Shown piece after piece: positions 1-64,000 of a DNA stretch of 64,000 nt. The notes below the pieces were generated by a model. That model was not told the origin of the DNA and made no database searches. It saw only the letters and a list, made by a program, of their open reading frames with translations. The first letter of the stretch is position 1, and every line of letters begins with the position of its first letter. The stretch covers positions 2,976,001 to 3,040,000 of the forward strand of contig NW_026250403.1 of NCBI RefSeq assembly GCF_024521635.1. The letters are read 5' to 3'. Origin of the DNA: Tricharina praecox (lineage: Eukaryota). Position numbers and translations under genes: made by a program.

Positions 1-177
1 AAGTCTAATCACCAGGAGACCGCCCCCCCAGAACGCCAGCACAACAGAAACAGAGACCAACTCGGGGGAATCCTCAACACCACCACCGGATACTTTTACA
101 CACAAGGTCCCTAGACATGTACACATAAAAAAGACATATAAACAAAATAACCAGCCTCATGAGAGAGCGCATGGTCA

Positions 178-3100
178 TCATAAACAAGCAAGGTCGTCTT
201 CAAACATATCCTCGATGTCATCAAACAAAAGGTCATTGAGGTCACCCACTTGATCACTACTGCTGCCCAGTCCCATCCGTGTAACATCCTCTTCGTCGTC
301 ATCATGCTCCATATCGTCGTCTTCTTCGTCGCTTGAAGATCCGAAGCCGCTGCTCAAGATGCCGCCCTCCCTTCCATTACCACCAGTCCCCGCAGTGTTT
401 CCGTTGGCGAGGTCGATGCTATCAAGTCCAGTTCCGAGAGTCAATGTGCCGACAGTCGAAGCATTGCTGGTGAATGTTTGAGACTGCACTGAACCCATCC
501 CGGTGATCCGGGGAATGTGCATGTCCGGCCGTACTCCTCCAAGGATAGCATTATCCCGTTCCCGGGTTGCCGCAAGCGTCTCCTCCACATACTCGATCCA
601 AATCGGATCCGACACTTTCTCCAACACCTTCGAACCGAGAACCTCCGGAGGATGTCGTTCGGCGAACTTGACTACCTCTTCCGCAACCAAGGTCAGGTGT
701 CCCATGTATCCGAGTCGCATCCTCCTCCCTGTCTCAAACTTATCGGAATACTTCTGTCCTTCGACTATGCGTTCGGTAATCCGTCCTGTGACGAACAAAT
801 CGATCGCCAAAGCACGGTTATATCCCCTGTCCATCGGGCCGTTGAAGACTTGCTGGACAACATCGTAAACAACGTTGTGGAGGAAGTTGTTCCACGGGAA
901 GCGGAAGAAGAATTCCTGGCGAAACGAGTCAGCATCCCATACCCATTAGACCCCAATGGAAGCAATCCCTACCAGAATCGTCGGAACGACCTTGTGCTCT
1001 ACAAACATCATCTTCAAATAGTCACCGACCACTGGATTCCCGTCCAGATCCGGTTCGACCATTGCCTGATATTCGGTGAAGCTTGAGCCGAGCGACCCTG
1101 TCGATCGGACACTGACATCACCCTCAGCTATGGTCGTATCAGGAGTGCTGTTCAGATCCATGAGATTTTCCTCCTCTTCGAGTTGCGGCGTCTCATCCTT
1201 ATTCTCGGTCGATGGGGGTGGTTGTTGCGCCTCCGAAGTCTGTGCCGTCACAGGCGCTGGAGTTTGTGGACTGAGCGGTAATGACTCTGCTGATTTTAGA
1301 TCTTCTACCAGTGACCTCCCGCTCTGCCGGAGGGATTCGTCGTCTTCTGCCGCAACCGGAGGCGAGGGTGCCTTAGGAACTTCCGTATCCTTAGGCGCCG
1401 CTTCACTGCTCTGCTGCGCAGGTACTGGATCTTCCTTCTCCTGGTAGGCGGGAGGCGCATCACTCATGTGTACATCGACTTGCGATTTTGTCTCCTGAGG
1501 TGCTGTGGTCGGCGCATCCGCATCTTTCTGGGGCGCCTGGGGCTCGCTTGGAGTCTTGTCCAGTGGAGGGATATCATCGGTCGGTATCGGGACCATAACG
1601 GCTTCGGTAGTGTCCTCAATAGTATCCTTCGGTTTCGACGGTGGAGACAGAGGCTCATCGACAAACAGATCCTCGTCATCGTCCCTCCGGCCTTCATCGT
1701 GGATGTCATGGATGTTCGCCAGATCTTCGCATTCCATGTCGGCGTCGGCGCGAACATCGTCCAGCATCCCAGAGATTATTACATCCTCGAATTCCTCTTC
1801 GTTGATACCGTCGTCCGACATCTCAACGCCACCGTTTTGAACCTGAAGAGGCGCTTTTTCCACAACCACGCCTTCGACACCGGCATGATGATCCACCAGC
1901 TCGTCCGTCGCAAGCATGTGTTGGAGCCGCGCCGCCTTCAGTCTCTCCCTCTCGCGGTCCCTCTCCCTGACATATCGTTCACCTCCTTTCTCATTCAACA
2001 AGCCCATGTTACTGCAATGCAAGAGTTCCGCCATGAGCTCGCACGTCTTGAACCTGTCGAAGCCAAGGGGCTCGATCGCACCGCCGAAGGCCACTTTGAG
2101 TTCCCGCTTGCTCTCGTTCTTACTGCCGTCCGCGTTCACCGTGTGTCCGTACGACATAATGAGTTTCATGAAATCCGGAACATGGCTCGCAAACAGTCGG
2201 AGTAGAGTGCCGAGATATATTGGATCTCTCGACGAAGGGACGCTGTCCACCCCGGTGCCGATATCGGGATCGTAGTCGGAGTTATTCTTCCGGATGACCT
2301 CAATGATTATTCCGACACCAACCGTCAGGGGGTTTCCGCCCTTGAGCATGTCGGAAATGAGCCCCGAGATGCACTCTTGCGATACCAATTGTCGGGTGAG
2401 ATCGTTCGGGCCGATGCAGGACTGTTCGTTCTGCGAGGCGTTGGCGGATATTGTGATGAGCGCCTTGATGAAGTCACCGCTAGCGGTCTGTGTCGACTGG
2501 CTGTGTTCGCTGGAGAGGAATGAGAGTAATAGAGGGATGAGGTTTTGCGAGTGTAGCCACTGTGAGAAGAATCTGAATCAGCTCTGTGGCTTCCAATGTC
2601 GGGGGTCACGGTGTGGACAAACATCAACTATACCCGCTCCACCCTCACACTTCTCCATGCTGATAATTTTGAGCAGCAGATCCATGATCATCGGGCAATC
2701 GACATGCTTCAAGATACGGGGTACTATTCCGTCGAGGCTTCTAACAAATGACATCATCTCCTCGGTCTTCTTGTCCAATAAAGTCTCGTTGACCTTTGTA
2801 AAATAACTAGCCTGCAAGGGGTCTAATGGCGGCGGGCGTTCCAGGAACGTCCAAAACATTCGGAGGTGGTCGATGTTTTGCATCAGCGCCTCCAGGAGCG
2901 ACCAGGCCTCACTCGACAGGACCTCGCAGGAAACATAAGCATATTTCAGCCTTGTCTTCTCCCGTTCAGCCTCAAGAGCGATACGGTCGCTCTCGTCCGA
3001 ATCCTCGTCATCCGAATCCCCACCATCCTGCTTCGGTGTCGGCTTCTGTCGCGGCGCAGGCTTGGGCGCGATCACGTATTCCAGCAGCCGCCGCAGTATC

Positions 3101-3258
3101 TTCTCGTCCCGCAGGAACTCTATAAGCTTCGTGTTGTGCTGCTTCAATTCTTGGATGAGATCCGATTCGTCCAGCAATTCCTCGAGCGTCACATCTGGCT
3201 TCTCCAAGATCGTGTCCAGCGTCGAGGTGTTCGCGTATCCGCCGAATCGCCAGAACAT
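178..3258 (-). CDS. SIT4/PP6 phosphatase-associated protein (SAPS family, Sap155/185/190-like); at least 3 exons; the 3' end may splice beyond the window start
   Basis: N-terminus MFWRFGGYANTSTLDTILEKPDVTLEELLDESDLIQELK; motifs LGFDRFKTCELMAELLHCSNM, FFFRFPWNNFLHNVVYDVVQQ and RLGYMGHLTLVAEEVVKF. GT-AG introns near 2625-2565 and 970-915. Confidence 0.92.
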
Positions 3259-4848
3259 GGCTGGCGGCTTCTTTGGTCGTCGAAAGTACAGGGTGGTAGG
3301 AGAGGGGTGGGGCGGGATGTCTGTGGCGGGGTGGTGGAGGTTGGTGGTCAGATGGGTTCGTTGGGCTAGCTAAGCAACCCTGGTGACGAAATTGCGGGTG
3401 TGGGATGAAGTTTACTGTGACACCGGGGACTCGCAGCTGTTAGCAATCATCATCGAAAGAGCCCAGCAACAAAGACGAAAAGAACAAGGCAAGCAGCTTC
3501 TCGTGAACCTGCCGAAGGCGCAGAAGCACAGCCGCAAACAGATATATACACTGATAGTTATCGCCTTCGCAAGTGAAAGCCAGTGACGATTGGTGGGGCA
3601 GTGCGTGCAGTCGCGGAGGAGGAGGGGCCGGGCAAGAGAAGCAAGCAGACAAGCAAGAACGGCTCTCTCTCGTTTAGGAGATCAAAATAGCCGATGACGA
3701 TGGCCGAACTCACAGGTATGGATTTGGAAGTTTGAAAGTTGTGATTCTTCCGCTTGAGTAGTCTTCGTCGTCTTCGTCGTGGTGGTGGTCGTCGTGAATC
3801 GTTGGAAGCTGTGTGCGTTGCGTGTGAAGTGTAGCAGTGTGTGTGGTGGGATGGAGCTCGCCGCCGGTTGTTGGTTTTGGTTGGTTCTTTGGCTGGGACG
3901 GTGGATCTTTCAAGGCGGGCGGGATTTGGGATTTGTATGGACGAATACCAGACCAGCCTGCCTTACATAGAGTACGAAACAACAGAGCTCCAACAGAGCA
4001 ACGGCGGTAAATAAGAAAGATGTGTGCGACTAGGACAGGCAGGAAGATGATGACTTTCTCTATCTACCCAAGCTTCGGGAACAGGATGACGATGATGGTG
4101 CTGACAATGAGAAAAGGCGGGGCGGAGAGAAGACGGTGCTGCCGGGCAAGGAGAGGGTTCTTCGCCGCAGCTGCGCACCGACGGCATCAGTGCCGTATCG
4201 CCAGAACCGGTAGTTGTACCACTACGGCATTTGTGAAGGTAATTTTCGCGGGATCCAGTTCTTCAGAAGCTTCATATACAAACGGCTAGATACTGGGACC
4301 ATTCGAAGCCAAAATATTACCCTTTTGCGATGGGTATCGGTTCCGTACCTGTTTGTCGCGTGCTCGCTCACTCATTTTCCAGGCGGCCATTCCTCACATA
4401 CAAGGTAAGTAGATAAGGCCCTCGATGTTAGCCGCGGTACAGTCAATACAACCCTGGCATGGCTGGCCGGGCTTCGCCAGTAAAATGGCAAGCATCGTAT
4501 ACAGGCCACAACAGCCACATGGCCGTCGTCGCTCGTGAACCCCACACGAAGCATGGCCTTTCTCGAGGTGCTCGTTGGCGGGCCATAGTTACCTGCAGTT
4601 GGACTTACTCTGCAGGTCACATCCGCTACCAATCGGATCGCCGTTTGTCTGGATGTGCTTGCAAGGGCTCGATCTCGAGGTGCTGGTGAGAATCAAAGAC
4701 GCATGATAGAGTGTGTAGAGCACAGTCGTGCTTTCACGTTATAGAGTATAGAATACAATGACACCTAAAGAATGAACTCCCTAAAGACAAACAAACGCTG
4801 ATACGATAACACCCATGGAAACCAGTCATATGTGTATTAGGAAGCAAG

Positions 4849-5825
4849 CTAGACGGCCTCCTTGATCTTGGAGGGAGGCTCATCGAGGAAGCTTGGGACC
4901 GCGTCAGCGTCTTCTAGGAAGCCTGGGAGCGAGGTAGAGCTCTCGGCTTCCCATCCACCGCCGAGTTCAACCTCTTCGCCGAGAGCCTCGAGTTCAGCAT
5001 CGAGCTCCGCCTCGTCGACCTCTGTGATATTATCCGTTTAGCTCTGTCGATCTGGGTATTACGTATGTACGCAGGTGGTCGACTCACCGTCAGGAATGTC
5101 GTAGGATCTCGATATCGACTCTTGAATATCGTTTCCGATATCCATCAAGTCGGCCATTTCATCCTGCATCTGTTCAACTGCAAGTCGGTTAGTCGTGCGT
5201 AACAGATATCCAGCAGGGGAGGTGGCATGAGCTTACTCTTGTCGATATTGACCTTGCCATACTGCTTCTTCAACTCCTTATTCGTCGTCTTCATCGCATC
5301 GACAGTGACCATAACGTCTGCCCTCCCGGACCGCCACCACATCAGCACAACCCACACTAAAGCTGCGCCCACGACCTCCCAGCCCAGACTCTTCCACGGC
5401 AGCAACAGCGGCGCCACCACCGCAATCTCCAGCACCGCCGAAAAAGTAGCAGTAGCAACAGTAGACCGACTCTTGAGATTATCCTGCATCATTCCCGCCT
5501 GCTGCATGTTCCAGCTCTGCTGCTCCAGCTGGTCCTTCTGCGTCTCGTACATTTTCCGCCGCTGGAGGACCTTCATCGCTTTCTGCCGCATCGCTTGCTT
5601 GCCCGGCCCGTCGCGCATCTTGCTGATTCGCTGCTGGAACGTCATGAGCTCCGCATTGACTTTCGCGAGTTGCACGTCGACCGATTCGATGCGCGTGTCG
5701 AGCTGTAAGTCAGGTGTTAGTATAGTAACTGCCAGGTGGCGGAAGTTGCGCGAGCTCACGTTGCTGATCGCTCCCGTGAGCGTCGGCTTCGGCGCCGTGT
5801 TCTTGGATCCAAAGAGGCGGTTCAT
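4849..5825 (-). CDS. VPS60: ESCRT-III Snf7-family protein Vps60/CHMP5; 5 exons
   Basis: MNRLFGSKNTAPKPTLTGAISN, KAMKVLQRRKMYETQKDQLEQQSWNM, NVMVTVDAMKTTNKELKKQYGKVNIDK and EVDEAELDAELEAL. Introns 5759-5703, 5470-5318 and two more downstream; TAG at 4851-4849. Confidence 0.93.
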
Positions 5826-6220
5826 CGGTGCGGTTGTATATGTGAAGGTGCAGTGGGAGCCAGCGACAGGTGTGGGGTTGATGGAGGTCAAGGGCCGCGT
5901 CGCTCTAAATATCATAGTGGCGGTGACACAATGGATGCACGGGCCAAGACGAGTGAGCCCATGTGATCACGCGAAGAGAGTCATCACAATTGTTGCCACA
6001 GGCAACAGATATGGAACCTCGAAACTGTATGCACCATTCATTTCATACCTACAACCCCCGCATATTCATCCAGCACAGCACCGAACCCAAAACCAAAAAA
6101 TAACATGCAGCCAAATCCCACGCTTGCAAGAAAGAAAGAAAGAAAAGAACCTAACATCGACAAAAACACCTCGAGCGAACGTGAACTTGTACAGTTGACA
6201 CCTATCCTTCTCCCCTCTAA

Positions 6221-9200
6221 CTACTTCTTAAACGCAACCTTCACATCATTAACTTTAAACTCACATTCCAATCCAGACTCCTTGTACGGTCCTACAAGCA
6301 ACAGCATGATGCGCTTGTGGACATTGATGAACTCGTCCTCGAGCCTGAGTAGGATCTTGTCGACGAGCTTCTGGCTCAGTGCTGACTCGTCGCCATCGCC
6401 AAAGTGCTTGTCAACACGCTTCTTGAGCTGCTCGATACCCTTGCGGATATCCTTGCTCTCGGCATGGTGCTCGAGGACTTTCTTGAAGGCGGCCTTGTTG
6501 TGCGCACTTCTACCCGCGATGTCTTCCGCTGACGTACCGGATGCTATGAGCGCTTCGACATTCTCGACAAAGTCCTACACGAGAGCAATTAGCGGGGCAC
6601 GGATTAACCGGACGCGGATGGTAATACCAAAAGCTTTGCCAGTGGCCGGCGAATAACGGCGCCAATGTACAAGCCCATGTGCTCACGATACTCCTCATCG
6701 GCTTTCTTACGGAAGCCCTCAAGGACCTCGTTGCCCTTAGTATCAACTTCCTCAAGGTAGTGATGCATGTTCTCGATCATCATGATGTGGTAGTTGAGCT
6801 GCTCCTTGTCCTCGGGGTCGACGTTCTGACTCGCCACTGCTGGAGACTCTTTGGCAATCGCTTGCAGCGATTCGAACATAGCTTTGTTGATCTTGATGTA
6901 CCCCTCATTGACCATTTCGCGGATACTGAGATCGTCGGACTCGACAATTGTCTTATTGTACGGGATCTGCTCCTCGATTCTAGCCGCAAAGCCCTATTCC
7001 ATAGCCAGTCAGCATTAGTAGGCGAATATTGTAATGGAGAAGGAGGGAAAGCTGCTTACCGGGAATACACGCATAAATTGGATGACACCCTTCCTCTTCT
7101 TGATCTTGACCTTCGTATCCTCAATAGCCTTAACCTGCTCGTCCAAGAATCGTGCAAACAGTCCCGCAAGACGATCATGGAGTGTCTGAAGCATCTTCGC
7201 AAGAAACTCCTGGTCGGTTTCGTCAACGGTCGCAATCTTTTGCTCGACGGCATACATGATGCCGACTCCCTGGGTGGCATCTCCCAGTGTGGCCCAATCG
7301 ACCATATTCTGGAGGTCCTGTAGTAGGAACGAAAAGAGCTCGCCCATGTACTCGTAGATGACCTTTGCCTTGAGCTTATCCGGCTCGACAGTGCGGAGTC
7401 CTCCCAGGTCGTTGAGCCGGCGTGTCTCGGGCGGGCCTCTGGTCACGAACTCGACGAAGTCCGAGGAGTTCCGAGAAGACAAGTGGAAGAATTCGACCAC
7501 AAAATTCTGCTCCTTGAACACGAGCTGATATATCTCTCCAAATGCCCCTGCAAACGCCGCATTGGAGGCGATGATACCGGGTGAAGGCCTCTCATTGCTA
7601 CTGAAACTTCCTCCACCAGTTCGAATGCGAGCAATCGATTTCTTGACCGTGAGCTTCCTAGCTCCCAAACTGGCAGTCACACTCTCTTCCTTCTCCGGTG
7701 CGTTGAAGATGAGGTCTTGCTCCTCCTGGGTCGGTTTCTTGGAGATCTTCTTCCAAGCACCGATTTGCTCTCGGATTTCCTCCATCATCAACGACTTCGC
7801 CATCTTTCCGTACAGCTTCCGCAACTCAACATATTCGTCGCCGTCGACGTCTCGCGCGAACGTAATCAGCCCTGCGAATTTCCACATGGCCTGGTACGCC
7901 TTGTCGTGCCCGATCATCCTGGGGTGCAGCCCCGAGTTTACCTGACCGATCTGGGCATCCCTCTTGATATCCGTGAGCTCCGATTGGAATTTGTTATTGA
8001 GGAACTGTCGTAGGCGTGCAAGGAATGCGCGGCAGCTGTTGCGGTACTCTTCCTTCCTTTCCTGCAAGGCCCGCATGCTGCCCACACCTTCGTCGCTGAA
8101 GGAGCCCCGTCGGCCAATGCGAGGTGAGGATGGGTCGTGCGTACTAGTGGGTTCTATCGTCCGCATGGCTTTGTAAAGGGATACCAATGTCTGCTCGATC
8201 TGTTCCAAGCCTCTCGGGGCATCCATCGATCCCTTCCGCAGGATTTCCATCTGTGCGGGCGATATCGAGATGGTGTCTAGTAGCGTTTGTAGTTCCTTCT
8301 GCAACGTCTTCTGATTTGCAGTCTGCAGTTGAAGACCCTGAGATTGGTTCTCGATATGCGTGATGTCATCATTGAGACTCTGCTCGGCCATATTAGCATC
8401 CAGCCACAAGATACACCTGGGAAAAGGGGACGGCGTACCGTCAGCTCAACGGCATAGAGCGTCAGCAGCCCATCCATCTCTTCACACTCCTTAATCGCCT
8501 GATCAAGCAGAACCGACAACTGGTCGACCCTATCATCGCCATCAACGTTGATGATGACATTGTTCGACTCCACTCGCGACAGCTCCTTCCTTACGTCCGC
8601 CTTCAGCTGATCGATCTTCCCCTTCGCATCCCAGTTGAATTCCTGCAGGAGCTCCTCAATGTCTACGCTCATCCCGCTCTTGTCGATGCCGTGGAGGTAT
8701 GACGACTTATCAGACCGGCGCTTCCGGCTTCGTGAGCGCGCCCGAATCGGTCCCTTGGGCGCCATCAGTGAGCCCGAGTCCGGTACTGATGGTTTCTCCG
8801 CGGGCACTTCTATTGTTTGTTCGCCTGCAGGCGGCGATATAGTCGGTGTGGCCAGAGGAAATGTTGGCTTTCTGATCATCAAGGCGGGTTCCGTGATGAC
8901 GGGGACGCCCCTGAGTGCGGAAGCCAAGGAAGCTTGTTGCGACAGCGAAGACTGACTGTTTTCCCTCGAGGGAGGTGGCCTACCCCGTATGTCATTCTTA
9001 GAAGAGGGCTCTCTTGGAACTAATGGTGGTATTTCTGCGGGCGCCGGGGATGGTTGTTGTTCCCTTGATGGCCGAGACCGAGAACGCTGCTGTGGTTCAT
9101 CTCCCGATGGCCGCCTAGAACCACTCCTACTTCTGCTCCTACTTCCGTTCGACTGGTCCCCTGAAGGGTTGCGTTCCTGTGGGTACTTGATCTGTGGCAT

Positions 9201-10677
9201 GACTGGGGGTGCTTCTGGTGACATGCTTAACGGCTCTTTCGTGAGTTGGCTCGTGTAAGTAGTAGGCGTGGTAGGTGTTTTTGGGCGGGCCTTAGGTGTT
9301 CCAAGCTGGCTGCTCAAGCCATAGGCATTGGCAGCCAGTCGGAAGTGGGACGCGGCGTCTTTATTGGCCTTCGGTTTTGGCATTGAATGGCTCTCTTGGG
9401 GTGGGGGTGTCGGTGAGGGACCCGGCATTTTGTTATTCTGGTAGGGAGGATACTGTTCCATTGCTTCTCGTCGTGATTCTTGCGACTGTTGGCTGTTGAT
9501 GGATGCCGTCCTGTACCTCTCCTGCGAGGGAGCCCGCCTCATCGATCGATCGTCCTCGGACGGCGGTGGACCCCGTGAGCTTGAAGGAGTCCTACTCTGT
9601 CCAGACCTCGTTGAAGACCCATCTGATGGCCGCCTTCCATTCAAAGCTTGCGGCACCACTTGTGGCACTGGAGGAGGGGTATGTCTTGAAGGTGCAGTAT
9701 CCACGGGAGTCCTACGACCAGAGAGTCCACTCGAGGATCCCGGCGGCCGCATTGTACTCGGAGAGGGCGGCGGTTTCTCGCCCGGTACTCTTTGTCCAGC
9801 ATATGGCTGTATGCGCGACGGTTTATTCAGGGATTCCATCGACGGGGCATTTCGCGGGGTGGCTTGTAACGACGGCGGCAGCGACGACGGCGCTGATGCC
9901 AACAGCGAACCTCCAGTCGAGGCAACGGGGCTCCTCATTTCCTCCTGCGGCAGCAATTCCGCACCACCGGGGCCCATCAACGCATCCAGCTCTGCCTTCC
10001 TGGGGCCAAGTAGCTCTGGCACCTTTCCACCCGTGTATTTCTTGTAGATCTTGACCAGTGAGTAGATGAAAAAGTCCTTCTCCTTAGCCGTGTTCGCCTG
10101 CCAGTAATACGCCTTCAGGATCGTGACCGTGAACCCCTTCTCATTGGGCGCAGGATACGTCGTGATGCACTGGAGGTCATCGAGATTCCACGTCTTTCCG
10201 ATCGAGAACGAGCCATTGGGGTTTTCGCGGCCCTTATGCATTCGCACCCGGCCGGACTTACGGACGGCGACCATGATGACTCGGGCCTTGCCGTTTCCCA
10301 TCGGCGCGCCGGGCGGCGGCGGCTCAGACGACGAGCCATCTTCGAGGACTCGGCAATGGGTGATGTAATCCTCGAGGGCTTCATACTCGCAGCATTCGGG
10401 TCAGCGACAGGAAGCTACAGAAATTTGTGCGAGTGGGTGGGGGGGCTTTTCGTTTTATTTTTGAATATGTATGTGGGACAGGGACAGGACAGCTCAGGGA
10501 GGTAGCTCCCAGCAGCAGGCAGGCATTATGAGGTTACGTACTGGAGCCATCGGCGTCCTGTCTGCTGAAGCAGGACTGTACGATTCTTCGCTTCTCGTCC
10601 TCAAACTGCTGGGCTTTCGTGACAGCAGCTTGCTGGCCGGGGGCGGCAGGCGTTGCGGGGGTTCTCGCGTAGTCCAT
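6221..10677 (-). CDS. SEC3: Exocyst subunit Sec3; 5 exons
   Basis: N-terminal PH-like region (EKRRIVQSCFS, YITHCRVLED, VRKSGRVRMHKGRENPNGSFSIGKTWNLDDL), a long Pro/Ser linker, ECEEMDGLLTLYAVEL, IENQSQGLQLQTANQKTL, KAIEDTKVKIKKRKGVI and EDKEQLNYHIMMIENMHHY. Intron 1 is 10541-10379. Confidence 0.93.
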
Positions 10678-11014
10678 GGTTGCAGCAATCCACTCCTGAA
10701 GAGACGAACGATTCGAGGGGGGATGAAAGCGGGTGCTAGTTCAAACGATGGAGGGGAAGACGCGTAGCTGCAATCCGGCGGTTGCACACCGCTCCCGCAA
10801 GAATCGAGGGCTGGTCTCGATAGTGGTGGCCTCGGATTCGGGAGAGCGTAGTGATGGTGGTGCTGTGGTGGAGATTCGCGGTGGGAGGTATCGTCGTCGA
10901 TTTGTGGCTCTGCAGGCTACAGCCGCATGGAGCGAGCGTCGCGAGCAACGCATGGGGGCGCCGAGCCACAGCGTAGTAGAGCGACTACAGCTGGATTCGG
11001 TAAGAATAACCCAT

Positions 11015-11020
11015 CTCATC
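11015..11020. promoter_or_regulatory. Possible PAC core (GATGAG on the minus strand) in the divergent SEC3/DBP4 promoter
   Basis: CTCATC about 275 nt upstream of a ribosome-biogenesis helicase. A 6-mer can easily occur by chance. Confidence 0.3.
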
Positions 11021-11293
11021 AGTGCGAACATACAAAGAGCTGTTGTCCTCGCAACAGCGAAGAAATTAAGCCTCTAGCACGGACCATGAAGGGCATTATT
11101 TTGCAATGCCGAACTACATCATACGTGGACCTCGTTTCCACTCTTCGCGGTGTATGCATAGACAACCCTATTGAGTGATACTCCATGCTCCGGTACTTAC
11201 CGGAATGGTTAGCGTTGGTAGCTACATTTTCTGCACTCGTCTTCCATCCCACCAGCGACGAACGAAGGCGGTCTTCACGAGAAATCCACCACG

Positions 11294-13804
11294 ATGCCAT
11301 CCGCCTCCGTCGCCTCCGTCGCCTCCGTCGCCGTCGGTGCGCCCACGCGGCCCATCCGTGTCCCCATCCCCGAAAAGAAAGGCCAGCAGGGTCCCGCGAC
11401 CGCCGAATCCCGCCGCCTGAGCAAAAGCCTAAAGCGCAAACGAGACGAAAACGAGCTCGCCGCACTCTCCACCGCGGTCGAGAACTTCGACTCGAAGACC
11501 GCCACGCTCTTTGCCGAGTTACCATTGACCCGCCAGTCTGCCGTCGCGCTCGATAAGTCACACTTCAAGGCGCTCACCGATATCCAGCGGAAGGCAATCC
11601 CGCTCGCGCTGAAGGGCAAAGATGTGCTCGGCGCCGCGAAGACCGGGTCCGGGAAGACGTTGGCTTTTTTGATCCCCGTGCTGGAGAACTTGTATCGCAA
11701 GCAATGGAACCACCTCGATGGCGTCGGTGCGCTGATTATCTCTCCCACGCGCGAGCTGGCAACTCAGATCTTTGAGGTGCTGCGGAAAGTCGGGCGGGAG
11801 CACACATTCTCGGCGGGCCTGGTGATCGGAGGGAAGAAGCTGAAGGACGAGCAGGAGGCGCTACATCGCATGAACATCGTTGTGTGCACACCTGGCCGTA
11901 TGCTGCAGCATATGGACCAGACTGTTGGGCTCAACTTTGAGAACTTGCAGATGCTGGTGCTTGACGAGGCCGACAGGATTCTGGATATGGGGTTCCGGAA
12001 GACGCTGGATGCGATTATCACCAATCTCCCCCAGGAACGACAAACGCTGCTGTTTTCGGCGACGCAGACGAAGAGTGTGTCCGATCTTGCGCGGCTGAGT
12101 CTGAAGGAGCCCGAGTACGTTGCCGTGCACGAGGCCGCCGCATCGGCCACGCCCGTAACGCTGGAGCAATTCTACATGGTTGTTCCGCTGCACGAAAAGC
12201 TGGACACACTCTTCGCCTTCCTGCGGAACCACCTGACCGCAAAGATCATTGTCTTCATGAGCTCGTGCAAGCAGGTCCGCTTTGTCTACGAAACCTTCCG
12301 ACAGCTACACATCGGTATCCCGCTGCTGCACCTCCACGGAAAACAAAAGCAAACTGCACGCACAGACATCACGGCCAGATTCCTCGCCTCGCCGAACAGC
12401 TGTCTCTTCGCGACGGACGTGGTAGCCCGCGGCCTCGATTTCCCCGGCGTCGACTGGGTGATCCAAATTGACGCACCAGAAGATGCCGATACCTACATCC
12501 ACCGCGTGGGTCGTACCGCGCGCTACGAAAAAACCGGGCGGGCACTGCTCTTCCTCTGTCCCAGCGAGGAGACAGGCGTAATCAAGCGTCTGGAGGCGAA
12601 GAAAGTGCCGATCGTCCGGGTCAACGCCAAGCAGTCCAAGAAGAAAGAGATAAAGCCGCAGATGCAAAGCCTGTGCTTCAAAGACCCGGAGCTGAAATAC
12701 CTCGGGCAGAAAGCCTTCGTTAGCTACGTGCGCAGCATCTCGATCCAGAAGGACCGCGAAACCTTCCAGCTGGCGGAATACCCGCTCGAAGAGTTCGCCA
12801 GCAGTCTTGGGCTCCCCGGGCAGCCGCGGATCAAGGGCATGAAAACGGCCGATACCGAACGGATCAAGGAACGCAAGAACCTGCCCCGTGCGCTCCGGAA
12901 ACTCGAGGAGGAGCAGGCCGCCGCCACTGCAGCAGCAGACAGCGACGATGACAGCGACGCCGACTTGGCTAAGAAGAAGGACGAGAAGAAGGACGAGAAG
13001 AAGGTCCGCACTAAACACGACAAGATGGTCGAGCGGCAGAACCAGAACGTGCTCGCTGAGCACTACCGCAGCCTCGTACACGATGCGGACGCTTCGGATG
13101 ACGATGCGGACTTCTTGCAGGTGAAGCGGACGGGTTACTCCGATTCCGAAGGAGAGGAGGAAGACGACAAGGAGGATGAGGAGGCGGATGCGGATGCGGA
13201 CTCTACCGGCGGGGCGGTCGACCTAATAAAGAAGGTAGTCCTCGGCCCCGACGGCAAGGAGCTAATCATCGACAGCAAGCGTCGCGAGAAGCTGGTGACG
13301 TCGAAGAAGAAGATTGCGGCGCTCAAGTCGAAGGGAGTAAAACTGCGCTTCGACGACGAGGGCAATGCGCGGTCCGTGTACGAGCTGCAGGATGAGGAGA
13401 AGTTCCTTGCGTCTGGTGCGCCTGAGGACCAGAGGAAGAGCTTTTTGCAGACGGAGGGGAAGAAGGTCAAGATCGCTGATGTCGAGGATCGCGATCTGGC
13501 AAAGAGGAAGAAGAAGGAGAAGAAGGAGAAGCGGAAGCGCCTGGAGAGAGAGGCGATGGGCGAGGAGATGGCGGCGGAACATAATGAGGAGGAGGAGGGC
13601 ATCCAACTATATGGAAAGCTGGAGTTGCCGGATTGGAATGCTACTAGTGATGATGATGAAGAAGGTGGGGGTGTTGAGCTACAGGAGAAGTCGGAGAGGC
13701 CGAGTAAGAAGAGGAAGAAGGAGAAGAGGAGAGTCATTGAGGCGGAGGATGAGCCCGAGACACTGGAGGACTTGGAAGCTCTGGCGGCTGGTTTGTTGGG
13801 TTGA
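11294..13804 (+). CDS. DBP4: DEAD-box RNA helicase Dbp4/DDX10 (18S rRNA processing), intronless, 836 aa
   Basis: [47 protein letters not shown]-terminal [20 protein letters not shown] and [10 protein letters not shown] typical of Dbp4. Confidence 0.95.
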
Positions 13805-14339
13805 GATGGAGCTTGGTTAATGTACATTCATACAACGGGTATTTGCGAGCGTCATAAAGGGAATCAAAAGTTACTGTGCTGTCACTCGTCGAAGGGCCAG
13901 GGATCGACTCGTACCATAAAAGGTCAACCCGTGGTCTCATGATCAGTCATAGTTGAATGTCAAATGATGAAACCCAAAGAAAGGTCAATTGGGGTGCTCC
14001 CACGAGCCGAGCACCACATCGAGTAGGTTCCGAGGGAGACGGAACAAGGCTGTACTATTGTCATGATCGGCCACGGTTGAATACGATATGATGTACCTAC
14101 AAAGGTACTTGAGTAATGATTAGAATTCATTCCATTGATTATTACTCTGTGCTTGTTCTCATAATTCCTCTTGTTCCTATCACCCTCGTTACTCTCCTCG
14201 CATGCAGGCCATTACTTACGAAACGTACAACTCGACAAGACGCCGACCTCTAGTAATAAAATTACACAGCGACAAACACGCCCCTCTCTTCATTCCCACA
14301 TCATATCCTTTAGACAGCCTAGGATACTAGAAAGCTCTC

Positions 14340-16871
14340 TCAAAGCAATCCGATACAAAACCCAATAGCTACCAAAAGCGCCGCAGCACTTGGAGCACGG
14401 ACACTGGGTCCCATCGACTGCAGGTTACCACCAGTAGGCAGAGCTTTTGGTGTCTCATTCCGTTCCGAAATGTACGATCTGTTACCGGTAGGTGTCGGAG
14501 GATAAGGAGGCAGCGGCTCCAGAATCGGATAGTCATCGGTGCTGTTGTATACTACGCCGTTGTAAACCACGCCTGTAGTATCTGCAATGTGGAGCCAGCC
14601 GTCGGCATCGCAAGTTGCGATATCACGGTAGAAACAGGTTGGTGCTGGGGGTGGCGCAGCTACCAGACTCTTGGTGCTGTTTACGGTTCCGGTCGTCGAG
14701 TAATCGTCTGTGATTTTCTCTCCGGTGGCGATCGAAAGGCCCTTAATGACGCGCTCAAAGATTCTGTATGCCGTCTCGGGTTGGTAGGCAGGAATGAGAT
14801 GTCCGGCTTGACTGAGCTTGGGATTAGAAATCATGCGGACTCCCAGAGATGTTATGGCCGAACTCACTATATCCGCGAGAACGAGAATCCGGCGTGCTGC
14901 CGAACTTGACCACCGATATAAGATCCATTGACTTCGATATCCTGATACCCTGCACTCAGGAAATCGTCTGAGTTGGTGTAATTGACGGCCAAGCTGTCCG
15001 CCTCGCCTCCCAGCCAGTTACAGATGTAATCTCGATCGCCTGGGGATGGAGTCAGTTAGATCACCCAGAGGTTCTGTGGGAGAACTAGAACCTACCGTAG
15101 ATTAGAGCTACACGTACACCCTGCTCCAACAGGTAGGCGATTGATTCCAATTGCCCTCCACGAACGAAATCACCAGCTGTGCTTTCGATTAGCCACATAT
15201 TAGCGGTAGAGAATGATAGGAGACTGACTGTTTTTGAAATTGCGGAACACGGCGTTGCTATTTTGCGTGTAATTCACACGAGCACCAATGGCCTCTTGTA
15301 CAGTAACGTTGTTCAGATATTCCTGCGACGCCATCAGATTCTGCCTTCAAACCAGAAATTAGACAGCAATCGTACATGATGATATTCTCCTGGGAAAGGA
15401 TCTGCCGTGTCGTGAGCGATATCGTAATAACTCCTATAGGTATCTTGTGAGTGAATAATACGGTACAAGATCTTCTACGTAGCACAAACCTTCCAGACAA
15501 CGAAAAGAGTCCCTTGATAGAATCACATAATTCGTTTGCGCGGGCACATATTTCGTTTACCCTCTCATTGTCGCCCGTGTTGTCACTGTCGAGCTCTCTG
15601 GCCAGTTGTCTGCACTGTAGGGTTTGCTCTTTGCATCCGCCTGGCCGTTCGAACATATCAAGGCCCATCGTCCGATTCTCTTCAGGAATACCTTCGATGC
15701 CATAGGGGTTGTTGTTGCTATACTCCATGTACGCAGGAGTCATCGTCAAGACGTCAATGCATCCATTGAGGATGCCCAGTGCCTCCAGTTTGATCTCCAC
15801 CGTCTCGTTCTTAGGAAGCTCGCCCGTTTCTCGGCGCTTATTCTGCTTGTCGAAGTATTCAAAGAATGTGGGGCCATACTTTCCACCGTAGCTCTCAGCG
15901 AAGAGATTGACGCTCGATGAGCCAGCGTACTGCGGGAAGTTGGTCAACCACGCTTGAAGGAAGTGCCAGGTAGCCACAGCCGCGATCTGGGTCGTGTTCA
16001 CGGTGAAATCTGCGTTGTCCGAGGAGAATGTTCCATTGATCAATGCCACGGTGCGCAGTGCCTCGAGAAAGGCTGCATTGGTGTCGTTCGCAGGGGTGAC
16101 TTCGGATGCCTTTGGTTGGTCGTCTTGGGGAGGCGCAACTTTTCCAGGCATATGATCTGCATTCGGATCCAACAAAGCTCGGGAGCCGTTTGTTGGTGTA
16201 TCGTAAGAAAGTCCAACTTGGTTCGGCTAAGCGTCTCGAATAAGCATAACGGTCCGAAGTAAGCGGACACCCAAGTACCCAGCCGTATGTATGATGTGTA
16301 CCTGATCAATGAAGAGCATATTACTCGCACCATCCCAGCTGAACTAAAAATCGCATCAGTCACTATTTCGAGTACCCGGCAGAAATCTTACACCAGGTAC
16401 CTACCTCTCGTGGGATCGTGGTGAGTGATTCTTTGCTCGCCGGAACCACTTTACAGGGCCCGACCTCCTGCATCAGCCCAAGCATCGACGAGCTCCCTAA
16501 GACATTTGCATCAGCAACCGGCAGCTTCTTTCGGCTGGAGACCACATACCAGGTCCTCCATTGAGCCAGATGGTCAATGGCGCATCCTTCGGATTTTCCC
16601 GAGCCTCAATGAACCAGAAGAAGGTGTTGATGGGGTAGTCCTGTCTGATGGCCGTCAACGTGCTCGGCGGAAGATGGACATGCCCGGCAAACTGCTTCTG
16701 GTCCGGATACCACGTCCGACAGATCTCGTTGCCCGGCTCTTTGTACGTGATGATGACATCCGGGTCTCCGGGAGTACTGATTTGTTTGGTGCCAGTTACC
16801 GGCGGAGGATAGCCATATTCAGCAGCGGACGATGTGATGATGCATGATATGACCAGTACAAGGGGATGCAT
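14340..16871 (-). CDS. Secreted serine carboxypeptidase (S10), multi-exon, with a hydrophobic C-terminus (GPI signal or membrane anchor)
   Basis: Signal peptide [44 protein letters not shown], catalytic [20 protein letters not shown] and [15 protein letters not shown]. Ends [16 protein letters not shown]. Confidence 0.9.
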
Positions 16872-17007
16872 CGAGGGACGTATGCCAGTGGACGGGAAAG
16901 TTCAGCGAAAGGAGATGCACACAATACAACGCCAGGCGGAATGATTCAGACAGAGTTGGAGAGCGAGTGTCGGGTGTGCTTTTCCAGTATGTAGTGACGG
17001 GGAGACA

Positions 17008-17039
<32 letters not shown>

Positions 17040-19575
17040 AGAGATGCCGTCTATAAGTGAAATCGGAGCAACGAGGAAGAAGTGAGATACCTATAACAAG
17101 GCAGACCAGAGCAGCAGTGCAACATAACCCGGCAACTGGGGGTGGTAGGGTGACTACGGCGTTTTGGTCTGTCCTGCAGCAAGACCTGGCCGGCAGCGAG
17201 TGCGGATGTCTCTGGTTCGCTGGGCAGAGTACAACAACGATGCGGCCCAACAGAACATCGTGCATCGAGCTCGGGCACTCAGCCCCATGCAGATCCGGGG
17301 CATTACGACGTTCGGTACGTTATTACTGTTTTTTCACACAGGAAGAACAGAGGTAGAGTAAGTACCAGCGATATGGAGTGGAATAGACGGTCTCTTGAAG
17401 AGTGGCGATGTATATGTACAATACACGCAAACCGACGTAGGAACGGTGCCGCATGGGATCGGATGCAAATCTGTTATAGTTATAACCTCTCGGCGATTCG
17501 TGGGGGCGGGCGATCACTGCAGAGCACTCGCGCGCCTACTCTGCAGCCTGCAGGGGCCCCCCCGCTTTTGACGTCCTGCGGAGGGCAAGGTCGAATGCAG
17601 TGATGATTGAACACAAGTCCTGCGGAGTCGGTGTTTGTGATCGTCATGGCCTAGTACCGATACTAATAGACAGGCCGTATGCGACAATGCGACAATAAAA
17701 TGATGCTCTCTCCTTCTCTCTCGCGCGCGCTGGACGAAGAACAACAGGAACCCACATCGCGCCAAAGGACATTGGTAGGAGACACGGATTCGCAACACAG
17801 TCATGATACAAAGGTCGAATACTTCTTTTGTCGTCCTTTCCTTCTCATTAAGCTTTAACGCCACCGCCGCCGCCGCTTCTATCGCCGCTTTCGATTAACG
17901 GGTCCAGCTGGATCCGCTTTCCACCGTGCGATTTGCTTTTTGCAACTGCGTGCCTTATCCGACTCCGTCGTGTTTGTCTCTCCTTTTGGCCATCGAGGGA
18001 AGTCGCTGTTATGGGCTACTAGAAGCTTCGAAGCCGATTCGAAAGTACTATATTGTCTCCACCGCCGCCGCCAAACCCACCGCACGCGCCCTCCTAGCCC
18101 GCCATACAGATCCCGGAGCCGCTTCCGCTTCGCATCCCGACGTGATTATACTCCGAGATGTGACCGGCACATAGACTCTGGGTCATCATCACAGGCTGGA
18201 CTGTCGGCTTGAAACATCTACTGAATACCCAGGCAAGTACTTACCCAAGTACCTACCGGTAGGTACTGAATTCGAGAGAACACGGGCACTTCCAAATGCC
18301 GGTACGATCCGCAACCGGCCACAGGGGGCAAGGTGTCGGTTTCTTCAAATTTCAAACCCGTACGACCGGTAGTATGATGCCGGCACTTTACCGCAGCCGA
18401 CATCCCAGGCCATGAACGCAAATCCGCCCTTACAACGCATAGCTCTTCGTCGCCTAGAGTACGTCTGGCAAATGCCGGGATGTCTGCATCCTGCCGAGAC
18501 AAGCGTCTGTCCTGAAGAGTTTGAAAGTATGGCATCGTCGCTGTCTGTCGCCGTCTGATACGTGTAAATGGTTGACGTCTCTCGCGAATTCGATCATCTG
18601 GTTTATAAAGTCCGACGTCCGCGCAACAACAGCTTTTCTCGAAGCTACAGCACTGTCGGAGCTCCGGCGCAGAACCCAAGTGCAAGGATAACGACGGCAA
18701 AAGGCGTAAAAACGGCGGAAAGACTGGGATGATGGCGCGGGAGACACGGATAGATACGAGGGTGGAAGCGCATTTGACGGGGATAGCGCAGGGAAGAAAT
18801 GGATAGCTGCCCAGCGGTCTATGTATGCGTCGGGTAGAGTAAAGCACGGAATGAGGCTCGGAGATGCTGGTGATGAGCAAGTACCGGTATGTAGGCATGG
18901 AAGATGAGAGTGATGTTGTTCCGAGGACGGGACTCCGAGGAGAGGATTCCTGCGTACTTCCTGCGTACTCTACATCGCATCTCCCTACCTTCCGTTAGTT
19001 TGATCACGCTCTCACGCTAGCATCAACCCACTTACCGGTGGCCGGAGGAACCGCGGTGGGACAGATGAGGCGAGTGCTCGCTCTATGTAAAAATGACACG
19101 ATTTGCTGCGCTTAACCACTGGAATGCACTCAGGCCCTGGGTTTTCCCTGGAAATTGGGAAAAGGACTAGTGTACGAGCACTCACAAGCCCTGTCTCACA
19201 ATCTTCCTCCTCCGCAAGCGTCTGCGTCTTGAAGTTGTTACGTTACCGCTTTCTCCCCAAGTTCTCCCTTCAACCAACCAACCAACATCCCAACTGCCCG
19301 CAAGTCGAAGAACACGCCTGCAGCTACCCACACGACCCACCCCCTCTGCCTCCACCTCCACCTCCACTCTATTTACCCAGCAAGCACCACCCCACCATAA
19401 AGCACAGCAGGAAGACCACCGTTCCCTGTCCATCACCCCCGATATTCAATTTCTTCTATCGCCGTCGCACTAGAGAACAAAACTCCCCCAACTTCTCGCA
19501 ACAACTGACACACAGAATAACCGAACCACTTGACGCAGTTATCCGAAACCGGTCGCACTCATAACAACACACAAG

Positions 19576-20337
19576 ATGATTCTCGAAAACTTCCTGCGGC
19601 GCCTGCTGCGGCTCTATCTGCAGAGTACCTTCGAAAAGCACCCTTTGCTACAAGAGACCCTCACGCGCATAGCAACTCGCGCAAGCTCCTCATTCTCCTT
19701 CTCGTGGCCCAAGTCGACCGCCGACACGCCCTCGTTACCAATGCGCGCCGTCGTCTCATCAATCCTCCCAGGAAGGCTCTACCTTTCCGGCATTACCGCC
19801 GCCTCGTCCGCGCCGACACTCGCCGAGTACGGGTTCACCCATGTCCTCTCGATCGTCACGGCCGAAGAAGCGCCGCGGATGCCGGCGGGTATCACTCACC
19901 AAATCATCCCGATCAGCGACACGAGCACGACCGACATCCTCAGCCGACTTCCGGAAGTGGTGGCATTCATCAATTCCGCGTTCGGCGAGTCGGAGGACTC
20001 GAAGGTTCTCGTGCACTGCGTTGAAGGAGTGTCGCGCTCGGCCTCGGCCGTGATCGCGTACCTCATGGCGGAGCGCGGCATGACCTTTGGACAAGCCCTC
20101 CGCATCGTCAAGCGGCGCCGCTCCATCGTCTGTCCGAATCTTGGATTCGTCCGCCAGCTGAGCGAATGGGGGAGCATCTGCGAAGCGAAGCGTATGGAGC
20201 AGCCGAAGGAGTGGGAACAGGTTCTGCGGAGGAGCACCGGCGCCCGCTCGGAATCTTCACCGCCCCCGGTGCGCGTCGAGAAGGTCGAGAAGCGCAACTG
20301 GATGGCGTGGGTCTTTGGCCGGAACGCTATGTCATGA
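19576..20337 (+). CDS. Atypical dual-specificity protein phosphatase (start may instead be Met at 19741)
   Basis: SILPGRLYLS, THVLSI, D-loop ISDTSTTDIL, active site VHCVEGVSRSASAVIAYLM, and CPNLGFVRQL. Confidence 0.88.
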   Translation: MILENFLRRLLRLYLQSTFEKHPLLQETLTRIATRASSSFSFSWPKSTADTPSLPMRAVVSSILPGRLYLSGITAASSAPTLAEYGFTHVLSIVTAEEAPRMPAGITHQIIPISDTSTTDILSRLPEVVAFINSAFGESEDSKVLVHCVEGVSRSASAVIAYLMAERGMTFGQALRIVKRRRSIVCPNLGFVRQLSEWGSICEAKRMEQPKEWEQVLRRSTGARSESSPPPVRVEKVEKRNWMAWVFGRNAMS

Positions 20338-21561
20338 CCTCGCTGTTTTCTTACATTTCCTTCCGAGCGCTACACTGTTTTTACTACGTTATACTGTTTT
20401 TCTTCGCTCAACTATATGTTCGGGCTGCATTGCAGGAGGAGGAGAGACCTAATTGCCGGCGGTGGACGGGACGGGAAGAGAACGAGCACCAAGGGCGTTT
20501 CGGAATTTCATGGAGTATTGATTCGAGGAGAAACGGGCATGGGCATGGGGCATGGGAATATTGGATCTGGCGTCTTGAGTTTTTTTTCTTCCTTCCATAG
20601 CGCGCACATTTTGCTTTACATTTCTACGGGGGGTTTTTTGCTTCGATTATTACCGTACCATTGTATGGGTAGCTGGTGACGAGGATTGTTTGCTTTCCAT
20701 AACGATTGCTCTAGATGGAGAGGAGGGATAGTTAGAAGGGCGGTTATCATGAAGAAGAAGATGAAGATGAAGATGATCTGTTGTATATAGACGAGTTGAT
20801 TCTATGAACTTGAGCATGAGCTTGAGATTGCGCTTGAGTAGAGTAAAGCGGGGCTCCTCGGGGGCTCTACAGTACAAGAAAGCAGACAGGCAAGAAACAC
20901 GAGTGATTGGATTGGACAGACAGGTTCCAGTGATCGCAGCGGCTCTATTCGCTGCCAACCTCGGGACCCTGCCCCGTCCCATAGATCGGCTCGTCTGGCG
21001 AATCAAAACCCGGGAATGCCGTGGTTTCATCGCCTTTTTTTTCTTTCCCTCTCGTCCATTCGCCTCAAGGCTGATCGTCTGCCCGGACGCTGGACGGGGG
21101 TCGACGTGGTAGGCTACGTACTAGGTGGTAGGGAGGTACGTGTGAGGAATGTGACAGGTCGTTGACGAATTCTTTGTATGTACAATACACCCGGCCGCAG
21201 ATAGGGACCTACATTATACATATCGACTCTACACACGGCAAAGAAGAGGAATGTCCGCTCCAGCGGCGATGTGCATACATAACATACCTACAGTTTTGCG
21301 GACGGGGTGCGGGCGGTCTGTGCGGAGCACAGTACCGGAGCGCGGCGCCGGAGCCAGAGCGGGAAGGAACGTTCGTTCAGCCTTACGATAATTCCATCGA
21401 ACTGGTTGCGCGCGCGGGCGGGATCTCAGCGGGGATCCAGGGTGGGGCGGCGGGGTCTGGGCTGGGCTCTGGTGGGGGGTTGGTACATAACTTGGGTAAC
21501 CTAGGTTGTGTTGGGGCCGGTCGGGGTTTCTTTGTCGCGTGTGCGCACTGCTGCGTGCGTG

Positions 21562-21795
21562 GGATGGGTGGATGGATGGATGGATGGGGGTGCTATGTAC
21601 GCGTGGGGGGAGGGAGGAGGGGGGTGCGGAGACACGAAGTCAAAGTCGAAGACGGCGTACGCACGGGGAGATGTGGATTTCTGGATTTCTTCGACACCTA
21701 GAGTTCGTTCGTTCGAGCGCTCGGCCGGGTTTTGGCTGGCTGGCTGGATGGATGGCTGGCTGGATGGATGGCTGTCTCGCTGGATGGCTGTCTGG
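21562..21795. repeat. (GGAT)/(GGCT) tetranucleotide microsatellite patches
   Basis: ggatgggtggatggatggatggatgg near 21562 and tggctggctggctggatggatggctggctggatggatggc near 21733. Confidence 0.8.
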
Positions 21796-24044
21796 CCGCC
21801 CGGCCCAGATCTGATCCACCCTGGCTATGGCGTGTATGTATGGCCGGATGTTTTGCAGCACCGAATAACGCCAGCGATAGTTCCTCTAGTTATTGTCCAG
21901 CACCAGTCCGAGCGGCACCAGTGGTCTAGAGAGAGGAATGATGTCATGACCACCCACGGGCGTGCCTGGAGAAGACAAAGAACATCTACCGCCGGCGTTA
22001 ACGCTCGAGGGCTCCTAGCTTGAAGGGAAAAGCCCGTCGAGGGCTGGGCCAGCTGGGCCCGCGAGTGCGTGCATGTGTTCAGGTGCGCTGAGACGGGATC
22101 CTCACGGGAAGGGAAGGGCTTGAATGCGGGGCGTCCGCGTGCCGTGGGTTCTATAGAGTTTCGTGAGCTCCACATGCTCTAGAAGAGGAAGAGGAGGAAT
22201 CTGGAGGTTATATCTGACTGAGTTTGTGAAAAGCTTGTTCGTGGAGCTGGAGGTCGATGTCTTCTTCTCCTTAAAGGCTGGGTCCGAACTTTAATTTAAT
22301 GTATGGCGGCTCCTCCGCGGGGTGAAGGGCGGTATAGGTGGGATTATTCGTGTCGGAAGCTGCAGCATATCGGATTTTGTGTGGTGGGTGGGCGGACAGC
22401 GGATAGGTCCGGCCGTGAAGAAATGGCGAACAGGACCTGAGTACCCAATGTATGCATCCAGTGATACCCGGAATCCCTATCCTTTATGCGCAAGGCAGAG
22501 TCTGATCGATAGATGAACATGACGCCTGGCCGCGAATACCGTCCGCTTCTGGCCGGCCGATGTGGAGAGCCTTCTTGCAGCCAGCATCTCCCCCACTCCC
22601 TGCAGAATAGGGAAGACATCGACGAATGTCGATGGTGATGCTACCAAGTGTTGATATGGAGGGAAGCGTGTCGTGCGTCTCATGATATTTCTTTTCTTTT
22701 CTTCTTTTCTTTGATCTCCACCTTCCGTCCTCCATCCTTATATCCCTATGCCTATTATGTGGAGAGCCGGTGCCGGTAGCTCTAGACTGCGGATCCCCTC
22801 ACTTTGCGTCTTCTCCTCATTCTTCACGGGGCGCCGGTTTTGTGTCGCTATTTCGTGGCGAGCCATCCATGGCGATCCACATTCGCCTTCTACTCTAGAT
22901 CTTCTCTTGGCCGCTTTTCAATCTATTTCCCTCCCCATTGGTTGGTTGATTGGGGAATCAATTCTGGATTTTTTCACGGATTTTGCACGGCTGCTTCTTT
23001 GCTCACCGTGTTCAGCGTAATCGCAGAGATTATCTTCATGTTTATCGTCATCATCTTCTCCTGCGCTTGTTCGCCGTGGTTCTCGCTGTTATAAATCACA
23101 TTACTTGGTTAATACCCTACACGTCTCTGATATCTCCTCCACTCATCACTTTAACTCTACACGAGAAGCGCCACCGAGCAGCGACACGCTCTCCGAAAGC
23201 AGCGGAGCAACTCCCGCTTGTAGATAAAAGAGAGAGAAATAGAGAGCGGAAGGAAGAAGTCAAGGATTCCCTCTCGCATTAACCAACGCCGAGAGTGAGA
23301 GAAGTGAGGAAGAGTGACGGAGAAGTGAGTTGGACGCCTCCCACGGAATATACACCCCCCATCCCCCCATCCCCAAAATACCCCCAACCCCATCGCTCCC
23401 AAATCCACCAACACCCCTTCTTCCCCTCCCCGAGTCGTCGGCCATTACACATCGATAACGACTTCCCTCCTTTTCTACAACAACCACGACGCCAACTCCA
23501 CACACGGGACTCGGTATTCTCGACCTCCTCTTCCCTACACCTCTCCCTCCCACCTCCCTTCCCTCTTCCTCGACCCTCCCCCACCATCACGTCCCTTGCT
23601 TCATCACCTTCGGTTCACCCCCCTTTCGACCTTATTTCACTTCGCGTCCTCCGGGGAAGCACCTATCAAAGGAGTTTCCTATATTCGGTTCCCGTACCGA
23701 CGCCCCTCGACAACTCCTTCGATCTTCCTCCCAAGGCAACCCAAATAACACGCTGTGCCATCGTGCCCTCCGTTTCGAATCAAGGGCAACATCAAAACAC
23801 GTCCCTGTCGCCACGGACGAGTCTTTAATCGTTTATCTGTTCGACGCCCTTAATCAACACCACACTTCGTCCTCAACACCACTCCTCGTCCGGAACACCT
23901 TCCCGTCTCGGATCTACGCCTTTCGGTCACGTCAGAGAAACCATCGAGAAAGAATAAAATCATTCTCTCCAGTTCTTAGACTACAGATCAACCTCTATCA
24001 GTTCCCCCGCTGAAAGGACGGTGCTAACTAGGACGCTCCACTCT

Positions 24045-27000
24045 ATGGACCCGCCATCCGTCCCAAATGCTCATCCAAGGCGAAGCCAACATCATAACGC
24101 CATACCAACACCCGCCGTCTCGCGGACATCTACCTTGGATAGACACTACCCGACGATGATGGCCGTGGAATCGAGAAGGAAGAAAATGCCTCCCTACACC
24201 ACAGTAGGGCAGTTTTCGTACGCTCCGACAACCCAGACTACTGTCGTCACGACCACGACCACGACAACTACCACCTTTCCCCCGTTGGTGATGAAGCCCC
24301 CAAGGCAGTTGAACGAGCTGGACCCGAAGGAATACCCTCTGGCCTCGGTGCCAACTCCCGCTTCTTTGAAACGGTTCTGCTTCGATGTCAACGGAAAGCC
24401 GACGTACTTTCGAGAGGATGATAACGCGGAGGATTCTATACGCCAGGTATATGTTACCGCCCCCTGGAGGCGTATGCATGAAGAGGAGAACCCACGAACT
24501 AATACTCTTTAGCTCGATCAACTGGTTCAGGACCTGCATCAGAACAACGGCGTCATACGGAAAGAAATCCGCGAGAGCGAACAGTTCGTGCTTCCGGATA
24601 ATCTACTGACCAGCCCCCCGGCGTCTGCCACCATGCCATCAAGTCAGCACGGCTTGAGTAGGAAACGGCCGGCCTCCCCCGTGCCAATATTATCGGAGGC
24701 TGCTGAACGCGTGGCGTCGTTGCAACATAGGAGCCAGAAGCGCCGGCAGACAATGCGGTCACGTACTGGGGCTCCCGGTAAACCCAATACACCATCTCCC
24801 AAGAAAGTTACACGGTCGAGTCGGAATACCACACCACACACCAGCCAAGAAAATGATACCCAGGTCACTGCTATTCCCACTCATGCCCCTCGGCCGGTAC
24901 GACCGCTGCTGCACCAACAGATTGCCCAGATCCAGAATTCGACACCCCTGATGTCACCACAGCCCCGTACACCTAGTCAAGCCCAGCAACAGGAAACGCC
25001 GCTTAATGGTTCACCGCAACTCGGGCCTGAAGTTGACGATGATGAGTCGAACATACGTGGTACGCCGACACTACAAGAAGAGATGGATTCGGATGATACC
25101 GTACATGGGGGTTCGCCAGCCACTACGGTGGCCGGGATCGAGGGGTTAACTGGAGAGTTGCCGCTCAGTCTGCCGAGTCCAAGTTTGAGTCCTGTGACTG
25201 CGGCTCTTCATCATGGAAACCACGGATACTTCGCGTCCATGGAAACGGAAGATATCGCATCGCCACTTGATCTTCAAGGAGCTGAAGAAGAGGATATGCT
25301 TGACATCAGTGATATGCCCGTCATCCCCACGCCTGCGAGAGAGCTCTCGCAACTGGACCTTTCGGTGGGTGGAAGAAACCCATCTGGGGGATTGATGGAT
25401 ATTCCAAACATGCTGGACTCGTTCGATGCTATGCCGTCCGCCGTCAAATCCTATGTCATGTACCAACTGCTTCGCCGGTGTTCCAAACATACCCTTCAGA
25501 CAGTTGCTGGAGTGGTCAACCCTGCTTTGATGTGTGATTTCCTGACCCTTCTTCCGTCGGAACTGGCCCTAGACATAATCAAATATCTCGACCTCAAGAG
25601 TTTGTGCAATGCTGCCCAGGTATCAAAACGATGGAGATTGATAGTCGATTCGGATGAGTGGACATGGAAGAAGCTCTTTGAGCAGGACGGATTCCAGCTT
25701 CAGGAAGGGGAATTGGATCGGGCTGTTCGTGAAGGCTGGGGCTATCAGGATCCGAGGGGTGATGATGATTGCGAAATGGATATCAATAGCAACCTCGGAC
25801 ATTCTCGGTCAAGTGGTTCGTCATCATTCGGCATGAGCAGCAAGTTCAAGAGAAAGGTCACTCGGGCAGTTTCTCGACAGCAGAAGAAGAAACGTGATGC
25901 TGTTGAGACTCTTGGGAAGGAAGAGTTTAATGAAGTCATTTCGGAAATCATCTCCAACTCTGCCGGCCCGATCACTGCTGCCGATGCTGCCGAGAAGGCT
26001 TACAATAAGGCTGCAGTTGGGCTTCCCTCGTTGAGGAACCTACACCTGTTCAAGTCTATCTATCGGAGGCATCATATCATTCGAAAGAGCTGGATCCGGC
26101 CTGACGTCAAGCCGAAACATATCTCTTTCCGAGGCCATCAACGGCATGTTGTCACATGTCTGCAGTTCGATACCGATAAGATTTTGACTGGATCGGATGA
26201 CACCAATATCAATGTTTACGACACGAACACTGGTGTGTTGAGAAATACTTTGGAAGGCCACGAGGGAGGAGTGTGGGCTCTCCAGTATGAAGGGAACACA
26301 TTGGTGTCAGGTTCGACGGATAGGACCGTTCGGGTGTGGGATATCGCTGGTGGACGATGCACTCAGATCTTCCATGGGCATACTTCCACGGTGCGGTGTC
26401 TGCAGATTCTCATGCCTACGAAGGTTGGAATCAAGCCTGACGGGAGGGACCTCAGGATGCCTAAGGTGCCTCTGATCATCACCGGGTCTCGCGATTCCAC
26501 CCTGCGGGTTTGGAAGCTTCCGATGCCCGGGGATCAGACCTACCTTTCCGGCCAAGATAATGACACGTTCATGAACCCCAGCAACAACCCGTACTTTGTC
26601 CGCACATTGCAGGGACACCAACACTCCGTCCGTGCTATATCCGCATACGGAGATACGCTGGTCAGTGGAAGCTACGACCACACAGTTAAGGTGTGGAAGG
26701 TTTCTACCGGTGAGACGTTACACACTCTGCGGGGCCACTCCCAGAAAGTTTACAGCGTCGTTCTGGACCATAAGAGGAATCGATGCATCAGCGGGAGCAT
26801 GGACAACATGGTCAAGGTCTGGTCGCTCGATACTGGCTCGGTTATCTACACCCTCGAGGGGCACAGTCAGCTTGTCGGGCTGCTCGATCTGAGTCACGAT
26901 AAGCTTGTCTCGGCAGCAGCAGACTCGACGCTTCGCATCTGGGACCCCGAAACAGGTCAATGCAAGCACACGTTGACCGCCCACACCGGGGCAATAACAT

Positions 27001-27439
27001 GCTTCCAGCACGATGAAACAAAGGTCATCTCGGGTTCAGATAAGACGCTCAAGATGTGGAATATCAAGACTGGAGAGTTCATCAGGGACCTGTTGACGGA
27101 CCTGACAGGCGTTTGGCAAGTTAAGTTCAACGAGAGACGATGCGTTGCTGCTGTACAGAGAGACCAGGTTACTTATATTGAGGTTTGTTTGCCCTCCACC
27201 TTTGCCGTGTTTCTAGTGGGCTCATTGCTGACATGATTTCGTTGTAGGTTCTGGATTTTGGCGCTGCGAGAGACGGCGTACCCGAAGATCAACGGGGACG
27301 AAGAATCGTGGTGGATCTCCATGGCAAAGAGATTCCGGAGGGCAGTGATCCTATGGATGAAGGTGTGTACCCTATAAACCAGAGAATTTTGGAGCGCGGC
27401 TGATAATTATGAGATTCAGCCGATGACGATGGCTTTTAA
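24045..27439 (+). CDS. CDC4: SCF F-box/WD40 protein Cdc4 (Fbw7-like); 4 coding exons
   Basis: Dimerisation region (YVMYQLLRRC), F-box DFLTLLPSELALDIIKYLD, WD40 repeats HVVTCLQFD, GHEGGVWALQY and SGSTDRTVRVW. Introns 24447-24512, 27183-27247 and 27363-27419; ends ADDDGF*. Confidence 0.92.
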
Positions 27440-28683
27440 TCCTGCGCGAGTTCGCCGTCATCGGTGACGGTGATGGCTTACTGGGATGGCTACCACCAGC
27501 CCAACACGACGTTATTATTCCCGTTTTAACGACACCCGTTTATCCCTTTCATTGTTCCTCCTATTCGTTTATATTACCCATGGCGTTGGTTGCGTTGCGT
27601 TTCTTTGCATTCACTTCTTTTTTTCCTTTTTGATTTTACAGTGTCCCGGTTTTGGTGCCCCAATTGCTTTATCTTCTTCACATCTATATACCGGACGAAG
27701 CACTTTGGAAATGGTACTGGTGTGTTTTTACTTTTCTGCTTGTTTTTTTTATTACGACTGGGGGGTACAAGTCGATCGGATCATACCCCGATACACACAC
27801 AAAATTGGGTGAATAGTGAAGGTTCGACTCGGTTGAAGGCGAACGGTTTTCTATGCTACTACTATCCGTCCCATATGAATGAGTATTGACTGTTGTTTTT
27901 TTTTTATTACTTGATTTGGTTCGGTCGGTGGATCGTGGGGGTGAAAGAAAGAGGAGGGGAGAATGCGGAGTTCTTTTTTTTCTGTTGTTTTACGTTTTTT
28001 TTTCGCGTATTGGTTTTCATTCTGTTTCCCTTTTTAATGATAAGAGGGGACATGAAAGGTAGGTGGGATGCGGGGGATGGGGGGTATGTACATATGGTAC
28101 GGGACGGGATGGGATGGGAAGTGTTTGTAGCAAAAACTTATATACGATACGATGATATACCCACATGGCACAGGGCGAGAAGTGGGGATTTTGAGCCCGG
28201 AGCTTTGATTGGGCTTTGATTGGTCAGTGTGTGTGGTGTGAGGTCAGACAGCCGCGCGCTCGAATATACATTTGCCGCCGACGCCGCCACTACCACCACC
28301 ACCGCGGCATGGCAACGACTCAACGACTGGAGGAGATGTTAAGGTCCCACAACGTTCAAGGTCATCACAGTTTAGAGGCACCGCTGAATTTACTGCGTCT
28401 GTCCTCGCGTCTAGCTAGCCATACATCCGCCCGCGCTACAAAGTTAACGGCACGGCACAGTAAGTCGCCATAGGTACTGTCTGGCGGTTGTGGTAACTAC
28501 AAGTGGCATTGGAATAGGAAAGGGAGGTTAGCCGCGGAAGTGGCGTAGGGCTCTACGTGAGGGTAAAGAGTATTGTGTACTGTTTACCACATCACTTCAT
28601 TTGTTAACAGCGTCCAGTGAGAGACCTCTGACGGGTACTGGTAATTGGTGAGACTGATTTTATTGACTAGAAAACAACCAGAA

Positions 28684-29078
28684 AGCAAAGCTGCAATGGC
28701 CAACATAGCCAGCACCAAAAAAAGGTACATGAAGAAGCCAGATAGACTCCACACCCACAAGAGACCGACCGACTAGGTAGACGAACATAAAAGCAGCAAC
28801 AGAGAACATTTCAACTTCAAAGCGACCGCATCGGATCTAGTCTTGAATCCCAAGCCTGCAATGTACATTTTTTTTCCTCCAAAAGCAGCCTTTCCGCAAG
28901 TACCACAATATGTCCAACAACATAGTAACAAGCAAGCAGACAGTCGAACGAACAATCAGATGCCCATCAAAAACAGAAACGCTAGGTAGTAGCTATGCCA
29001 GTGTAACTGATAGCAAAGCTGCAATGGCTAAAATAGCCAGCACTAAACAAAGTTACATGAAGAAGCCAGGTAGACACC
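28684..29078. repeat. Imperfect ~67-bp direct repeat (28684-28750 and 29012-29078)
   Basis: agcaaagctgcaatggccaacatagccagcaccaaaaaaaggtacatgaagaagccag versus agcaaagctgcaatggctaaaatagccagcactaaacaaagttacatgaagaagccag. Confidence 0.85.
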
Positions 29079-29300
29079 CACAATAGCCGGAAGTGCACAG
29101 CAGTCACATCTAACCTTAGCATGGGATTCGTCAAGGGATCGACATGCTAGAATCAGAGGGTAAAAAACTTCCAGCCAAAGTATTGAGAACAAATATTCAT
29201 CAGAACCAAGCAAAACCACGAATGGCACTTCTTCAACTTCAAATTCATCCACAAGCAAGTTCACAACTCCTTCCCGCAGGATCTCTCTGTGCCCATGTTG

Positions 29301-30703
29301 CTATCCCGGTACGTCCACGCCCACCTGTGCCGCGGTAACCCCGTTCCTGAGCCTGACAATAGGGCGTTGTCGCTCCTGTTCGGAGATGGCCCTGCTGCGA
29401 ACTGCAACGGATGTCGGAATTCCCCCGGGTTGCGACCTGGAATCTGGCGCGACTGTCCTCGACGGTTGCTGAAGAGTGGGGGTGACGTGGTATGCCAATC
29501 TCTCCGCCCAATGCTCGTCGTGAGTAGCGGCTGGTCGGAACGCATGCGGCTGCTGAATTGTCTGAGACACCTGTGGTCTGCGCGGCGAAACTTGTTGATT
29601 CATTTGCACGGGGACTTCTGATACGAGCCTTTGCGGAGGCGAGTCTGTCATCTTCTGGCGATCCTGTGGTGGAATGGAGCGAAGGAACTGGGGATCTTGT
29701 TGCAGCGGCACATAAGGCTGCTGGATTTGCTGCCGCTGGATTTGCAGCTGTTCGGTCTGCCGTGGTTCCGTCTGTTGCTGCCGACGCTGCCCCCGAAGCT
29801 GCCCCCTAAGCTGCTTGCGAAGCTGCTCGCGAAGCTGCTCCCGAGGCTGCCCTCGAGGTTGCCCCCGAGGCTGTTCCCGAGGCTGCCCCCGAGGCTGCTC
29901 CCGGACCGATTGGACGTGCTGTTGAACCCCCATCTGTACCGGCCGAATGGGCGAAGCCAACATCCGTTGTTGCGGTAACCCTTTCTGTTGTTGCGGTAAC
30001 ACTTTCCGTTGGGTCACTGCTGGCACATGCGGAGGAGGATGAGTCTGCGGAATATTGACCAAGCGGCGTTGGCCCTCCTCATCGTCAGGCCGAAGCCTTC
30101 TGATAACGTCCGGAGGAGGCAACCAACTTCCATGGAGAATACCCATCTCGAGCTGATGATCGACCCATTCCCTAGGGTGTAGGGCCTGTGGGTTGAGGGT
30201 TCTCTGTGGTGTGGGGTAGTGTCGTCCGGGGTTGTATCTTGCGCTATCGGGGAGCTCGATAGGCGGTGGGGATCTTTGTGAGCGGAAGAGGTGGCGGGGG
30301 AAGTACCCCGGAACGTGTGGGTCGCAGGGGTTGGCAGGAGGATTGAACTTATGTGAAGTCGTATTATCAGGAAGTGGATCGGAATAAGAGAGAGGCAGGG
30401 GGAACCAACGAAGGATGGAGGGCCGGAACCGGAAAGCGGTGCAGGTAAGCGATCAGGTACATTTAAAGCAGGTGGGCCCGAAAACGGCTGACGTTGATGC
30501 GAGGATTGTGGCGTCGTCAATCCACTACTTCCAGCTGGAGCGGGAGCAGGAGCAGGGACAGCAATCATCGACTCAATGGTGTCTCTGCCATTGACACCGG
30601 CATCATGGGTGGTGATGATGGGGAACCCTGCCGACGTCTGGATTTCTGCCAGGTTATTCCAGCTCTCAACAGAGAAGGGTGAAAGGTGCTGCACTCTAGA
30701 CAT
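29301..30703 (-). CDS. Hypothetical Pro/Gln/Arg-rich low-complexity protein (~446 aa, 2 exons)
   Basis: ORF 30703-30410 joins ORF 30347-29301 in frame via a GTTGGT...CTGAT...AAG intron (30409-30348). It has a CT/CA-rich upstream leader and internal REQP/RGQP repeats. No family recognised. Confidence 0.55.
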
Positions 30704-32240
30704 TTTCTGGATGATAACGATCCTCGTGGTGATGGTTGTGTTTTGTGATCTATGAGCGAAGAGAGCAGTGTGGAGAAGAAGGAACTGTGGGAGGACGTGT
30801 CTTTAAAATGAGGAAGATACGCGGAGAGGGAGTGTGAGTGTGTGTGCGGTGTGAGTGAGAGGGTGAGTGAGGTGTGAGTGAGGGTGGAGGAGAGGTGAGG
30901 TAGCTTCGGACAGAAACTAACTACTAACTGCGCACCCGCTGGTTCATGTATGCTCAGAGCAACTCTAAGTGACGGACTCCCTTTGAGACAACCCGACAGC
31001 GGAACAACAAGCAAGGAGACTACGCAAGCTACACGCTCAGTTGTATCGATCTTTGGGTGGTGTTTACATTACTGAGAAGTATCCGAATTACTTAGAACAG
31101 CGAGAGGAGCTGTTCATCGCATTCCAATTCGACATGTTTCGGGCGAAAAAGTATAGCCTGGCCATGCACCGTTTGGCATCTCTTATGAACAGAGAGACCA
31201 GGCAGAACTTGGGGGAGACGGGGATTCGGATACACAGTACTGATGGAACCCGAAACGGCGGAATACCGAATCACGAACTAAAAAAACTTCTTGGTTTGAA
31301 CGCGAGCAGCTGGACCTCAAGACAAGCATAAAACGAGGATGTCAATCCGCCACGTTTACCATCAAATTAGCTTTGCTAAGCTCCAGTCACTGTCCCCGCA
31401 ACATACCCCTAGTTCCGCTGCCCCCCGCAGTCTTTCCTCCTGTGACTTGCCCTGGCACTATACTCCAACCCGCGCTCGAACAGGAGACTGGTGCACAATC
31501 ACGGTACGCATTGCCATCATTAGTAATCACTCGTCGATGCGTTTCCAAGCCGAAGAGTCGGCACTCGGAGGGGGTTATACATGGCAAGAAAGTCAAAGTC
31601 GACTTACAAAGTTGCGAAACGTAATTTCGACATCGTAGCTGGGGAAACCTTATATCAACATACACTAATCCCTGTACATTGCAGCGAAGCTTCCCCGAGT
31701 TTCTATCGATGCCGTGTCGTCTCCGATCGACGTGAACTCGCCACTCCATAGGTTGGGTCGACATCTTGCGTCCCGAGAAGTTGGTTCTACACAGTCCATC
31801 CGGTCGCCAGCGGCGTTCAGCCCGGATAGTCGCCGGTACCATTCGGGCATCAGGACGGCGCCTCAATCCCGAATAAAGCTTACGTTACATACAGTTACGG
31901 GCACTAGTTGAAGGCTGAAGCGTATCGACACATAGGTGAGCCGAGCCCCAAACGACAGTATGTCATGGCCCTGCTGCAGGCTATACTAGGTTATCTGTGT
32001 GTGAGCTCGAGCTTATCAGCACGTAGCTGGAAAGCCCGAAAGCCTATGGGGCATTGCTTCTGCGCACATCGCAAGCTCTCTGCTTGAGTAATCGTTGCAC
32101 GAGCCTTTTGAATGCAGTCAATGAATAAACAACAAAAATAAAGCACGAGCCTTTTGAAGCTCGAGTTTGAGACCCTTCTCAGGTACACCTCTTGGAAACC
32201 TCCAAAGAGAACTTCATCGTTACATTCAGAGAGAGAGAAA

Positions 32241-33847
32241 CTACAAAATCGCACCGAAACTAGATTACAACACGAGCCAGCAGTTAGTACTGTCGACCCA
32301 GAAAGAGAAAACAGAACAAAACTAAACACAAAATAAGATGGAGCGGCAGCGGTTTCGTCAACTCATATACAACCTGGCCACATATGCAGCGGCGGCTGCG
32401 ATGGCAGCCCCGACAAGTACAGGACCCATTATTTCAAGTGTCATATCCTGCCAAGAGGCTCCCTTTATAACGACGCTGGTCTTCTTTGCTTTATGTTTCT
32501 TGGGTGCAGACGACGATGAAACAACACGACTGGGGAAGGAACCTGCGTACCCAAAAGTAGCCTTGATGCTGCGGACGTAATAGTCCTCAAAGTTCCTCTT
32601 GCTGACCTCATCCTGGCCGACAGGAACGCCAGTCCAGGTGACTCTCAGGTTGGTCGAGTCGCTGCCCTGATCGAAGACCAGGTTCATAGTTGAGTAGTGG
32701 TCTAGAAAACATCAGCACTGATACCAGTTACGACGGGATCCCACTCACCCTTTGGCCAGGAGCCCAGTCTCCAGTCCTGAATGATCTTCTTGTTCTGTTC
32801 TAGTGTCTTGAAAGTACCCACAACGTTTCCGCCAAATAGGTTGAACTTTCCACCCTCCTTGGGCTCAAACTCCTGTGGGGGTGTCCGGGTGAAAGCCGTC
32901 ACACGCTGCGGGTCGACAAACGTCTGGTACAGCTGCTCCGCCGAAGTGTTGAACTCGTACGTCTCCGAAACTGTAACGGTGTTAAGGACCCTTCCCTTGG
33001 AGTGCGCAGTCTCTGCCGATTTCGACGGCTTTGCGGCGGCCTGAGCGGAAGAGGAGGTGGTGGTAGCAGTGGTGGCAGTAGTAGCAGCTTTCTTAGCCGG
33101 ATCGGTAGCAGGAACGTGCTGAATATCCTTGGCATGGTGCTCGATCAAGTCTGGAGAAAGACGGGCAAAGGCCTTGCGGAGCTGAGGGGTAATCTGGGTG
33201 CGGACGAGATCGCGAATCACCTGCTTGTCCTTGGTATCCGCGTAGTTGCTGATATCGAACTATGGGCTTGGAGTGAGCTGCTGGAAGACTTACTCGAACG
33301 CGTGCGGGTAGGATGAACATACGACGTACTCGCCTTCCTCGGTGTCGTGAGCAACCTCGGGAATAACGATGGTGCCATTGGCCTCCACGCCATCAGCGTT
33401 CTTGCCTATTCAATGTCAACAAAGCGTATTGTTGGGTGTTGCGCCGACTAGGAGATACCAGAGTATTCGAGCTTCACCACGAGGTCAAAGATAGTAACGA
33501 CCTTGCCCTTCCGCTGGTTGACATCACAGTCGCCCTCAATGCTCAGGACCTTGGTGATCTTGGCCGAGACGCCGTTCTCTTCAGCGGAGATGACAGTGAG
33601 ATTCTCTGAGAAGTAATCCTTTGTCCACTCGCGGGCGTCCTTGTTCACCCAGTGCCCTGACGTTGAAACAATTAGCTTTCGACGCATCCACCATGGCGAC
33701 CATCAATACACGTGGTAACTGCGGGGAAGACGCGTACAGTTGCTGTAGCCGAAAGAAAATGACAGACACGTCAGAAAAGTTCACATAACAAATATCGAAA
33801 CACACGTATTCTCGTATGGTGACTTACTTGGGGTTGTGGAGAACCAT
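32241..33847 (-). CDS. AHA1: Hsp90 co-chaperone Aha1; 6 exons including a 5-nt micro-exon; the spliced form ends TFGFGAIL*
   Basis: MVLHNPNNWHWVNKD, SIEGDCDVNQRKGKVVTIFDL, TIVIPEVAHD, FNLFGGNVVG, IIQDWRLGSWP and DYYVRSIKATFG. Confidence 0.93.
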
Positions 33848-34090
33848 TGTGATGTGTCAAAGCTGGTGTCAAAGTTAAGCCGCGGAATCGGAGTTTCGGA
33901 GACGTAAAGTTACGCACCAGTGTTGGAGGGGAATTGATGGGCTAGTGTATGTCAAGTTTTAACAAGAGACACGAATGCAAGTAAAAGTAATGTGGAAGAA
34001 GATAGAGTTGAAGTTGGAGTTGAAGATGGCGTGAGAGTGAGAGCGGGAAGACAAGATCCGAGGAGGAGGTTGGCCGTTATCAGGCTTAGT

Positions 34091-34105
34091 GGAATGTTCT
34101 AGAAA
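34091..34105. promoter_or_regulatory. Perfect three-unit heat shock element upstream of AHA1
   Basis: gGAAtgTTCtaGAAa matches nGAAnnTTCnnGAAn, about 245 nt upstream of the AHA1 ATG. A second TTCtaGAA lies near 34437. Confidence 0.75.
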
Positions 34106-34635
34106 TCATAAATGGTTCTCCCGAGCACGTGATAGAGGCGGAGGATATGAGTCTTGGCAATGCCTTCTCCAATATAATCTAATCTGATCTACATCACACT
34201 CCAAGCCACCACCAAATCTTCGCTTAGGTTAGTGGCCGACTGATCTGCACAAGGTTATCAACCACCCGTCGAAGCTTGTGACATAGTTCGATATTTGTCT
34301 TCTTATCAATAGAAATGCAATTTTGCGGATCGTTTGACGTTTAAATAAGAGGCGCACTCAGCAAAAGGTCAATCGTTGGCATGAGTTGGAAGAGCTGTGG
34401 GCCCACACCTTTGAACGCTATTCGCTGTTGTTATAGTTCTAGAACGTCAGTGGATTTGCGCTGGTGTTGTCCCCCCCACTATGCCTAGTGCTACTTCTCC
34501 TTCTCCTTCTCGTTCTCATTTCCCCTCAACCACCACACACTCACGTGCTGTGGCCGTCGGCATCCTTTCACTCTCGTACCTACCAACTCACTTCCAATTA
34601 CCTATCATTCCCTTACCCCCGACTCCGCCGCAATC

Positions 34636-36698
34636 ATGTCTGACCGCACACCCGTCGACCGGTGCGTCTCGTCCCGCGCTATGTCAATCAAATTTCCGCA
34701 GCGGGAGCAAAGTTTGCCCGCCAGAAGTTCCACAGATTTTCAGTCGTGAGAGCACCTTCTTATGCGCCGTCTCCCTGGTGACATACTTACACTAGAACAG
34801 CTGCAGGAGCTTCGGCGGAACCACTCTCCGATCTTTCCAAGATCCTCAGAGTCACAGTCCTGACACAGAAGCCATTGCCAAGCTGGGAATCAGAGAGTCG
34901 CAGGCGGTATGGGGCACGTTGTTTCGATTTTGGAGTGGCTACTGACAATATCTAACAATAGTACACGTCAAAGATGGCGAACCAGAACTTTGACCTCAAG
35001 ATGAAATTACACTACGAACAGAAGAAGTCCGAAGCCTGTGTCAGAGCCATAGAAAAGCTCCAGAAGACCTGTCGCCAGAAAGATGCGGAAAACGAAGAGC
35101 TTCGTCGGGAGAAGGCTGAGCTCGAAGCACGAATCCAGTTCCTGCAAGAAGAGTTGGACAAACAGGCACTTGTCGTCGAGGATGCCCAACTCGTGAACGA
35201 GTCCTACCAGAAACGATTCGTGGAGCTTCATGCAAGACTCGAGCAGTACCACGAAGAGGTAACCCCAAGGTACATCAAACAAGTGATTGCAAAACTCGAT
35301 TCTATCGAGGACATGCCATCCGCTACTGGGTTACGCATGAAGGTCACACACACCCGAAGCGACTCCGAGTTCTACTCGACACCAATCCGATGCCACAATA
35401 TTACACCTTCCCAAGAAAGTGCACCTTTTACCCCCCCAGACATCAATAGCGAGGAAGAAAGCGAGGAAGAGTCCCAACATTCTAGCGGTCGCTCGTACCC
35501 GTGTCTCTCACCTGCCTTGCCGAGTGAAGAAGACCTCACGAGCCTGTATGGTCAGAACGATAGCGAGTCCGAGCTTCCACAGCTTCCCATCGGACAACAA
35601 TTGCCTTCAAGGACGCTTCATGAGATAAAACAGCAAATGGAGGCTAGAGCCTCGTACTTCGAAGACGCAAAGAAACGCTTGGATGGATTTGCGGAGGTTG
35701 CTGAGGAGGCGCTATCCCCCGTTCGGAGGATTGGAGAAGAGCAACACCAGTCATCGAGACATTTTCACATTCGTATGGGCTCCCGGAGACATTCAGATTT
35801 CTATGAACAGGGGTCACAAAGCGAGTGTTCCTTCGAGATAGTGAAAGCGTCAAATTCTAAGGCTTCTGCAAACGCTAAAGGCAAGGATATCGAAGCTGTA
35901 TCGCCAGCAACTGCGGTCCAAGCCTCGGATCCTCGTACAAGTTTGCTGCCCACTCCGCCGCCGTCATCGCCTGTGTCAGACATTTGGATCGATCAAGCCC
36001 GCACGAGCTCATCGAAGAGCACCTCGAGGCATCGTCGACTGCAGACACGTTATTCAAGATCGTACGCGAATGGTACTCCCGAGGTCCATGAAGACGCGAA
36101 TGTTATTTCCGAGTTCCGTGAAGAGGCGGATGGTAATTCCGAGTTCTATGAAGAGGCGGATGGTACTTCGGAGGTCCATGAAGGCGCGAATGGTACTCCC
36201 GAGGTCCATGAAGCACGCTATTCGAAAGCGTTACGAAGAGTATCAGGATTACCCATCCCACGTATGGGTGTTGGTGCGCTACTCATCTCAATGCAGCAGC
36301 AACGCTGTGAAGCCGCCTCCGAACACGACAAAGAAAGCGAAGCCAGCTTCTCTGGTGTGGAGCGCGCAGGCTCCTTTCCGTCCAAGATTGCTGCCGGTTT
36401 TGCGAGCGGAGTTGCTAGGTCTGCGAAGAAACTGGGCTTGAGTGGCACGAAAAAGCCAAAGGTGCCCATGTCGAGGACGACTTCGTCGGCGTCGTTGGTG
36501 AGGCGCTCAGTTGGTGACAGACGTTTGGTGCCGCCGCCAACACTGCCCTTCCCGGTCCTCGCCGAGAGGACAAGCTGGGAGTCGCTGAAGGACATGATCG
36601 ACGAGAAGGGCTTCCTGAGGACCACAATTGCGGCCAAGAACAAGATAAAGAAAACGAACAAGGGATGGGGAACTGGTCGGGGACAAGGGAGAGAGTGA
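34636..36698 (+). CDS. Coiled-coil protein with an N-terminal centrosomin motif 1 (Cnn_1N/CM1)-like segment; 5' exons approximate
   Basis: Splicing intron ~34907-34961 gives KLGIRESQAYTSKMANQNFDLKMKLHYEQ, which resembles CM1 (L-R-E-x-x-x-x-I-x-x-L-x-x-E-N-F-x-L-K-L). A coiled coil and a long disordered tail follow. Confidence 0.6.
36068..36215 (+). repeat. Coding 30-bp tandem repeat, about 5 copies of a 10-aa acidic unit
   Basis: ANGTPEVHED/ANVISEFREE/ADGNSEFYEE/ADGTSEVHEG/ANGTPEVHEA. Confidence 0.85.
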
Positions 36699-39600
36699 TG
36701 AAGGTTGTTGTTTCCACTCATGGTGAAGAAAGAGCTGGGATCAACAGAAAGGAACGATGTTTGTCTTTTGTTTGTTTTTACGTTCAGTTTGAACTTTTCT
36801 TCTACAGAATGACTTTTGTACTTTACTCGAAATCCTTTGCTTTATGTACATTACATCTGATGTGACTTGTGCTCAATGCTCATGTCCTGTACTCTTGTTT
36901 TATACATGTGGCGGGGAAAGGACAGAACACGACATAAAGTACATATGCTTACTGGAACGTGAGATGGATCTGCATAGCCAAAGAAAGGATGGTATTTGTG
37001 GGGTTTCCGGTTGCGCGAATCGCACTCTTTGTTTCGGGATGATCTGTGCTTCGAGGGCCTATAGTGTGTGATTCGTCACTGCTCTATTGTGAGTTACCAC
37101 ACCGTCAAGCGCGATAAATCGCGCTTGAGCGGTAATTGCAACTTCGGTTATCTTCCACCTCAATTTATGGGTTCTTGGATGCTTTGATATATGACAAAAT
37201 GTCTGGTTTATGGATGTTTATCTGAGTGGGATAATGCCTATAAGCATGCCACATGCCACATGCAGTCTTGCAGATCGGAACCGGGACGAGGAAATACCTG
37301 GTTGGTTGGAGGATAGCAACGGGATTGATGATGCTTGGAGGATTGCAGATGTTCCTCAAGGATGAAAGCTAGGAATCTATGGTCGATTGGTTGTGAACAG
37401 TGGGGGCCAAAGACAACGCAGTGATTGCAGGCGCTCCAAGAGGTTCGAAGTGTCTTCGGGCCGGAGTAGGGACCTTTCGTGTGGTGATTGTATCTGCGGA
37501 TTCCAAGGCTATGCACGTTTGGAACTGGCGAGTGGAATTGCGGGGGTGATCGTGAGCTTGCAGGATAGTTACCTAACGAACATGCGAATGTATGGTACCG
37601 TACCTTGGGGAAGTCGTATGTGATCAACGTCCCGGTGCGCCGGGCGGTCTCGGCGTGCAGATTGTTTGTGGTTCCCCAGAAACCGAGCTCAGCAGCTGCC
37701 GGAGCACCTGGCACACTGTGGGGAATGCCGGTCCCCATTAAAAACCCGTCCTCATGGATACACACAGCCGAATCTCATCCTCCGATACGAGTCAGCAAGA
37801 CTCAACGCCAGCAATGGTCAGGAGGTAGTCATGTGTGGATTCTGATATTGCTAGAAACTTTTGTTTTGCGGGCTGGGGTGCCCTCTGCTACCACCTGCGT
37901 GCGCGGTAAGGTACAAAAGTACCGGAGATTCAGGTGGGAGGGAGGACTCAGAGTCTTCTTCCTGGTGAGTTGCGTTGGGATATGACTCATGGACTAATCA
38001 AGGCTGTGTAAGTACTCATCATGTCTAACTCCGTGCGCGGGTGGTACTAACTGAGGTTACACAGGGCTATGTTAACATGTAGCGAGTTGTCAAATCCCAA
38101 GCCCGCCGTACTTTTGGTACTGGTCGTTTGCGAAAATCTACACCGTAATTCTAGTTGGGCAAACATAGCGCGGTTGGAGGCATGTGTGTATCGCAAGATC
38201 TGGACACGTCTCGGAGCTTGACCGAAGAGACACTTGTTATACCGCAACTGGACCGGACACGGCAAGAGTACCGCTGCGGTGACAGCTGTCCCGCCCGCCG
38301 GATTCTCTCTTCCCTTCTCGATGTCGGGAGATTTGAATAATAATAGCTATATGCCTCTATCTGATCCTTCTGGAAGAAGGAAGCTAGAGTAAAGAGCACG
38401 TCATGTAAGTAGAGCACCCACGGAGGGCACCCACACCGAGACACACTCACGGAGATAGGCATGTGGAGGTAGGAAGGAGATATGGATCGGATCTTACACA
38501 TATATGGGGGATGAAAGCCGTTCGTTTGTTGCAACTCTGTCTTCGGCCAAGGTCGACGGAGTCTAGGCTCAACCAGGCAGCATCACTCGTCCACCCCACC
38601 TCACCCCCCTTCCCCTCCATACTCCCCCCTCGCCTACCGCGCACCACAACCCATTTACGGCTGAACGACTGTCAGCCTTCCTTCGTGTCATGGACATCGT
38701 TCTCCGTGATGCGAGTGGTTGCATTTCAGTCATGCGCCCGGGCTGAAACTAATGCCACCCGGAGGTATGTGGTCTTCGGGATCTGTCCAACATATATAAA
38801 AGACATATTCTACCCTTCGGAAGTGGCAGCAATGACGCATTGAACGACAAACATGCTAAGTGATACAGGGAGGGTTAGTAAGTGTTGAGTCTGTCCTTAT
38901 TCTTCGAACGAAAGGTACTAACATCTCTTGATAGGTAATAGTGGTGTACACATCCCCATCGGCAGTCAATCGAACTCCACAGAAGTCGGGACACGACGGA
39001 CTGGTGCATAACTTGGCAAGAAGTGCACAGCCATAATTAATGTTGGCACGAACGACATTCACCAGAAATTTACCAAAACCGGAGAGACTCTGCAAGCAGT
39101 AAAGGCCAGCCGACGTTACTTGCCAGGTCTTTGAAGAACAAAACACGAAACTATGGTTGGTCTTTGGGGCTTCCTCGGCAGTGTCACAGAGTTAGCCATG
39201 CTCATTACCGACAGAAGCTTACCAGCCATCCCGAGCCGGTATCGTATTGTGCGAAGTTGAAGATCTCGATATCTCACAACCAGAGGAGACACGAAACTCT
39301 CCCCTCAGAGATGCAGACCACTCGCCAAAATCTTGAGTTGAGATCGTCAGGAAAGATGTGGAATTTATCTCGGGATCCTACCGCCATTAATGCTCGAATC
39401 AGTACGCAACGAAACAGCTTGAAACATAAGAAGGTTGAAGGAACGATTTGCAATGCGAGCTTGACTGCGTTCAAGCATACGTGTTCGGACGATCCCATTC
39501 CTTGGCTGCTCTCGTTCGATCGAGCCTCGCCAGCTCTTTCGCGTCCATGGACTACGCATCGTCTTCGAGTAAGCGGGAATGTTAAGGGGAGCGCGCCAGC

Positions 39601-42600
39601 ACGGCCAAATCGAACGCGTGTCGATTCTTTGTATTATTTATTGTACTGGGGAACTAGGATGCGTGGAGATGGCGTGGCGGCGGCCGTACCACAGTACCGC
39701 CACAGTGCTGCTGCGGTCAGATATTTTACTAGTACACCACACAACGGCGCCAAATACCACATTAGAAGACGGTTTCATTAAGAGATTTGTGTGTACAGAG
39801 CTGGATCAAAAGGAACCATCTTACCTTCATAAGATTGACGTTGCGAATCATTCGGAAACCCAAAGGAAGGAATGCCGGAATTTAACTGCGCGTATTCCAG
39901 TCCAGCCAGCCATCGGTGGCTTAGATGTTTGTTTATATTCGCCACCATGAAGGAGTTTTAAAGGAGCTCAATGGCCTTTCTTCTCACATTGCTAAAATTT
40001 CTCACCATCAGTCAACAGTCATTATTGAGGGAAATACATACGACGAAAATGCGCACGCGCAGCACTCACTCGACGAGGCCCGGACGCCAATATTCCAAGC
40101 CGGGCTGCACACGGAAGTTCGCAGTGTACAGGGCTCGAAGGGAGCCGTCGAGCAGTGGACGCGCCTCGGGCCTATGTGTCGAAGGATAATAAAGTGGAAA
40201 AACGGTCGAGCAGGTCAGTCGCCCTAGCATAGTTGAGGGAGTGCAGCACCTAACGTATTTCATATGCAGGAAGAGTCGTTGGCCTGGTGAATGCGATGAG
40301 CAACGGCTGCCATGCTTGAGAACTCACTTAGCCCATCGAACGGGCCATCGGAAGTCTCCGATGTCGAAGTCGACCTCGAGGATGCTCAACTCACCTCAGT
40401 CGACCTTGCGGGGCTCAGCAAGCCCAGTCACCAGATCGCCGCCTTCTTCCTCCACAGCGGCACCGTCAGGAAAGGACGTTCGAAGCGCTCAAGGCATAAT
40501 TCGAGTCATCCGGCCCCCGCCCTCGTAACAGCTCCGGTTGACGCGGTCACCAACGAATCCCCCAGCAAGGAATCCCAAACATCGTTGCGGAGACGCACAG
40601 ACTGGCAATGCTTCGCTTGCGCGCACGACCCCGTCGACAAGACATGTTTCGGAGATTTTCTAATTTGGCGCAAGTCGCGTGGCTCGCTCGAGAATCTTCT
40701 AGCAACACCTGGGTCTCAGATGCGCCGTCAATCGGGGTGGACGAATCGATAAGCTTGGTGTCACTCTGTCAGAGGGTTGCTCATCCGTCAGTGCACCAGC
40801 CTCGCACTTTTTTCTCCATTGGAGCATCGGCGGAGCGACGAACCATGAGTCAAACGATTTGATTGCCCTACGAGGAGATTTTTCCGACATCACATTACAT
40901 CTTCCAGCTGGTTGTGAAACTCGCTACTACCCGACTCTGTTTCTGCGACTCGCATATCGAAGATCCTCTGATGAGGTGGACCATGTGGACCCACCACAAC
41001 TCGGTGACGCCAATGCGGAATATGATGGCAACGCCTAGTGAGTTTTTGTGTCCGGGTGCGGTGACTGAAGGGCGCATAGGATGGAGGGCGGGGGAGGGGG
41101 AGAGGGGAGGAAGACGGTGAGTATTGGGGCGGGATACAGCAGTGGCAGTAGTTGTGGGCTGCGGGCCCCAGGAGAGCCCGATCTGAATGATCGCGCTACC
41201 TGTCTTCTGTCAATCTGTATAGCAAAATCCGGTCAGCCGCCATGATGCCTTGTCATGACGCTATCCATGTACTAGTACATATCACTGCGCATCTTACTGT
41301 TTACTAATAACCAGAGCCCACTTTGTTCTCGGACTCCGGGGGTTGACGGCGCTTTCATTGTATCTGAAGTACCTCTGAACTTATCCGCGCTGGATGACTG
41401 CGCAGGAAACCATAGGTATCCAGATCACGAGCTACCCGACGGAGAGGTAATTCCCTTCCATATCATCGCAACCGACCGGAGCGCGGGCCCAGATCATGGC
41501 CTCCGGCGTAACGTCCTTAACAGGTGTAACTTGAATATGCACACTTGCTAGGAACGGCGCTGACTTCCCCCGCTTAAAACCAATTTGCATAGGGCACTGC
41601 TATACCATGTTATGCATATTGCTTCTCATGGTCGCCAGGTCTCCGCGAGCCCGTGAAGTGCGGGCGGCCGGAGGTTTCACTGCACCGAGACCGAAGTCAT
41701 ACCGTGGGCACTTGCTCATGGGCCTAATAGTTCCGTTTCAGCAGAAAATCCCCATTTTCCATCATCTTTCGTCATTCACAGCCACTTTTCTCTACTGTTT
41801 CGACTCGTTGTGTCACCGCGTTGGGCATCGGGGGTTTAGGGAATGGTGGGGGTTTTGGCGCGGCTCCCTGGCTTGGCTAGCCCTTGTCTGCCTAATTGAT
41901 TCTCGTCCGCAACATCATTCGTCCACAGCTCTGCGCCGCCATTGAGAGGGGGGGACAGAACGTCTCCACGCCCACAACCCCAATGTCTCTACTAGCCGAT
42001 CCCGCACACCGCCCCCGCCCCCCTCACCTCACCGCAGTGAAACTGCGGGTACAACATGCAACATGTACAAAACTACTTCCCCCCCTCCGACTCACTCTTA
42101 CTGTCGGTCAGTAAATCTTGTATCTCTTCAGGAATAGTGCTTTGCTGACATCGCAGTAACGGCCAGGCAGGCACCGTCCTAAACCCCCGTCCGCGCACTC
42201 ACTTGGTATTCCGCAGGTTCTAACTACAAGTCCCAGCCAGATGTCATCTTTCCTACCCTTGTCATCCTGTTTCCCGGGGTCACAGATGCCCGCACAAGCA
42301 GCCTTACAGCCAAACACCGGATAGCTACCGCTGCGGGATGAGTGATGCGGGCCCCTACTATCGGGACCCACGTCTCGAGTCCGCATCTCTCACGCACACC
42401 AGTTCTTACCACCCCAAAGAGCTACCAGTCTGGTCGAGTCATGGCTCTTGATTTTGCGAATCTAAACGTGGCGAAGGCGGGGTCCCTGACGTATGGGAGC
42501 TTCCCGTTCGCTGCCCGCGCTTTGCACTGGAAATATGACTGGCTCCAGGCCACAGAGCTCTGTTTGGCTGTGTTCACTCCCCGCGGGAGCACCAGCTACA

Positions 42601-43284
42601 GGTATCGGCCAAAGGTCCAGCGGGTGCGCCTTCGTACGAGGGATTCGAATATCCACCTGCTGGGACGACACCCCTGCTGGATCACGAACTACCGAGAGCA
42701 TTCGTTCGCACCACATCGCTCTCATTCTCGAATGTTTGCGCGCTGAATCACCTCTGACGTTGGCGAACACTCGTGTCATGGGGTCCGGTAGTTTCTCATG
42801 AACACGGTTAATCCCGGATTGAGGAGGGCAGCGACGGTTGATGCCGCTATCAGAAGAGCCTGTAGCCTCTGCGCAACACCAAAGGGCATCCTCAATTCTC
42901 TTCACAGGCCTTGTTTGCGTCTGGTGGCTTAGAGTAGAGTACCTCTGACCCCCTTGGCGGGCTTTGTCGTTTCCTGAGGGTTTTCGCTTCAATCTCTGCT
43001 ATTGCTCATACCGAAGCCTACCTGCGGACCAGTATAAGAATCCTCTGATCTGGCACTTTTATGAAAATTATTCTCACAGACTCACACGCATACACAGACA
43101 CGCACACGCATACGCACCCGCACCCCCCAATCTCATCTCCAGCTCACTATTTGAGATTCACCAACAGCTCTACTATCAAAAGCACTTTGACTGCCAGCTC
43201 GAATACCCAAAGCTCCCCAACCATCTTCAGCGCTCCATCTTCATTTTAGACATCCTTTCCAGACCCACCGCAACTTTCCGCAAC

Positions 43285-43619
43285 ATGTCGTCTGTTTGGT
43301 ACTGTGTAAGTCCTCCAGTTCACTATCCTGCTTTCTCGAATACCTTCTGACTTCTTTGTAGCCTCGCTGTGGCTTCGGTCCTCTGAATCCGACCATTGAT
43401 GCGGCGTGTGCCAACTGTGGGTGGTACCCTGGCCAGCCCAAGCGGCATACTGTCGAGTTCGAGGTCCATACCGACCACGAGCACATCAACGAACTTGCGG
43501 AGTCTTCCTTATGCTCCTATTCGTCAATTGCTTCATATTCGACTACTCAGCAAACGTCCCTAAACGACGCACTCTGCGAGTCGTTAGAGACGCAAATATC
43601 GACATATCTACGTTCTTAG
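43285..43619 (+). CDS. Small zinc-ribbon microprotein (92 aa, RanBP2-like W-x-C-x2-C-x12-C-x2-C); not shown as one ORF in the track
   Basis: caacATG start; exon 1 MSSVWYC; intron GTAAGT...CTGAC...TAG at 43306-43361; exon 2 PRCGFGPLNPTIDAACANCGWYPG...STYLRS*. TATAAG near 43033 and a T-rich downstream region. Confidence 0.75.
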
Positions 43620-44812
43620 AATGTTTATTTGCTTCCCCTGAGCCTTCATCCGTCCATTCGACAGATATATGACTCAGCGATGTGTTTCCTCCGGAGTTTA
43701 GCGATCTAGAAGGGATAAATTGGTCATTTGGCCATGGACCGGCGTTTTTTTTTTCCTTTCGTTTCATGTTCCTTTGTACCGGCGCGATTCGACCATACAC
43801 GACGGTTTCTGTCATCCCTCTCTCCAATCAGTTGCATGCCTTCGACTTCAGCCGTATCATTATTGGATGGTACGGTGGGCGACTGGTTACACTAGGCCCG
43901 GCCTCCGTCACTCGATAATCCTTTTCCACGGATGCTGTGCCTAGCTGATTCTTTCTTTGGTTCTCTTTTCCTTTGATCGCCTCTCATGTTTTTCTTCTTT
44001 CCGTATTTCCTGTTGATCCTTGGGTGGTTCCTTCCGGTCCATTCCTGTGGTTCTTGTGGAAGCCAGCAGTGGCAGCATACTCGGACTATTTGCGGCCGCA
44101 ATATTTCTAGGTGTGCCCAACAATATTCACAGGATCGGACCGACCAGGCTGTGTTACTCGACCCATCCACCAGGATACTGGGATTTACGCTTTGCTTTTT
44201 GTCGCCGGTTAGAATGTGTTTTTTTTCTCTTTGCTCTTGTATCTGTTCTATTTCTATATCAGTCATTACTCCTATTGCCCCTTTTCATTCTTATTTCGTC
44301 ACTAGATCTTTGGGCTACAGCTTTGGTTTTTTTCTCCTTTGTTCTTATATTACATGGATCGATCGTTTGGGAATACACGGATGCCGCGAGGCCCATATCC
44401 ATTCCACATAAGCTGTTCGACGCTTCTCCTGTGCCCGTGGTGATTTTTCTCTCGTTCCAGTGCTCAATGCTTTGAAGCGCAGTTCTCAGTGCGTGCGTAA
44501 ACCGCAAGTCCCAGACATGCATGACGACAGAGGCGAGTATGAATTCATGAGGGAGCCTTGAGGTCGGTTGTGCAACCACTGTTGCCTGTGCCTGTGCCAA
44601 GTGCCTAGTGTAGACCATCCTCCATCCCCACTGAATTCCAAACTTCTTCCCCTTTCATGTCTTCCCCTCGATCTTTCAGGGGATTTACTATTTACTCGAA
44701 TGAACGCTATTTACCAGGAACGGCTTTGAAGCGGCTGGAAGAAGTGATGGATAGTTAGGGCGGATTACTGTCACTGATGGTGCTCACACCCCCGAGTAAA
44801 CTCGGTGCTCAC

Positions 44813-44850
44813 CTCACCACCACCACCACCACCACCACCACCACCACCAT
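44813..44850. repeat. (CCA)n microsatellite
   Basis: About 11 CCA units. Confidence 0.9.
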
Positions 44851-45380
44851 CATCATCGCACTACTGTTGCTGTCGTGTATGTGCAGTGGCGAACAGTGCC
44901 CTGTGGGAGTGCAACGTGCCACAGGCCAGGTTCCGGTTGTTTTTGGGTTATGATTTTTTGATGTTTCCGATGTTCGGGTGCATGACACATGGTCTGGCCA
45001 TGCAGCATCAATTTAGGGCTGCGAGGTTGGGCCTATAGGAGCCTGGTAATCAGGATTCAGAACTGGGTGGCGAACTCAAATTTGAGGCGAGCTTCCGGAC
45101 GAGAAGGGCGGCCGCCGGCCGGCGAGTCGTTGACCGCAATTCCTAGCCGCGTATGTGTGTGCATACTGACTTGAGCATTTCCGTATTATCCACCCAATCA
45201 ACTGACCAACTAGCTAGCTAGCTAAACAATGCAGGCGTGTCCTTTTTTCCGGATGGTTGGCTGGTAGACCACCGTGCTTTGTCGCCATAAATAAGCACCA
45301 TACGCGGGAACATCCGTAGGTATGTATGCATACTCACCTCAGTATGTAGGCAGATCTCATATCATGCTGTGTCCTTGTAG

Positions 45381-45913
45381 TGTTCCTGCATCACTACCCA
45401 CGGCTGCTGTCTTTGATGACATTGACTGCATCAATACATCATACCGCTAAATGAATCTTTGGATATAACTGAGCCATCGGATATTTCAGGAGTATAGGTA
45501 GGTAGACTCGACGACAAGGTGATACGGCGGTGAGAATGCGCACACTGCTCCAGTATGTCGCTCGTAATCCGTATGAATGTACATACTTGGTTACTGTGTC
45601 TACTGCACATAGTGAGTGACTGACGTACGAATGGCCATAGGTAGAGTAGGTATGTTCCTGCATCACCAGCCACGGCTGCCGTCTTCGATGACATTGACTG
45701 CATCAATACATCATACCGCTAGTTGAACAATTGGATATAACTGGGCCATCGGATAAATTTCAGGAGTATGTAGAAGTAGGCTCGACGACCAGGTGATACG
45801 GCGGTGAGAATGCGCACACCGCTCCAGTATACTGCTCATAATCCGTATGTACTGTACATACTTGGTTACTGTATCTACTGCACACAGTGAGTGACGTGCG
45901 AATGGCCATAGGT
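45381..45913. repeat. Tandem duplication, period ~272 bp (45381-45642 and 45653-45913)
   Basis: Both copies read tgttcctgcatcac...gatgacattgactgcatcaatacatcataccgcta...ggtgatacggcggtgagaatgcgcacac...gaatggccataggt. Confidence 0.93.
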
Positions 45914-46606
45914 TGGTGGGTAAAGAGGTACTCACAATTTAGTTACCGACTACTAGTATGTAAGAAACGGATGATTCCGAGACGCACATCCACCCAACCA
46001 AGGCGCGATGCGTGCAGGTCCACTCGCGGTCCAGGTCACTCGCCTCAAAAATCCGGTCCGGTCAAGCCTCAGGGGGTCCGATTTTCCGGCAGGTCCACGC
46101 ATCTGCAGCCTTGCGAGGCGAAAGTTGAAATTGGGGCTCGCCCACCCAGCGCATGCGCACATCGCATCGGTGCATGTACATGTGCATGTGCACTGCTGCA
46201 GCGCCGGCGCGCGTGCGCGGAGCCCCATGTGGGCTGGGCGGGGGGATCACACCGGTAACATGTATGCAGCCCTGAAAATGCCCACAGTGCGGTGCAATCG
46301 CCCGCCCACGCACCGGCGAACCCCCTTTACCCGTGCGGGGTGGGGCGGGCGGGGGAGGGCTAGATACATGGAGTACGCCGCCTGGTTGGTTCGAGTGATG
46401 GTGCAGCACCGGCCGCATATGTGTGGGTGTGCCACGGATAAATGCCCGTCGATCGCAGCCAATAGCGCGTGCATCGGATGTCTGCGCTAGTTACTGTACT
46501 CTAGACGTGGTGGTGGTTATTCAGCTGACGTACGCGGCTGCGGCTGCGGCCGCGGCTGTGATCACGGAGAAATGAGGTGGGATAAAATCACGGATTCGGC
46601 GTTGCA

Positions 46607-46992
46607 CTTTGAAACCGCCGGCGCGGACGGGGCTCCGGATGTCGACCCCGTCCCGAGCTCGGGGCCGGGGCTTCATCCAAACTCACTCTGGTGCTTCCCC
46701 TGTTTTTTTTGTTTTTGTTCGTTCATCCGACATCTCCCACTCAAAGAGCTGCCCGTCTTCAGGACATTGCAGCTCCACGTATCTGTATGATTTGTATATG
46801 CCCTTTGAACCCGCCGGCGCGGACAGGCACCGGATGTCGACCCCGCCCCCAGCCTCCGGCCCGAGCTCGAAGCCGGGGCTTCATTCAAACTCACTCTGGT
46901 GCCTCCGCTGTTTTTTGTTTTTATTCGTTCATCCGACCGTATCTCCCACGTGGAGAGCTACCCATCTCCAGGACATTTCCATGTATGTATGA
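46607..46992. repeat. Tandem duplication, period ~196 bp
   Basis: ctttgaa(a/c)ccgccggcgcggac...ccggatgtcgacccc...gccggggcttcat(c/t)caaactcactctggtgc...T-run...caggacatt, starting at 46607 and 46803. Confidence 0.9.
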
Positions 46993-49900
46993 GGTATAAA
47001 ACTACACGTATCTATCATATGCCCTACGAGAAGCTCGAATTTCCGAATTTCCTCTCCGTATCCTTCGGAAGTTACATATGCACAGACTATCACCAACGCG
47101 GCCAGCAGCGCCGAGCCGAGACACGCACTACCGATGTAGCGACCTCCGAAGTGACATGCCCGTGGGTCAGTCAAGATTATGATACAAAAAAATGAAACAA
47201 AATAAAAGAAAGACACCAGGTCCGACGACGAAGACATGTCTGGTGTCGGAGCTACCGATCGGTCGGTGTCGCGATTCCCGAGTGACGGCGGGGCTGAGCG
47301 GAGCGGGCATAGATTTAGCCGGAGCGGGGGCGGGCATGGGTTCAGTGGCTAGGGCTGTTGGTGGGGGTCAACGAGTCGATTCGTATGTACTCGCATCGTG
47401 TTCGTGATTTAGAGATTGGCATAGTTAATACTTGTTATCTATGCCACCATGCTATGTACCTATGTGGGATACGGCGTATCCGAGACGAGACATGTCGTCC
47501 GAAGGCTGAAGGCTGAAGCAAAGACTCCATGCGGAGCGCAGCGAGAAAGCAAAACAGTACAGCAAACACTCTTACTTCTCCAAGGATCCGGGGATCGATG
47601 AAAATGAAGATGAAGTCGAAAGCCGCGGCTGACGACCACATGGCGATAGTTACCCAGGTGGCAGGTATGCATCCATCATGCGCCCACTCAGTTCTCCAGG
47701 CCGAGACTCGGGAGACCCCCACGACACCGAACGGGTTCCCAACCCAGCTTGTATGCAGGGCCGGGGCGCCGCCGGTCAAATTTGTCCGCACCCGGGACAG
47801 ACTACGAAGAGTACATATCACTATGAACCAGCCAGCCAGCGAGCGGGCAAGCGGGCCCATTCGCGTGAGCGTCCACCCGGCAGATGCAGAATACCATACC
47901 CCACCGCCCTATACCTACCAAGCTAGCCACTACTACTACCACACCGCAGAAAAGAAAGCAAAGTAATCACCACCACCGCCCTGCCAAGAAGTAATTAGAG
48001 TAATAACCACCGATAGGTAATTATGCCTCAGCCTCGGCCGCTGCAGCCGGACCTCGCACCTCGCACTGCAGAATAGGTATGTAGATTTCCATAGTAGATT
48101 GCCGTGTCTACTCTCGGAGCAACGCTCTGGGCACCGGCGGCTCTCGGCGACGGCCTCGACGTGGAGGATGCGGATTTACTATCCTGCCTATCATAGTAGT
48201 ATCATAGTAGTACATCTAAACTCGAACCTCCATAAAAGACGTGGTCCAGTTTCTGGGTCAGTACCGGAAAATATGCACCAGGAAAACAACGAATGTCCGT
48301 GCGCACTGCGCTGTTGGAAGCCGCCATATCTAGTAGAGCGCCGATGCACGGACAGATCGGATCTTGTACGGAAATATGTTGAGTAACCGAGAGATTTGGA
48401 CATCCCCCCACTCCCCCTTTGGCTCCTTAGGAGGGCGAACGTAGTTTACTACCTATTCTATGGTATAGAAAGTAGATAGTATGTACAGTATGTACCTATT
48501 GCAATTTGCACCACGACTAACCGGTGGCGTACCTACCTATATGTACCGGTATAGGTAGTAGAGGAGAGTAGTTAACGACCAGTTATCCAGACCGAACCAG
48601 CACAGTCCACTGTCTTTGGGAGTGCAGAATCAGATGGGAAACCTTCAGACTCCCTTGGGGCTTCTCCATCTGCATCCGCAACTGTACTGTACTCTGCACA
48701 TGTAGGTATGTAATCGGCGTGGGTTCTCTAAATACTAGTAGCTTACGACAGTAGTGTATGTATCATATGTACGCACGGAAAAAGTCCCTAGAAAGATAAA
48801 CTGGGGAAGGGAGAGAGGAGGTACATAGGGCACGACCCAAGGCCGTGTTGCCGGACCCCGATCTCGCTCGCTCGGTAGTTACTTCATCCACCATCTACCT
48901 TGTACTCGAGTACACGCGACTCAACTCATCGGGAATCGGCGGTGTTTCTTTAGGTAGGTATATGTGCTGGCAACCCCCCACGTCCCACGTCTTGAAGAAC
49001 TGTGGATCGAAATGAAATGATCTTTCACGATCGAAACCGGGGAATCGGTGAATCGGGGGCGTGGGGGGAGGAGGGCTGTATTCTAGGGTAGTATGTACTC
49101 ACTCAGAATCGTGTGTCGGATACATCATCCGGTCGAGCGTGAGACAAATCTCCGTCTGTCTCTGCGTCTGTGTATATGCTCAGATACCTAGGTGACTACT
49201 TGCTTATGTATGCTGACAATTTTCTTACTATTTATCATACTAGTACTGACGATGGTTCTCGGAGAGAGCTATGTATCGGCCAATGGGAGAGTTTCTGGGT
49301 AGATACACTGGTACAGGGCTGCATACTAGTAAATATCAAAAAGTAATCCGACCCCGGAGCCTGAAACTCCGTAATCAGCCTCGCCCCCAACGAAGACATC
49401 TCCTGTCTATGTACACGGACTCACGTCTTGGGATCGGAGGAGACTCGACAGGAATTCCTGCTGCGAAACCCTCACCGCTCTGGCGCAAAGACTCGGGCAC
49501 CGATTATTTCTACATCCCCTAACATCTTCAAAGTGACGACCCCCCACGCTCAGATAGATATCTATATGTACCAGGTACGTATCGATCTTGCTTAGACGTA
49601 ACTACATACGGTACTACATACTGGTAAATTATGCGCAGCGCAACGCGACGCGGATCGTACGCCAGTAACTATCGACGGCGTCAGATCGCACACTGCACTT
49701 CACTTCACTTATTCGTTAAACCTCCGCCCTCCTCCTATGATATGTCACTATGGACTAATCAGTAGTGAGAAGGAGGAGTGGATTATGCCGATGAAATGTT
49801 TCTTTCCTTTCTTTCTTTCTTTCTTCTTCTTCTCTTTTCCTTTTCCTTTTTCTGGTTTGTTTGTTTATTTGTTTTTTCGCACGCCCTATTACGGAGACCC

Positions 49901-52434
49901 CCAAGGAACAGCCTGGCTAGGCTCGGATTGTCCGGGCGTCAGTCACGGACAATTCGAGCTCAGCCAGGCTCAAAGCTCGAAGAAGTTGTTAATATTGATG
50001 TTGATGTTGGTTGTGGGAAGCCTGAACCTGCGTCTGAGTCGTCGGAGTCTCTGGCTTTCCGCTTTCTGCCGGGGCGCTGGCGCTCAATCACAGGCACCCA
50101 ATCACTGCGAGACGGCAACGTTCCGAGATTCGTGAATCGTGCTCCGGCCAATGGGAGATCTTGCACCGCCACCGACGCACTACACCGCTGCACCGCTGCA
50201 CCCGCCAGTAGTTACATACTGGGTTACATACATACTGGGAGGACGATCGCCAGAAACTCAACTCAGCTTGGTGTCAGCTGTCACTTCGGACCCGGACGTC
50301 GACTTGGACTCTACTAGGTAGTAAACTAGTAGAGTACGGTGATGGGGCGGTGCCCTCGCCCGTGAGGTGAACCCTTGACGACGACGACGTGGAAGGCGCT
50401 GTAACTTATCAGTTATCGATCAGGAGAGATCCACTGCGTAGGTATGGTGCAACATGGGTGTTGAGTTGGAGCTTTCCGAACAGCGGCGTTTGTTGTTGGA
50501 ACTTGGAACTTCGTGGTGGCACTGGTGGGCTCGGTGCTGTTGGATGTTCCAGACGCACAGAAAGACGAGACGAACTGCGGATGCGGCTGGCCAATAGGTG
50601 GGGAGAGTCAAATGTTGGCCAAGCGATAGAGGGGAGGAGGAAGAGGAGGAGAAAAGAAACATAGCGAGTTACCGTTGGTTTCGAGTAGGAGGAGGAGGAA
50701 AATGAAGAGGAGGAGGAAAGAAACACAGCAAGCCATAGGTAGTACGCCGGTTGGTTTCGGTTTCCCAGAAGCAACTCTACACCCAGTATGCAATATCGGA
50801 TGGAACGACCGAGAGAAGAAAGCCAGAAGAAAGCCAGAAGGATCTAGAGTATCTAGAGTACCGTATCTACCGGTAATTAAGATGATAACTATCCGCATCC
50901 GTCCCACCGGTACGCAGGCGGCAGAGGCTCAGAGCACCTGGTCCTGTTGGTTTAACCGTTCCGGCGATACTATGTATACCTGGATGGACCATGTAGTTGT
51001 ATGTACTACTCCACTCCCTTCCACTCCCCTCCGCCCCCCTCCATGTATGTGTGTATGTGCGCACAACACACGTGCGCGGCAGAGCCCGAACCTATCCACG
51101 AATGACGCTTCCGTCATATCATAGTACCGTCGTACGATTTGACCGCATCGACACTTCCCGGGCTCGGGCTCGGGAGGGAGGGAAGGTGGGAAGACCTGCT
51201 TAAACTGGAGTGTGACCTGGGTATGTGTGTAGAGAAGACAAGACAAGGAAAGGGAAACGCCGCATCTTGCTTGCCGCTTGCTAGGATCATCCAGCTCCTA
51301 CCCAGCTCTCCGGAGTCCGCGGTGCGATTGATGTGGAACTGTGGCCGGGATCACTTCATTTCGACGGGCCAGCCAATCCGATCGCCTGGGAGGGGATTAG
51401 TTAGTAGTATCCGAGAAGCTGGGACGTTGGAAGTCACATGAGAAATGGGGGTGTGGGTGGAGGGGTGGATGGTTGTTGTTGTATGTTGTTGTTGTATGTA
51501 GAGTCTCCATAGTACTCCGCACTGCGCAGAGAGGGGTTCACGCACTCTGGCCCTGGGTCTCTGGCGGCTAGCATATGTACCGTGGATTATGGATGCGAGC
51601 GACTCGACTCGGCGGAGAACGTTGGAACATGGAACTTGCGGGAGGGTGTACTTGCTGGTTTCGAATATCTCGATCGATATTCTGTTTTTTTCTTCTTTCC
51701 TTTCCTCCGCTTCGGCGTCAGTGCTCCGTGCTCTGCGGCCGAACTTTGGAACGTTGGAACTTGGAAGGCTTTTTGTTTCGTTTTGTCATCCGCATGCAGG
51801 AGATATGTATACTACGGTGCTCTATTCCATGTGCCCCAGGCTCCAGACTCCAGATGGAATCGCATCGCATGATACCTAGTCTGGACTCTGGACTGCTGGA
51901 CTTCTGGACTCTGGATTCTGGAACGACGAGATAACGGGCACTCGTGCTCCATACAAACCAGGTATTTATGTACTGCCTAGGTAAGTCGACTTTGCGTCCG
52001 TCTTGTACATACCGGACGGGGTCGCTCTGGATTCTGGAAGCCCCGAAGCCTCTACTGAGTATTCTAGAGCAGACTCGGCACAGTAGGAGGTAGGTATCCG
52101 TCTGTAGCTATCCGATCTGTTTCCATATCAGAGCACAGAGAGGAGAGAATCGTACACAGCAACTACCAATACCCAGCACATACGGCCTCAATGCCTCACC
52201 TCACGGCCCAGGCATCCCCCCGTCCCCGTTGACCAGATCTGACTTTCTTTTCGGAAGCAACATACCTAGCCAAGTACCAGTACTTAGATGGGCATGCGCA
52301 TCCCCGCCGCTCCAGGCCACATATCAGATTTTGCTACAATTCCCATGTTCGAAACCCCGACACCTGTTTTTTTCTTTCCTTTTGCGATTGCAGGGTTTTG
52401 CCGATCGCAACAAGAAACCCAACCCAGGGATGGC

Positions 52435-52478
52435 TTTGGTTTGGTTTGGTTTGGTTTGGTCTGGTTTGGTCTGGTTTG
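52435..52478. repeat. (TTGGT)n pentanucleotide microsatellite
   Basis: tttggtttggtttggtttggtttggtctggtttggtctggtttg. Confidence 0.9.
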
Positions 52479-54328
52479 CTAGGAAGGTACCGTAGGTATG
52501 TACCGCTACCATAAAAAAGGTCGGGAGGGCCGTTGCAGGGGAAGGATGGAACCTTGGAGGAAGATGAGGAAGGAAGAGGGGGAGTGAGAGCGCGAAAATG
52601 GAGGGGGACGGAGGGAGGGAATTTGCAAAGGAAGGGAAGATTGGAGGACGGGAGGACTGAGGACTGAGAGAGGAACGGAGGAAAGGAGATTCTGTTTTGT
52701 TTCGGTTTCTTCGTTTTTTCTTCTTTCTTTTCGGATTGCGGCCTTCGCTCTGCCCCACGCCGTCGACGGTCATCGACGACGTCCTCCTCGCGTCCGCCTG
52801 CGTACAAGCCCGTTCGCTAACTAACTTCCGCCGCCATCGCCATCACCACCAACAACAACCAACCTTTGGGCTTGTCTCTCAGTCTCTGGGCTTTTTTCAT
52901 GTACTTTCTTGACGGCCCAATAATCAACGCGAATCCGTGCGTCGCATATGTATGCGAATTGCGATGTGGCTGCTTCTGTCTGTAGAGTACTCTAGCTGGC
53001 GCTGCACGCCCAATGCACACTGATCGCACATGCAGCGGCACCGGTTGACACGGGTAGGCGTGAAGATGAAGAAGGACAAGACGACGACTGCATACCCCCC
53101 CTCCCCCGCTCATGGGTGCGCTCCTCTGCACCCAATTGCAGGTGTCCATCGTGCAGCGGATATGGCTGGCTTCTGCAGAGATCTTCTTGTTAGTTGGTGT
53201 TTACTCACGACAGTACATAATTGTTGTCTGACAGAATCGGATCCACCGCCTGTGGGGTTTCGTCATCGGAACGGGAGAGTCTGCACTGTGCAGTCTGGGC
53301 GAGGCTGATTCCTCCACAGTCGCATAGACATGCAGTTGGAGTGTGTATCATGGTATGTATGGTAGGCCAAGGACATCCCACTACAACACCTCAACATCAC
53401 AGCACCGCCACCACCTCCACCACCACCACCATTGGCCACCGCCAACGGAGAACCAATAACCATCCACTCCCCGGAGCAGACAAGGCTGCAACTACTCTGG
53501 AATCAGCACACAGACGCACCCACAGCGGAGAGAAAGCTGCTCAGGAAAGCGTTTGCAAGCCGGAGCTGGCGGACCGCTGCATTCGGAGATATGTACCAGA
53601 CATCTTGCCTTCACACACACCCCGTGTCCGTCTTATTCGTTGCGTGCAGCCGGCCAGCATGTAGTTATGTAGCCAAGTATTTCCTATACCTAGTATACTT
53701 ATACCTACTCGCTGTGTCGAGAGATTGAGGCGCAGCCGGTCCGGAGCCTTGTCGGATCTCACTTCTCACTTCTCACTCAACTCCACACCACCACCACCAC
53801 CACCCACTGCCGCCGCCGCCATAGGAGATGCTGGATTCGATGTGTGGTATAAACCGCCCAGGAAACCCCCTGCTGTCCGCTGGCACCGACCCTCCGAAAG
53901 CGGACGGATGTAAGACACTCGCCGTGTCTCTGTGTGTGCAGGTTGGACCGTGATGAAGATGACGGTATGTGTATGGCTGCGGGGGTGTGTGTGTATGTGT
54001 GTATGTGTGTGAGTTTGTGAGAGAGTGTGTGTATGTATTCAGTGCTGCAGGGCAGAGTCCAGACAGACAGAGTCGCTCCGCCGCGGCACCAGAGCGGAGG
54101 GATATGCCAGTCAGTCCAGCCCGCAAGGAACGACGGCGACGACGACAATAACGCCGTCTCTCGCCTAAGGCAGGCTCGGGGATTGACATTAGGGATGTTT
54201 CAGCAAGGTATGCTGTCAGAGGGTCTCCGCTACGGCGTAGCTGCTGCGCGGTGCGGGTTAGAAGGAACGGATGGGGATGGGGGAGAACAAGAGGGGGTGG
54301 TGGTGGAAGCAAAGAAGCTTATGGCTGA

Positions 54329-54335
54329 CTATAAA
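54329..54335 (+). promoter_or_regulatory. Probable TATA box for the 55440 gene, whose 5' UTR appears spliced
   Basis: cTATAAAg followed by a CA-rich leader; donor GTACGT at 54628; branch/acceptor candidates GCTAAT..CAG (~54795) and GCTGAC..AAG (55187). Confidence 0.45.
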
Positions 54336-55252
54336 GAGGGTCTGCCCAGCGACTCGGAATCTCCCCCCTCTACTACTAGAACTCTATACAGCACCTCAAT
54401 CGTCAGCAGCAAACAGCAAGCAGCAAGCAGCAGAGCAGTTTCTTGGTGAAGCGGCCCCGACAAAGTTTGAACGAGGTCCAGTCCAAGTTTCGCCCCCAAT
54501 CCAAATCGACTCGTTCGTCACATCGACCATTTTGACGGCAGTCGTCTATCCTCAAACCTCAACCCCAACCCGCAACCCCTGCGCATCGAACAGAATTCCG
54601 CAGACACACACACAAAAAAATCAAAGGGTACGTGTGACAGCTCCTCAGAGCAGCCACCATGCACGGAAGAGAACCGAGGGCTCGAACAGCATTTCTTTTC
54701 ACCGCTAAAGAGAAAGAAAACGCACACCGCCCTTCCCCTCCTGGTCGAGAAACCAATTTGTATAGGACGGTAGCTAATCGATCACGTAACCCGCAGCACC
54801 GTCGCTAAGGCAAACAAAAAAAGGAAAAAAAGAAAAGGAAAGAAAAAAGAAAAACACAAACGAGCCACGTTTTTGGCGTCGAGTGTTGGTTCCTGCTTAG
54901 GGATTAGCCGCAAAGGTAGATCTCACCGACTCTGTGTGTCAACCATCAAGATGAGGACCTAAGAACCTGTCCAAGACGGGGCTGTCGCCCGCCAGCGCCC
55001 TGGAGGGGCTTTAATTGTCGCTTGGGAACGGGGACAGGCCCCGATGACGTCCTGCATTTCCGTTCACCTTTGAGGCTCTCTAAGGCGGACGGAGATTGGA
55101 AGTCCTGCAAATTTGCAAATTTGCAAACATTCACAGACTTGTGTAAATAATACATACCGAACCTGGGCTGACGGATGTTTATTTAAGACGCAACGACCAG
55201 TTCCGATTACTGCTGTTTGAATTCCGGCGCCACTCTATTCGCTACCACTGTC

Positions 55253-55344
55253 AGCATAACTATCACCAGCCATCAACCCCTCGGAGTCTCTCGATCCTAG
55301 CATATTATCACCAGCTATCAACCCCGAATCTCGAGCCGATCCTA
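55253..55344 (+). repeat. 46-bp tandem repeat (2 copies) in the presumed 5' UTR
   Basis: agcataactatcaccagccatcaacccc...gatcct followed by agcatattatcaccagctatcaacccc...gatcct. Confidence 0.8.
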
Positions 55345-55439
55345 CATACTAGCATACCTACCTACAGCACAAGCACTCGCATCCCCCCACCCCCGCCCCC
55401 CACTCCGGCAAATCCCATATCCGAAAAACAAAGCTCAGG

Positions 55440-55835
55440 ATGGTCCGAGTCCGCCGGTGGATGTGTTGCAAATGCGGCAACTCATGGATGGTCGTAAAAG
55501 ACTCCGACGACGCAAACATCTGCTCGTACAGCGAGTGCCAGCACGAGCGATGCACGGGTTGCACCACCGTCATGATGAACGTGCCCATGGATCCCGCCGG
55601 CATCACCCCCATATGCAGGCCCATACCGGACCAGATTCACCTTCCCCAACATCATCATCAAAATGAAGACGACGAGGAGGACGTGGAGGAACGGCCGTCA
55701 ATACACCTCCCCACCACCCGGCCCAGAGTCTCGCACATGCCGCACGCCGATGACGGTGCCGAAGCAACGATACCCCACGGGCCGAGTCCGACCAGCCGGG
55801 TCTGCGGAGATCACGATCTGCAGGCACGGGGCTAA
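55440..55835 (+). CDS. Small Cys/His-rich zinc-ribbon protein (131 aa; W-x-C-C-x-C-x15-C-x4-C-x-H-x-R-C-x2-C)
   Basis: MVRVRRWMCCKCGNSWMVVKDSDDANICSYSECQHERCTGC followed by a Pro/His/acidic tail. GC3-rich codons and an abrupt T-rich region after the stop. Confidence 0.78.
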   Translation: MVRVRRWMCCKCGNSWMVVKDSDDANICSYSECQHERCTGCTTVMMNVPMDPAGITPICRPIPDQIHLPQHHHQNEDDEEDVEERPSIHLPTTRPRVSHMPHADDGAEATIPHGPSPTSRVCGDHDLQARG

Positions 55836-57508
55836 AGAAGAAGATGTATAGATACATTGTCCTGAAGGTCTCTGTGTTTTTTTTCCTATGGTTATGTGCA
55901 GGGGGTTTCTTGGGAGTTTCTTTTTTTATTTATCGAAACGGATCTGGCGCATATCAAACAGGTTATATCGTTTTGTTTTATTTTTTGTTTGTTTCGGGGA
56001 CAGCAGAGATATGTGTATTATTTCGGGGAAAGGAAGGAGAGATATGTATTTTATCGTAGCTTCCTCAGCTACGGACGGCACTGCATTGGATGGGCATTGG
56101 GCGGGAGGGTGGACAAATACCATACTACCTTTTTATCTACATATCACTCATATCACTCATATCATTCCCGGTCCCACAAAATTTAAACTACATATCTCGG
56201 CAATGCTTTCCTTTTCATAATTCGAATCGCCTTCCGTCACCCGTGTCCAAAATCCGGATATCGATCGATCGATCGACAGGCACAGGCACGGTTTTGTAGA
56301 GTACCTAAGCATCACATTCGTCAATCATTCCAGAATCCAAAGCAGGTTCCATTCTTTCCCCTCCCGTCCACGAAGTCCACGCTATGGCCACGTTCCTCGA
56401 CTTCTTTGTGCACAATGTACATTAGAACGTCTATATACGTCTATCCTGATTCCTAAGTTCTATGCAAGTTCTAAGTAATGTCGCTACCTGTAACGAGGAA
56501 TTGCACATTGCCCACTGCAAGTCTGCAACGGCCACTGGTCCCCGTTATAGCTTATGCAGGTCACCTCCCGGTCGCCCCATGGTCCATGTTCGAAATTAAA
56601 CCTTCTTCTGGTCAGTCGGCTAGGTGCTGCAGGTTCAGGCCCAGGTGCAGGTGCAGATGCTGATGCTGCGGCGGCCAGGGACGTGCATACCGAGGTGCAT
56701 ACCGAGGATGCGGGGTCGCGGCGGGCACGGATCGTCACTCGGTACAGAAGTGTCCTTGGAGAGGGGGGGGTTTCGTTCCAAGATGGGAATGGAGGCGCGA
56801 TCTACTAGCAGATACCAACGTCCCTGTCGGATGCCACGAGGCAAGAAAGGAAGGAAGGAAGGAAGGAAGGAAGGAAGAAATAAAGAAAGGAACACAGCCA
56901 GGTAGGCTGTTGATGTGCGCATGCGGACCAACTTCTCGTATGTACATAGACTATTGTAACGCAAGGCTTGGAGAACAGCGAACTTAGCCATGGGCCGTGT
57001 GTTGCGCACACACACTCGCAAGGCTTTGAGTGTTTGCGGTTCCTATCACCCGTACCAGCCGCACTGCGGATGACCTGCGGTACTAGTGGATCACAGCCTC
57101 GTGGTTGATACTACGGAGCCTACGGGCCTACGGCTGCGCAAAACTTCGTCGACACCGTGGGGCAATATATAAGCTGTAATCCGCCGTGCATGGCGCCGAG
57201 GGTAGGAACGTGGTGGAACGGTGAACCGATGTTCGGAGAGCGAGCTGTGCATGCATGCCCCAACGGATCTCTAGGGTTACATACTGTCTCGGGGGTATAG
57301 ATGAGCTGAGAATTAAGTTATCGTGTCGTTCTGTCTCGAGTCCCACAGGCTCGGAAGCACAATTCAATTCATCGACAAAAGATTTTCGACATGAGCGGGG
57401 AATCGTAATTAAATTTTACATACAAGTACTATATAGCGTATAAATCCATCCTCGTACACCATCGTCATGCGTTCTTACATAGCGTGCATACATGCCTTCA
57501 TCAAGCGT

Positions 57509-59528
57509 TTACATAGCTTTCACCGCCGAGCTTCTCTCCGCCAGCTGGCGCTCCAATCTCGACACCACCACGAGCGTCCGCTCCTTATCCTTCTTCCCCG
57601 AGTCATCCCCCCAGATCTCGTCCATGTCCTCGAGCGAGCGGCCACAGGTCTCGGGCACGACGAACCAAGTCCACACGCCAGAGAGCAGCGAAAACACCGC
57701 AAAGAAAACGAACGCACCATAAGCAGAGTGCTGGACTAGTGGCGGGGTGATGAGACCGATGATGCTATTACATTTACGTCAGTGGCGGCGGGGGGCAGTG
57801 GAATAGGGCGAGGACGAACAAGTTATTAAACCAGTTTGAGCAGGTGGCTAGTGCAACGCCCTTTGCGCGCAGGGTGGAGTTGAAGAGCTCTGCTGGCATC
57901 GCCCAAGCGACGGGGCCCCAACTGAGGCCGAAGGCGACCATGTACACGAAAATGAAGGAGATCCCGGCCCAGGCGGCGCCCTTGTTCTGTTCCCATTCTC
58001 CTTGGTACGTGCCGATTACGGCTGCGACGATCACGTGGCAGATGAACATTGCTGCTGAACCCCAGAGGAGGAGAGGTCGACGTCCGACGCGGTCCATCAG
58101 GAAGATGGCTGGAGTCACTCCGACAAGCTCTGCGAAATGTTAGTCGTCGAGTGCTGCAAAAGAAGTAGATATGACGCACGCAGTATGTTCATGACACCGG
58201 ACATGTTGAGTTGCATCTCGTAGTCGAGCCCGAGAGATTCAAACAGTGAGGGGCCATAGTCTGTCCAATCATTAGAAGTTGCCATCAAGACACACGCAGA
58301 AAAACATACAGATCATCGCGTTGATTCCGACGAGCTGTTGGAAAAGCATCAATCCCATTCCTAATAATCATTAGCCATCGACAGGTTTCGTCCTGCCACA
58401 CACACACGTGAAACTCACCAACTAACGTGCGCTTATAGCTATTCTTGCGGAATGTGTCCGCCCAGCTAACGAGCTCAAGTTTCAAACCGGCGATGGTACT
58501 AGTGTCGGCCACAAGGTTGGGGTGGCGCTCGGCCTGAACCTCCTTCTGCACTGCCGCCTCCGCGCGGACCTCTATCCACTCGGCTATAACACGCTCATCC
58601 GTCTCGGGCAGCTGCCGCAGTCTCACCAGAGTCTTGAGTGCCTCTTCGTCGCGGCCTTGCGCAGCGAGCCAACGGGGCGAGAACGGCAATATCTTCATAA
58701 AGGCGCAGAGAACAATAGCTGGGAAAAGCTGGAGAAGGAACGGGAGTCGCCATGACCAATCGCTGACGATAAACCGGGTACCGTAGGTGATGTAGAACGC
58801 GACGATGATTCCAAAGACGATGCTCCATTCCTCCAAAACCAGCAACGAACCACGCACGTTTGGAGGCGATATTTCCGAGATGTAGAGGGGCGCCACCATG
58901 GACAAGGTACCGATTCCAATTCCGCCTGAGGGGCAATTGCACGTCAGTAAGCAAGGTCGGATGCTGCACTACATGAGCCACTTACCAACGGTACGGCCGA
59001 TGACAAGCATGGCGTATGTCACGGAACCTGTCTGGATCGCACTGCCAATCAGGAACCAGATGAACCCCACGAACATCGCATATTTCCTCGAAAGTCTATC
59101 GGCTAGAAACCCTGCCTGTGCTGCGCCCAACAGTGCGCCGAGCTGCAACATGGCGGTCATCAACCCTTTCCAGAAGCCTGCCGAAGAATTCCGGTTCGCA
59201 TCGATCCTCGGAAACATGTCGTTGAAGTGATCCATCGTCAACGTGATCGATATCACGCCCTGGTCGTAGCCTATAGAAGCATCAGCCGGAAGCGCACCCC
59301 AAATGCCTGCTGACGGGAGAATGTACCGAACAGGAAGCCACCCATCGCGGCAAAGACCGCGCATCTTACGACGAATCCCGATTGAAGCAGACCCTTCAAT
59401 CCTGCCGGGCCGTACGACCTGGCAAGCGCCTCCGGATCCTTCGCAAGTTCCGTTGTTCGTGCTACTTCGTAATGGGTAATAGGTAGCTCCGACGGTGTGC
59501 CGCACCCAGGTTCGATTTTTTCTTCCAT
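57509..59528 (-). CDS. MFS sugar porter family transporter (multi-exon)
   Basis: AMGGFLFG|YDQGVIS, GFLADRLSRK, APLYISEISPPNVRGSL, WRLPFLLQ, LPFSPRWL, FQQLVGINA, MDRVGRRPLL, GPVAWAMPAE and VPETCGRSLE. Confidence 0.93.
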
Positions 59529-61730
59529 CACGTAGACGTGGACGATATTCTCGGGAACGAAGAGCTAGGTAGATCCGGACGTGTGTTCTATGATGGTCTC
59601 GGATACGTCAGTACAAAGTGTTCAGCAACGCTGCTATGGTGATACGTACGTCTTAACGTCACTGGGAGAGGAAACAATACGTGCGTAAACTCATGAGGGT
59701 ATCACGAAACCTCCAAACAGCTGCAGAGAATGATTGCAGGCGAACTGCTTCTGACACGGAAAAAGGGGGACGGCCTCCGGCCAACCGGAGGTGGCTAACC
59801 ACCTTTTTAAGTAGAGTACGATCTCCCGCATGGCCGTTCCCACTGCACGCGACAGCCTCTCTGCAAACTAGAAAATACCTGGTCTAGATTGAGATTTCTA
59901 GGTTCAAGTTCACGTTCAAGGTTGCGCGCAACGCTATCAGCCCATATCCATGCCTAGCATGTCGAAACTCTGCGCGGGCGGGAGCTGCGGTCAACCCCAT
60001 GGAGAAGTTTGTTCTCTGATGTTTGGTTTCCGTATGTATGAGGTATGTCGTGCATGCGGTGTTTCGTTACAGGAAAACCATGGTTCCTCGAGCTCTTTGA
60101 AGAAGGTGGATGGAACACAAATATATCGATTGGCACATATCGAGAACCGACGAGGTCCCCATGCACGATGATGCCAAAGTCGGCAGAAAACGCCGACGTT
60201 CGCGCTTTTTCTCCGTGGCCGTCTGACTTGTCCCTAATGGGTTAGACCATGGAAATAAAAAGCGGTTAGACAACCACAAGCCACCATCTGGCGTCTGCAG
60301 GGCCGTTAACGATCGGCGGAGAATTACTGTCCGTTCTCGAGGATTATCGAGGCGAAATGCGAAATGTCTGATGGGGATTTTCCTTTTTCGAGAATCGTGG
60401 AATTCAGCTACCCATGAAATATCACTCTGAGAATGAGTCGGCATGAGGCGGGTCGGAATTTCTCATATGTATTCCTGGCCATTACGGATGTGGAACGACG
60501 GGTTCCACCCCTGGCCGGGGAAGAGAGTCGAACCGCCGAGCCAGACCTCGGAGGCGGCGGCGGCACTAGACCCTATAAACTCAATCAACGGGCCAGAGAG
60601 GACCGGGACAAGAGCCGAGGCGCGCGCGACGCGGTGGCGGGAAGAGAGACGCATTGAAGAGCCGGATGAGAAGGTGCGGAGCAGGCAACGGAAGATGAAA
60701 GGGCCGGGACATGGCCGAGGGACTCGCTGGTAGATCTTTGGCAGGTGGCTTTTGGGAGGTCCACAAGACTGCTGGCGGAATTGTCACGCGTGAAATACCG
60801 AGTTCAAAACGAGGAGTCGGGTAAAGAAACTATGCGGGTCATTCACGTAGATAGCAAAGGTGCTTCGAGAGTAGCGTTCGGTCCGCGAATGCCAGCCGCA
60901 CCTGCGCTTATTGTACAAACGGCTCGCCTATGCACCGGCGTGCCAACGCAGCTTGGTGCTGTTTCGCTTTCCCTTTTTCTTTTGCTGCCGAGGTCGACGG
61001 AAACGTTTCTGACGGAGAGCCCAAACTCAGGCATGGACGATGGCGGCACCATGACTTCACAAGAAGATGGAGGATCCGTAGATGGATGTCGCACAGCTAC
61101 GGCAGACGTAAGACGCTTCATTCTCCTCTATTCTCACCAACCCCTCCTCGATGTCGGCCCACTCTCTTATTCTCTTCCCTTCATTGGCAATCTCCAGCGG
61201 CGATCCGCTAGTCGTCGTACTAATATAACTTTCGGGAGTGACACGATGCAAACCACTATTTCAAGATTCGTTTTTTGGAATAGACATCTCCAAAGACTTC
61301 TGTCAAGTGACAAGAAGGTGATCAGAATGTTCTGGCTATGCCAAAGCTCCACGAACAGCGCGGGCATCAGGTGGTCCAGCGTCATATCTTCACAGTTAAA
61401 CCTGTTGGCTCCTCATGAGATGAACCAAGACTAGCGAAAGTACAAGAGAAGTATCATTATTAGGAGTGAAGTAACCCTCGCCATCCATTCCATACAAACT
61501 ACCTTGGCTATCTAACGCCAAAGCCTTGAGCCCGCGCTCGCATTCCATCCAAACCTGAAGCCAAAAGCAACCCCGATCCACCCCTATCCATCCCTATCCC
61601 AAAGGTAACGCACAAATCTCCTCATTACAAAAGTTCACAGAACCTCTCCTTCCTCCTCCTTCCCCGAGGTTCATCGTATGAGCACCTCCCTTTCTTCCAA
61701 TATTGTCGTTTGCGCGTAGAAATCATTTAT

Positions 61731-61852
61731 CGTAACTCATAAAACATAACTCGTAATTCATAAAACATAACTCGTAATTCATAACTCGTAACTCATAACA
61801 TAAAGTCGTAAACGTAACTCATAGCAGTCGTGTCGTAAATCGTAATCGTAAT
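61731..61852. repeat. AT-rich minisatellite (CGTAAYTCATA-based, ~21-bp unit)
   Basis: cgtaactcataaaacataact cgtaattcataaaacataact cgtaattcataact cgtaactcataac... Confidence 0.85.
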
Positions 61853-61872
61853 CGGCCACAGCAGCAGACGCC

Positions 61873-62162
61873 TCATGCGGTCGCAGTCACCACGGGTTGG
61901 GCAGTAACCGCACAGCCCATATCCTCATCATCGCCATTCACCTATGCTCGTCAGTCGGCGCACGCAGTCGGTATGTCAGTAGAATAGCACCCACCCAAAG
62001 AAACACGTCCTTTCTGCACTCATCGTTGAGCGGCGCTGAGAGCCGTGCGCAGCAGCGACTGAGCCGGAGCGCGGCCGAGGCGGCGGAGAGCGATTGTGAG
62101 AGGTCGGCGTGGTAGGGGATCAGCGCCGGGCGGCGGTGGGAGCGCGGTGGGAGGACGGACAT
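61873..62162 (-). CDS. Putative 78-aa spliced small protein
   Basis: acaATG start after a CA-rich leader; phase-0 intron GTGGGT...CTGAC...TAG at 61994-61942 gives MSVLPPRSHRRPALIPYHADLSQ...DECRKDVFLW|VNGDDEDMGCAVTAQPVVTATA*. Confidence 0.5.
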
Positions 62163-62686
62163 TGTCGAGGATGTGGGTATGGATGAATGGGCGTAGGTAA
62201 GGTTGGAGTGGCGGTAGGTGAGGTATGGGTGTGGTTGATGGTCGTTGGGGTGCGTAATTGTGGAGAATGAGTGCAGTTGTGTAGAGTGATGAGTGACGCG
62301 GATTGCATGCCAGCGTGAAGTAGCGTGGCAGTCTGTTACGCGTTCGTGATATTGCCGGCTAGCTTTTTGTTACTTTCAAGCTCATGAGCTTGAAAATAAC
62401 AATCTAATGCATTGAATACAATTTTTAATTCATAATAGAAGCAATTCATGCATTTTTGAAAGAAAAAGCACTCTCATGTTGCCGAGAGTGTCTCACGCGT
62501 GATCACTCGATTTATGTCCTTGTGAGGGATGTTATAATATCTCACTCGTTGTTTAGTCGCTTACACGGTCATGACGGCGGGAAGCACTGGCCGCCTCTCT
62601 AGATTTTCTCTCCCTCTCCTACCACCCTCTTCCGTGTCTTCTCTCGAGGCTTTCAGACTCTCTCAATACAATACTCAATCATCAAA

Positions 62687-63567
62687 TTCCAACAGGTTAT
62701 GAGCCCAGCCCAGCGCTATCAAATTTCTATCTTCTAACATAACAAGTCACTTTTCGCTGCTCGCATAATCCACTATGTCGAACACCGAAATGTACAGCTT
62801 TCTGTCTCTCTTTCTATGTACGGATGAGCCGGGCGGAGAGCAATCCCCTCGGCGATGCTCGCACTCAAGATTATTACCGGCGAAGAAACCGAAAACGCCT
62901 ACCTATCCGAAACCCCACTGCGAACATCTGCTGACCTTCGTGGTTACAGGAGAGTAGGGTTACTTTCGTAGCAAGAGCTTGGACGCTTTTTGCAGCTTTC
63001 AAGTTTCGCAATGTTCGCAGTGGGGTTTCTGAAGGTAGGGAGTTTTCGGTTTCTTCGCCGGTAATAGTCTTGAGTGCGAGCATCGCCGAGGGGATTGCCG
63101 AAATGCGCAGTTTTCAAGTGTCGTAGCTGTCTGGGGAAAGTTTCTCGATGGGTCTGTACTTGGAGTTGTACATTTCAGTGTTCAACATAGTGGATTATAC
63201 GGGTGCCTAGCGATAGGTGATTTGTTGTGTTGGAAGATGGTGGTCGTTTGGGCGGTGCGGAAGTTCGGAGATCGTACGAACAGAAGATGCGGTATAGCGA
63301 GAGATAGAGGGAGAGTTGCAGGACAGGAGTCTCAATATTGTATTGGCTATCTGACTTGATGAAGATACGAAAGAACAGGCAAGATGGGCGGTTTATATAG
63401 AAGAAAACAGGAGATACAGAGGCATACAGTTTCCCAACATCTGTTTTCCAGTCTTGAACTATGTCCTTCTACATTACGTATCATGCCTTTGGGTTCGCTC
63501 GGCTGTGCTGACGCATATTTCTTCGGGTGATTTGATAGTGCTGGGCCGGACTCATATCCTGTTGGAA
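62687..63567. repeat. Large imperfect inverted repeat (fold-back)
   Basis: Inverted blocks: 62840-62927/63011-63098, 62765-62799/63164-63198, 62729-62758/63209-63238 and 62687-62724/63530-63567. Confidence 0.92.
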
Positions 63568-64000
63568 AACATGGGATATCTAAACGTTATGGTGCTAGAC
63601 TTGGAAAGGAACCTACACGAAGTCGGAACGGACAGTGGGGGAGGATAAAGCAGTGTGAATTCCCATGATCAAGCTACCTGAGTTGGCTACAGGCTACAGT
63701 TTTGAATCTTCACAATTTGCGAGGTTCACTAGGACCCTCGGCCTTCGCAAAAGCAAGTGAATGTTAATATTCAGATTGATATCGAGAAATATGGGACGGA
63801 TATATATCTTGGACGTTCCGATGTGAAGCATCTTGACATCAATTGGCGCCACTTGTAGCTTCTATCTCCTTCGATCGTAAACCCGCCTACCCACTTAACT
63901 ACAACCCTACGGCACTTTGCAATTTCCCTTCATCATTCCTGCACAGTCTCCCATCCTCTCTGGTCGCCCACCTGTCGCTCCCAACCGCAGTAATCGCGTA

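Follow-up and report, generated by a model that had tools for sequence, protein, structure and literature searches.

Candidate coding introns in the Aha1, Vps60 and SAPS genes of Tricharina praecox, with predicted membrane-anchored forms of Aha1 and Vps60

We analysed a 64,000-nucleotide stretch of Tricharina praecox DNA, hereafter the window, that carries on its minus strand the genes for a SIT4-phosphatase-associated protein (SAPS), for Vps60/CHMP5 of the Snf7 family, and for Aha1, the activator of Hsp90 ATPase (Table 1). The first-pass annotation of this DNA had singled out a long intron in each of the Vps60 and Aha1 genes that stays open in the upstream frame and would encode a membrane anchor, hairpin-like in Vps60 and a single C-terminal tail anchor in Aha1. 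Both descriptions held up on closer analysis of the reading frames.

Table 1. Positions of the genes, exons and candidate coding introns within the window.
Feature	Position	Strand	Remarks
SAPS coding exons	3258-2623, 2559-973, 915-250	-	Pfam SAPS; RNA joints
SAPS alternative end	178..249	-	5' splice site GTGGGT begins at 249
Vps60/CHMP5 gene	4849..5825	-	Pfam Snf7; translation is P0007; RNA joints
Vps60 exons	5825-5760, 5702-5471, 5317-5237, 5177-5088, 5021-4849	-	
Vps60 intron 2 (hairpin intron)	5318..5470	-	153 nt, phase 1, GTCGGT...GCTGAT...GGGCAG
Aha1 gene	32241..33847	-	Pfam AHSA1 and Aha1_N
Aha1 exons	33847-33828, 33742-33738, 33656-33459, 33405-33323, 33259-32749, 32701-32551, 32259-32241	-	
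Aha1 terminal intron	32260..32550	-	291 nt, phase 2, GTACGC...TACTAAC...TCTAG; 32550 is its first base
Coding-capable part of Aha1 terminal intron	32358..32550	-	TGA at 32360-32358
Last Aha1 exon	32241..32259	-	19 nt; completes Gly codon, encodes FGAIL and stop

The spliced Vps60 reading from the window is identical, residue for residue, to the T. praecox protein P0007 (213 aa). It contains a Snf7 domain (Pfam PF03357), its best named matches are Vps60/CHMP5, and its matches in the PDB are Snf7, Vps60 and CHMP5. Intron 2 of this gene has a non-consensus donor, contains no stop in the upstream frame, has a length that maintains the frame, and reads SRSTVATATFSAVLEIAVVAPLLLPWKSLGWEVVGAALVWVVLMWWRSGRAD, in which two hydrophobic stretches flank the residues PWKSLGWE. 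These stretches are short (about 14-17 residues), and their two 13-residue windows have Kyte-Doolittle (KD) means of 2.51 and 2.45; such windows are the only measure by which membrane helices were judged, for Aha1 and Vps60 alike. The intron is 63% G+C and 9% A, compared with a G+C fraction of 0.47-0.54 in its neighbours. In the AlphaFold2 model of a retained Vps60 from Geopyxis (mean pLDDT 62), two helices are found in the insert, at a pLDDT of 44-59, which is too low to lend the hairpin support. The remaining introns had been described as short and yielding junk, which proved correct for most of the 10 checked: in Vps60, intron 3 puts the reading out of frame and intron 4 runs for 9 codons before a stop. 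However, intron 1 of Vps60 (57 nt) departs from this description, as it is in frame and open, yet its translation is not hydrophobic and its conservation is poor.

The comparison with RNA covered positions 100-6300 of the window. RNA contigs of runs X1 and X2 contain all four Vps60 joints, including 5317>5471, which has GT..AG ends and is present in contigs of both runs. Vps60 intron 2 is a genuine spliced intron. Positions 5318-5470 were covered by no contig of either run, and bin depth there was the joined contig's own; since contigs drop rare variants, this missing cover is no evidence against retention. That the intron is also retained and translated in T. praecox we infer from its coding-type conservation alone. 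Two soil metatranscriptomes were uninformative on introns: nothing from X3 was placed, and X5 contributed two short pieces (1421-1607 and 4779-4950).

Comparison with other fungi bears directly on the Vps60 intron. The same site is read through, with 49-56 aa, in 11 of the best 120 Vps60 homologues, a set that is biased, as is the set for Aha1, in that annotated or ORF-called proteins show an insert only when it is open. The inserts measure 144, 147, 153 or 165 nt. With members of a Tuber cluster added, 13 distinct hairpin peptides were available from Pezizomycetes, and all 13 have two hydrophobic 13-residue windows (KD 1.5-3.1) with a polar loop of 4-12 residues between them. Unannotated metagenome DNA yielded 80 kept Vps60 loci, 77 of which are contiguous at this site and have no intron. 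Two Pezizomycete-like loci, L001 and L002, carry 147-nt in-frame open introns, and in L002 that frame alone is open; the intron of locus L039, 96 nt and AT-rich, contains stops. Between the window and L001, intron 2 is 84.4% identical with a single 6-nt gap, compared with 62, 71 and 74% for the other Vps60 introns. In the upstream frame, 13 of its 23 substitutions are synonymous where 6.7 were expected (permutation P=0.0024), and the same test gave P=0.53 and 0.99 in the other two frames. The Nei-Gojobori omega (dN/dS) is likewise 0.21 in the upstream frame and 0.95 and 2.0 in the others. Only 1 of the 23 substitutions falls in the final ~45 nt of the intron, where both the branch site and the 3' splice site lie; therefore, some of the conserved peptide (VLMWW / LLIR) reflects conserved splice signals.

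Spliced Aha1 is a protein of 328 aa that ends in TFG followed by FGAIL, and this FGAIL-type five-residue end is canonical in most of 46 short-ended Aha1 homologues. The form with the last intron retained is T. praecox P0228 (386 aa), at 100% identity over 100% of the query. The other five introns measure 47-85 nt and reach stops within 1-15 codons; the terminal intron exceeds them in length by a factor of 3.4 to 6. Its read-through adds 63 aa after TFG and ends in LEIMGPVLVGAAIAAAAAYVARLYMS before the stop. The tail consists of a basic, S/K-rich linker and one C-terminal hydrophobic helix, whose best 19-residue window has a KD mean of 2.0 and ends 5 residues before the stop. Outside the tail, the retained protein has the soluble Aha1_N and AHSA1 fold, and no signal peptide was recognised by eye. 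With a single hydrophobic segment near its C-terminus, the retained form is thus a predicted tail-anchored protein. The terminal intron also has splice signals and is followed by the canonical exon that supplies FGAIL and stop. Third-position G+C in the tail ORF is 0.48 vs 0.66 in exon 5, a codon bias that is not exon-like and counts against the coding reading. Overall G+C (0.51 in the tail ORF, 0.44 in the remaining intron, 0.55 in the exons) does not discriminate.

Retained Aha1 forms are also found in Wilcoxina (P0229, 382 aa) and Trichophaea (P0387, 386 aa), while the Pyronema protein (P0232) is the spliced form ending in FGAIL. A relative with 90% identity, P0230, likewise ends in FGAIL and is encoded on a contig of 1081 bp; four more members of its cluster, each of 324 aa, lie on contigs of 1120-1396 bp, the size of a cDNA. 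Aligned with the T. praecox tail, the tails from Wilcoxina, Trichophaea and three environmental relatives are 42-53% identical (exon 6 matches at 42 of 50 residues), and in five of six Pyronemataceae comparisons none of 500 shuffles reached the alignment score. We surveyed the tail more widely by a HMMER search of every protein with exon 6 plus the tail as query, which returned 107 proteins at E <= 0.001. These sorted into 46 with short ends, 40 Aha1-like proteins with a tail of at least 19 aa, 2 with shorter tails, 8 that were cut off and 11 that were not Aha1, counts in which tail-bearing matches are favoured because the query held the tail. Among the 40 long tails, 29 contain a hydrophobic segment (19-residue window, KD mean of at least 1.5) and two more fall at 1.47 and 1.49. 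In 25 of these 29 TM-like tails, no more than 13 residues separate the end of this segment from the C-terminus. Carriers include the chytrid Blyttiomyces, Jimgerdemannia, Racocetra, Geosiphon, Rhodosporidiobolus, Sporobolomyces, a rust-fungus cluster that includes a Puccinia sorghi protein, and Xylographa. The rust cluster has 12 members, four of which (394 aa) continue after GL with ATAS and a TM tail, whereas seven (322 aa) continue with GTIL and end there. Upstream identity among them is 95-100%, and their contigs span 1.05-2.6 kb, with the 394-aa forms on contigs of 1.3-2.6 kb. Since the GTIL end becomes readable only once the intron has been spliced out, it appears that both Aha1 forms exist as transcripts in the rust cluster.

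Conservation across species had been proposed at the outset as a check, and its outcome favours the coding reading of both introns. The comparisons support the view that the intron-encoded anchor of Aha1 has been conserved across fungal phyla, from chytrid to Ascomycota, and that the Vps60 hairpin peptide has been kept across Pezizomycetes; neither appears to be accidental.

The SAPS gene presents a different situation. From its ATG at 3258, the window holds an open translation of 963 codons (250..3258), and the two introns within it (63 and 57 nt) reach stops after 14 and 8 codons. Reading on past 249 gives VGDLNDLLFDDIEDMFEDDLACL and a stop at 180-178. The first-pass annotation had suggested that this acidic tail arises by intron retention, by the same logic as the two anchors, but the relationship is reversed: the tail is the conserved annotated C-terminus in 9 Pezizomycete SAPS proteins, and splicing would replace it. 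In X1 and X2, the RNA contigs match the genome as far as 250 and continue with letters absent from the window. Use of the 5' splice site at the first codon of the tail would exchange the tail for a downstream exon outside the window. The T. praecox SAPS protein was absent among the 120 homologue matches listed. An X2 contig of 153 nt (107-259) falls within SAPS intron sequence except for 10 letters of overlap with the exon, fewer than the 31 demanded by our bridging rule; it is no more than a hint of unspliced RNA. A single co-regulated system of Aha1, Vps60 and SAPS was considered and rejected, as the only link among them is the common window.

We consider it probable that these genes contain three independent coding introns, and not one system, and that the unspliced reading of each is a second, evolutionarily maintained protein form. 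For Aha1, splicing of the last intron would give the soluble 328-aa co-chaperone ending in FGAIL, and keeping it would give a 386-aa protein in which a basic linker leads to one C-terminal transmembrane helix. This longer protein may be inserted post-translationally with both Aha1 domains left in the cytosol, which would place an activator of the Hsp90 ATPase on an organelle surface. Because the last intron carries its own stop and no exon junction lies downstream of it, the retained mRNA should escape nonsense-mediated decay. This alternative end would be old, extending from chytrids to Dikarya. For Vps60, the Pezizomycete-specific, exitron-like intron of 144-165 nt (phase 1) would normally be spliced, and its retention would insert about 50 residues at the point where helix alpha2 ends in the model. 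The insert is predicted to form two short hydrophobic helices with a polar turn between them and a basic patch after them, and it may act as a monotopic hairpin that pins this ESCRT-III subunit in the bilayer.

Several alternatives need to be weighed against this reading, beginning with chance. We shuffled each intron 20,000 times with its dinucleotides preserved. Of the Vps60 shuffles, 15.7% were open and 0.95% were open and also encoded two hydrophobic stretches; of the Aha1 shuffles, 7.3% gave an ORF of at least 64 codons and 1.9% a tail-anchor-like end. The shuffles also indicate that G/T-rich, A-poor sequence partly yields a hydrophobic translation by itself. At rates of about 1-2%, the pattern in a single genome is within chance for thousands of introns, and therefore the case rests on conservation. 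These could then be ordinary open T/G-rich introns, hydrophobic by composition, from which no such protein is made, as would also suit the clearly unconstrained Vps60 intron 1, the RNA contigs that join over the hairpin intron, and the low third-position G+C of the Aha1 tail. However, chance does not account for the same Aha1 architecture at the same site in lineages as distant as chytrids and Ascomycota, for a synonymous excess in Vps60 restricted to one frame together with in-frame indels, or for a rust cluster with both Aha1 forms on cDNA-sized contigs, and we regard it as quite unlikely. Still less probable is that the segments are not functionally introns and that the spliced forms are artefacts of annotation or of homology models. 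This possibility concerns mainly the T. praecox Aha1, as the T. praecox, Wilcoxina and Trichophaea annotations all include the tail; the RNA joints refute it for Vps60. In Aha1 it is opposed by a perfect TACTAAC...TAG acceptor preceding the exon that gives the family's canonical end, by the FGAIL end of P0230 on its short contig, and by the presence of both ends in the rusts.

Truncation at the C-terminus turns ESCRT-III proteins into potent dominant negatives, and the frames might be open simply so that failed splicing avoids dominant-negative fragments of Aha1 or ESCRT-III, with a peptide that has no membrane function. The length of the Vps60 intron, its high G+C and its unusual donor may make its splicing error-prone, and the observation of joined Vps60 contigs only would agree with occasional failure. 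However, avoidance of stops leaves unexplained both the hydrophobic-turn-hydrophobic-basic layout shared by all 13 Vps60 peptides and the low omega of the intron, and it is inapplicable to Aha1, whose tail has its own stop after the TM helix. Protection of this kind seems unlikely. Beyond the reading that we prefer, namely independent coding introns with a maintained second form, a more far-reaching version is plausible but tentative. Fungi may have made two Aha1 proteins from one gene since before the split of chytrids and Dikarya, one soluble and one tail-anchored for Hsp90 activation at organelle membranes, with the choice regulated, for example, by stress or development, and in Pezizomycetes the Vps60 exitron may in addition produce a monotopic integral membrane protein.

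The suggestion that single-isoform annotation hides the other form is borne out in both directions, as the T. praecox annotation holds the retained Aha1 (P0228) and the spliced Vps60 (P0007). Geopyxis is annotated with a retained Vps60 and Pyronema with a spliced Aha1. For Vps60, the spliced form is the annotated one in Pyronema, Morchella, Tuber melanosporum, Peziza and Terfezia. It appears that fungal annotations pick one of the two forms more or less at random. Cross-species conservation of intron frames can detect cases that one genome alone cannot. To our knowledge, work on Aha1 has treated it as an Hsp90 regulator of the cytosol alone, and a membrane-tethered Aha1 throughout the kingdom, if real, would mean that Hsp90 activation is spatially organised in fungi. 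Members of ESCRT-III are generally viewed as moving back and forth between the cytosol and the membrane, and a membrane-inserted subunit would be unusual for such a family.

Exitrons are exon-like introns within coding exons, described in plants and human, and usually represent ancestral coding sequence that has become spliceable. By its sequence, Vps60 intron 2 falls within this definition: it lies inside what would otherwise be a single coding exon, is divisible by 3 and free of stops, and has evolved like coding DNA. It also resembles exitrons in its higher G+C, its non-consensus donor, its coding-type substitutions and the contiguity of its flanks elsewhere. However, the segment is a lineage-specific addition and not ancestral coding sequence. 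No report of a fungal exitron was among the matches listed in the open-access literature. A second parallel is cryptic peroxisomal targeting in fungi, in which alternative splicing or read-through adds a three-residue PTS1 signal. Aha1 would share with it an alternative C-terminus made by RNA processing, a dual localisation of a housekeeping protein, and concealment by annotation, but its tail is a linker of about 40 aa together with a membrane helix in place of three residues. We found no relevant title or abstract in the open-access literature on a membrane-bound or alternatively spliced fungal Aha1 or on a Vps60 isoform, and a term search of one preprint (10.1101/2021.11.08.467853) found neither gene mentioned.

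A functional analogue of what a tail-anchored Aha1 would be is FKBP8/FKBP38, a mammalian Hsp90 co-chaperone that is membrane-anchored at the ER or mitochondrial surface (PMC13470449, PMC5344419). It belongs to an unrelated family and is not known to arise as one of a pair of forms made by intron retention. The closest precedent is PTC7 of S. cerevisiae, where a predicted TM helix read from the retained intron sends the protein to the nuclear envelope (Juneau et al. 2009, cited in PMC3597508). The addition of TM segments by intron retention, which the first-pass annotation had noted as a difference from cryptic peroxisomal targeting, is therefore not without precedent. As described in PMC3597508, the PTC7 intron, too, keeps the upstream frame open and is conserved among related species, and its product includes a predicted TM helix. 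The unspliced PTC7 mRNA is translated and re-targets an otherwise soluble or mitochondrial protein, whereas the retained forms of Aha1 and Vps60 are known from sequence. The PTC7 helix lies near the N-terminus and, in that account, the event is confined to Saccharomycetaceae, while Aha1 would have a C-terminal tail anchor across fungal phyla and Vps60 an internal two-helix hairpin. Judging from this source, the gain of a TM segment through intron retention is already known in fungi, and Aha1 and Vps60 would be further cases of it.

The window has a G+C content of 49-58% and is a fungal chromosome stretch. Its translated exons match annotated Tricharina praecox proteins exactly, and Pfam placed genes for SAPS, a Snf7-family protein (Vps60/CHMP5) and the Hsp90 ATPase activator Aha1 on the minus strand, where the first-pass annotation had put them. 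The spliced Vps60 model is identical to the annotated protein (P0007, 213 aa), and the Aha1 model with its last intron retained is identical to P0228 (386 aa). The 5-nt micro-exon of Aha1, CAACT, is required for the N-terminus MVLHNPNNWHW, as in P0228. The annotated Aha1 proteins of Wilcoxina (P0229) and Pyronema (P0232) begin MVLHNPKVNKDAR, which suggests that these models omit the micro-exon.

Features of the Vps60 and Aha1 genes and of two neighbouring genes (window positions)
Feature	Position	Strand	Remarks
Vps60 CDS	5825-4849	-	five exons
Vps60 intron 2 (hairpin intron)	5470-5318	-	153 nt, phase 1
Vps60 RNA joints	5021>5088, 5177>5237, 5317>5471, 5702>5760	-	runs X1 and X2; all GT..AG
Aha1 gene	33847-32241	-	seven exons, one a 5-nt micro-exon
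Aha1 micro-exon CAACT	33738-33742	-	5 nt; flanked by introns 33827-33743 and 33737-33657
Aha1 last intron	32550-32260	-	291 nt, five codons upstream of the stop
Exocyst Sec3 homologue, neighbour gene	6221-10400	-	Pfam; split across several ORF blocks
DEAD-box/SPB4-like helicase, neighbour gene	11222-13801	+	Pfam

The first-pass annotation had described one intron each in Vps60 and Aha1 as open and encoding a membrane anchor, and this description was accurate in both position and reading. The hairpin intron of Vps60 (donor GTCGGT, branch-like site GCTGAT, acceptor GGGCAG; 63% G+C, only 9% A) has no stop in the upstream frame, which is regained downstream, and its peptide consists of two hydrophobic stretches flanking PWKSLGWE, followed by RSGRAD. 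Spliced Aha1 ends TFG-FGAIL (hyphens mark junctions), while the unspliced form gains 63 residues, an S/K-rich linker followed by LEIMGPVLVGAAIAAAAAYVARLYMS and a stop. The companion claim, that most other introns are short and yield junk, held for the remaining five Aha1 introns (47-85 nt; stop reached in 1-15 codons), both SAPS introns (14 and 8 codons to the stop) and Vps60 introns 3 (frame shifted) and 4 (stop after 9 codons), but not for Vps60 intron 1 (5703-5759, minus strand, 57 nt), which is in frame and open and reads VSSRNFRHLAVTILTPDLQ, a peptide that is not hydrophobic. Intron 1 is only 62% identical, with 6 gap columns, to its counterpart in L001, a homologous metagenome locus, and serves as an internal example of a chance-open intron.

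Within a single genome, the pattern in the Vps60 and Aha1 introns is not more than chance. A comparison with shuffled controls, which the first-pass annotation had proposed for every intron of the genome, was made here for each of these two introns with dinucleotide-preserving shuffles; an open frame with two hydrophobic stretches arose in 0.95% of Vps60 trials and a tail-anchor-like ORF in 1.9% of Aha1 trials, so the comparison gave no support for one genome and the support moves to other species. Stops are scarce in A-poor sequence, and T/G-rich codons encode hydrophobic residues. Since such composition yields these patterns, the whole case depends on other species.

For Aha1, a HMMER search of every protein with exon 6 plus the tail as query returned 107 proteins at E <= 0.001, which were sorted by the residues after the ...TFG position. 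Although a query that includes the tail biases the search to tail-bearing proteins, 46 of the 107 have a short end (mainly FGAVL, FGTIL or YGAIL) and were still retrieved, the 50-residue exon 6 sufficing alone; another 40 resemble Aha1 and have tails of at least 19 aa, and the rest comprise 2 shorter tails, 8 cut-off sequences and 11 proteins that are not Aha1. A 19-residue window of mean hydropathy at least 1.5 is present in 29 of the 40 long tails, with two more at 1.47 and 1.49, and ends no more than 13 residues from the C-terminus in 25 of the 29. In most tails, a beginning rich in Ser/Pro is followed by a segment rich in Lys/Arg, in many cases by a Trp, and then by the helix, after which only a few residues remain. 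Carriers include the chytrid Blyttiomyces, Jimgerdemannia (Mucoromycota), Racocetra and Geosiphon (Glomeromycotina), Rhodosporidiobolus, Sporobolomyces and a cluster with a Puccinia sorghi protein (Pucciniomycotina), and Xylographa (Lecanoromycetes); among Pyronemataceae, the annotated Aha1 proteins of Wilcoxina and Trichophaea include the tail. The tails of relatives are 42-53% identical to that of the window (exon 6, 42/50), and in five of six comparisons the tail alignment score was reached by none of 500 composition-preserving shuffles. In the homologues P0140 and P0172 the terminal intron is open throughout and regains the frame, ending ...RRRFGTIL or ...RLGRFGTIL, which confirms that the intron-plus-micro-exon layout is present in other lineages.

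Both Aha1 ends also occur on contigs. The 90%-identity cluster that contains the Puccinia sorghi entry has 12 proteins, four of which are 394 aa long and end ...KQIGL-ATAS...RHARRR...LGLILALAVAIWKGPTGDPWRT, while seven end ...KQIGL-GTIL; before these ends the two groups share 95-100% identity, and their contigs measure 1.05-2.6 kb. Because the ORF caller cannot splice, contigs with the GTIL end must be cDNA. The 394-aa ORFs occupy nearly the whole of their contigs, which is how retained-intron mRNA would be expected to look. P0230, 90% identical to the Aha1 of the window, ends FGAIL on a contig of 1081 bp, and its cluster includes four more members, compared by length, which are 324 aa long on contigs of 1120-1396 bp.

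The Vps60 hairpin has a narrower distribution. Exons are joined directly at DNLK-N in 109 of the 120 best homologues (103 by pattern, 6 by eye), and the other 11, which belong to Wilcoxina, Geopyxis, Maublancomyces, Tuber brumale and further relatives, read through 49-56 residues; inserts of Tuber indicum and T. aestivum were added from cluster members. All 13 distinct insert peptides have two hydrophobic 13-residue windows (Kyte-Doolittle 1.5-3.1) separated by a polar loop of 4-12 residues, and most end in a basic patch (net charge of the last ten residues 0 to +4). The four Tuber-type peptides (T. brumale, T. indicum and T. aestivum, P0008, P0390 and P0391; metagenome locus L002, 1806-1965) are each exactly 50 aa long and differ by scattered substitutions but not by indels. 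Because annotation shows the insert only where it is open, unannotated metagenome DNA was scanned too, and 80 of 165 confirmed Vps60 loci were kept. In 77 of these, the hairpin site lacks an intron. L001, which shares 89% identity with the window, and the Tuber-like L002 each have a 147-nt intron there, in frame and open, with stops in both other frames in L002, whereas the 96-nt intron of L039 is AT-rich and riddled with stops. Thus, the hairpin segment is peculiar to Pezizomycetes, and in most fungi an uninterrupted exon spans the site.

The hairpin intron matches that of L001 at 84.4% identity (124/147, one 6-nt gap), compared with 62, 71 and 74% for the remaining Vps60 introns and 86-94% for exons. 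Thirteen of its 23 substitutions leave the encoded residue unchanged in the upstream frame. When every substitution was moved to a random site of the same base in 20,000 trials, the mean synonymous count was 6.7 and 13 was reached in 0.24% (P=0.53 and 0.99 for the other two frames); 59% of permutations created an upstream-frame stop, and the actual intron has none. Nei-Gojobori omega is 0.21 in the upstream frame, 0.95 and 2.0 in the others, and 0.03-0.08 in Vps60 exons 2 and 3. Only 1 of the 23 differences falls in the 3' ~45 nt (5318-5362, minus strand; GCTGAT...GGGCAG), and this segment, with the branch site and acceptor, is constrained as RNA. It overlaps the second hydrophobic stretch of the peptide, and the peptide motif VLMWW/LLIR is what the branch site gives on translation. 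The conservation across species that had been set as a check was borne out for Aha1 tails across fungal phyla and, within Pezizomycetes, for the Vps60 hairpin by the 13 insert peptides and the omega against L001, with the caveat of this RNA-constrained segment.

Runs X1 and X2 were taken as RNA because every intron in 100-6300 is joined in them. Vps60 is represented in them by contigs of 765 and 744 nt with four joints, and the joint across the hairpin intron identifies the 153-nt segment as a true intron, removed in the assembled transcript. X1 and X2 gave no contig of the retained Vps60 form, and contigs cannot prove absence. The insertion point, between K99 and N100, aligns with N98 and L99 of Snf7 (8wb6_A). 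In an AlphaFold2 model of retained Geopyxis Vps60, helix alpha2 (55-98, pLDDT ~90) ends exactly at the insert, which forms two helices (104-116, 119-146) at a low pLDDT of 44-59; the model is compatible with a helical hairpin where the helix breaks but does not count as evidence of one.

SAPS RNA contigs track exons 3414-2623, 2559-972 and 914-250 (minus strand, read-mapping coordinates) and depart from the genome at 250, directly before GTGGGT; what follows in the contigs has no match in the window and would read FSSYISQEIS... We infer that SAPS is spliced onto an exon beyond the window start. The unspliced end, VGDLNDLLFDDIEDMFEDDLACL and a stop, is the annotated C-terminus of nine Pezizomycete SAPS proteins (Sphaerosporella, Trichophaea, Geopyxis, two Pyronema, Rhizina, Morchella, Tuber magnatum and Choiromyces), and the Dothideomycete proteins inspected end with the related motif QVGE[LI]SF[ED]D..M[ED]YR and a stop. 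Thus, the acidic tail is conserved and is removed by splicing. The suggestion that SAPS gains an acidic tail by retention was right about an alternative tail, but its direction is reversed, as the conserved end is the acidic one.

In the 5' UTR of SAPS, a 299-nt intron (3415-3713, minus strand) is joined in both X1 and X2, and X1 record 2 (359 nt, 3385-3743) spans it unspliced.

Most likely, Aha1, Vps60 and SAPS are unrelated genes, and in each of them one intron, read without splicing, gives a protein segment that has been maintained; nothing points to a switch or regulator shared by the three. A tail-anchored Aha1 is likely to be produced in many fungi and would hold the Hsp90 activator at the surface of an organelle. 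Translation of the Vps60 hairpin form, judged from its conservation, has about an even chance. The hairpin intron can be classed as an exitron. The open-access literature searched yielded no relevant report of an Aha1 or Vps60 membrane isoform. Mammals have membrane-anchored Hsp90 co-chaperones such as FKBP8 (PMC13470449, PMC5344419). In yeast, the retained intron of PTC7 is reported to encode a predicted transmembrane helix and to direct the protein to the nuclear envelope, an event conserved in Saccharomycetaceae (PMC3597508). The principle of an intron-encoded membrane anchor is already known, and the Aha1 and Vps60 cases would be additional instances.

Follow-up and report, generated by a model that had tools for sequence, protein, structure and literature searches.

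The window, i.e. the whole stretch of 64,000 nucleotides of DNA that was analysed, holds on its minus strand a gene of Tricharina praecox (Pezizales) whose coding region, 32241..33847, is divided into seven exons. Judged from its translation, the gene is AHA1, the activator of Hsp90 ATPase. In Pfam searches exon 3 matches the Aha1_N domain (PF09229) with 76 bits (E 3.5e-21, cut-off 23.6), and the end of this domain on exon 5 scores 21.7 bits. The AHSA1 domain (PF08327) is matched by exon 5 (E 7.1e-13, profile positions 1-74) and by exon 6 (E 2.6e-5, profile positions 75-124 of 125). As the profile has reached 124 of its 125 positions at the donor of the last intron, the fold is complete before this switch point. 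There are 917 Aha1 homologues at E<=1e-20, and the best named ones are Pezizales proteins called 'activator of Hsp90 ATPase' with 53-88% identity, as expected of an Aha1 orthologue. No accelerator of the Hsp90 cycle is known to be stronger than Aha1, which is regarded as a soluble protein. The canonical T. praecox product has 328 aa and is encoded as follows:

33847-33828, 33742-33738, 33656-33459 and 33405-33323, minus strand: AHA1 exons 1-4, with RNA contigs of runs X1 and X2 at all junctions
33259-32749, 32701-32551 and 32259-32241, minus strand: AHA1 exons 5-7, with X1 and X2 contigs at all junctions
33738..33742, minus strand: 5-nt AHA1 microexon CAACT, seen as AGTTG between the sides of the joint in X1, X2 and X4
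32260..32550, minus strand: last AHA1 intron, 291 nt, phase 2, seen in X1 and X2 as a joint 32259/32551 that skips 291 nt

The microexon is a part of AHA1 that lies outside the tail described below. It is absent from some deposited models.

The last intron is 291 nt long, compared with 47-85 nt for the remaining six. It has the donor GG/GTACGC at 32550 (GTACGC occupying 32550-32545), the branch sequence TACTAAC at 32289-32283 and the acceptor TAG at 32262-32260, and its removal joins the last exon (32259-32241) so that the protein ends ...KATFG-FGAIL and stops. An initial annotation of this DNA had proposed these signals, the intron length and the FGAIL end, and the minus-strand coordinates given there are correct. 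In RNA contigs 32551 is joined exactly to 32259, at a depth of 1140 in X1 and 960 in X2, thus the intron and the canonical end are both real. Because the intron is removed in the main contigs of both runs, the main product ends in FGAIL.

The reading frame of the retained intron

If the intron is retained, the frame stays open for 63 codons past the Gly that both forms share (32549-32361), up to a TGA stop at 32360-32358. The resulting 386-aa form is identical (100%) to the deposited T. praecox model. The Ser/Lys linker, hydrophobic stretch and RLYMS end that the initial annotation had read in this extension are all present:

32433..32549, minus strand: linker of 39 residues, rich in Ser, Thr, Pro and Lys and including PKKHKAKK (from the translation; it aligns with the tails of relatives)
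32376..32432, minus strand: 19-residue uncharged run, a putative transmembrane helix (Kyte-Doolittle, AlphaFold2)
32358..32375, minus strand: five-residue end RLYMS and the stop TGA (from the translation)
32260..32357, minus strand: remainder of the intron past the retained stop, non-coding, 42% T, holding the branch point and acceptor

The uncharged run, IMGPVLVGAAIAAAAAYVA (coded by 32432-32376), is Ala/Gly-rich and moderately hydrophobic, with a mean Kyte-Doolittle value of 2.0; the maximum 19-residue mean in residues 1-323 is 0.62, and the same scan found no second hydrophobic segment, and hence no signal peptide, in the retained form. With a single C-terminal hydrophobic helix and five residues behind it, the protein has the layout of a putative tail anchor. 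AlphaFold2 leaves tail residues 1-30 unstructured (pLDDT about 50-57) and predicts a helix over residues 31-62, with a pLDDT of 82-93 for residues 41-60. The helix had also been said to have basic flanks. This is true of the end behind it in T. praecox, which carries a charge of +1, but not of three relatives in which this charge is 0, nor of the N-terminal side, where D and E sit just before the helix.

A Pfam search with the 64-aa tail gave no match, and a word-based search with the tail alone returned the T. praecox protein itself only. HMMER found a sole match among 1.84 billion representatives, P0121, a further AHA1 of Pyronemataceae type that is represented by an 84-aa fragment and carries the same tail, hence the tail belongs to no other protein family. 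A profile built from nine tails recovers six full-length inputs (all but the short P0121), whose E-values are circular as they were part of the profile, and in addition P0122. The ESM Atlas gave no usable feature match to the tail, its structure rows being meaningless matches to short helices.

Could such a frame arise by chance? Of 20000 shuffles of the intron 966 were open for at least 63 codons, and when the 189 nt that encode the tail were shuffled, 11 of 5000 open shuffles had a match in hydrophobicity no more than 12 residues from the end. Eight of the 587 six-frame ORFs of at least 60 aa in the window have an equally hydrophobic stretch at this distance from their end. By these rates an open hydrophobic frame is unlikely for any one intron, yet this is not decisive in a window that was screened for oddities, and the weight therefore rests on the comparison with relatives. 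There is a simple alternative: this may be an ordinary long intron whose open hydrophobic frame reflects chance and shared ancestry, that stays unspliced in a few percent of transcripts to give a functionless product, and gene predictors may have taken the longer ORF in some genomes. We regard this combination of splicing noise and annotation artefact as fairly unlikely, for reasons that follow together with the evidence in its favour.

Comparison with other fungi

Two genomic loci, L029 and L001 (the same as L045), were found through Aha1 motifs alone, i.e. openness of the intron played no part in their selection. The last intron of L029 has 267 nt and is open for 55 codons, that of L001 has 296 nt and is open for 65 codons, and both frames end with a hydrophobic stretch (Kyte-Doolittle 2.09 and 2.29). 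The distance from stop to acceptor is nearly fixed, at 98 nt in the window, 98 nt in L029 and 97 nt in L001. The Pezizomycete DNA compared is that of the window and these two loci, whereas the Pezizomycetes with canonical models (Pyronema domesticum, Geopyxis, Peziza echinospora and Terfezia) enter as proteins.

The pattern of change argues against an ordinary intron. In the ORF part L029 differs from the window by indels of 3 and 21 nt and L001 by indels of 3, 6 and 3 nt, so that 5 of 5 are multiples of three. Of the 14 indels that these alignments show in the remaining AHA1 introns, 2 are multiples of three (Fisher p=0.0018). Past the stop, the alignment of the intron with L001 has gaps of 2 and 3 nt, not all multiples of three. 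Between the window and L001, pN/pS is 0.55 (p=0.0015) and 0.61 (p=0.012) in frame versus 0.88-1.41 in the two shifted frames, values obtained from codon alignments that were guided by the protein alignment and are biased towards low pN. Identity in this pair is 59% in the ORF part against 49% in other introns (p=0.026) and 70-83% in exons. In a neutral simulation started from the window tail, the chance that an open frame and a terminal hydrophobic stretch were kept jointly was 0.03 when run to the divergence of L029 and 0.005 when run to that of L001.

Some of the same comparisons are what a meaningless intron would give. Between the window and L029, the closest pair, the coding signal is not significant (pN/pS 0.67, p=0.28). 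Codon positions 1, 2 and 3 differ at 15, 9 and 14 sites, and identity is almost the same in the ORF part (79%) as in the rest of the intron (78%). GC3 is 0.43-0.48 in the tail and 0.63-0.80 in exon 6, hence the tail has no exon-like codon bias. Taken together, the alignments suggest that the retained stretch evolves as coding sequence under weak constraint, with the closest pair short of significance, and the frame looks like more than chance.

A second alternative, which we consider improbable, places the constraint on the RNA. Here the intron would be a regulated (detained) one that sets the dose of AHA1, e.g. under heat, the retained transcript would be untranslated, and conserved blocks would be splicing-control elements or a stem joining donor and branch point. 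In line with this, the three DNAs agree at every position of a 15-nt block (32537-32523), even at synonymous sites, and RNAalifold pairs this block with bases just past the branch point. Moreover, the whole last intron is slightly better conserved between the window and L029 than the other introns, with 79% identity in the ORF part and 78% in the remainder past the stop, compared with 240 of 322 positions (75%) elsewhere. That said, the in-frame indels, the lack of stops, the fixed position of the final stop and the preservation of the helix despite sequence change are left unexplained by it, and the stem has no covarying pair in RNAalifold with three sequences. As a conserved RNA structure in its own right the prediction is insufficient (-30 kcal/mol with a covariation term of -2 over three introns). 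Rfam finds no known RNA in 32150-32650 at E up to 10, the only hit being a chance IRES_Bip match with 8.3 bits against a gathering score of 40, and an intron-borne snoRNA is likewise unsupported.

Protein models carry the comparison further. More than six residues follow TFG in 15 of 121 Aha1 homologues. Short ends are found in 103 of the 121 (96 have FG plus three residues and 7 stop at TFG), a distribution that fits a functionless extension, and three further homologues missed by the TFG pattern end FGFGTIL. Among twelve extended tails of Pezizomycete type, all but one include an uncharged run of 18-28 residues that is followed by 0-12 more, although these models are subject to ascertainment since they are visible only because their frames are open. 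The 11 belong to Tricharina, Wilcoxina, P0004, P0121, Ascodesmis, Discina, P0122, Morchella, Tirmania, P0029 and Rhizina; Tuber magnatum has an extended tail that lacks a terminal uncharged run. Tails of the same build thus occur in six or more Pezizomycete families, which speaks against splicing noise, and two pairs can be aligned (Tricharina with Ascodesmis at E 8e-5 in BLASTP, and Discina with Morchella at E 1e-5).

The initial annotation had proposed to look for an open frame with a transmembrane helix in orthologous last introns, early stops past the donor counting against its reading. In Pezizales the frame is open, as L029 and L001 illustrate, but orthologues outside the Pezizomycetes show the contrary outcome. 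Of 25 intron-bearing loci there, 12 stop at once, their donor being GTAAGT or GTGAGT, and no intron is present at the site in 49 of 80 loci, spliced transcript contigs included, so the feature is lineage-specific. The tails of Thermoascus and Arachnomyces were considered as evidence of wider conservation and are ruled out by the DNA: their hydrophobic stretch is a polypyrimidine tract, and the GLARFSD-type end that they share is the FGTIL exon read in the wrong frame. In L033 and L031, two loci of Eurotiomycetes, the hydrophobic stretch consists of the branch point, the polypyrimidine tract and the out-of-frame last exon, and in their close relatives L059 and L060 the frame differs or a stop is present. 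Hydrophobic tails from retained introns can therefore be by-products, and these Eurotiomycete cases speak for the simple alternative of chance.

RNA evidence for the two forms

In T. praecox the retained form may be represented by a minor contig:

32249..32505, no strand assigned: minor X1 RNA contig, 257 nt, depth 78.8 versus 1139.8 for the spliced contig, crossing the acceptor into the intron

This contig, at about 7% of the spliced depth, spans the boundary of exon 7 and the intron and stops short of the donor, so that pre-mRNA or a splicing intermediate is a possible source. X2 has no intron-containing contig, an absence that carries no evidential weight, as is also true of contigs absent over short introns in X1. 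X3 and X4 are metatranscriptomes that cover the gene in part, with the last intron outside this cover. A predominantly spliced mRNA and a minor contig in one of two runs are what noise would produce.

Less expected from noise is a second species in which the retained form, of 377 aa, was assembled twice at full length and mRNA size (contigs of 1387 and 1360 nt), together with a 99% identical canonical form of 325 aa on contigs of at most 1183 nt, the forms being judged from their translations. The species of L029 yielded 5 contigs of transcript length, each of them with the canonical form. The initial annotation had named two routes to the tail, of which intron retention agrees with the minor T. 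praecox contig and the retained contigs of the second species, although X1 and X2 both have a spliced main mRNA. The other route, cleavage and polyadenylation inside the intron, is very improbable, even though contigs do not reveal RNA 3' ends: nothing found points to it, the minor X1 contig continues over the acceptor into exon 7, AATAAA was not seen by eye in the 98 nt past the stop, and the retained contigs of the second species exceed the longest canonical one by 177-204 nt, as retention predicts.

A possible membrane-anchored Aha1

On balance we lean towards a conserved minor isoform of Aha1, tail-anchored and made by intron retention. Most transcripts lose the last intron and encode the ordinary soluble 328-aa co-chaperone, and the first 189 nt of the intron would double as a coding extension under weak constraint. 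With the intron kept in the mRNA, the ribosome would continue past exon 6, and in place of its last five residues the protein would acquire a basic and flexible linker (about 40 residues, rich in Ser and Pro), one hydrophobic helix and a terminus of a few residues. The retained form may be translated, and the helix may then insert post-translationally into a membrane, leaving both Hsp90-binding domains of the anchored protein towards the cytosol. As the helix is moderately hydrophobic and the end behind it nearly free of charge, our best guess for the target is the ER or the outer membrane of mitochondria; the earlier choice of mitochondria or peroxisomes was also a guess. In such a position the anchored form would bring stimulation of the Hsp90 ATPase to the membrane surface.

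A broader version, possible but tentative, is that AHA1 has two addresses throughout the Pezizomycetes, the spliced form being cytosolic and the retained form stimulating the Hsp90 ATPase at the mitochondrial outer membrane or ER, in a ratio that may be shifted by stress (e.g. heat, in fire-following fungi). The families of this class diverged long ago: the available part of PMC12581995 puts the split of Morchellaceae and Tuberaceae at more than 200 million years ago.

As in the soluble Aha1/AHSA1 proteins, both domains are complete and the spliced product has the usual family end FGFG..L; the retained form differs in exchanging the last five residues for a linker and hydrophobic helix. Freitag and colleagues reportedly described a case of cryptic peroxisomal targeting by alternative splicing. 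According to the accessible text of PMC4207609, fungal housekeeping proteins can be dually targeted by cryptic peroxisomal signals that arise through alternative 3' processing or readthrough. There too a minor C-terminal extension hides an organelle address on a cytosolic protein, but those isoforms end in a PTS1 tripeptide for import, whereas the Aha1 extension is a putative membrane helix made by retention of a whole intron.

In animals, the consulted portion of PMC13470449 describes the Hsp90 co-chaperone FKBP8 (FKBP38), which has a C-terminal transmembrane domain at the ER or mitochondria and, on the surface of these membranes, couples Hsp90 to clients. Like the putative anchored Aha1, it is an Hsp90-binding co-chaperone with a C-terminal anchor; it is a TPR/FKBP protein with a constitutive anchor and a demonstrated function, unlike the Aha1 tail, a putative intron-retention ending whose function we infer. 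In the excerpts at hand of PMC9355564, which concern yeast, a weak co-elution of Aha1 with newly made signal-anchored proteins is described, and Aha1 binding to the cytosolic domain was stronger for Tom20 than for Tom70. Docking at Tom70/Tom20 similarly gathers Hsp70/Hsp90 and co-chaperones at the outer membrane, but in those excerpts soluble Aha1 is recruited by receptors, while here Aha1 itself would be anchored. Finally, SKI7/HBS1 is an old case of alternative splicing, conserved in many fungi, by which a single gene yields two proteins; cases of this kind are described as rare (PMC3597508 and PMC7491326, as far as their available sections go). It uses alternative splice sites in another gene and involves no membrane anchor, whereas AHA1 would use retention. 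In the partial texts that a literature search returned, we found no report of a membrane-anchored Aha1 or of intron retention in a fungal Aha1.

The deposited T. praecox protein and those of several relatives are the minor retained form, which matters for users of these models in phylogeny and structure work. If the broader two-address version is true, no Aha1 before it would have been membrane-anchored, and AHA1 would be among the few old, conserved splicing switches that diversify proteins in fungi. A conserved membrane-anchored isoform would be a rare example of long-standing intron retention that diversifies fungal proteins, and through it a class of fungi would site Hsp90 activation on an organelle surface, similar to what animals do with FKBP8, a different co-chaperone.

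The AHA1 gene and its last intron

AHA1 encodes a canonical product of 328 aa with Pfam matches to Aha1_N and AHSA1. The AHSA1 match covers its profile up to position 124 of 125 and stops precisely where the last intron begins, and the remaining six introns of the gene are 47-85 nt each. The features are as follows.

33847-33828, 33742-33738, 33656-33459 and 33405-33323, minus strand: AHA1 coding exons (gene model)
33259-32749, 32701-32551 and 32259-32241, minus strand: remaining AHA1 coding exons (gene model, 7 exons in total)
33738-33742, minus strand: AHA1 microexon CAACT, 5 nt, with flanking introns of 85 and 81 nt
33863-33917, minus strand: AHA1 5' UTR intron, 55 nt, donor GTGCGT, spliced in X1 and X2 (RNA runs of small size) and X4 (a metatranscriptome)
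32550-32260, minus strand: last AHA1 intron, 291 nt, donor GG/GTACGC at 32550, acceptor TAG to 32260
32289-32283, minus strand: branch point TACTAAC of the last intron

The donor, branch point, acceptor, length and KATFG-FGAIL end of the spliced form are all exactly as the initial annotation had them. The open frame that it described is also present: with the intron left in, 63 further codons run to a TGA at 32360-32358. This tail begins with a Ser/Lys-rich part, continues with 19 uncharged hydrophobic residues (mean Kyte-Doolittle 2.0) and ends in RLYMS. For the frame to continue, a GTAYG donor is required: it encodes Tyr, whereas common donors bring in TAA or TGA. An open frame of at least 63 codons survives in 966 of 20000 intron shuffles, and an equally hydrophobic stretch at most 12 residues from the end occurs in 11/5000 open shuffles of the tail-coding stretch and 8/587 six-frame ORFs of the window; taken alone, these chance tests are suggestive, not decisive.

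Without the microexon the conserved NNWHW near the Aha1 N-terminus could not be encoded, and contigs of X1, X2 and X4 confirm it at the RNA level. In the alignment, exactly the microexon residues are absent from the deposited Wilcoxina mikolae (P0003) and Pyronema domesticum (P0008) models, which therefore probably skip this exon. At the other end of the gene, the main X1 contig extends at least 340 nt beyond the AHA1 stop (31900-32240), then 204 nt more past 31900; this points to a 3' UTR of about 0.5 kb or to fusion of the contig with a neighbouring transcript.

Splicing and retention of the last intron

We compared RNA contigs of X1, X2 and the metatranscriptomes X3 and X4 with window positions 31900-34050. 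All AHA1 introns are spliced in the main contigs of X1 (1689 nt, depth 1140) and X2 (1674 nt, depth 960), including the last intron (32259/32551, 'skips 291'), the joints of the 5-nt microexon and the 5' UTR intron. The main mRNA thus encodes the canonical end, 328 aa in two runs versus 386 aa in the deposited T. praecox model (32241-33847). In a word-based protein search, the tail by itself matches a single entry, at 100% identity: this deposited 386-aa 'activator of Hsp90 ATPase' of T. praecox, a member of the Pyronemataceae (Pezizales), so that the public gene model is the retained form. The Wilcoxina, Discina, Ascodesmis, Morchella and Tirmania models likewise carry a tail instead of the FGFG..L end usual in relatives.

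A minor X1 contig (257 nt, depth 78.8, about 7% of the main contig depth) covers 32249-32505. It extends over the acceptor into the intron and includes the entire helix-coding part, but stops short of the donor; it represents unspliced RNA, not necessarily a mature retained mRNA. X2 has no intron-containing contig and the other AHA1 introns are uncovered by contigs, holes that prove nothing; assembly may also drop short variants.

Both forms also occur on transcript contigs of a relative. Within the 90% cluster of the homologue P0004, contigs of 1387 and 1360 nt each carry a retained form of 377 aa, whereas the canonical form of 325 aa, 99% identical to it, is on contigs no longer than 1183 nt. 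Given a complete 377-aa frame within about 1.4 kb, we infer from these lengths that the upstream introns were removed, microexon junctions included, and that only the last intron was kept. In the species of L029, a metagenomic AHA1 locus, the canonical form is found in 5/5 transcript-length contigs.

Conservation of the tail

Among 121 Aha1 homologues (120 listed of 917, plus one from an HMMER search with the tail), 103 of the matches listed are short-ended after TFG, 96 with FG plus three residues and 7 ending at TFG; 3 further ones, whose motif the pattern missed, finish FGFGTIL, and 15 have an extension longer than 6 residues. Twelve extended tails are of Pezizomycete type, and in 11 of them 18-28 consecutive uncharged residues are followed by 0-12 others: T. 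praecox, Wilcoxina mikolae, P0004, P0121, Ascodesmis, Discina gigas, P0122, Morchella sextelata, Tirmania, P0029 and Rhizina. The run is mostly preceded by a Ser/Thr/Pro-rich, net basic stretch; the extended tail of Tuber magnatum lacks such a run. The Pyronemataceae tails align colinearly, and BLASTP relates the tails of Tricharina and Ascodesmis (E 8e-5) and of Discina and Morchella (E 1e-5), while Tricharina and Discina have the build alone in common (E 0.027 over 8 residues). These extended models are an ascertained sample, noticed because their frames are open.

At the DNA level, Aha1 motifs located 80 loci on metagenome contigs, sorted at the TFG codon: 6 without the motif, 49 running straight into FG..L (spliced transcripts or intronless) and 25 with a GT donor. 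The Pezizales-like loci among them, picked irrespective of tail, are L029 (intron 267 nt) and the identical L001 and L045 (296 nt). Here the open frame and helix that the initial annotation would expect of orthologous introns are kept, with 55 open codons in L029 and 65 in L001, terminal hydrophobic stretches of mean Kyte-Doolittle 2.09 and 2.29, and a stop-to-acceptor distance of 98 or 97 nt, like the window. The expectation does not extend to the wider set: 13 of the 25 donor-bearing loci read on past the donor, but in 12 a GTAAGT or GTGAGT-type donor gives an immediate stop, with introns mostly of 47-69 nt.

Several tests point to coding constraint. Gaps in the ORF part of the nucleotide alignments are 3 and 21 nt (window vs L029) and 3, 6 and 3 nt (window vs L001), all five multiples of 3, against 2/14 in the other AHA1 introns of these alignments (Fisher p=0.0018). 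In codon alignments that are protein-guided, which favours low pN, true-frame pN/pS is 0.55 (p=0.0015, window vs L001) and 0.61 (p=0.012, L029 vs L001), with 0.88-1.41 in shifted frames and an exon 6 dN/dS of 0.06-0.11 for comparison. The ORF part is 59% identical between window and L001, versus 49% for the other introns (160/327; p=0.026), 49% after the stop and 70-83% in exons. In a neutral simulation of substitutions alone, started with the tail of the window, the joint probability that the frame stays open and the terminal hydrophobic stretch survives is 0.03 at L029 divergence and 0.005 at L001 divergence. For the closest pair, window and L029, the substitutions give no significant signal: pN/pS comes to 0.67 (p=0.28), the three codon positions differ about equally often (15, 9, 14), and the ORF part, at 79% identity, is no better than the intron remainder (78%). 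Tail GC3 (0.43-0.48) also lacks the exon 6 bias (0.63-0.80). These values fit a weakly constrained, rarely translated coding stretch, for example a disordered linker with a membrane helix.

A 15-nt block just inside the intron, TTCCCCAGTCGTGTT (32523-32537, minus strand), shows no difference between the window, L029 and L001, even at synonymous positions. RNAalifold predicts pairing between part of this block and bases directly behind the branch point, with no covariation among just three sequences; the block may lie in a stem bringing donor and branch point together.

Hydrophobic extended tails also occur in Eurotiomycetes (Thermoascus, the same as L033; L031; and Arachnomyces), and these served as a negative control. 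The homologous intron is 148-177 nt in loci L031, L033, L059 and L060, and two of the four have a hydrophobic read-through tail. We reject these tails as a kept feature and regard them as by-products. The branch point and polypyrimidine tract make up their hydrophobic part, giving Leu, Phe, Ile and Val on translation, the end that they have in common comes from out-of-frame reading of the FGTIL exon, and near relatives lack them, L059 reading in frame through to FGTIL and L060 stopping after 39 codons. Retained-intron 'membrane tails' can thus be composition artefacts. In the Pezizales, by contrast, a G+C-rich stretch well upstream encodes the helix, and the T-rich tract comes after the stop.

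A candidate membrane-anchored Aha1

AlphaFold2, run on the tail alignment, predicts residues 1-30 as unstructured (pLDDT 50-57) and residues 31-62 as a single helix (pLDDT 82-93 over 41-60). The rest of the Aha1 protein has no hydrophobic segment (highest mean Kyte-Doolittle 0.62). The basic flanks ascribed to the anchor are present in part: a basic cluster lies about 20 residues ahead of the helix, and the charge behind the helix is +1 (T. praecox, Ascodesmis, Discina) or 0 (Wilcoxina, P0004, P0121). These charges fit more than one organelle; from general knowledge of tail-anchor sorting, our guess is the ER or the outer membrane of mitochondria.

The initial annotation proposed an organelle-tethered Aha1 made by retention or intronic polyadenylation. 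This proposal is supported in part: the main mRNA of X1 and X2 is spliced, but the conserved frame and the mRNA-size retained contigs of one relative are in favour of retention. On balance, a conserved minor tail-anchored isoform in Pezizales is the most likely reading, by our estimate somewhat better than even. The main rival, non-functional retention combined with an annotation artefact, would account for a public model that differs from the main mRNA and for the non-significant signal of the closest pair, while the frame-preserving gaps and the retained contigs speak against it; we consider it rather unlikely.

We found no report of a tail-anchored or intron-retention Aha1 isoform in the literature searched. 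FKBP8, described as a tail-anchored Hsp90 co-chaperone of animals (PMC13470449), is the closest working analogue of the proposed anchored Aha1. In yeast, Aha1 has been reported with both Tom20 and newly synthesised proteins of the mitochondrial outer membrane (PMC9355564). Peroxisomal PTS1 signals hidden behind a normal C-terminus are described in fungi (PMC4207609), where conserved protein-diversifying splicing is called rare (PMC3597508, PMC7491326).

Under the tail-anchored reading, splicing of the last intron would yield soluble Aha1, and its retention, if the resulting form is translated and inserted, would link the two Hsp90-binding domains through some 40 flexible residues to the C-terminal helix as anchor. 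Such an anchored Aha1 would speed up the Hsp90 cycle locally, at the surface of a membrane.
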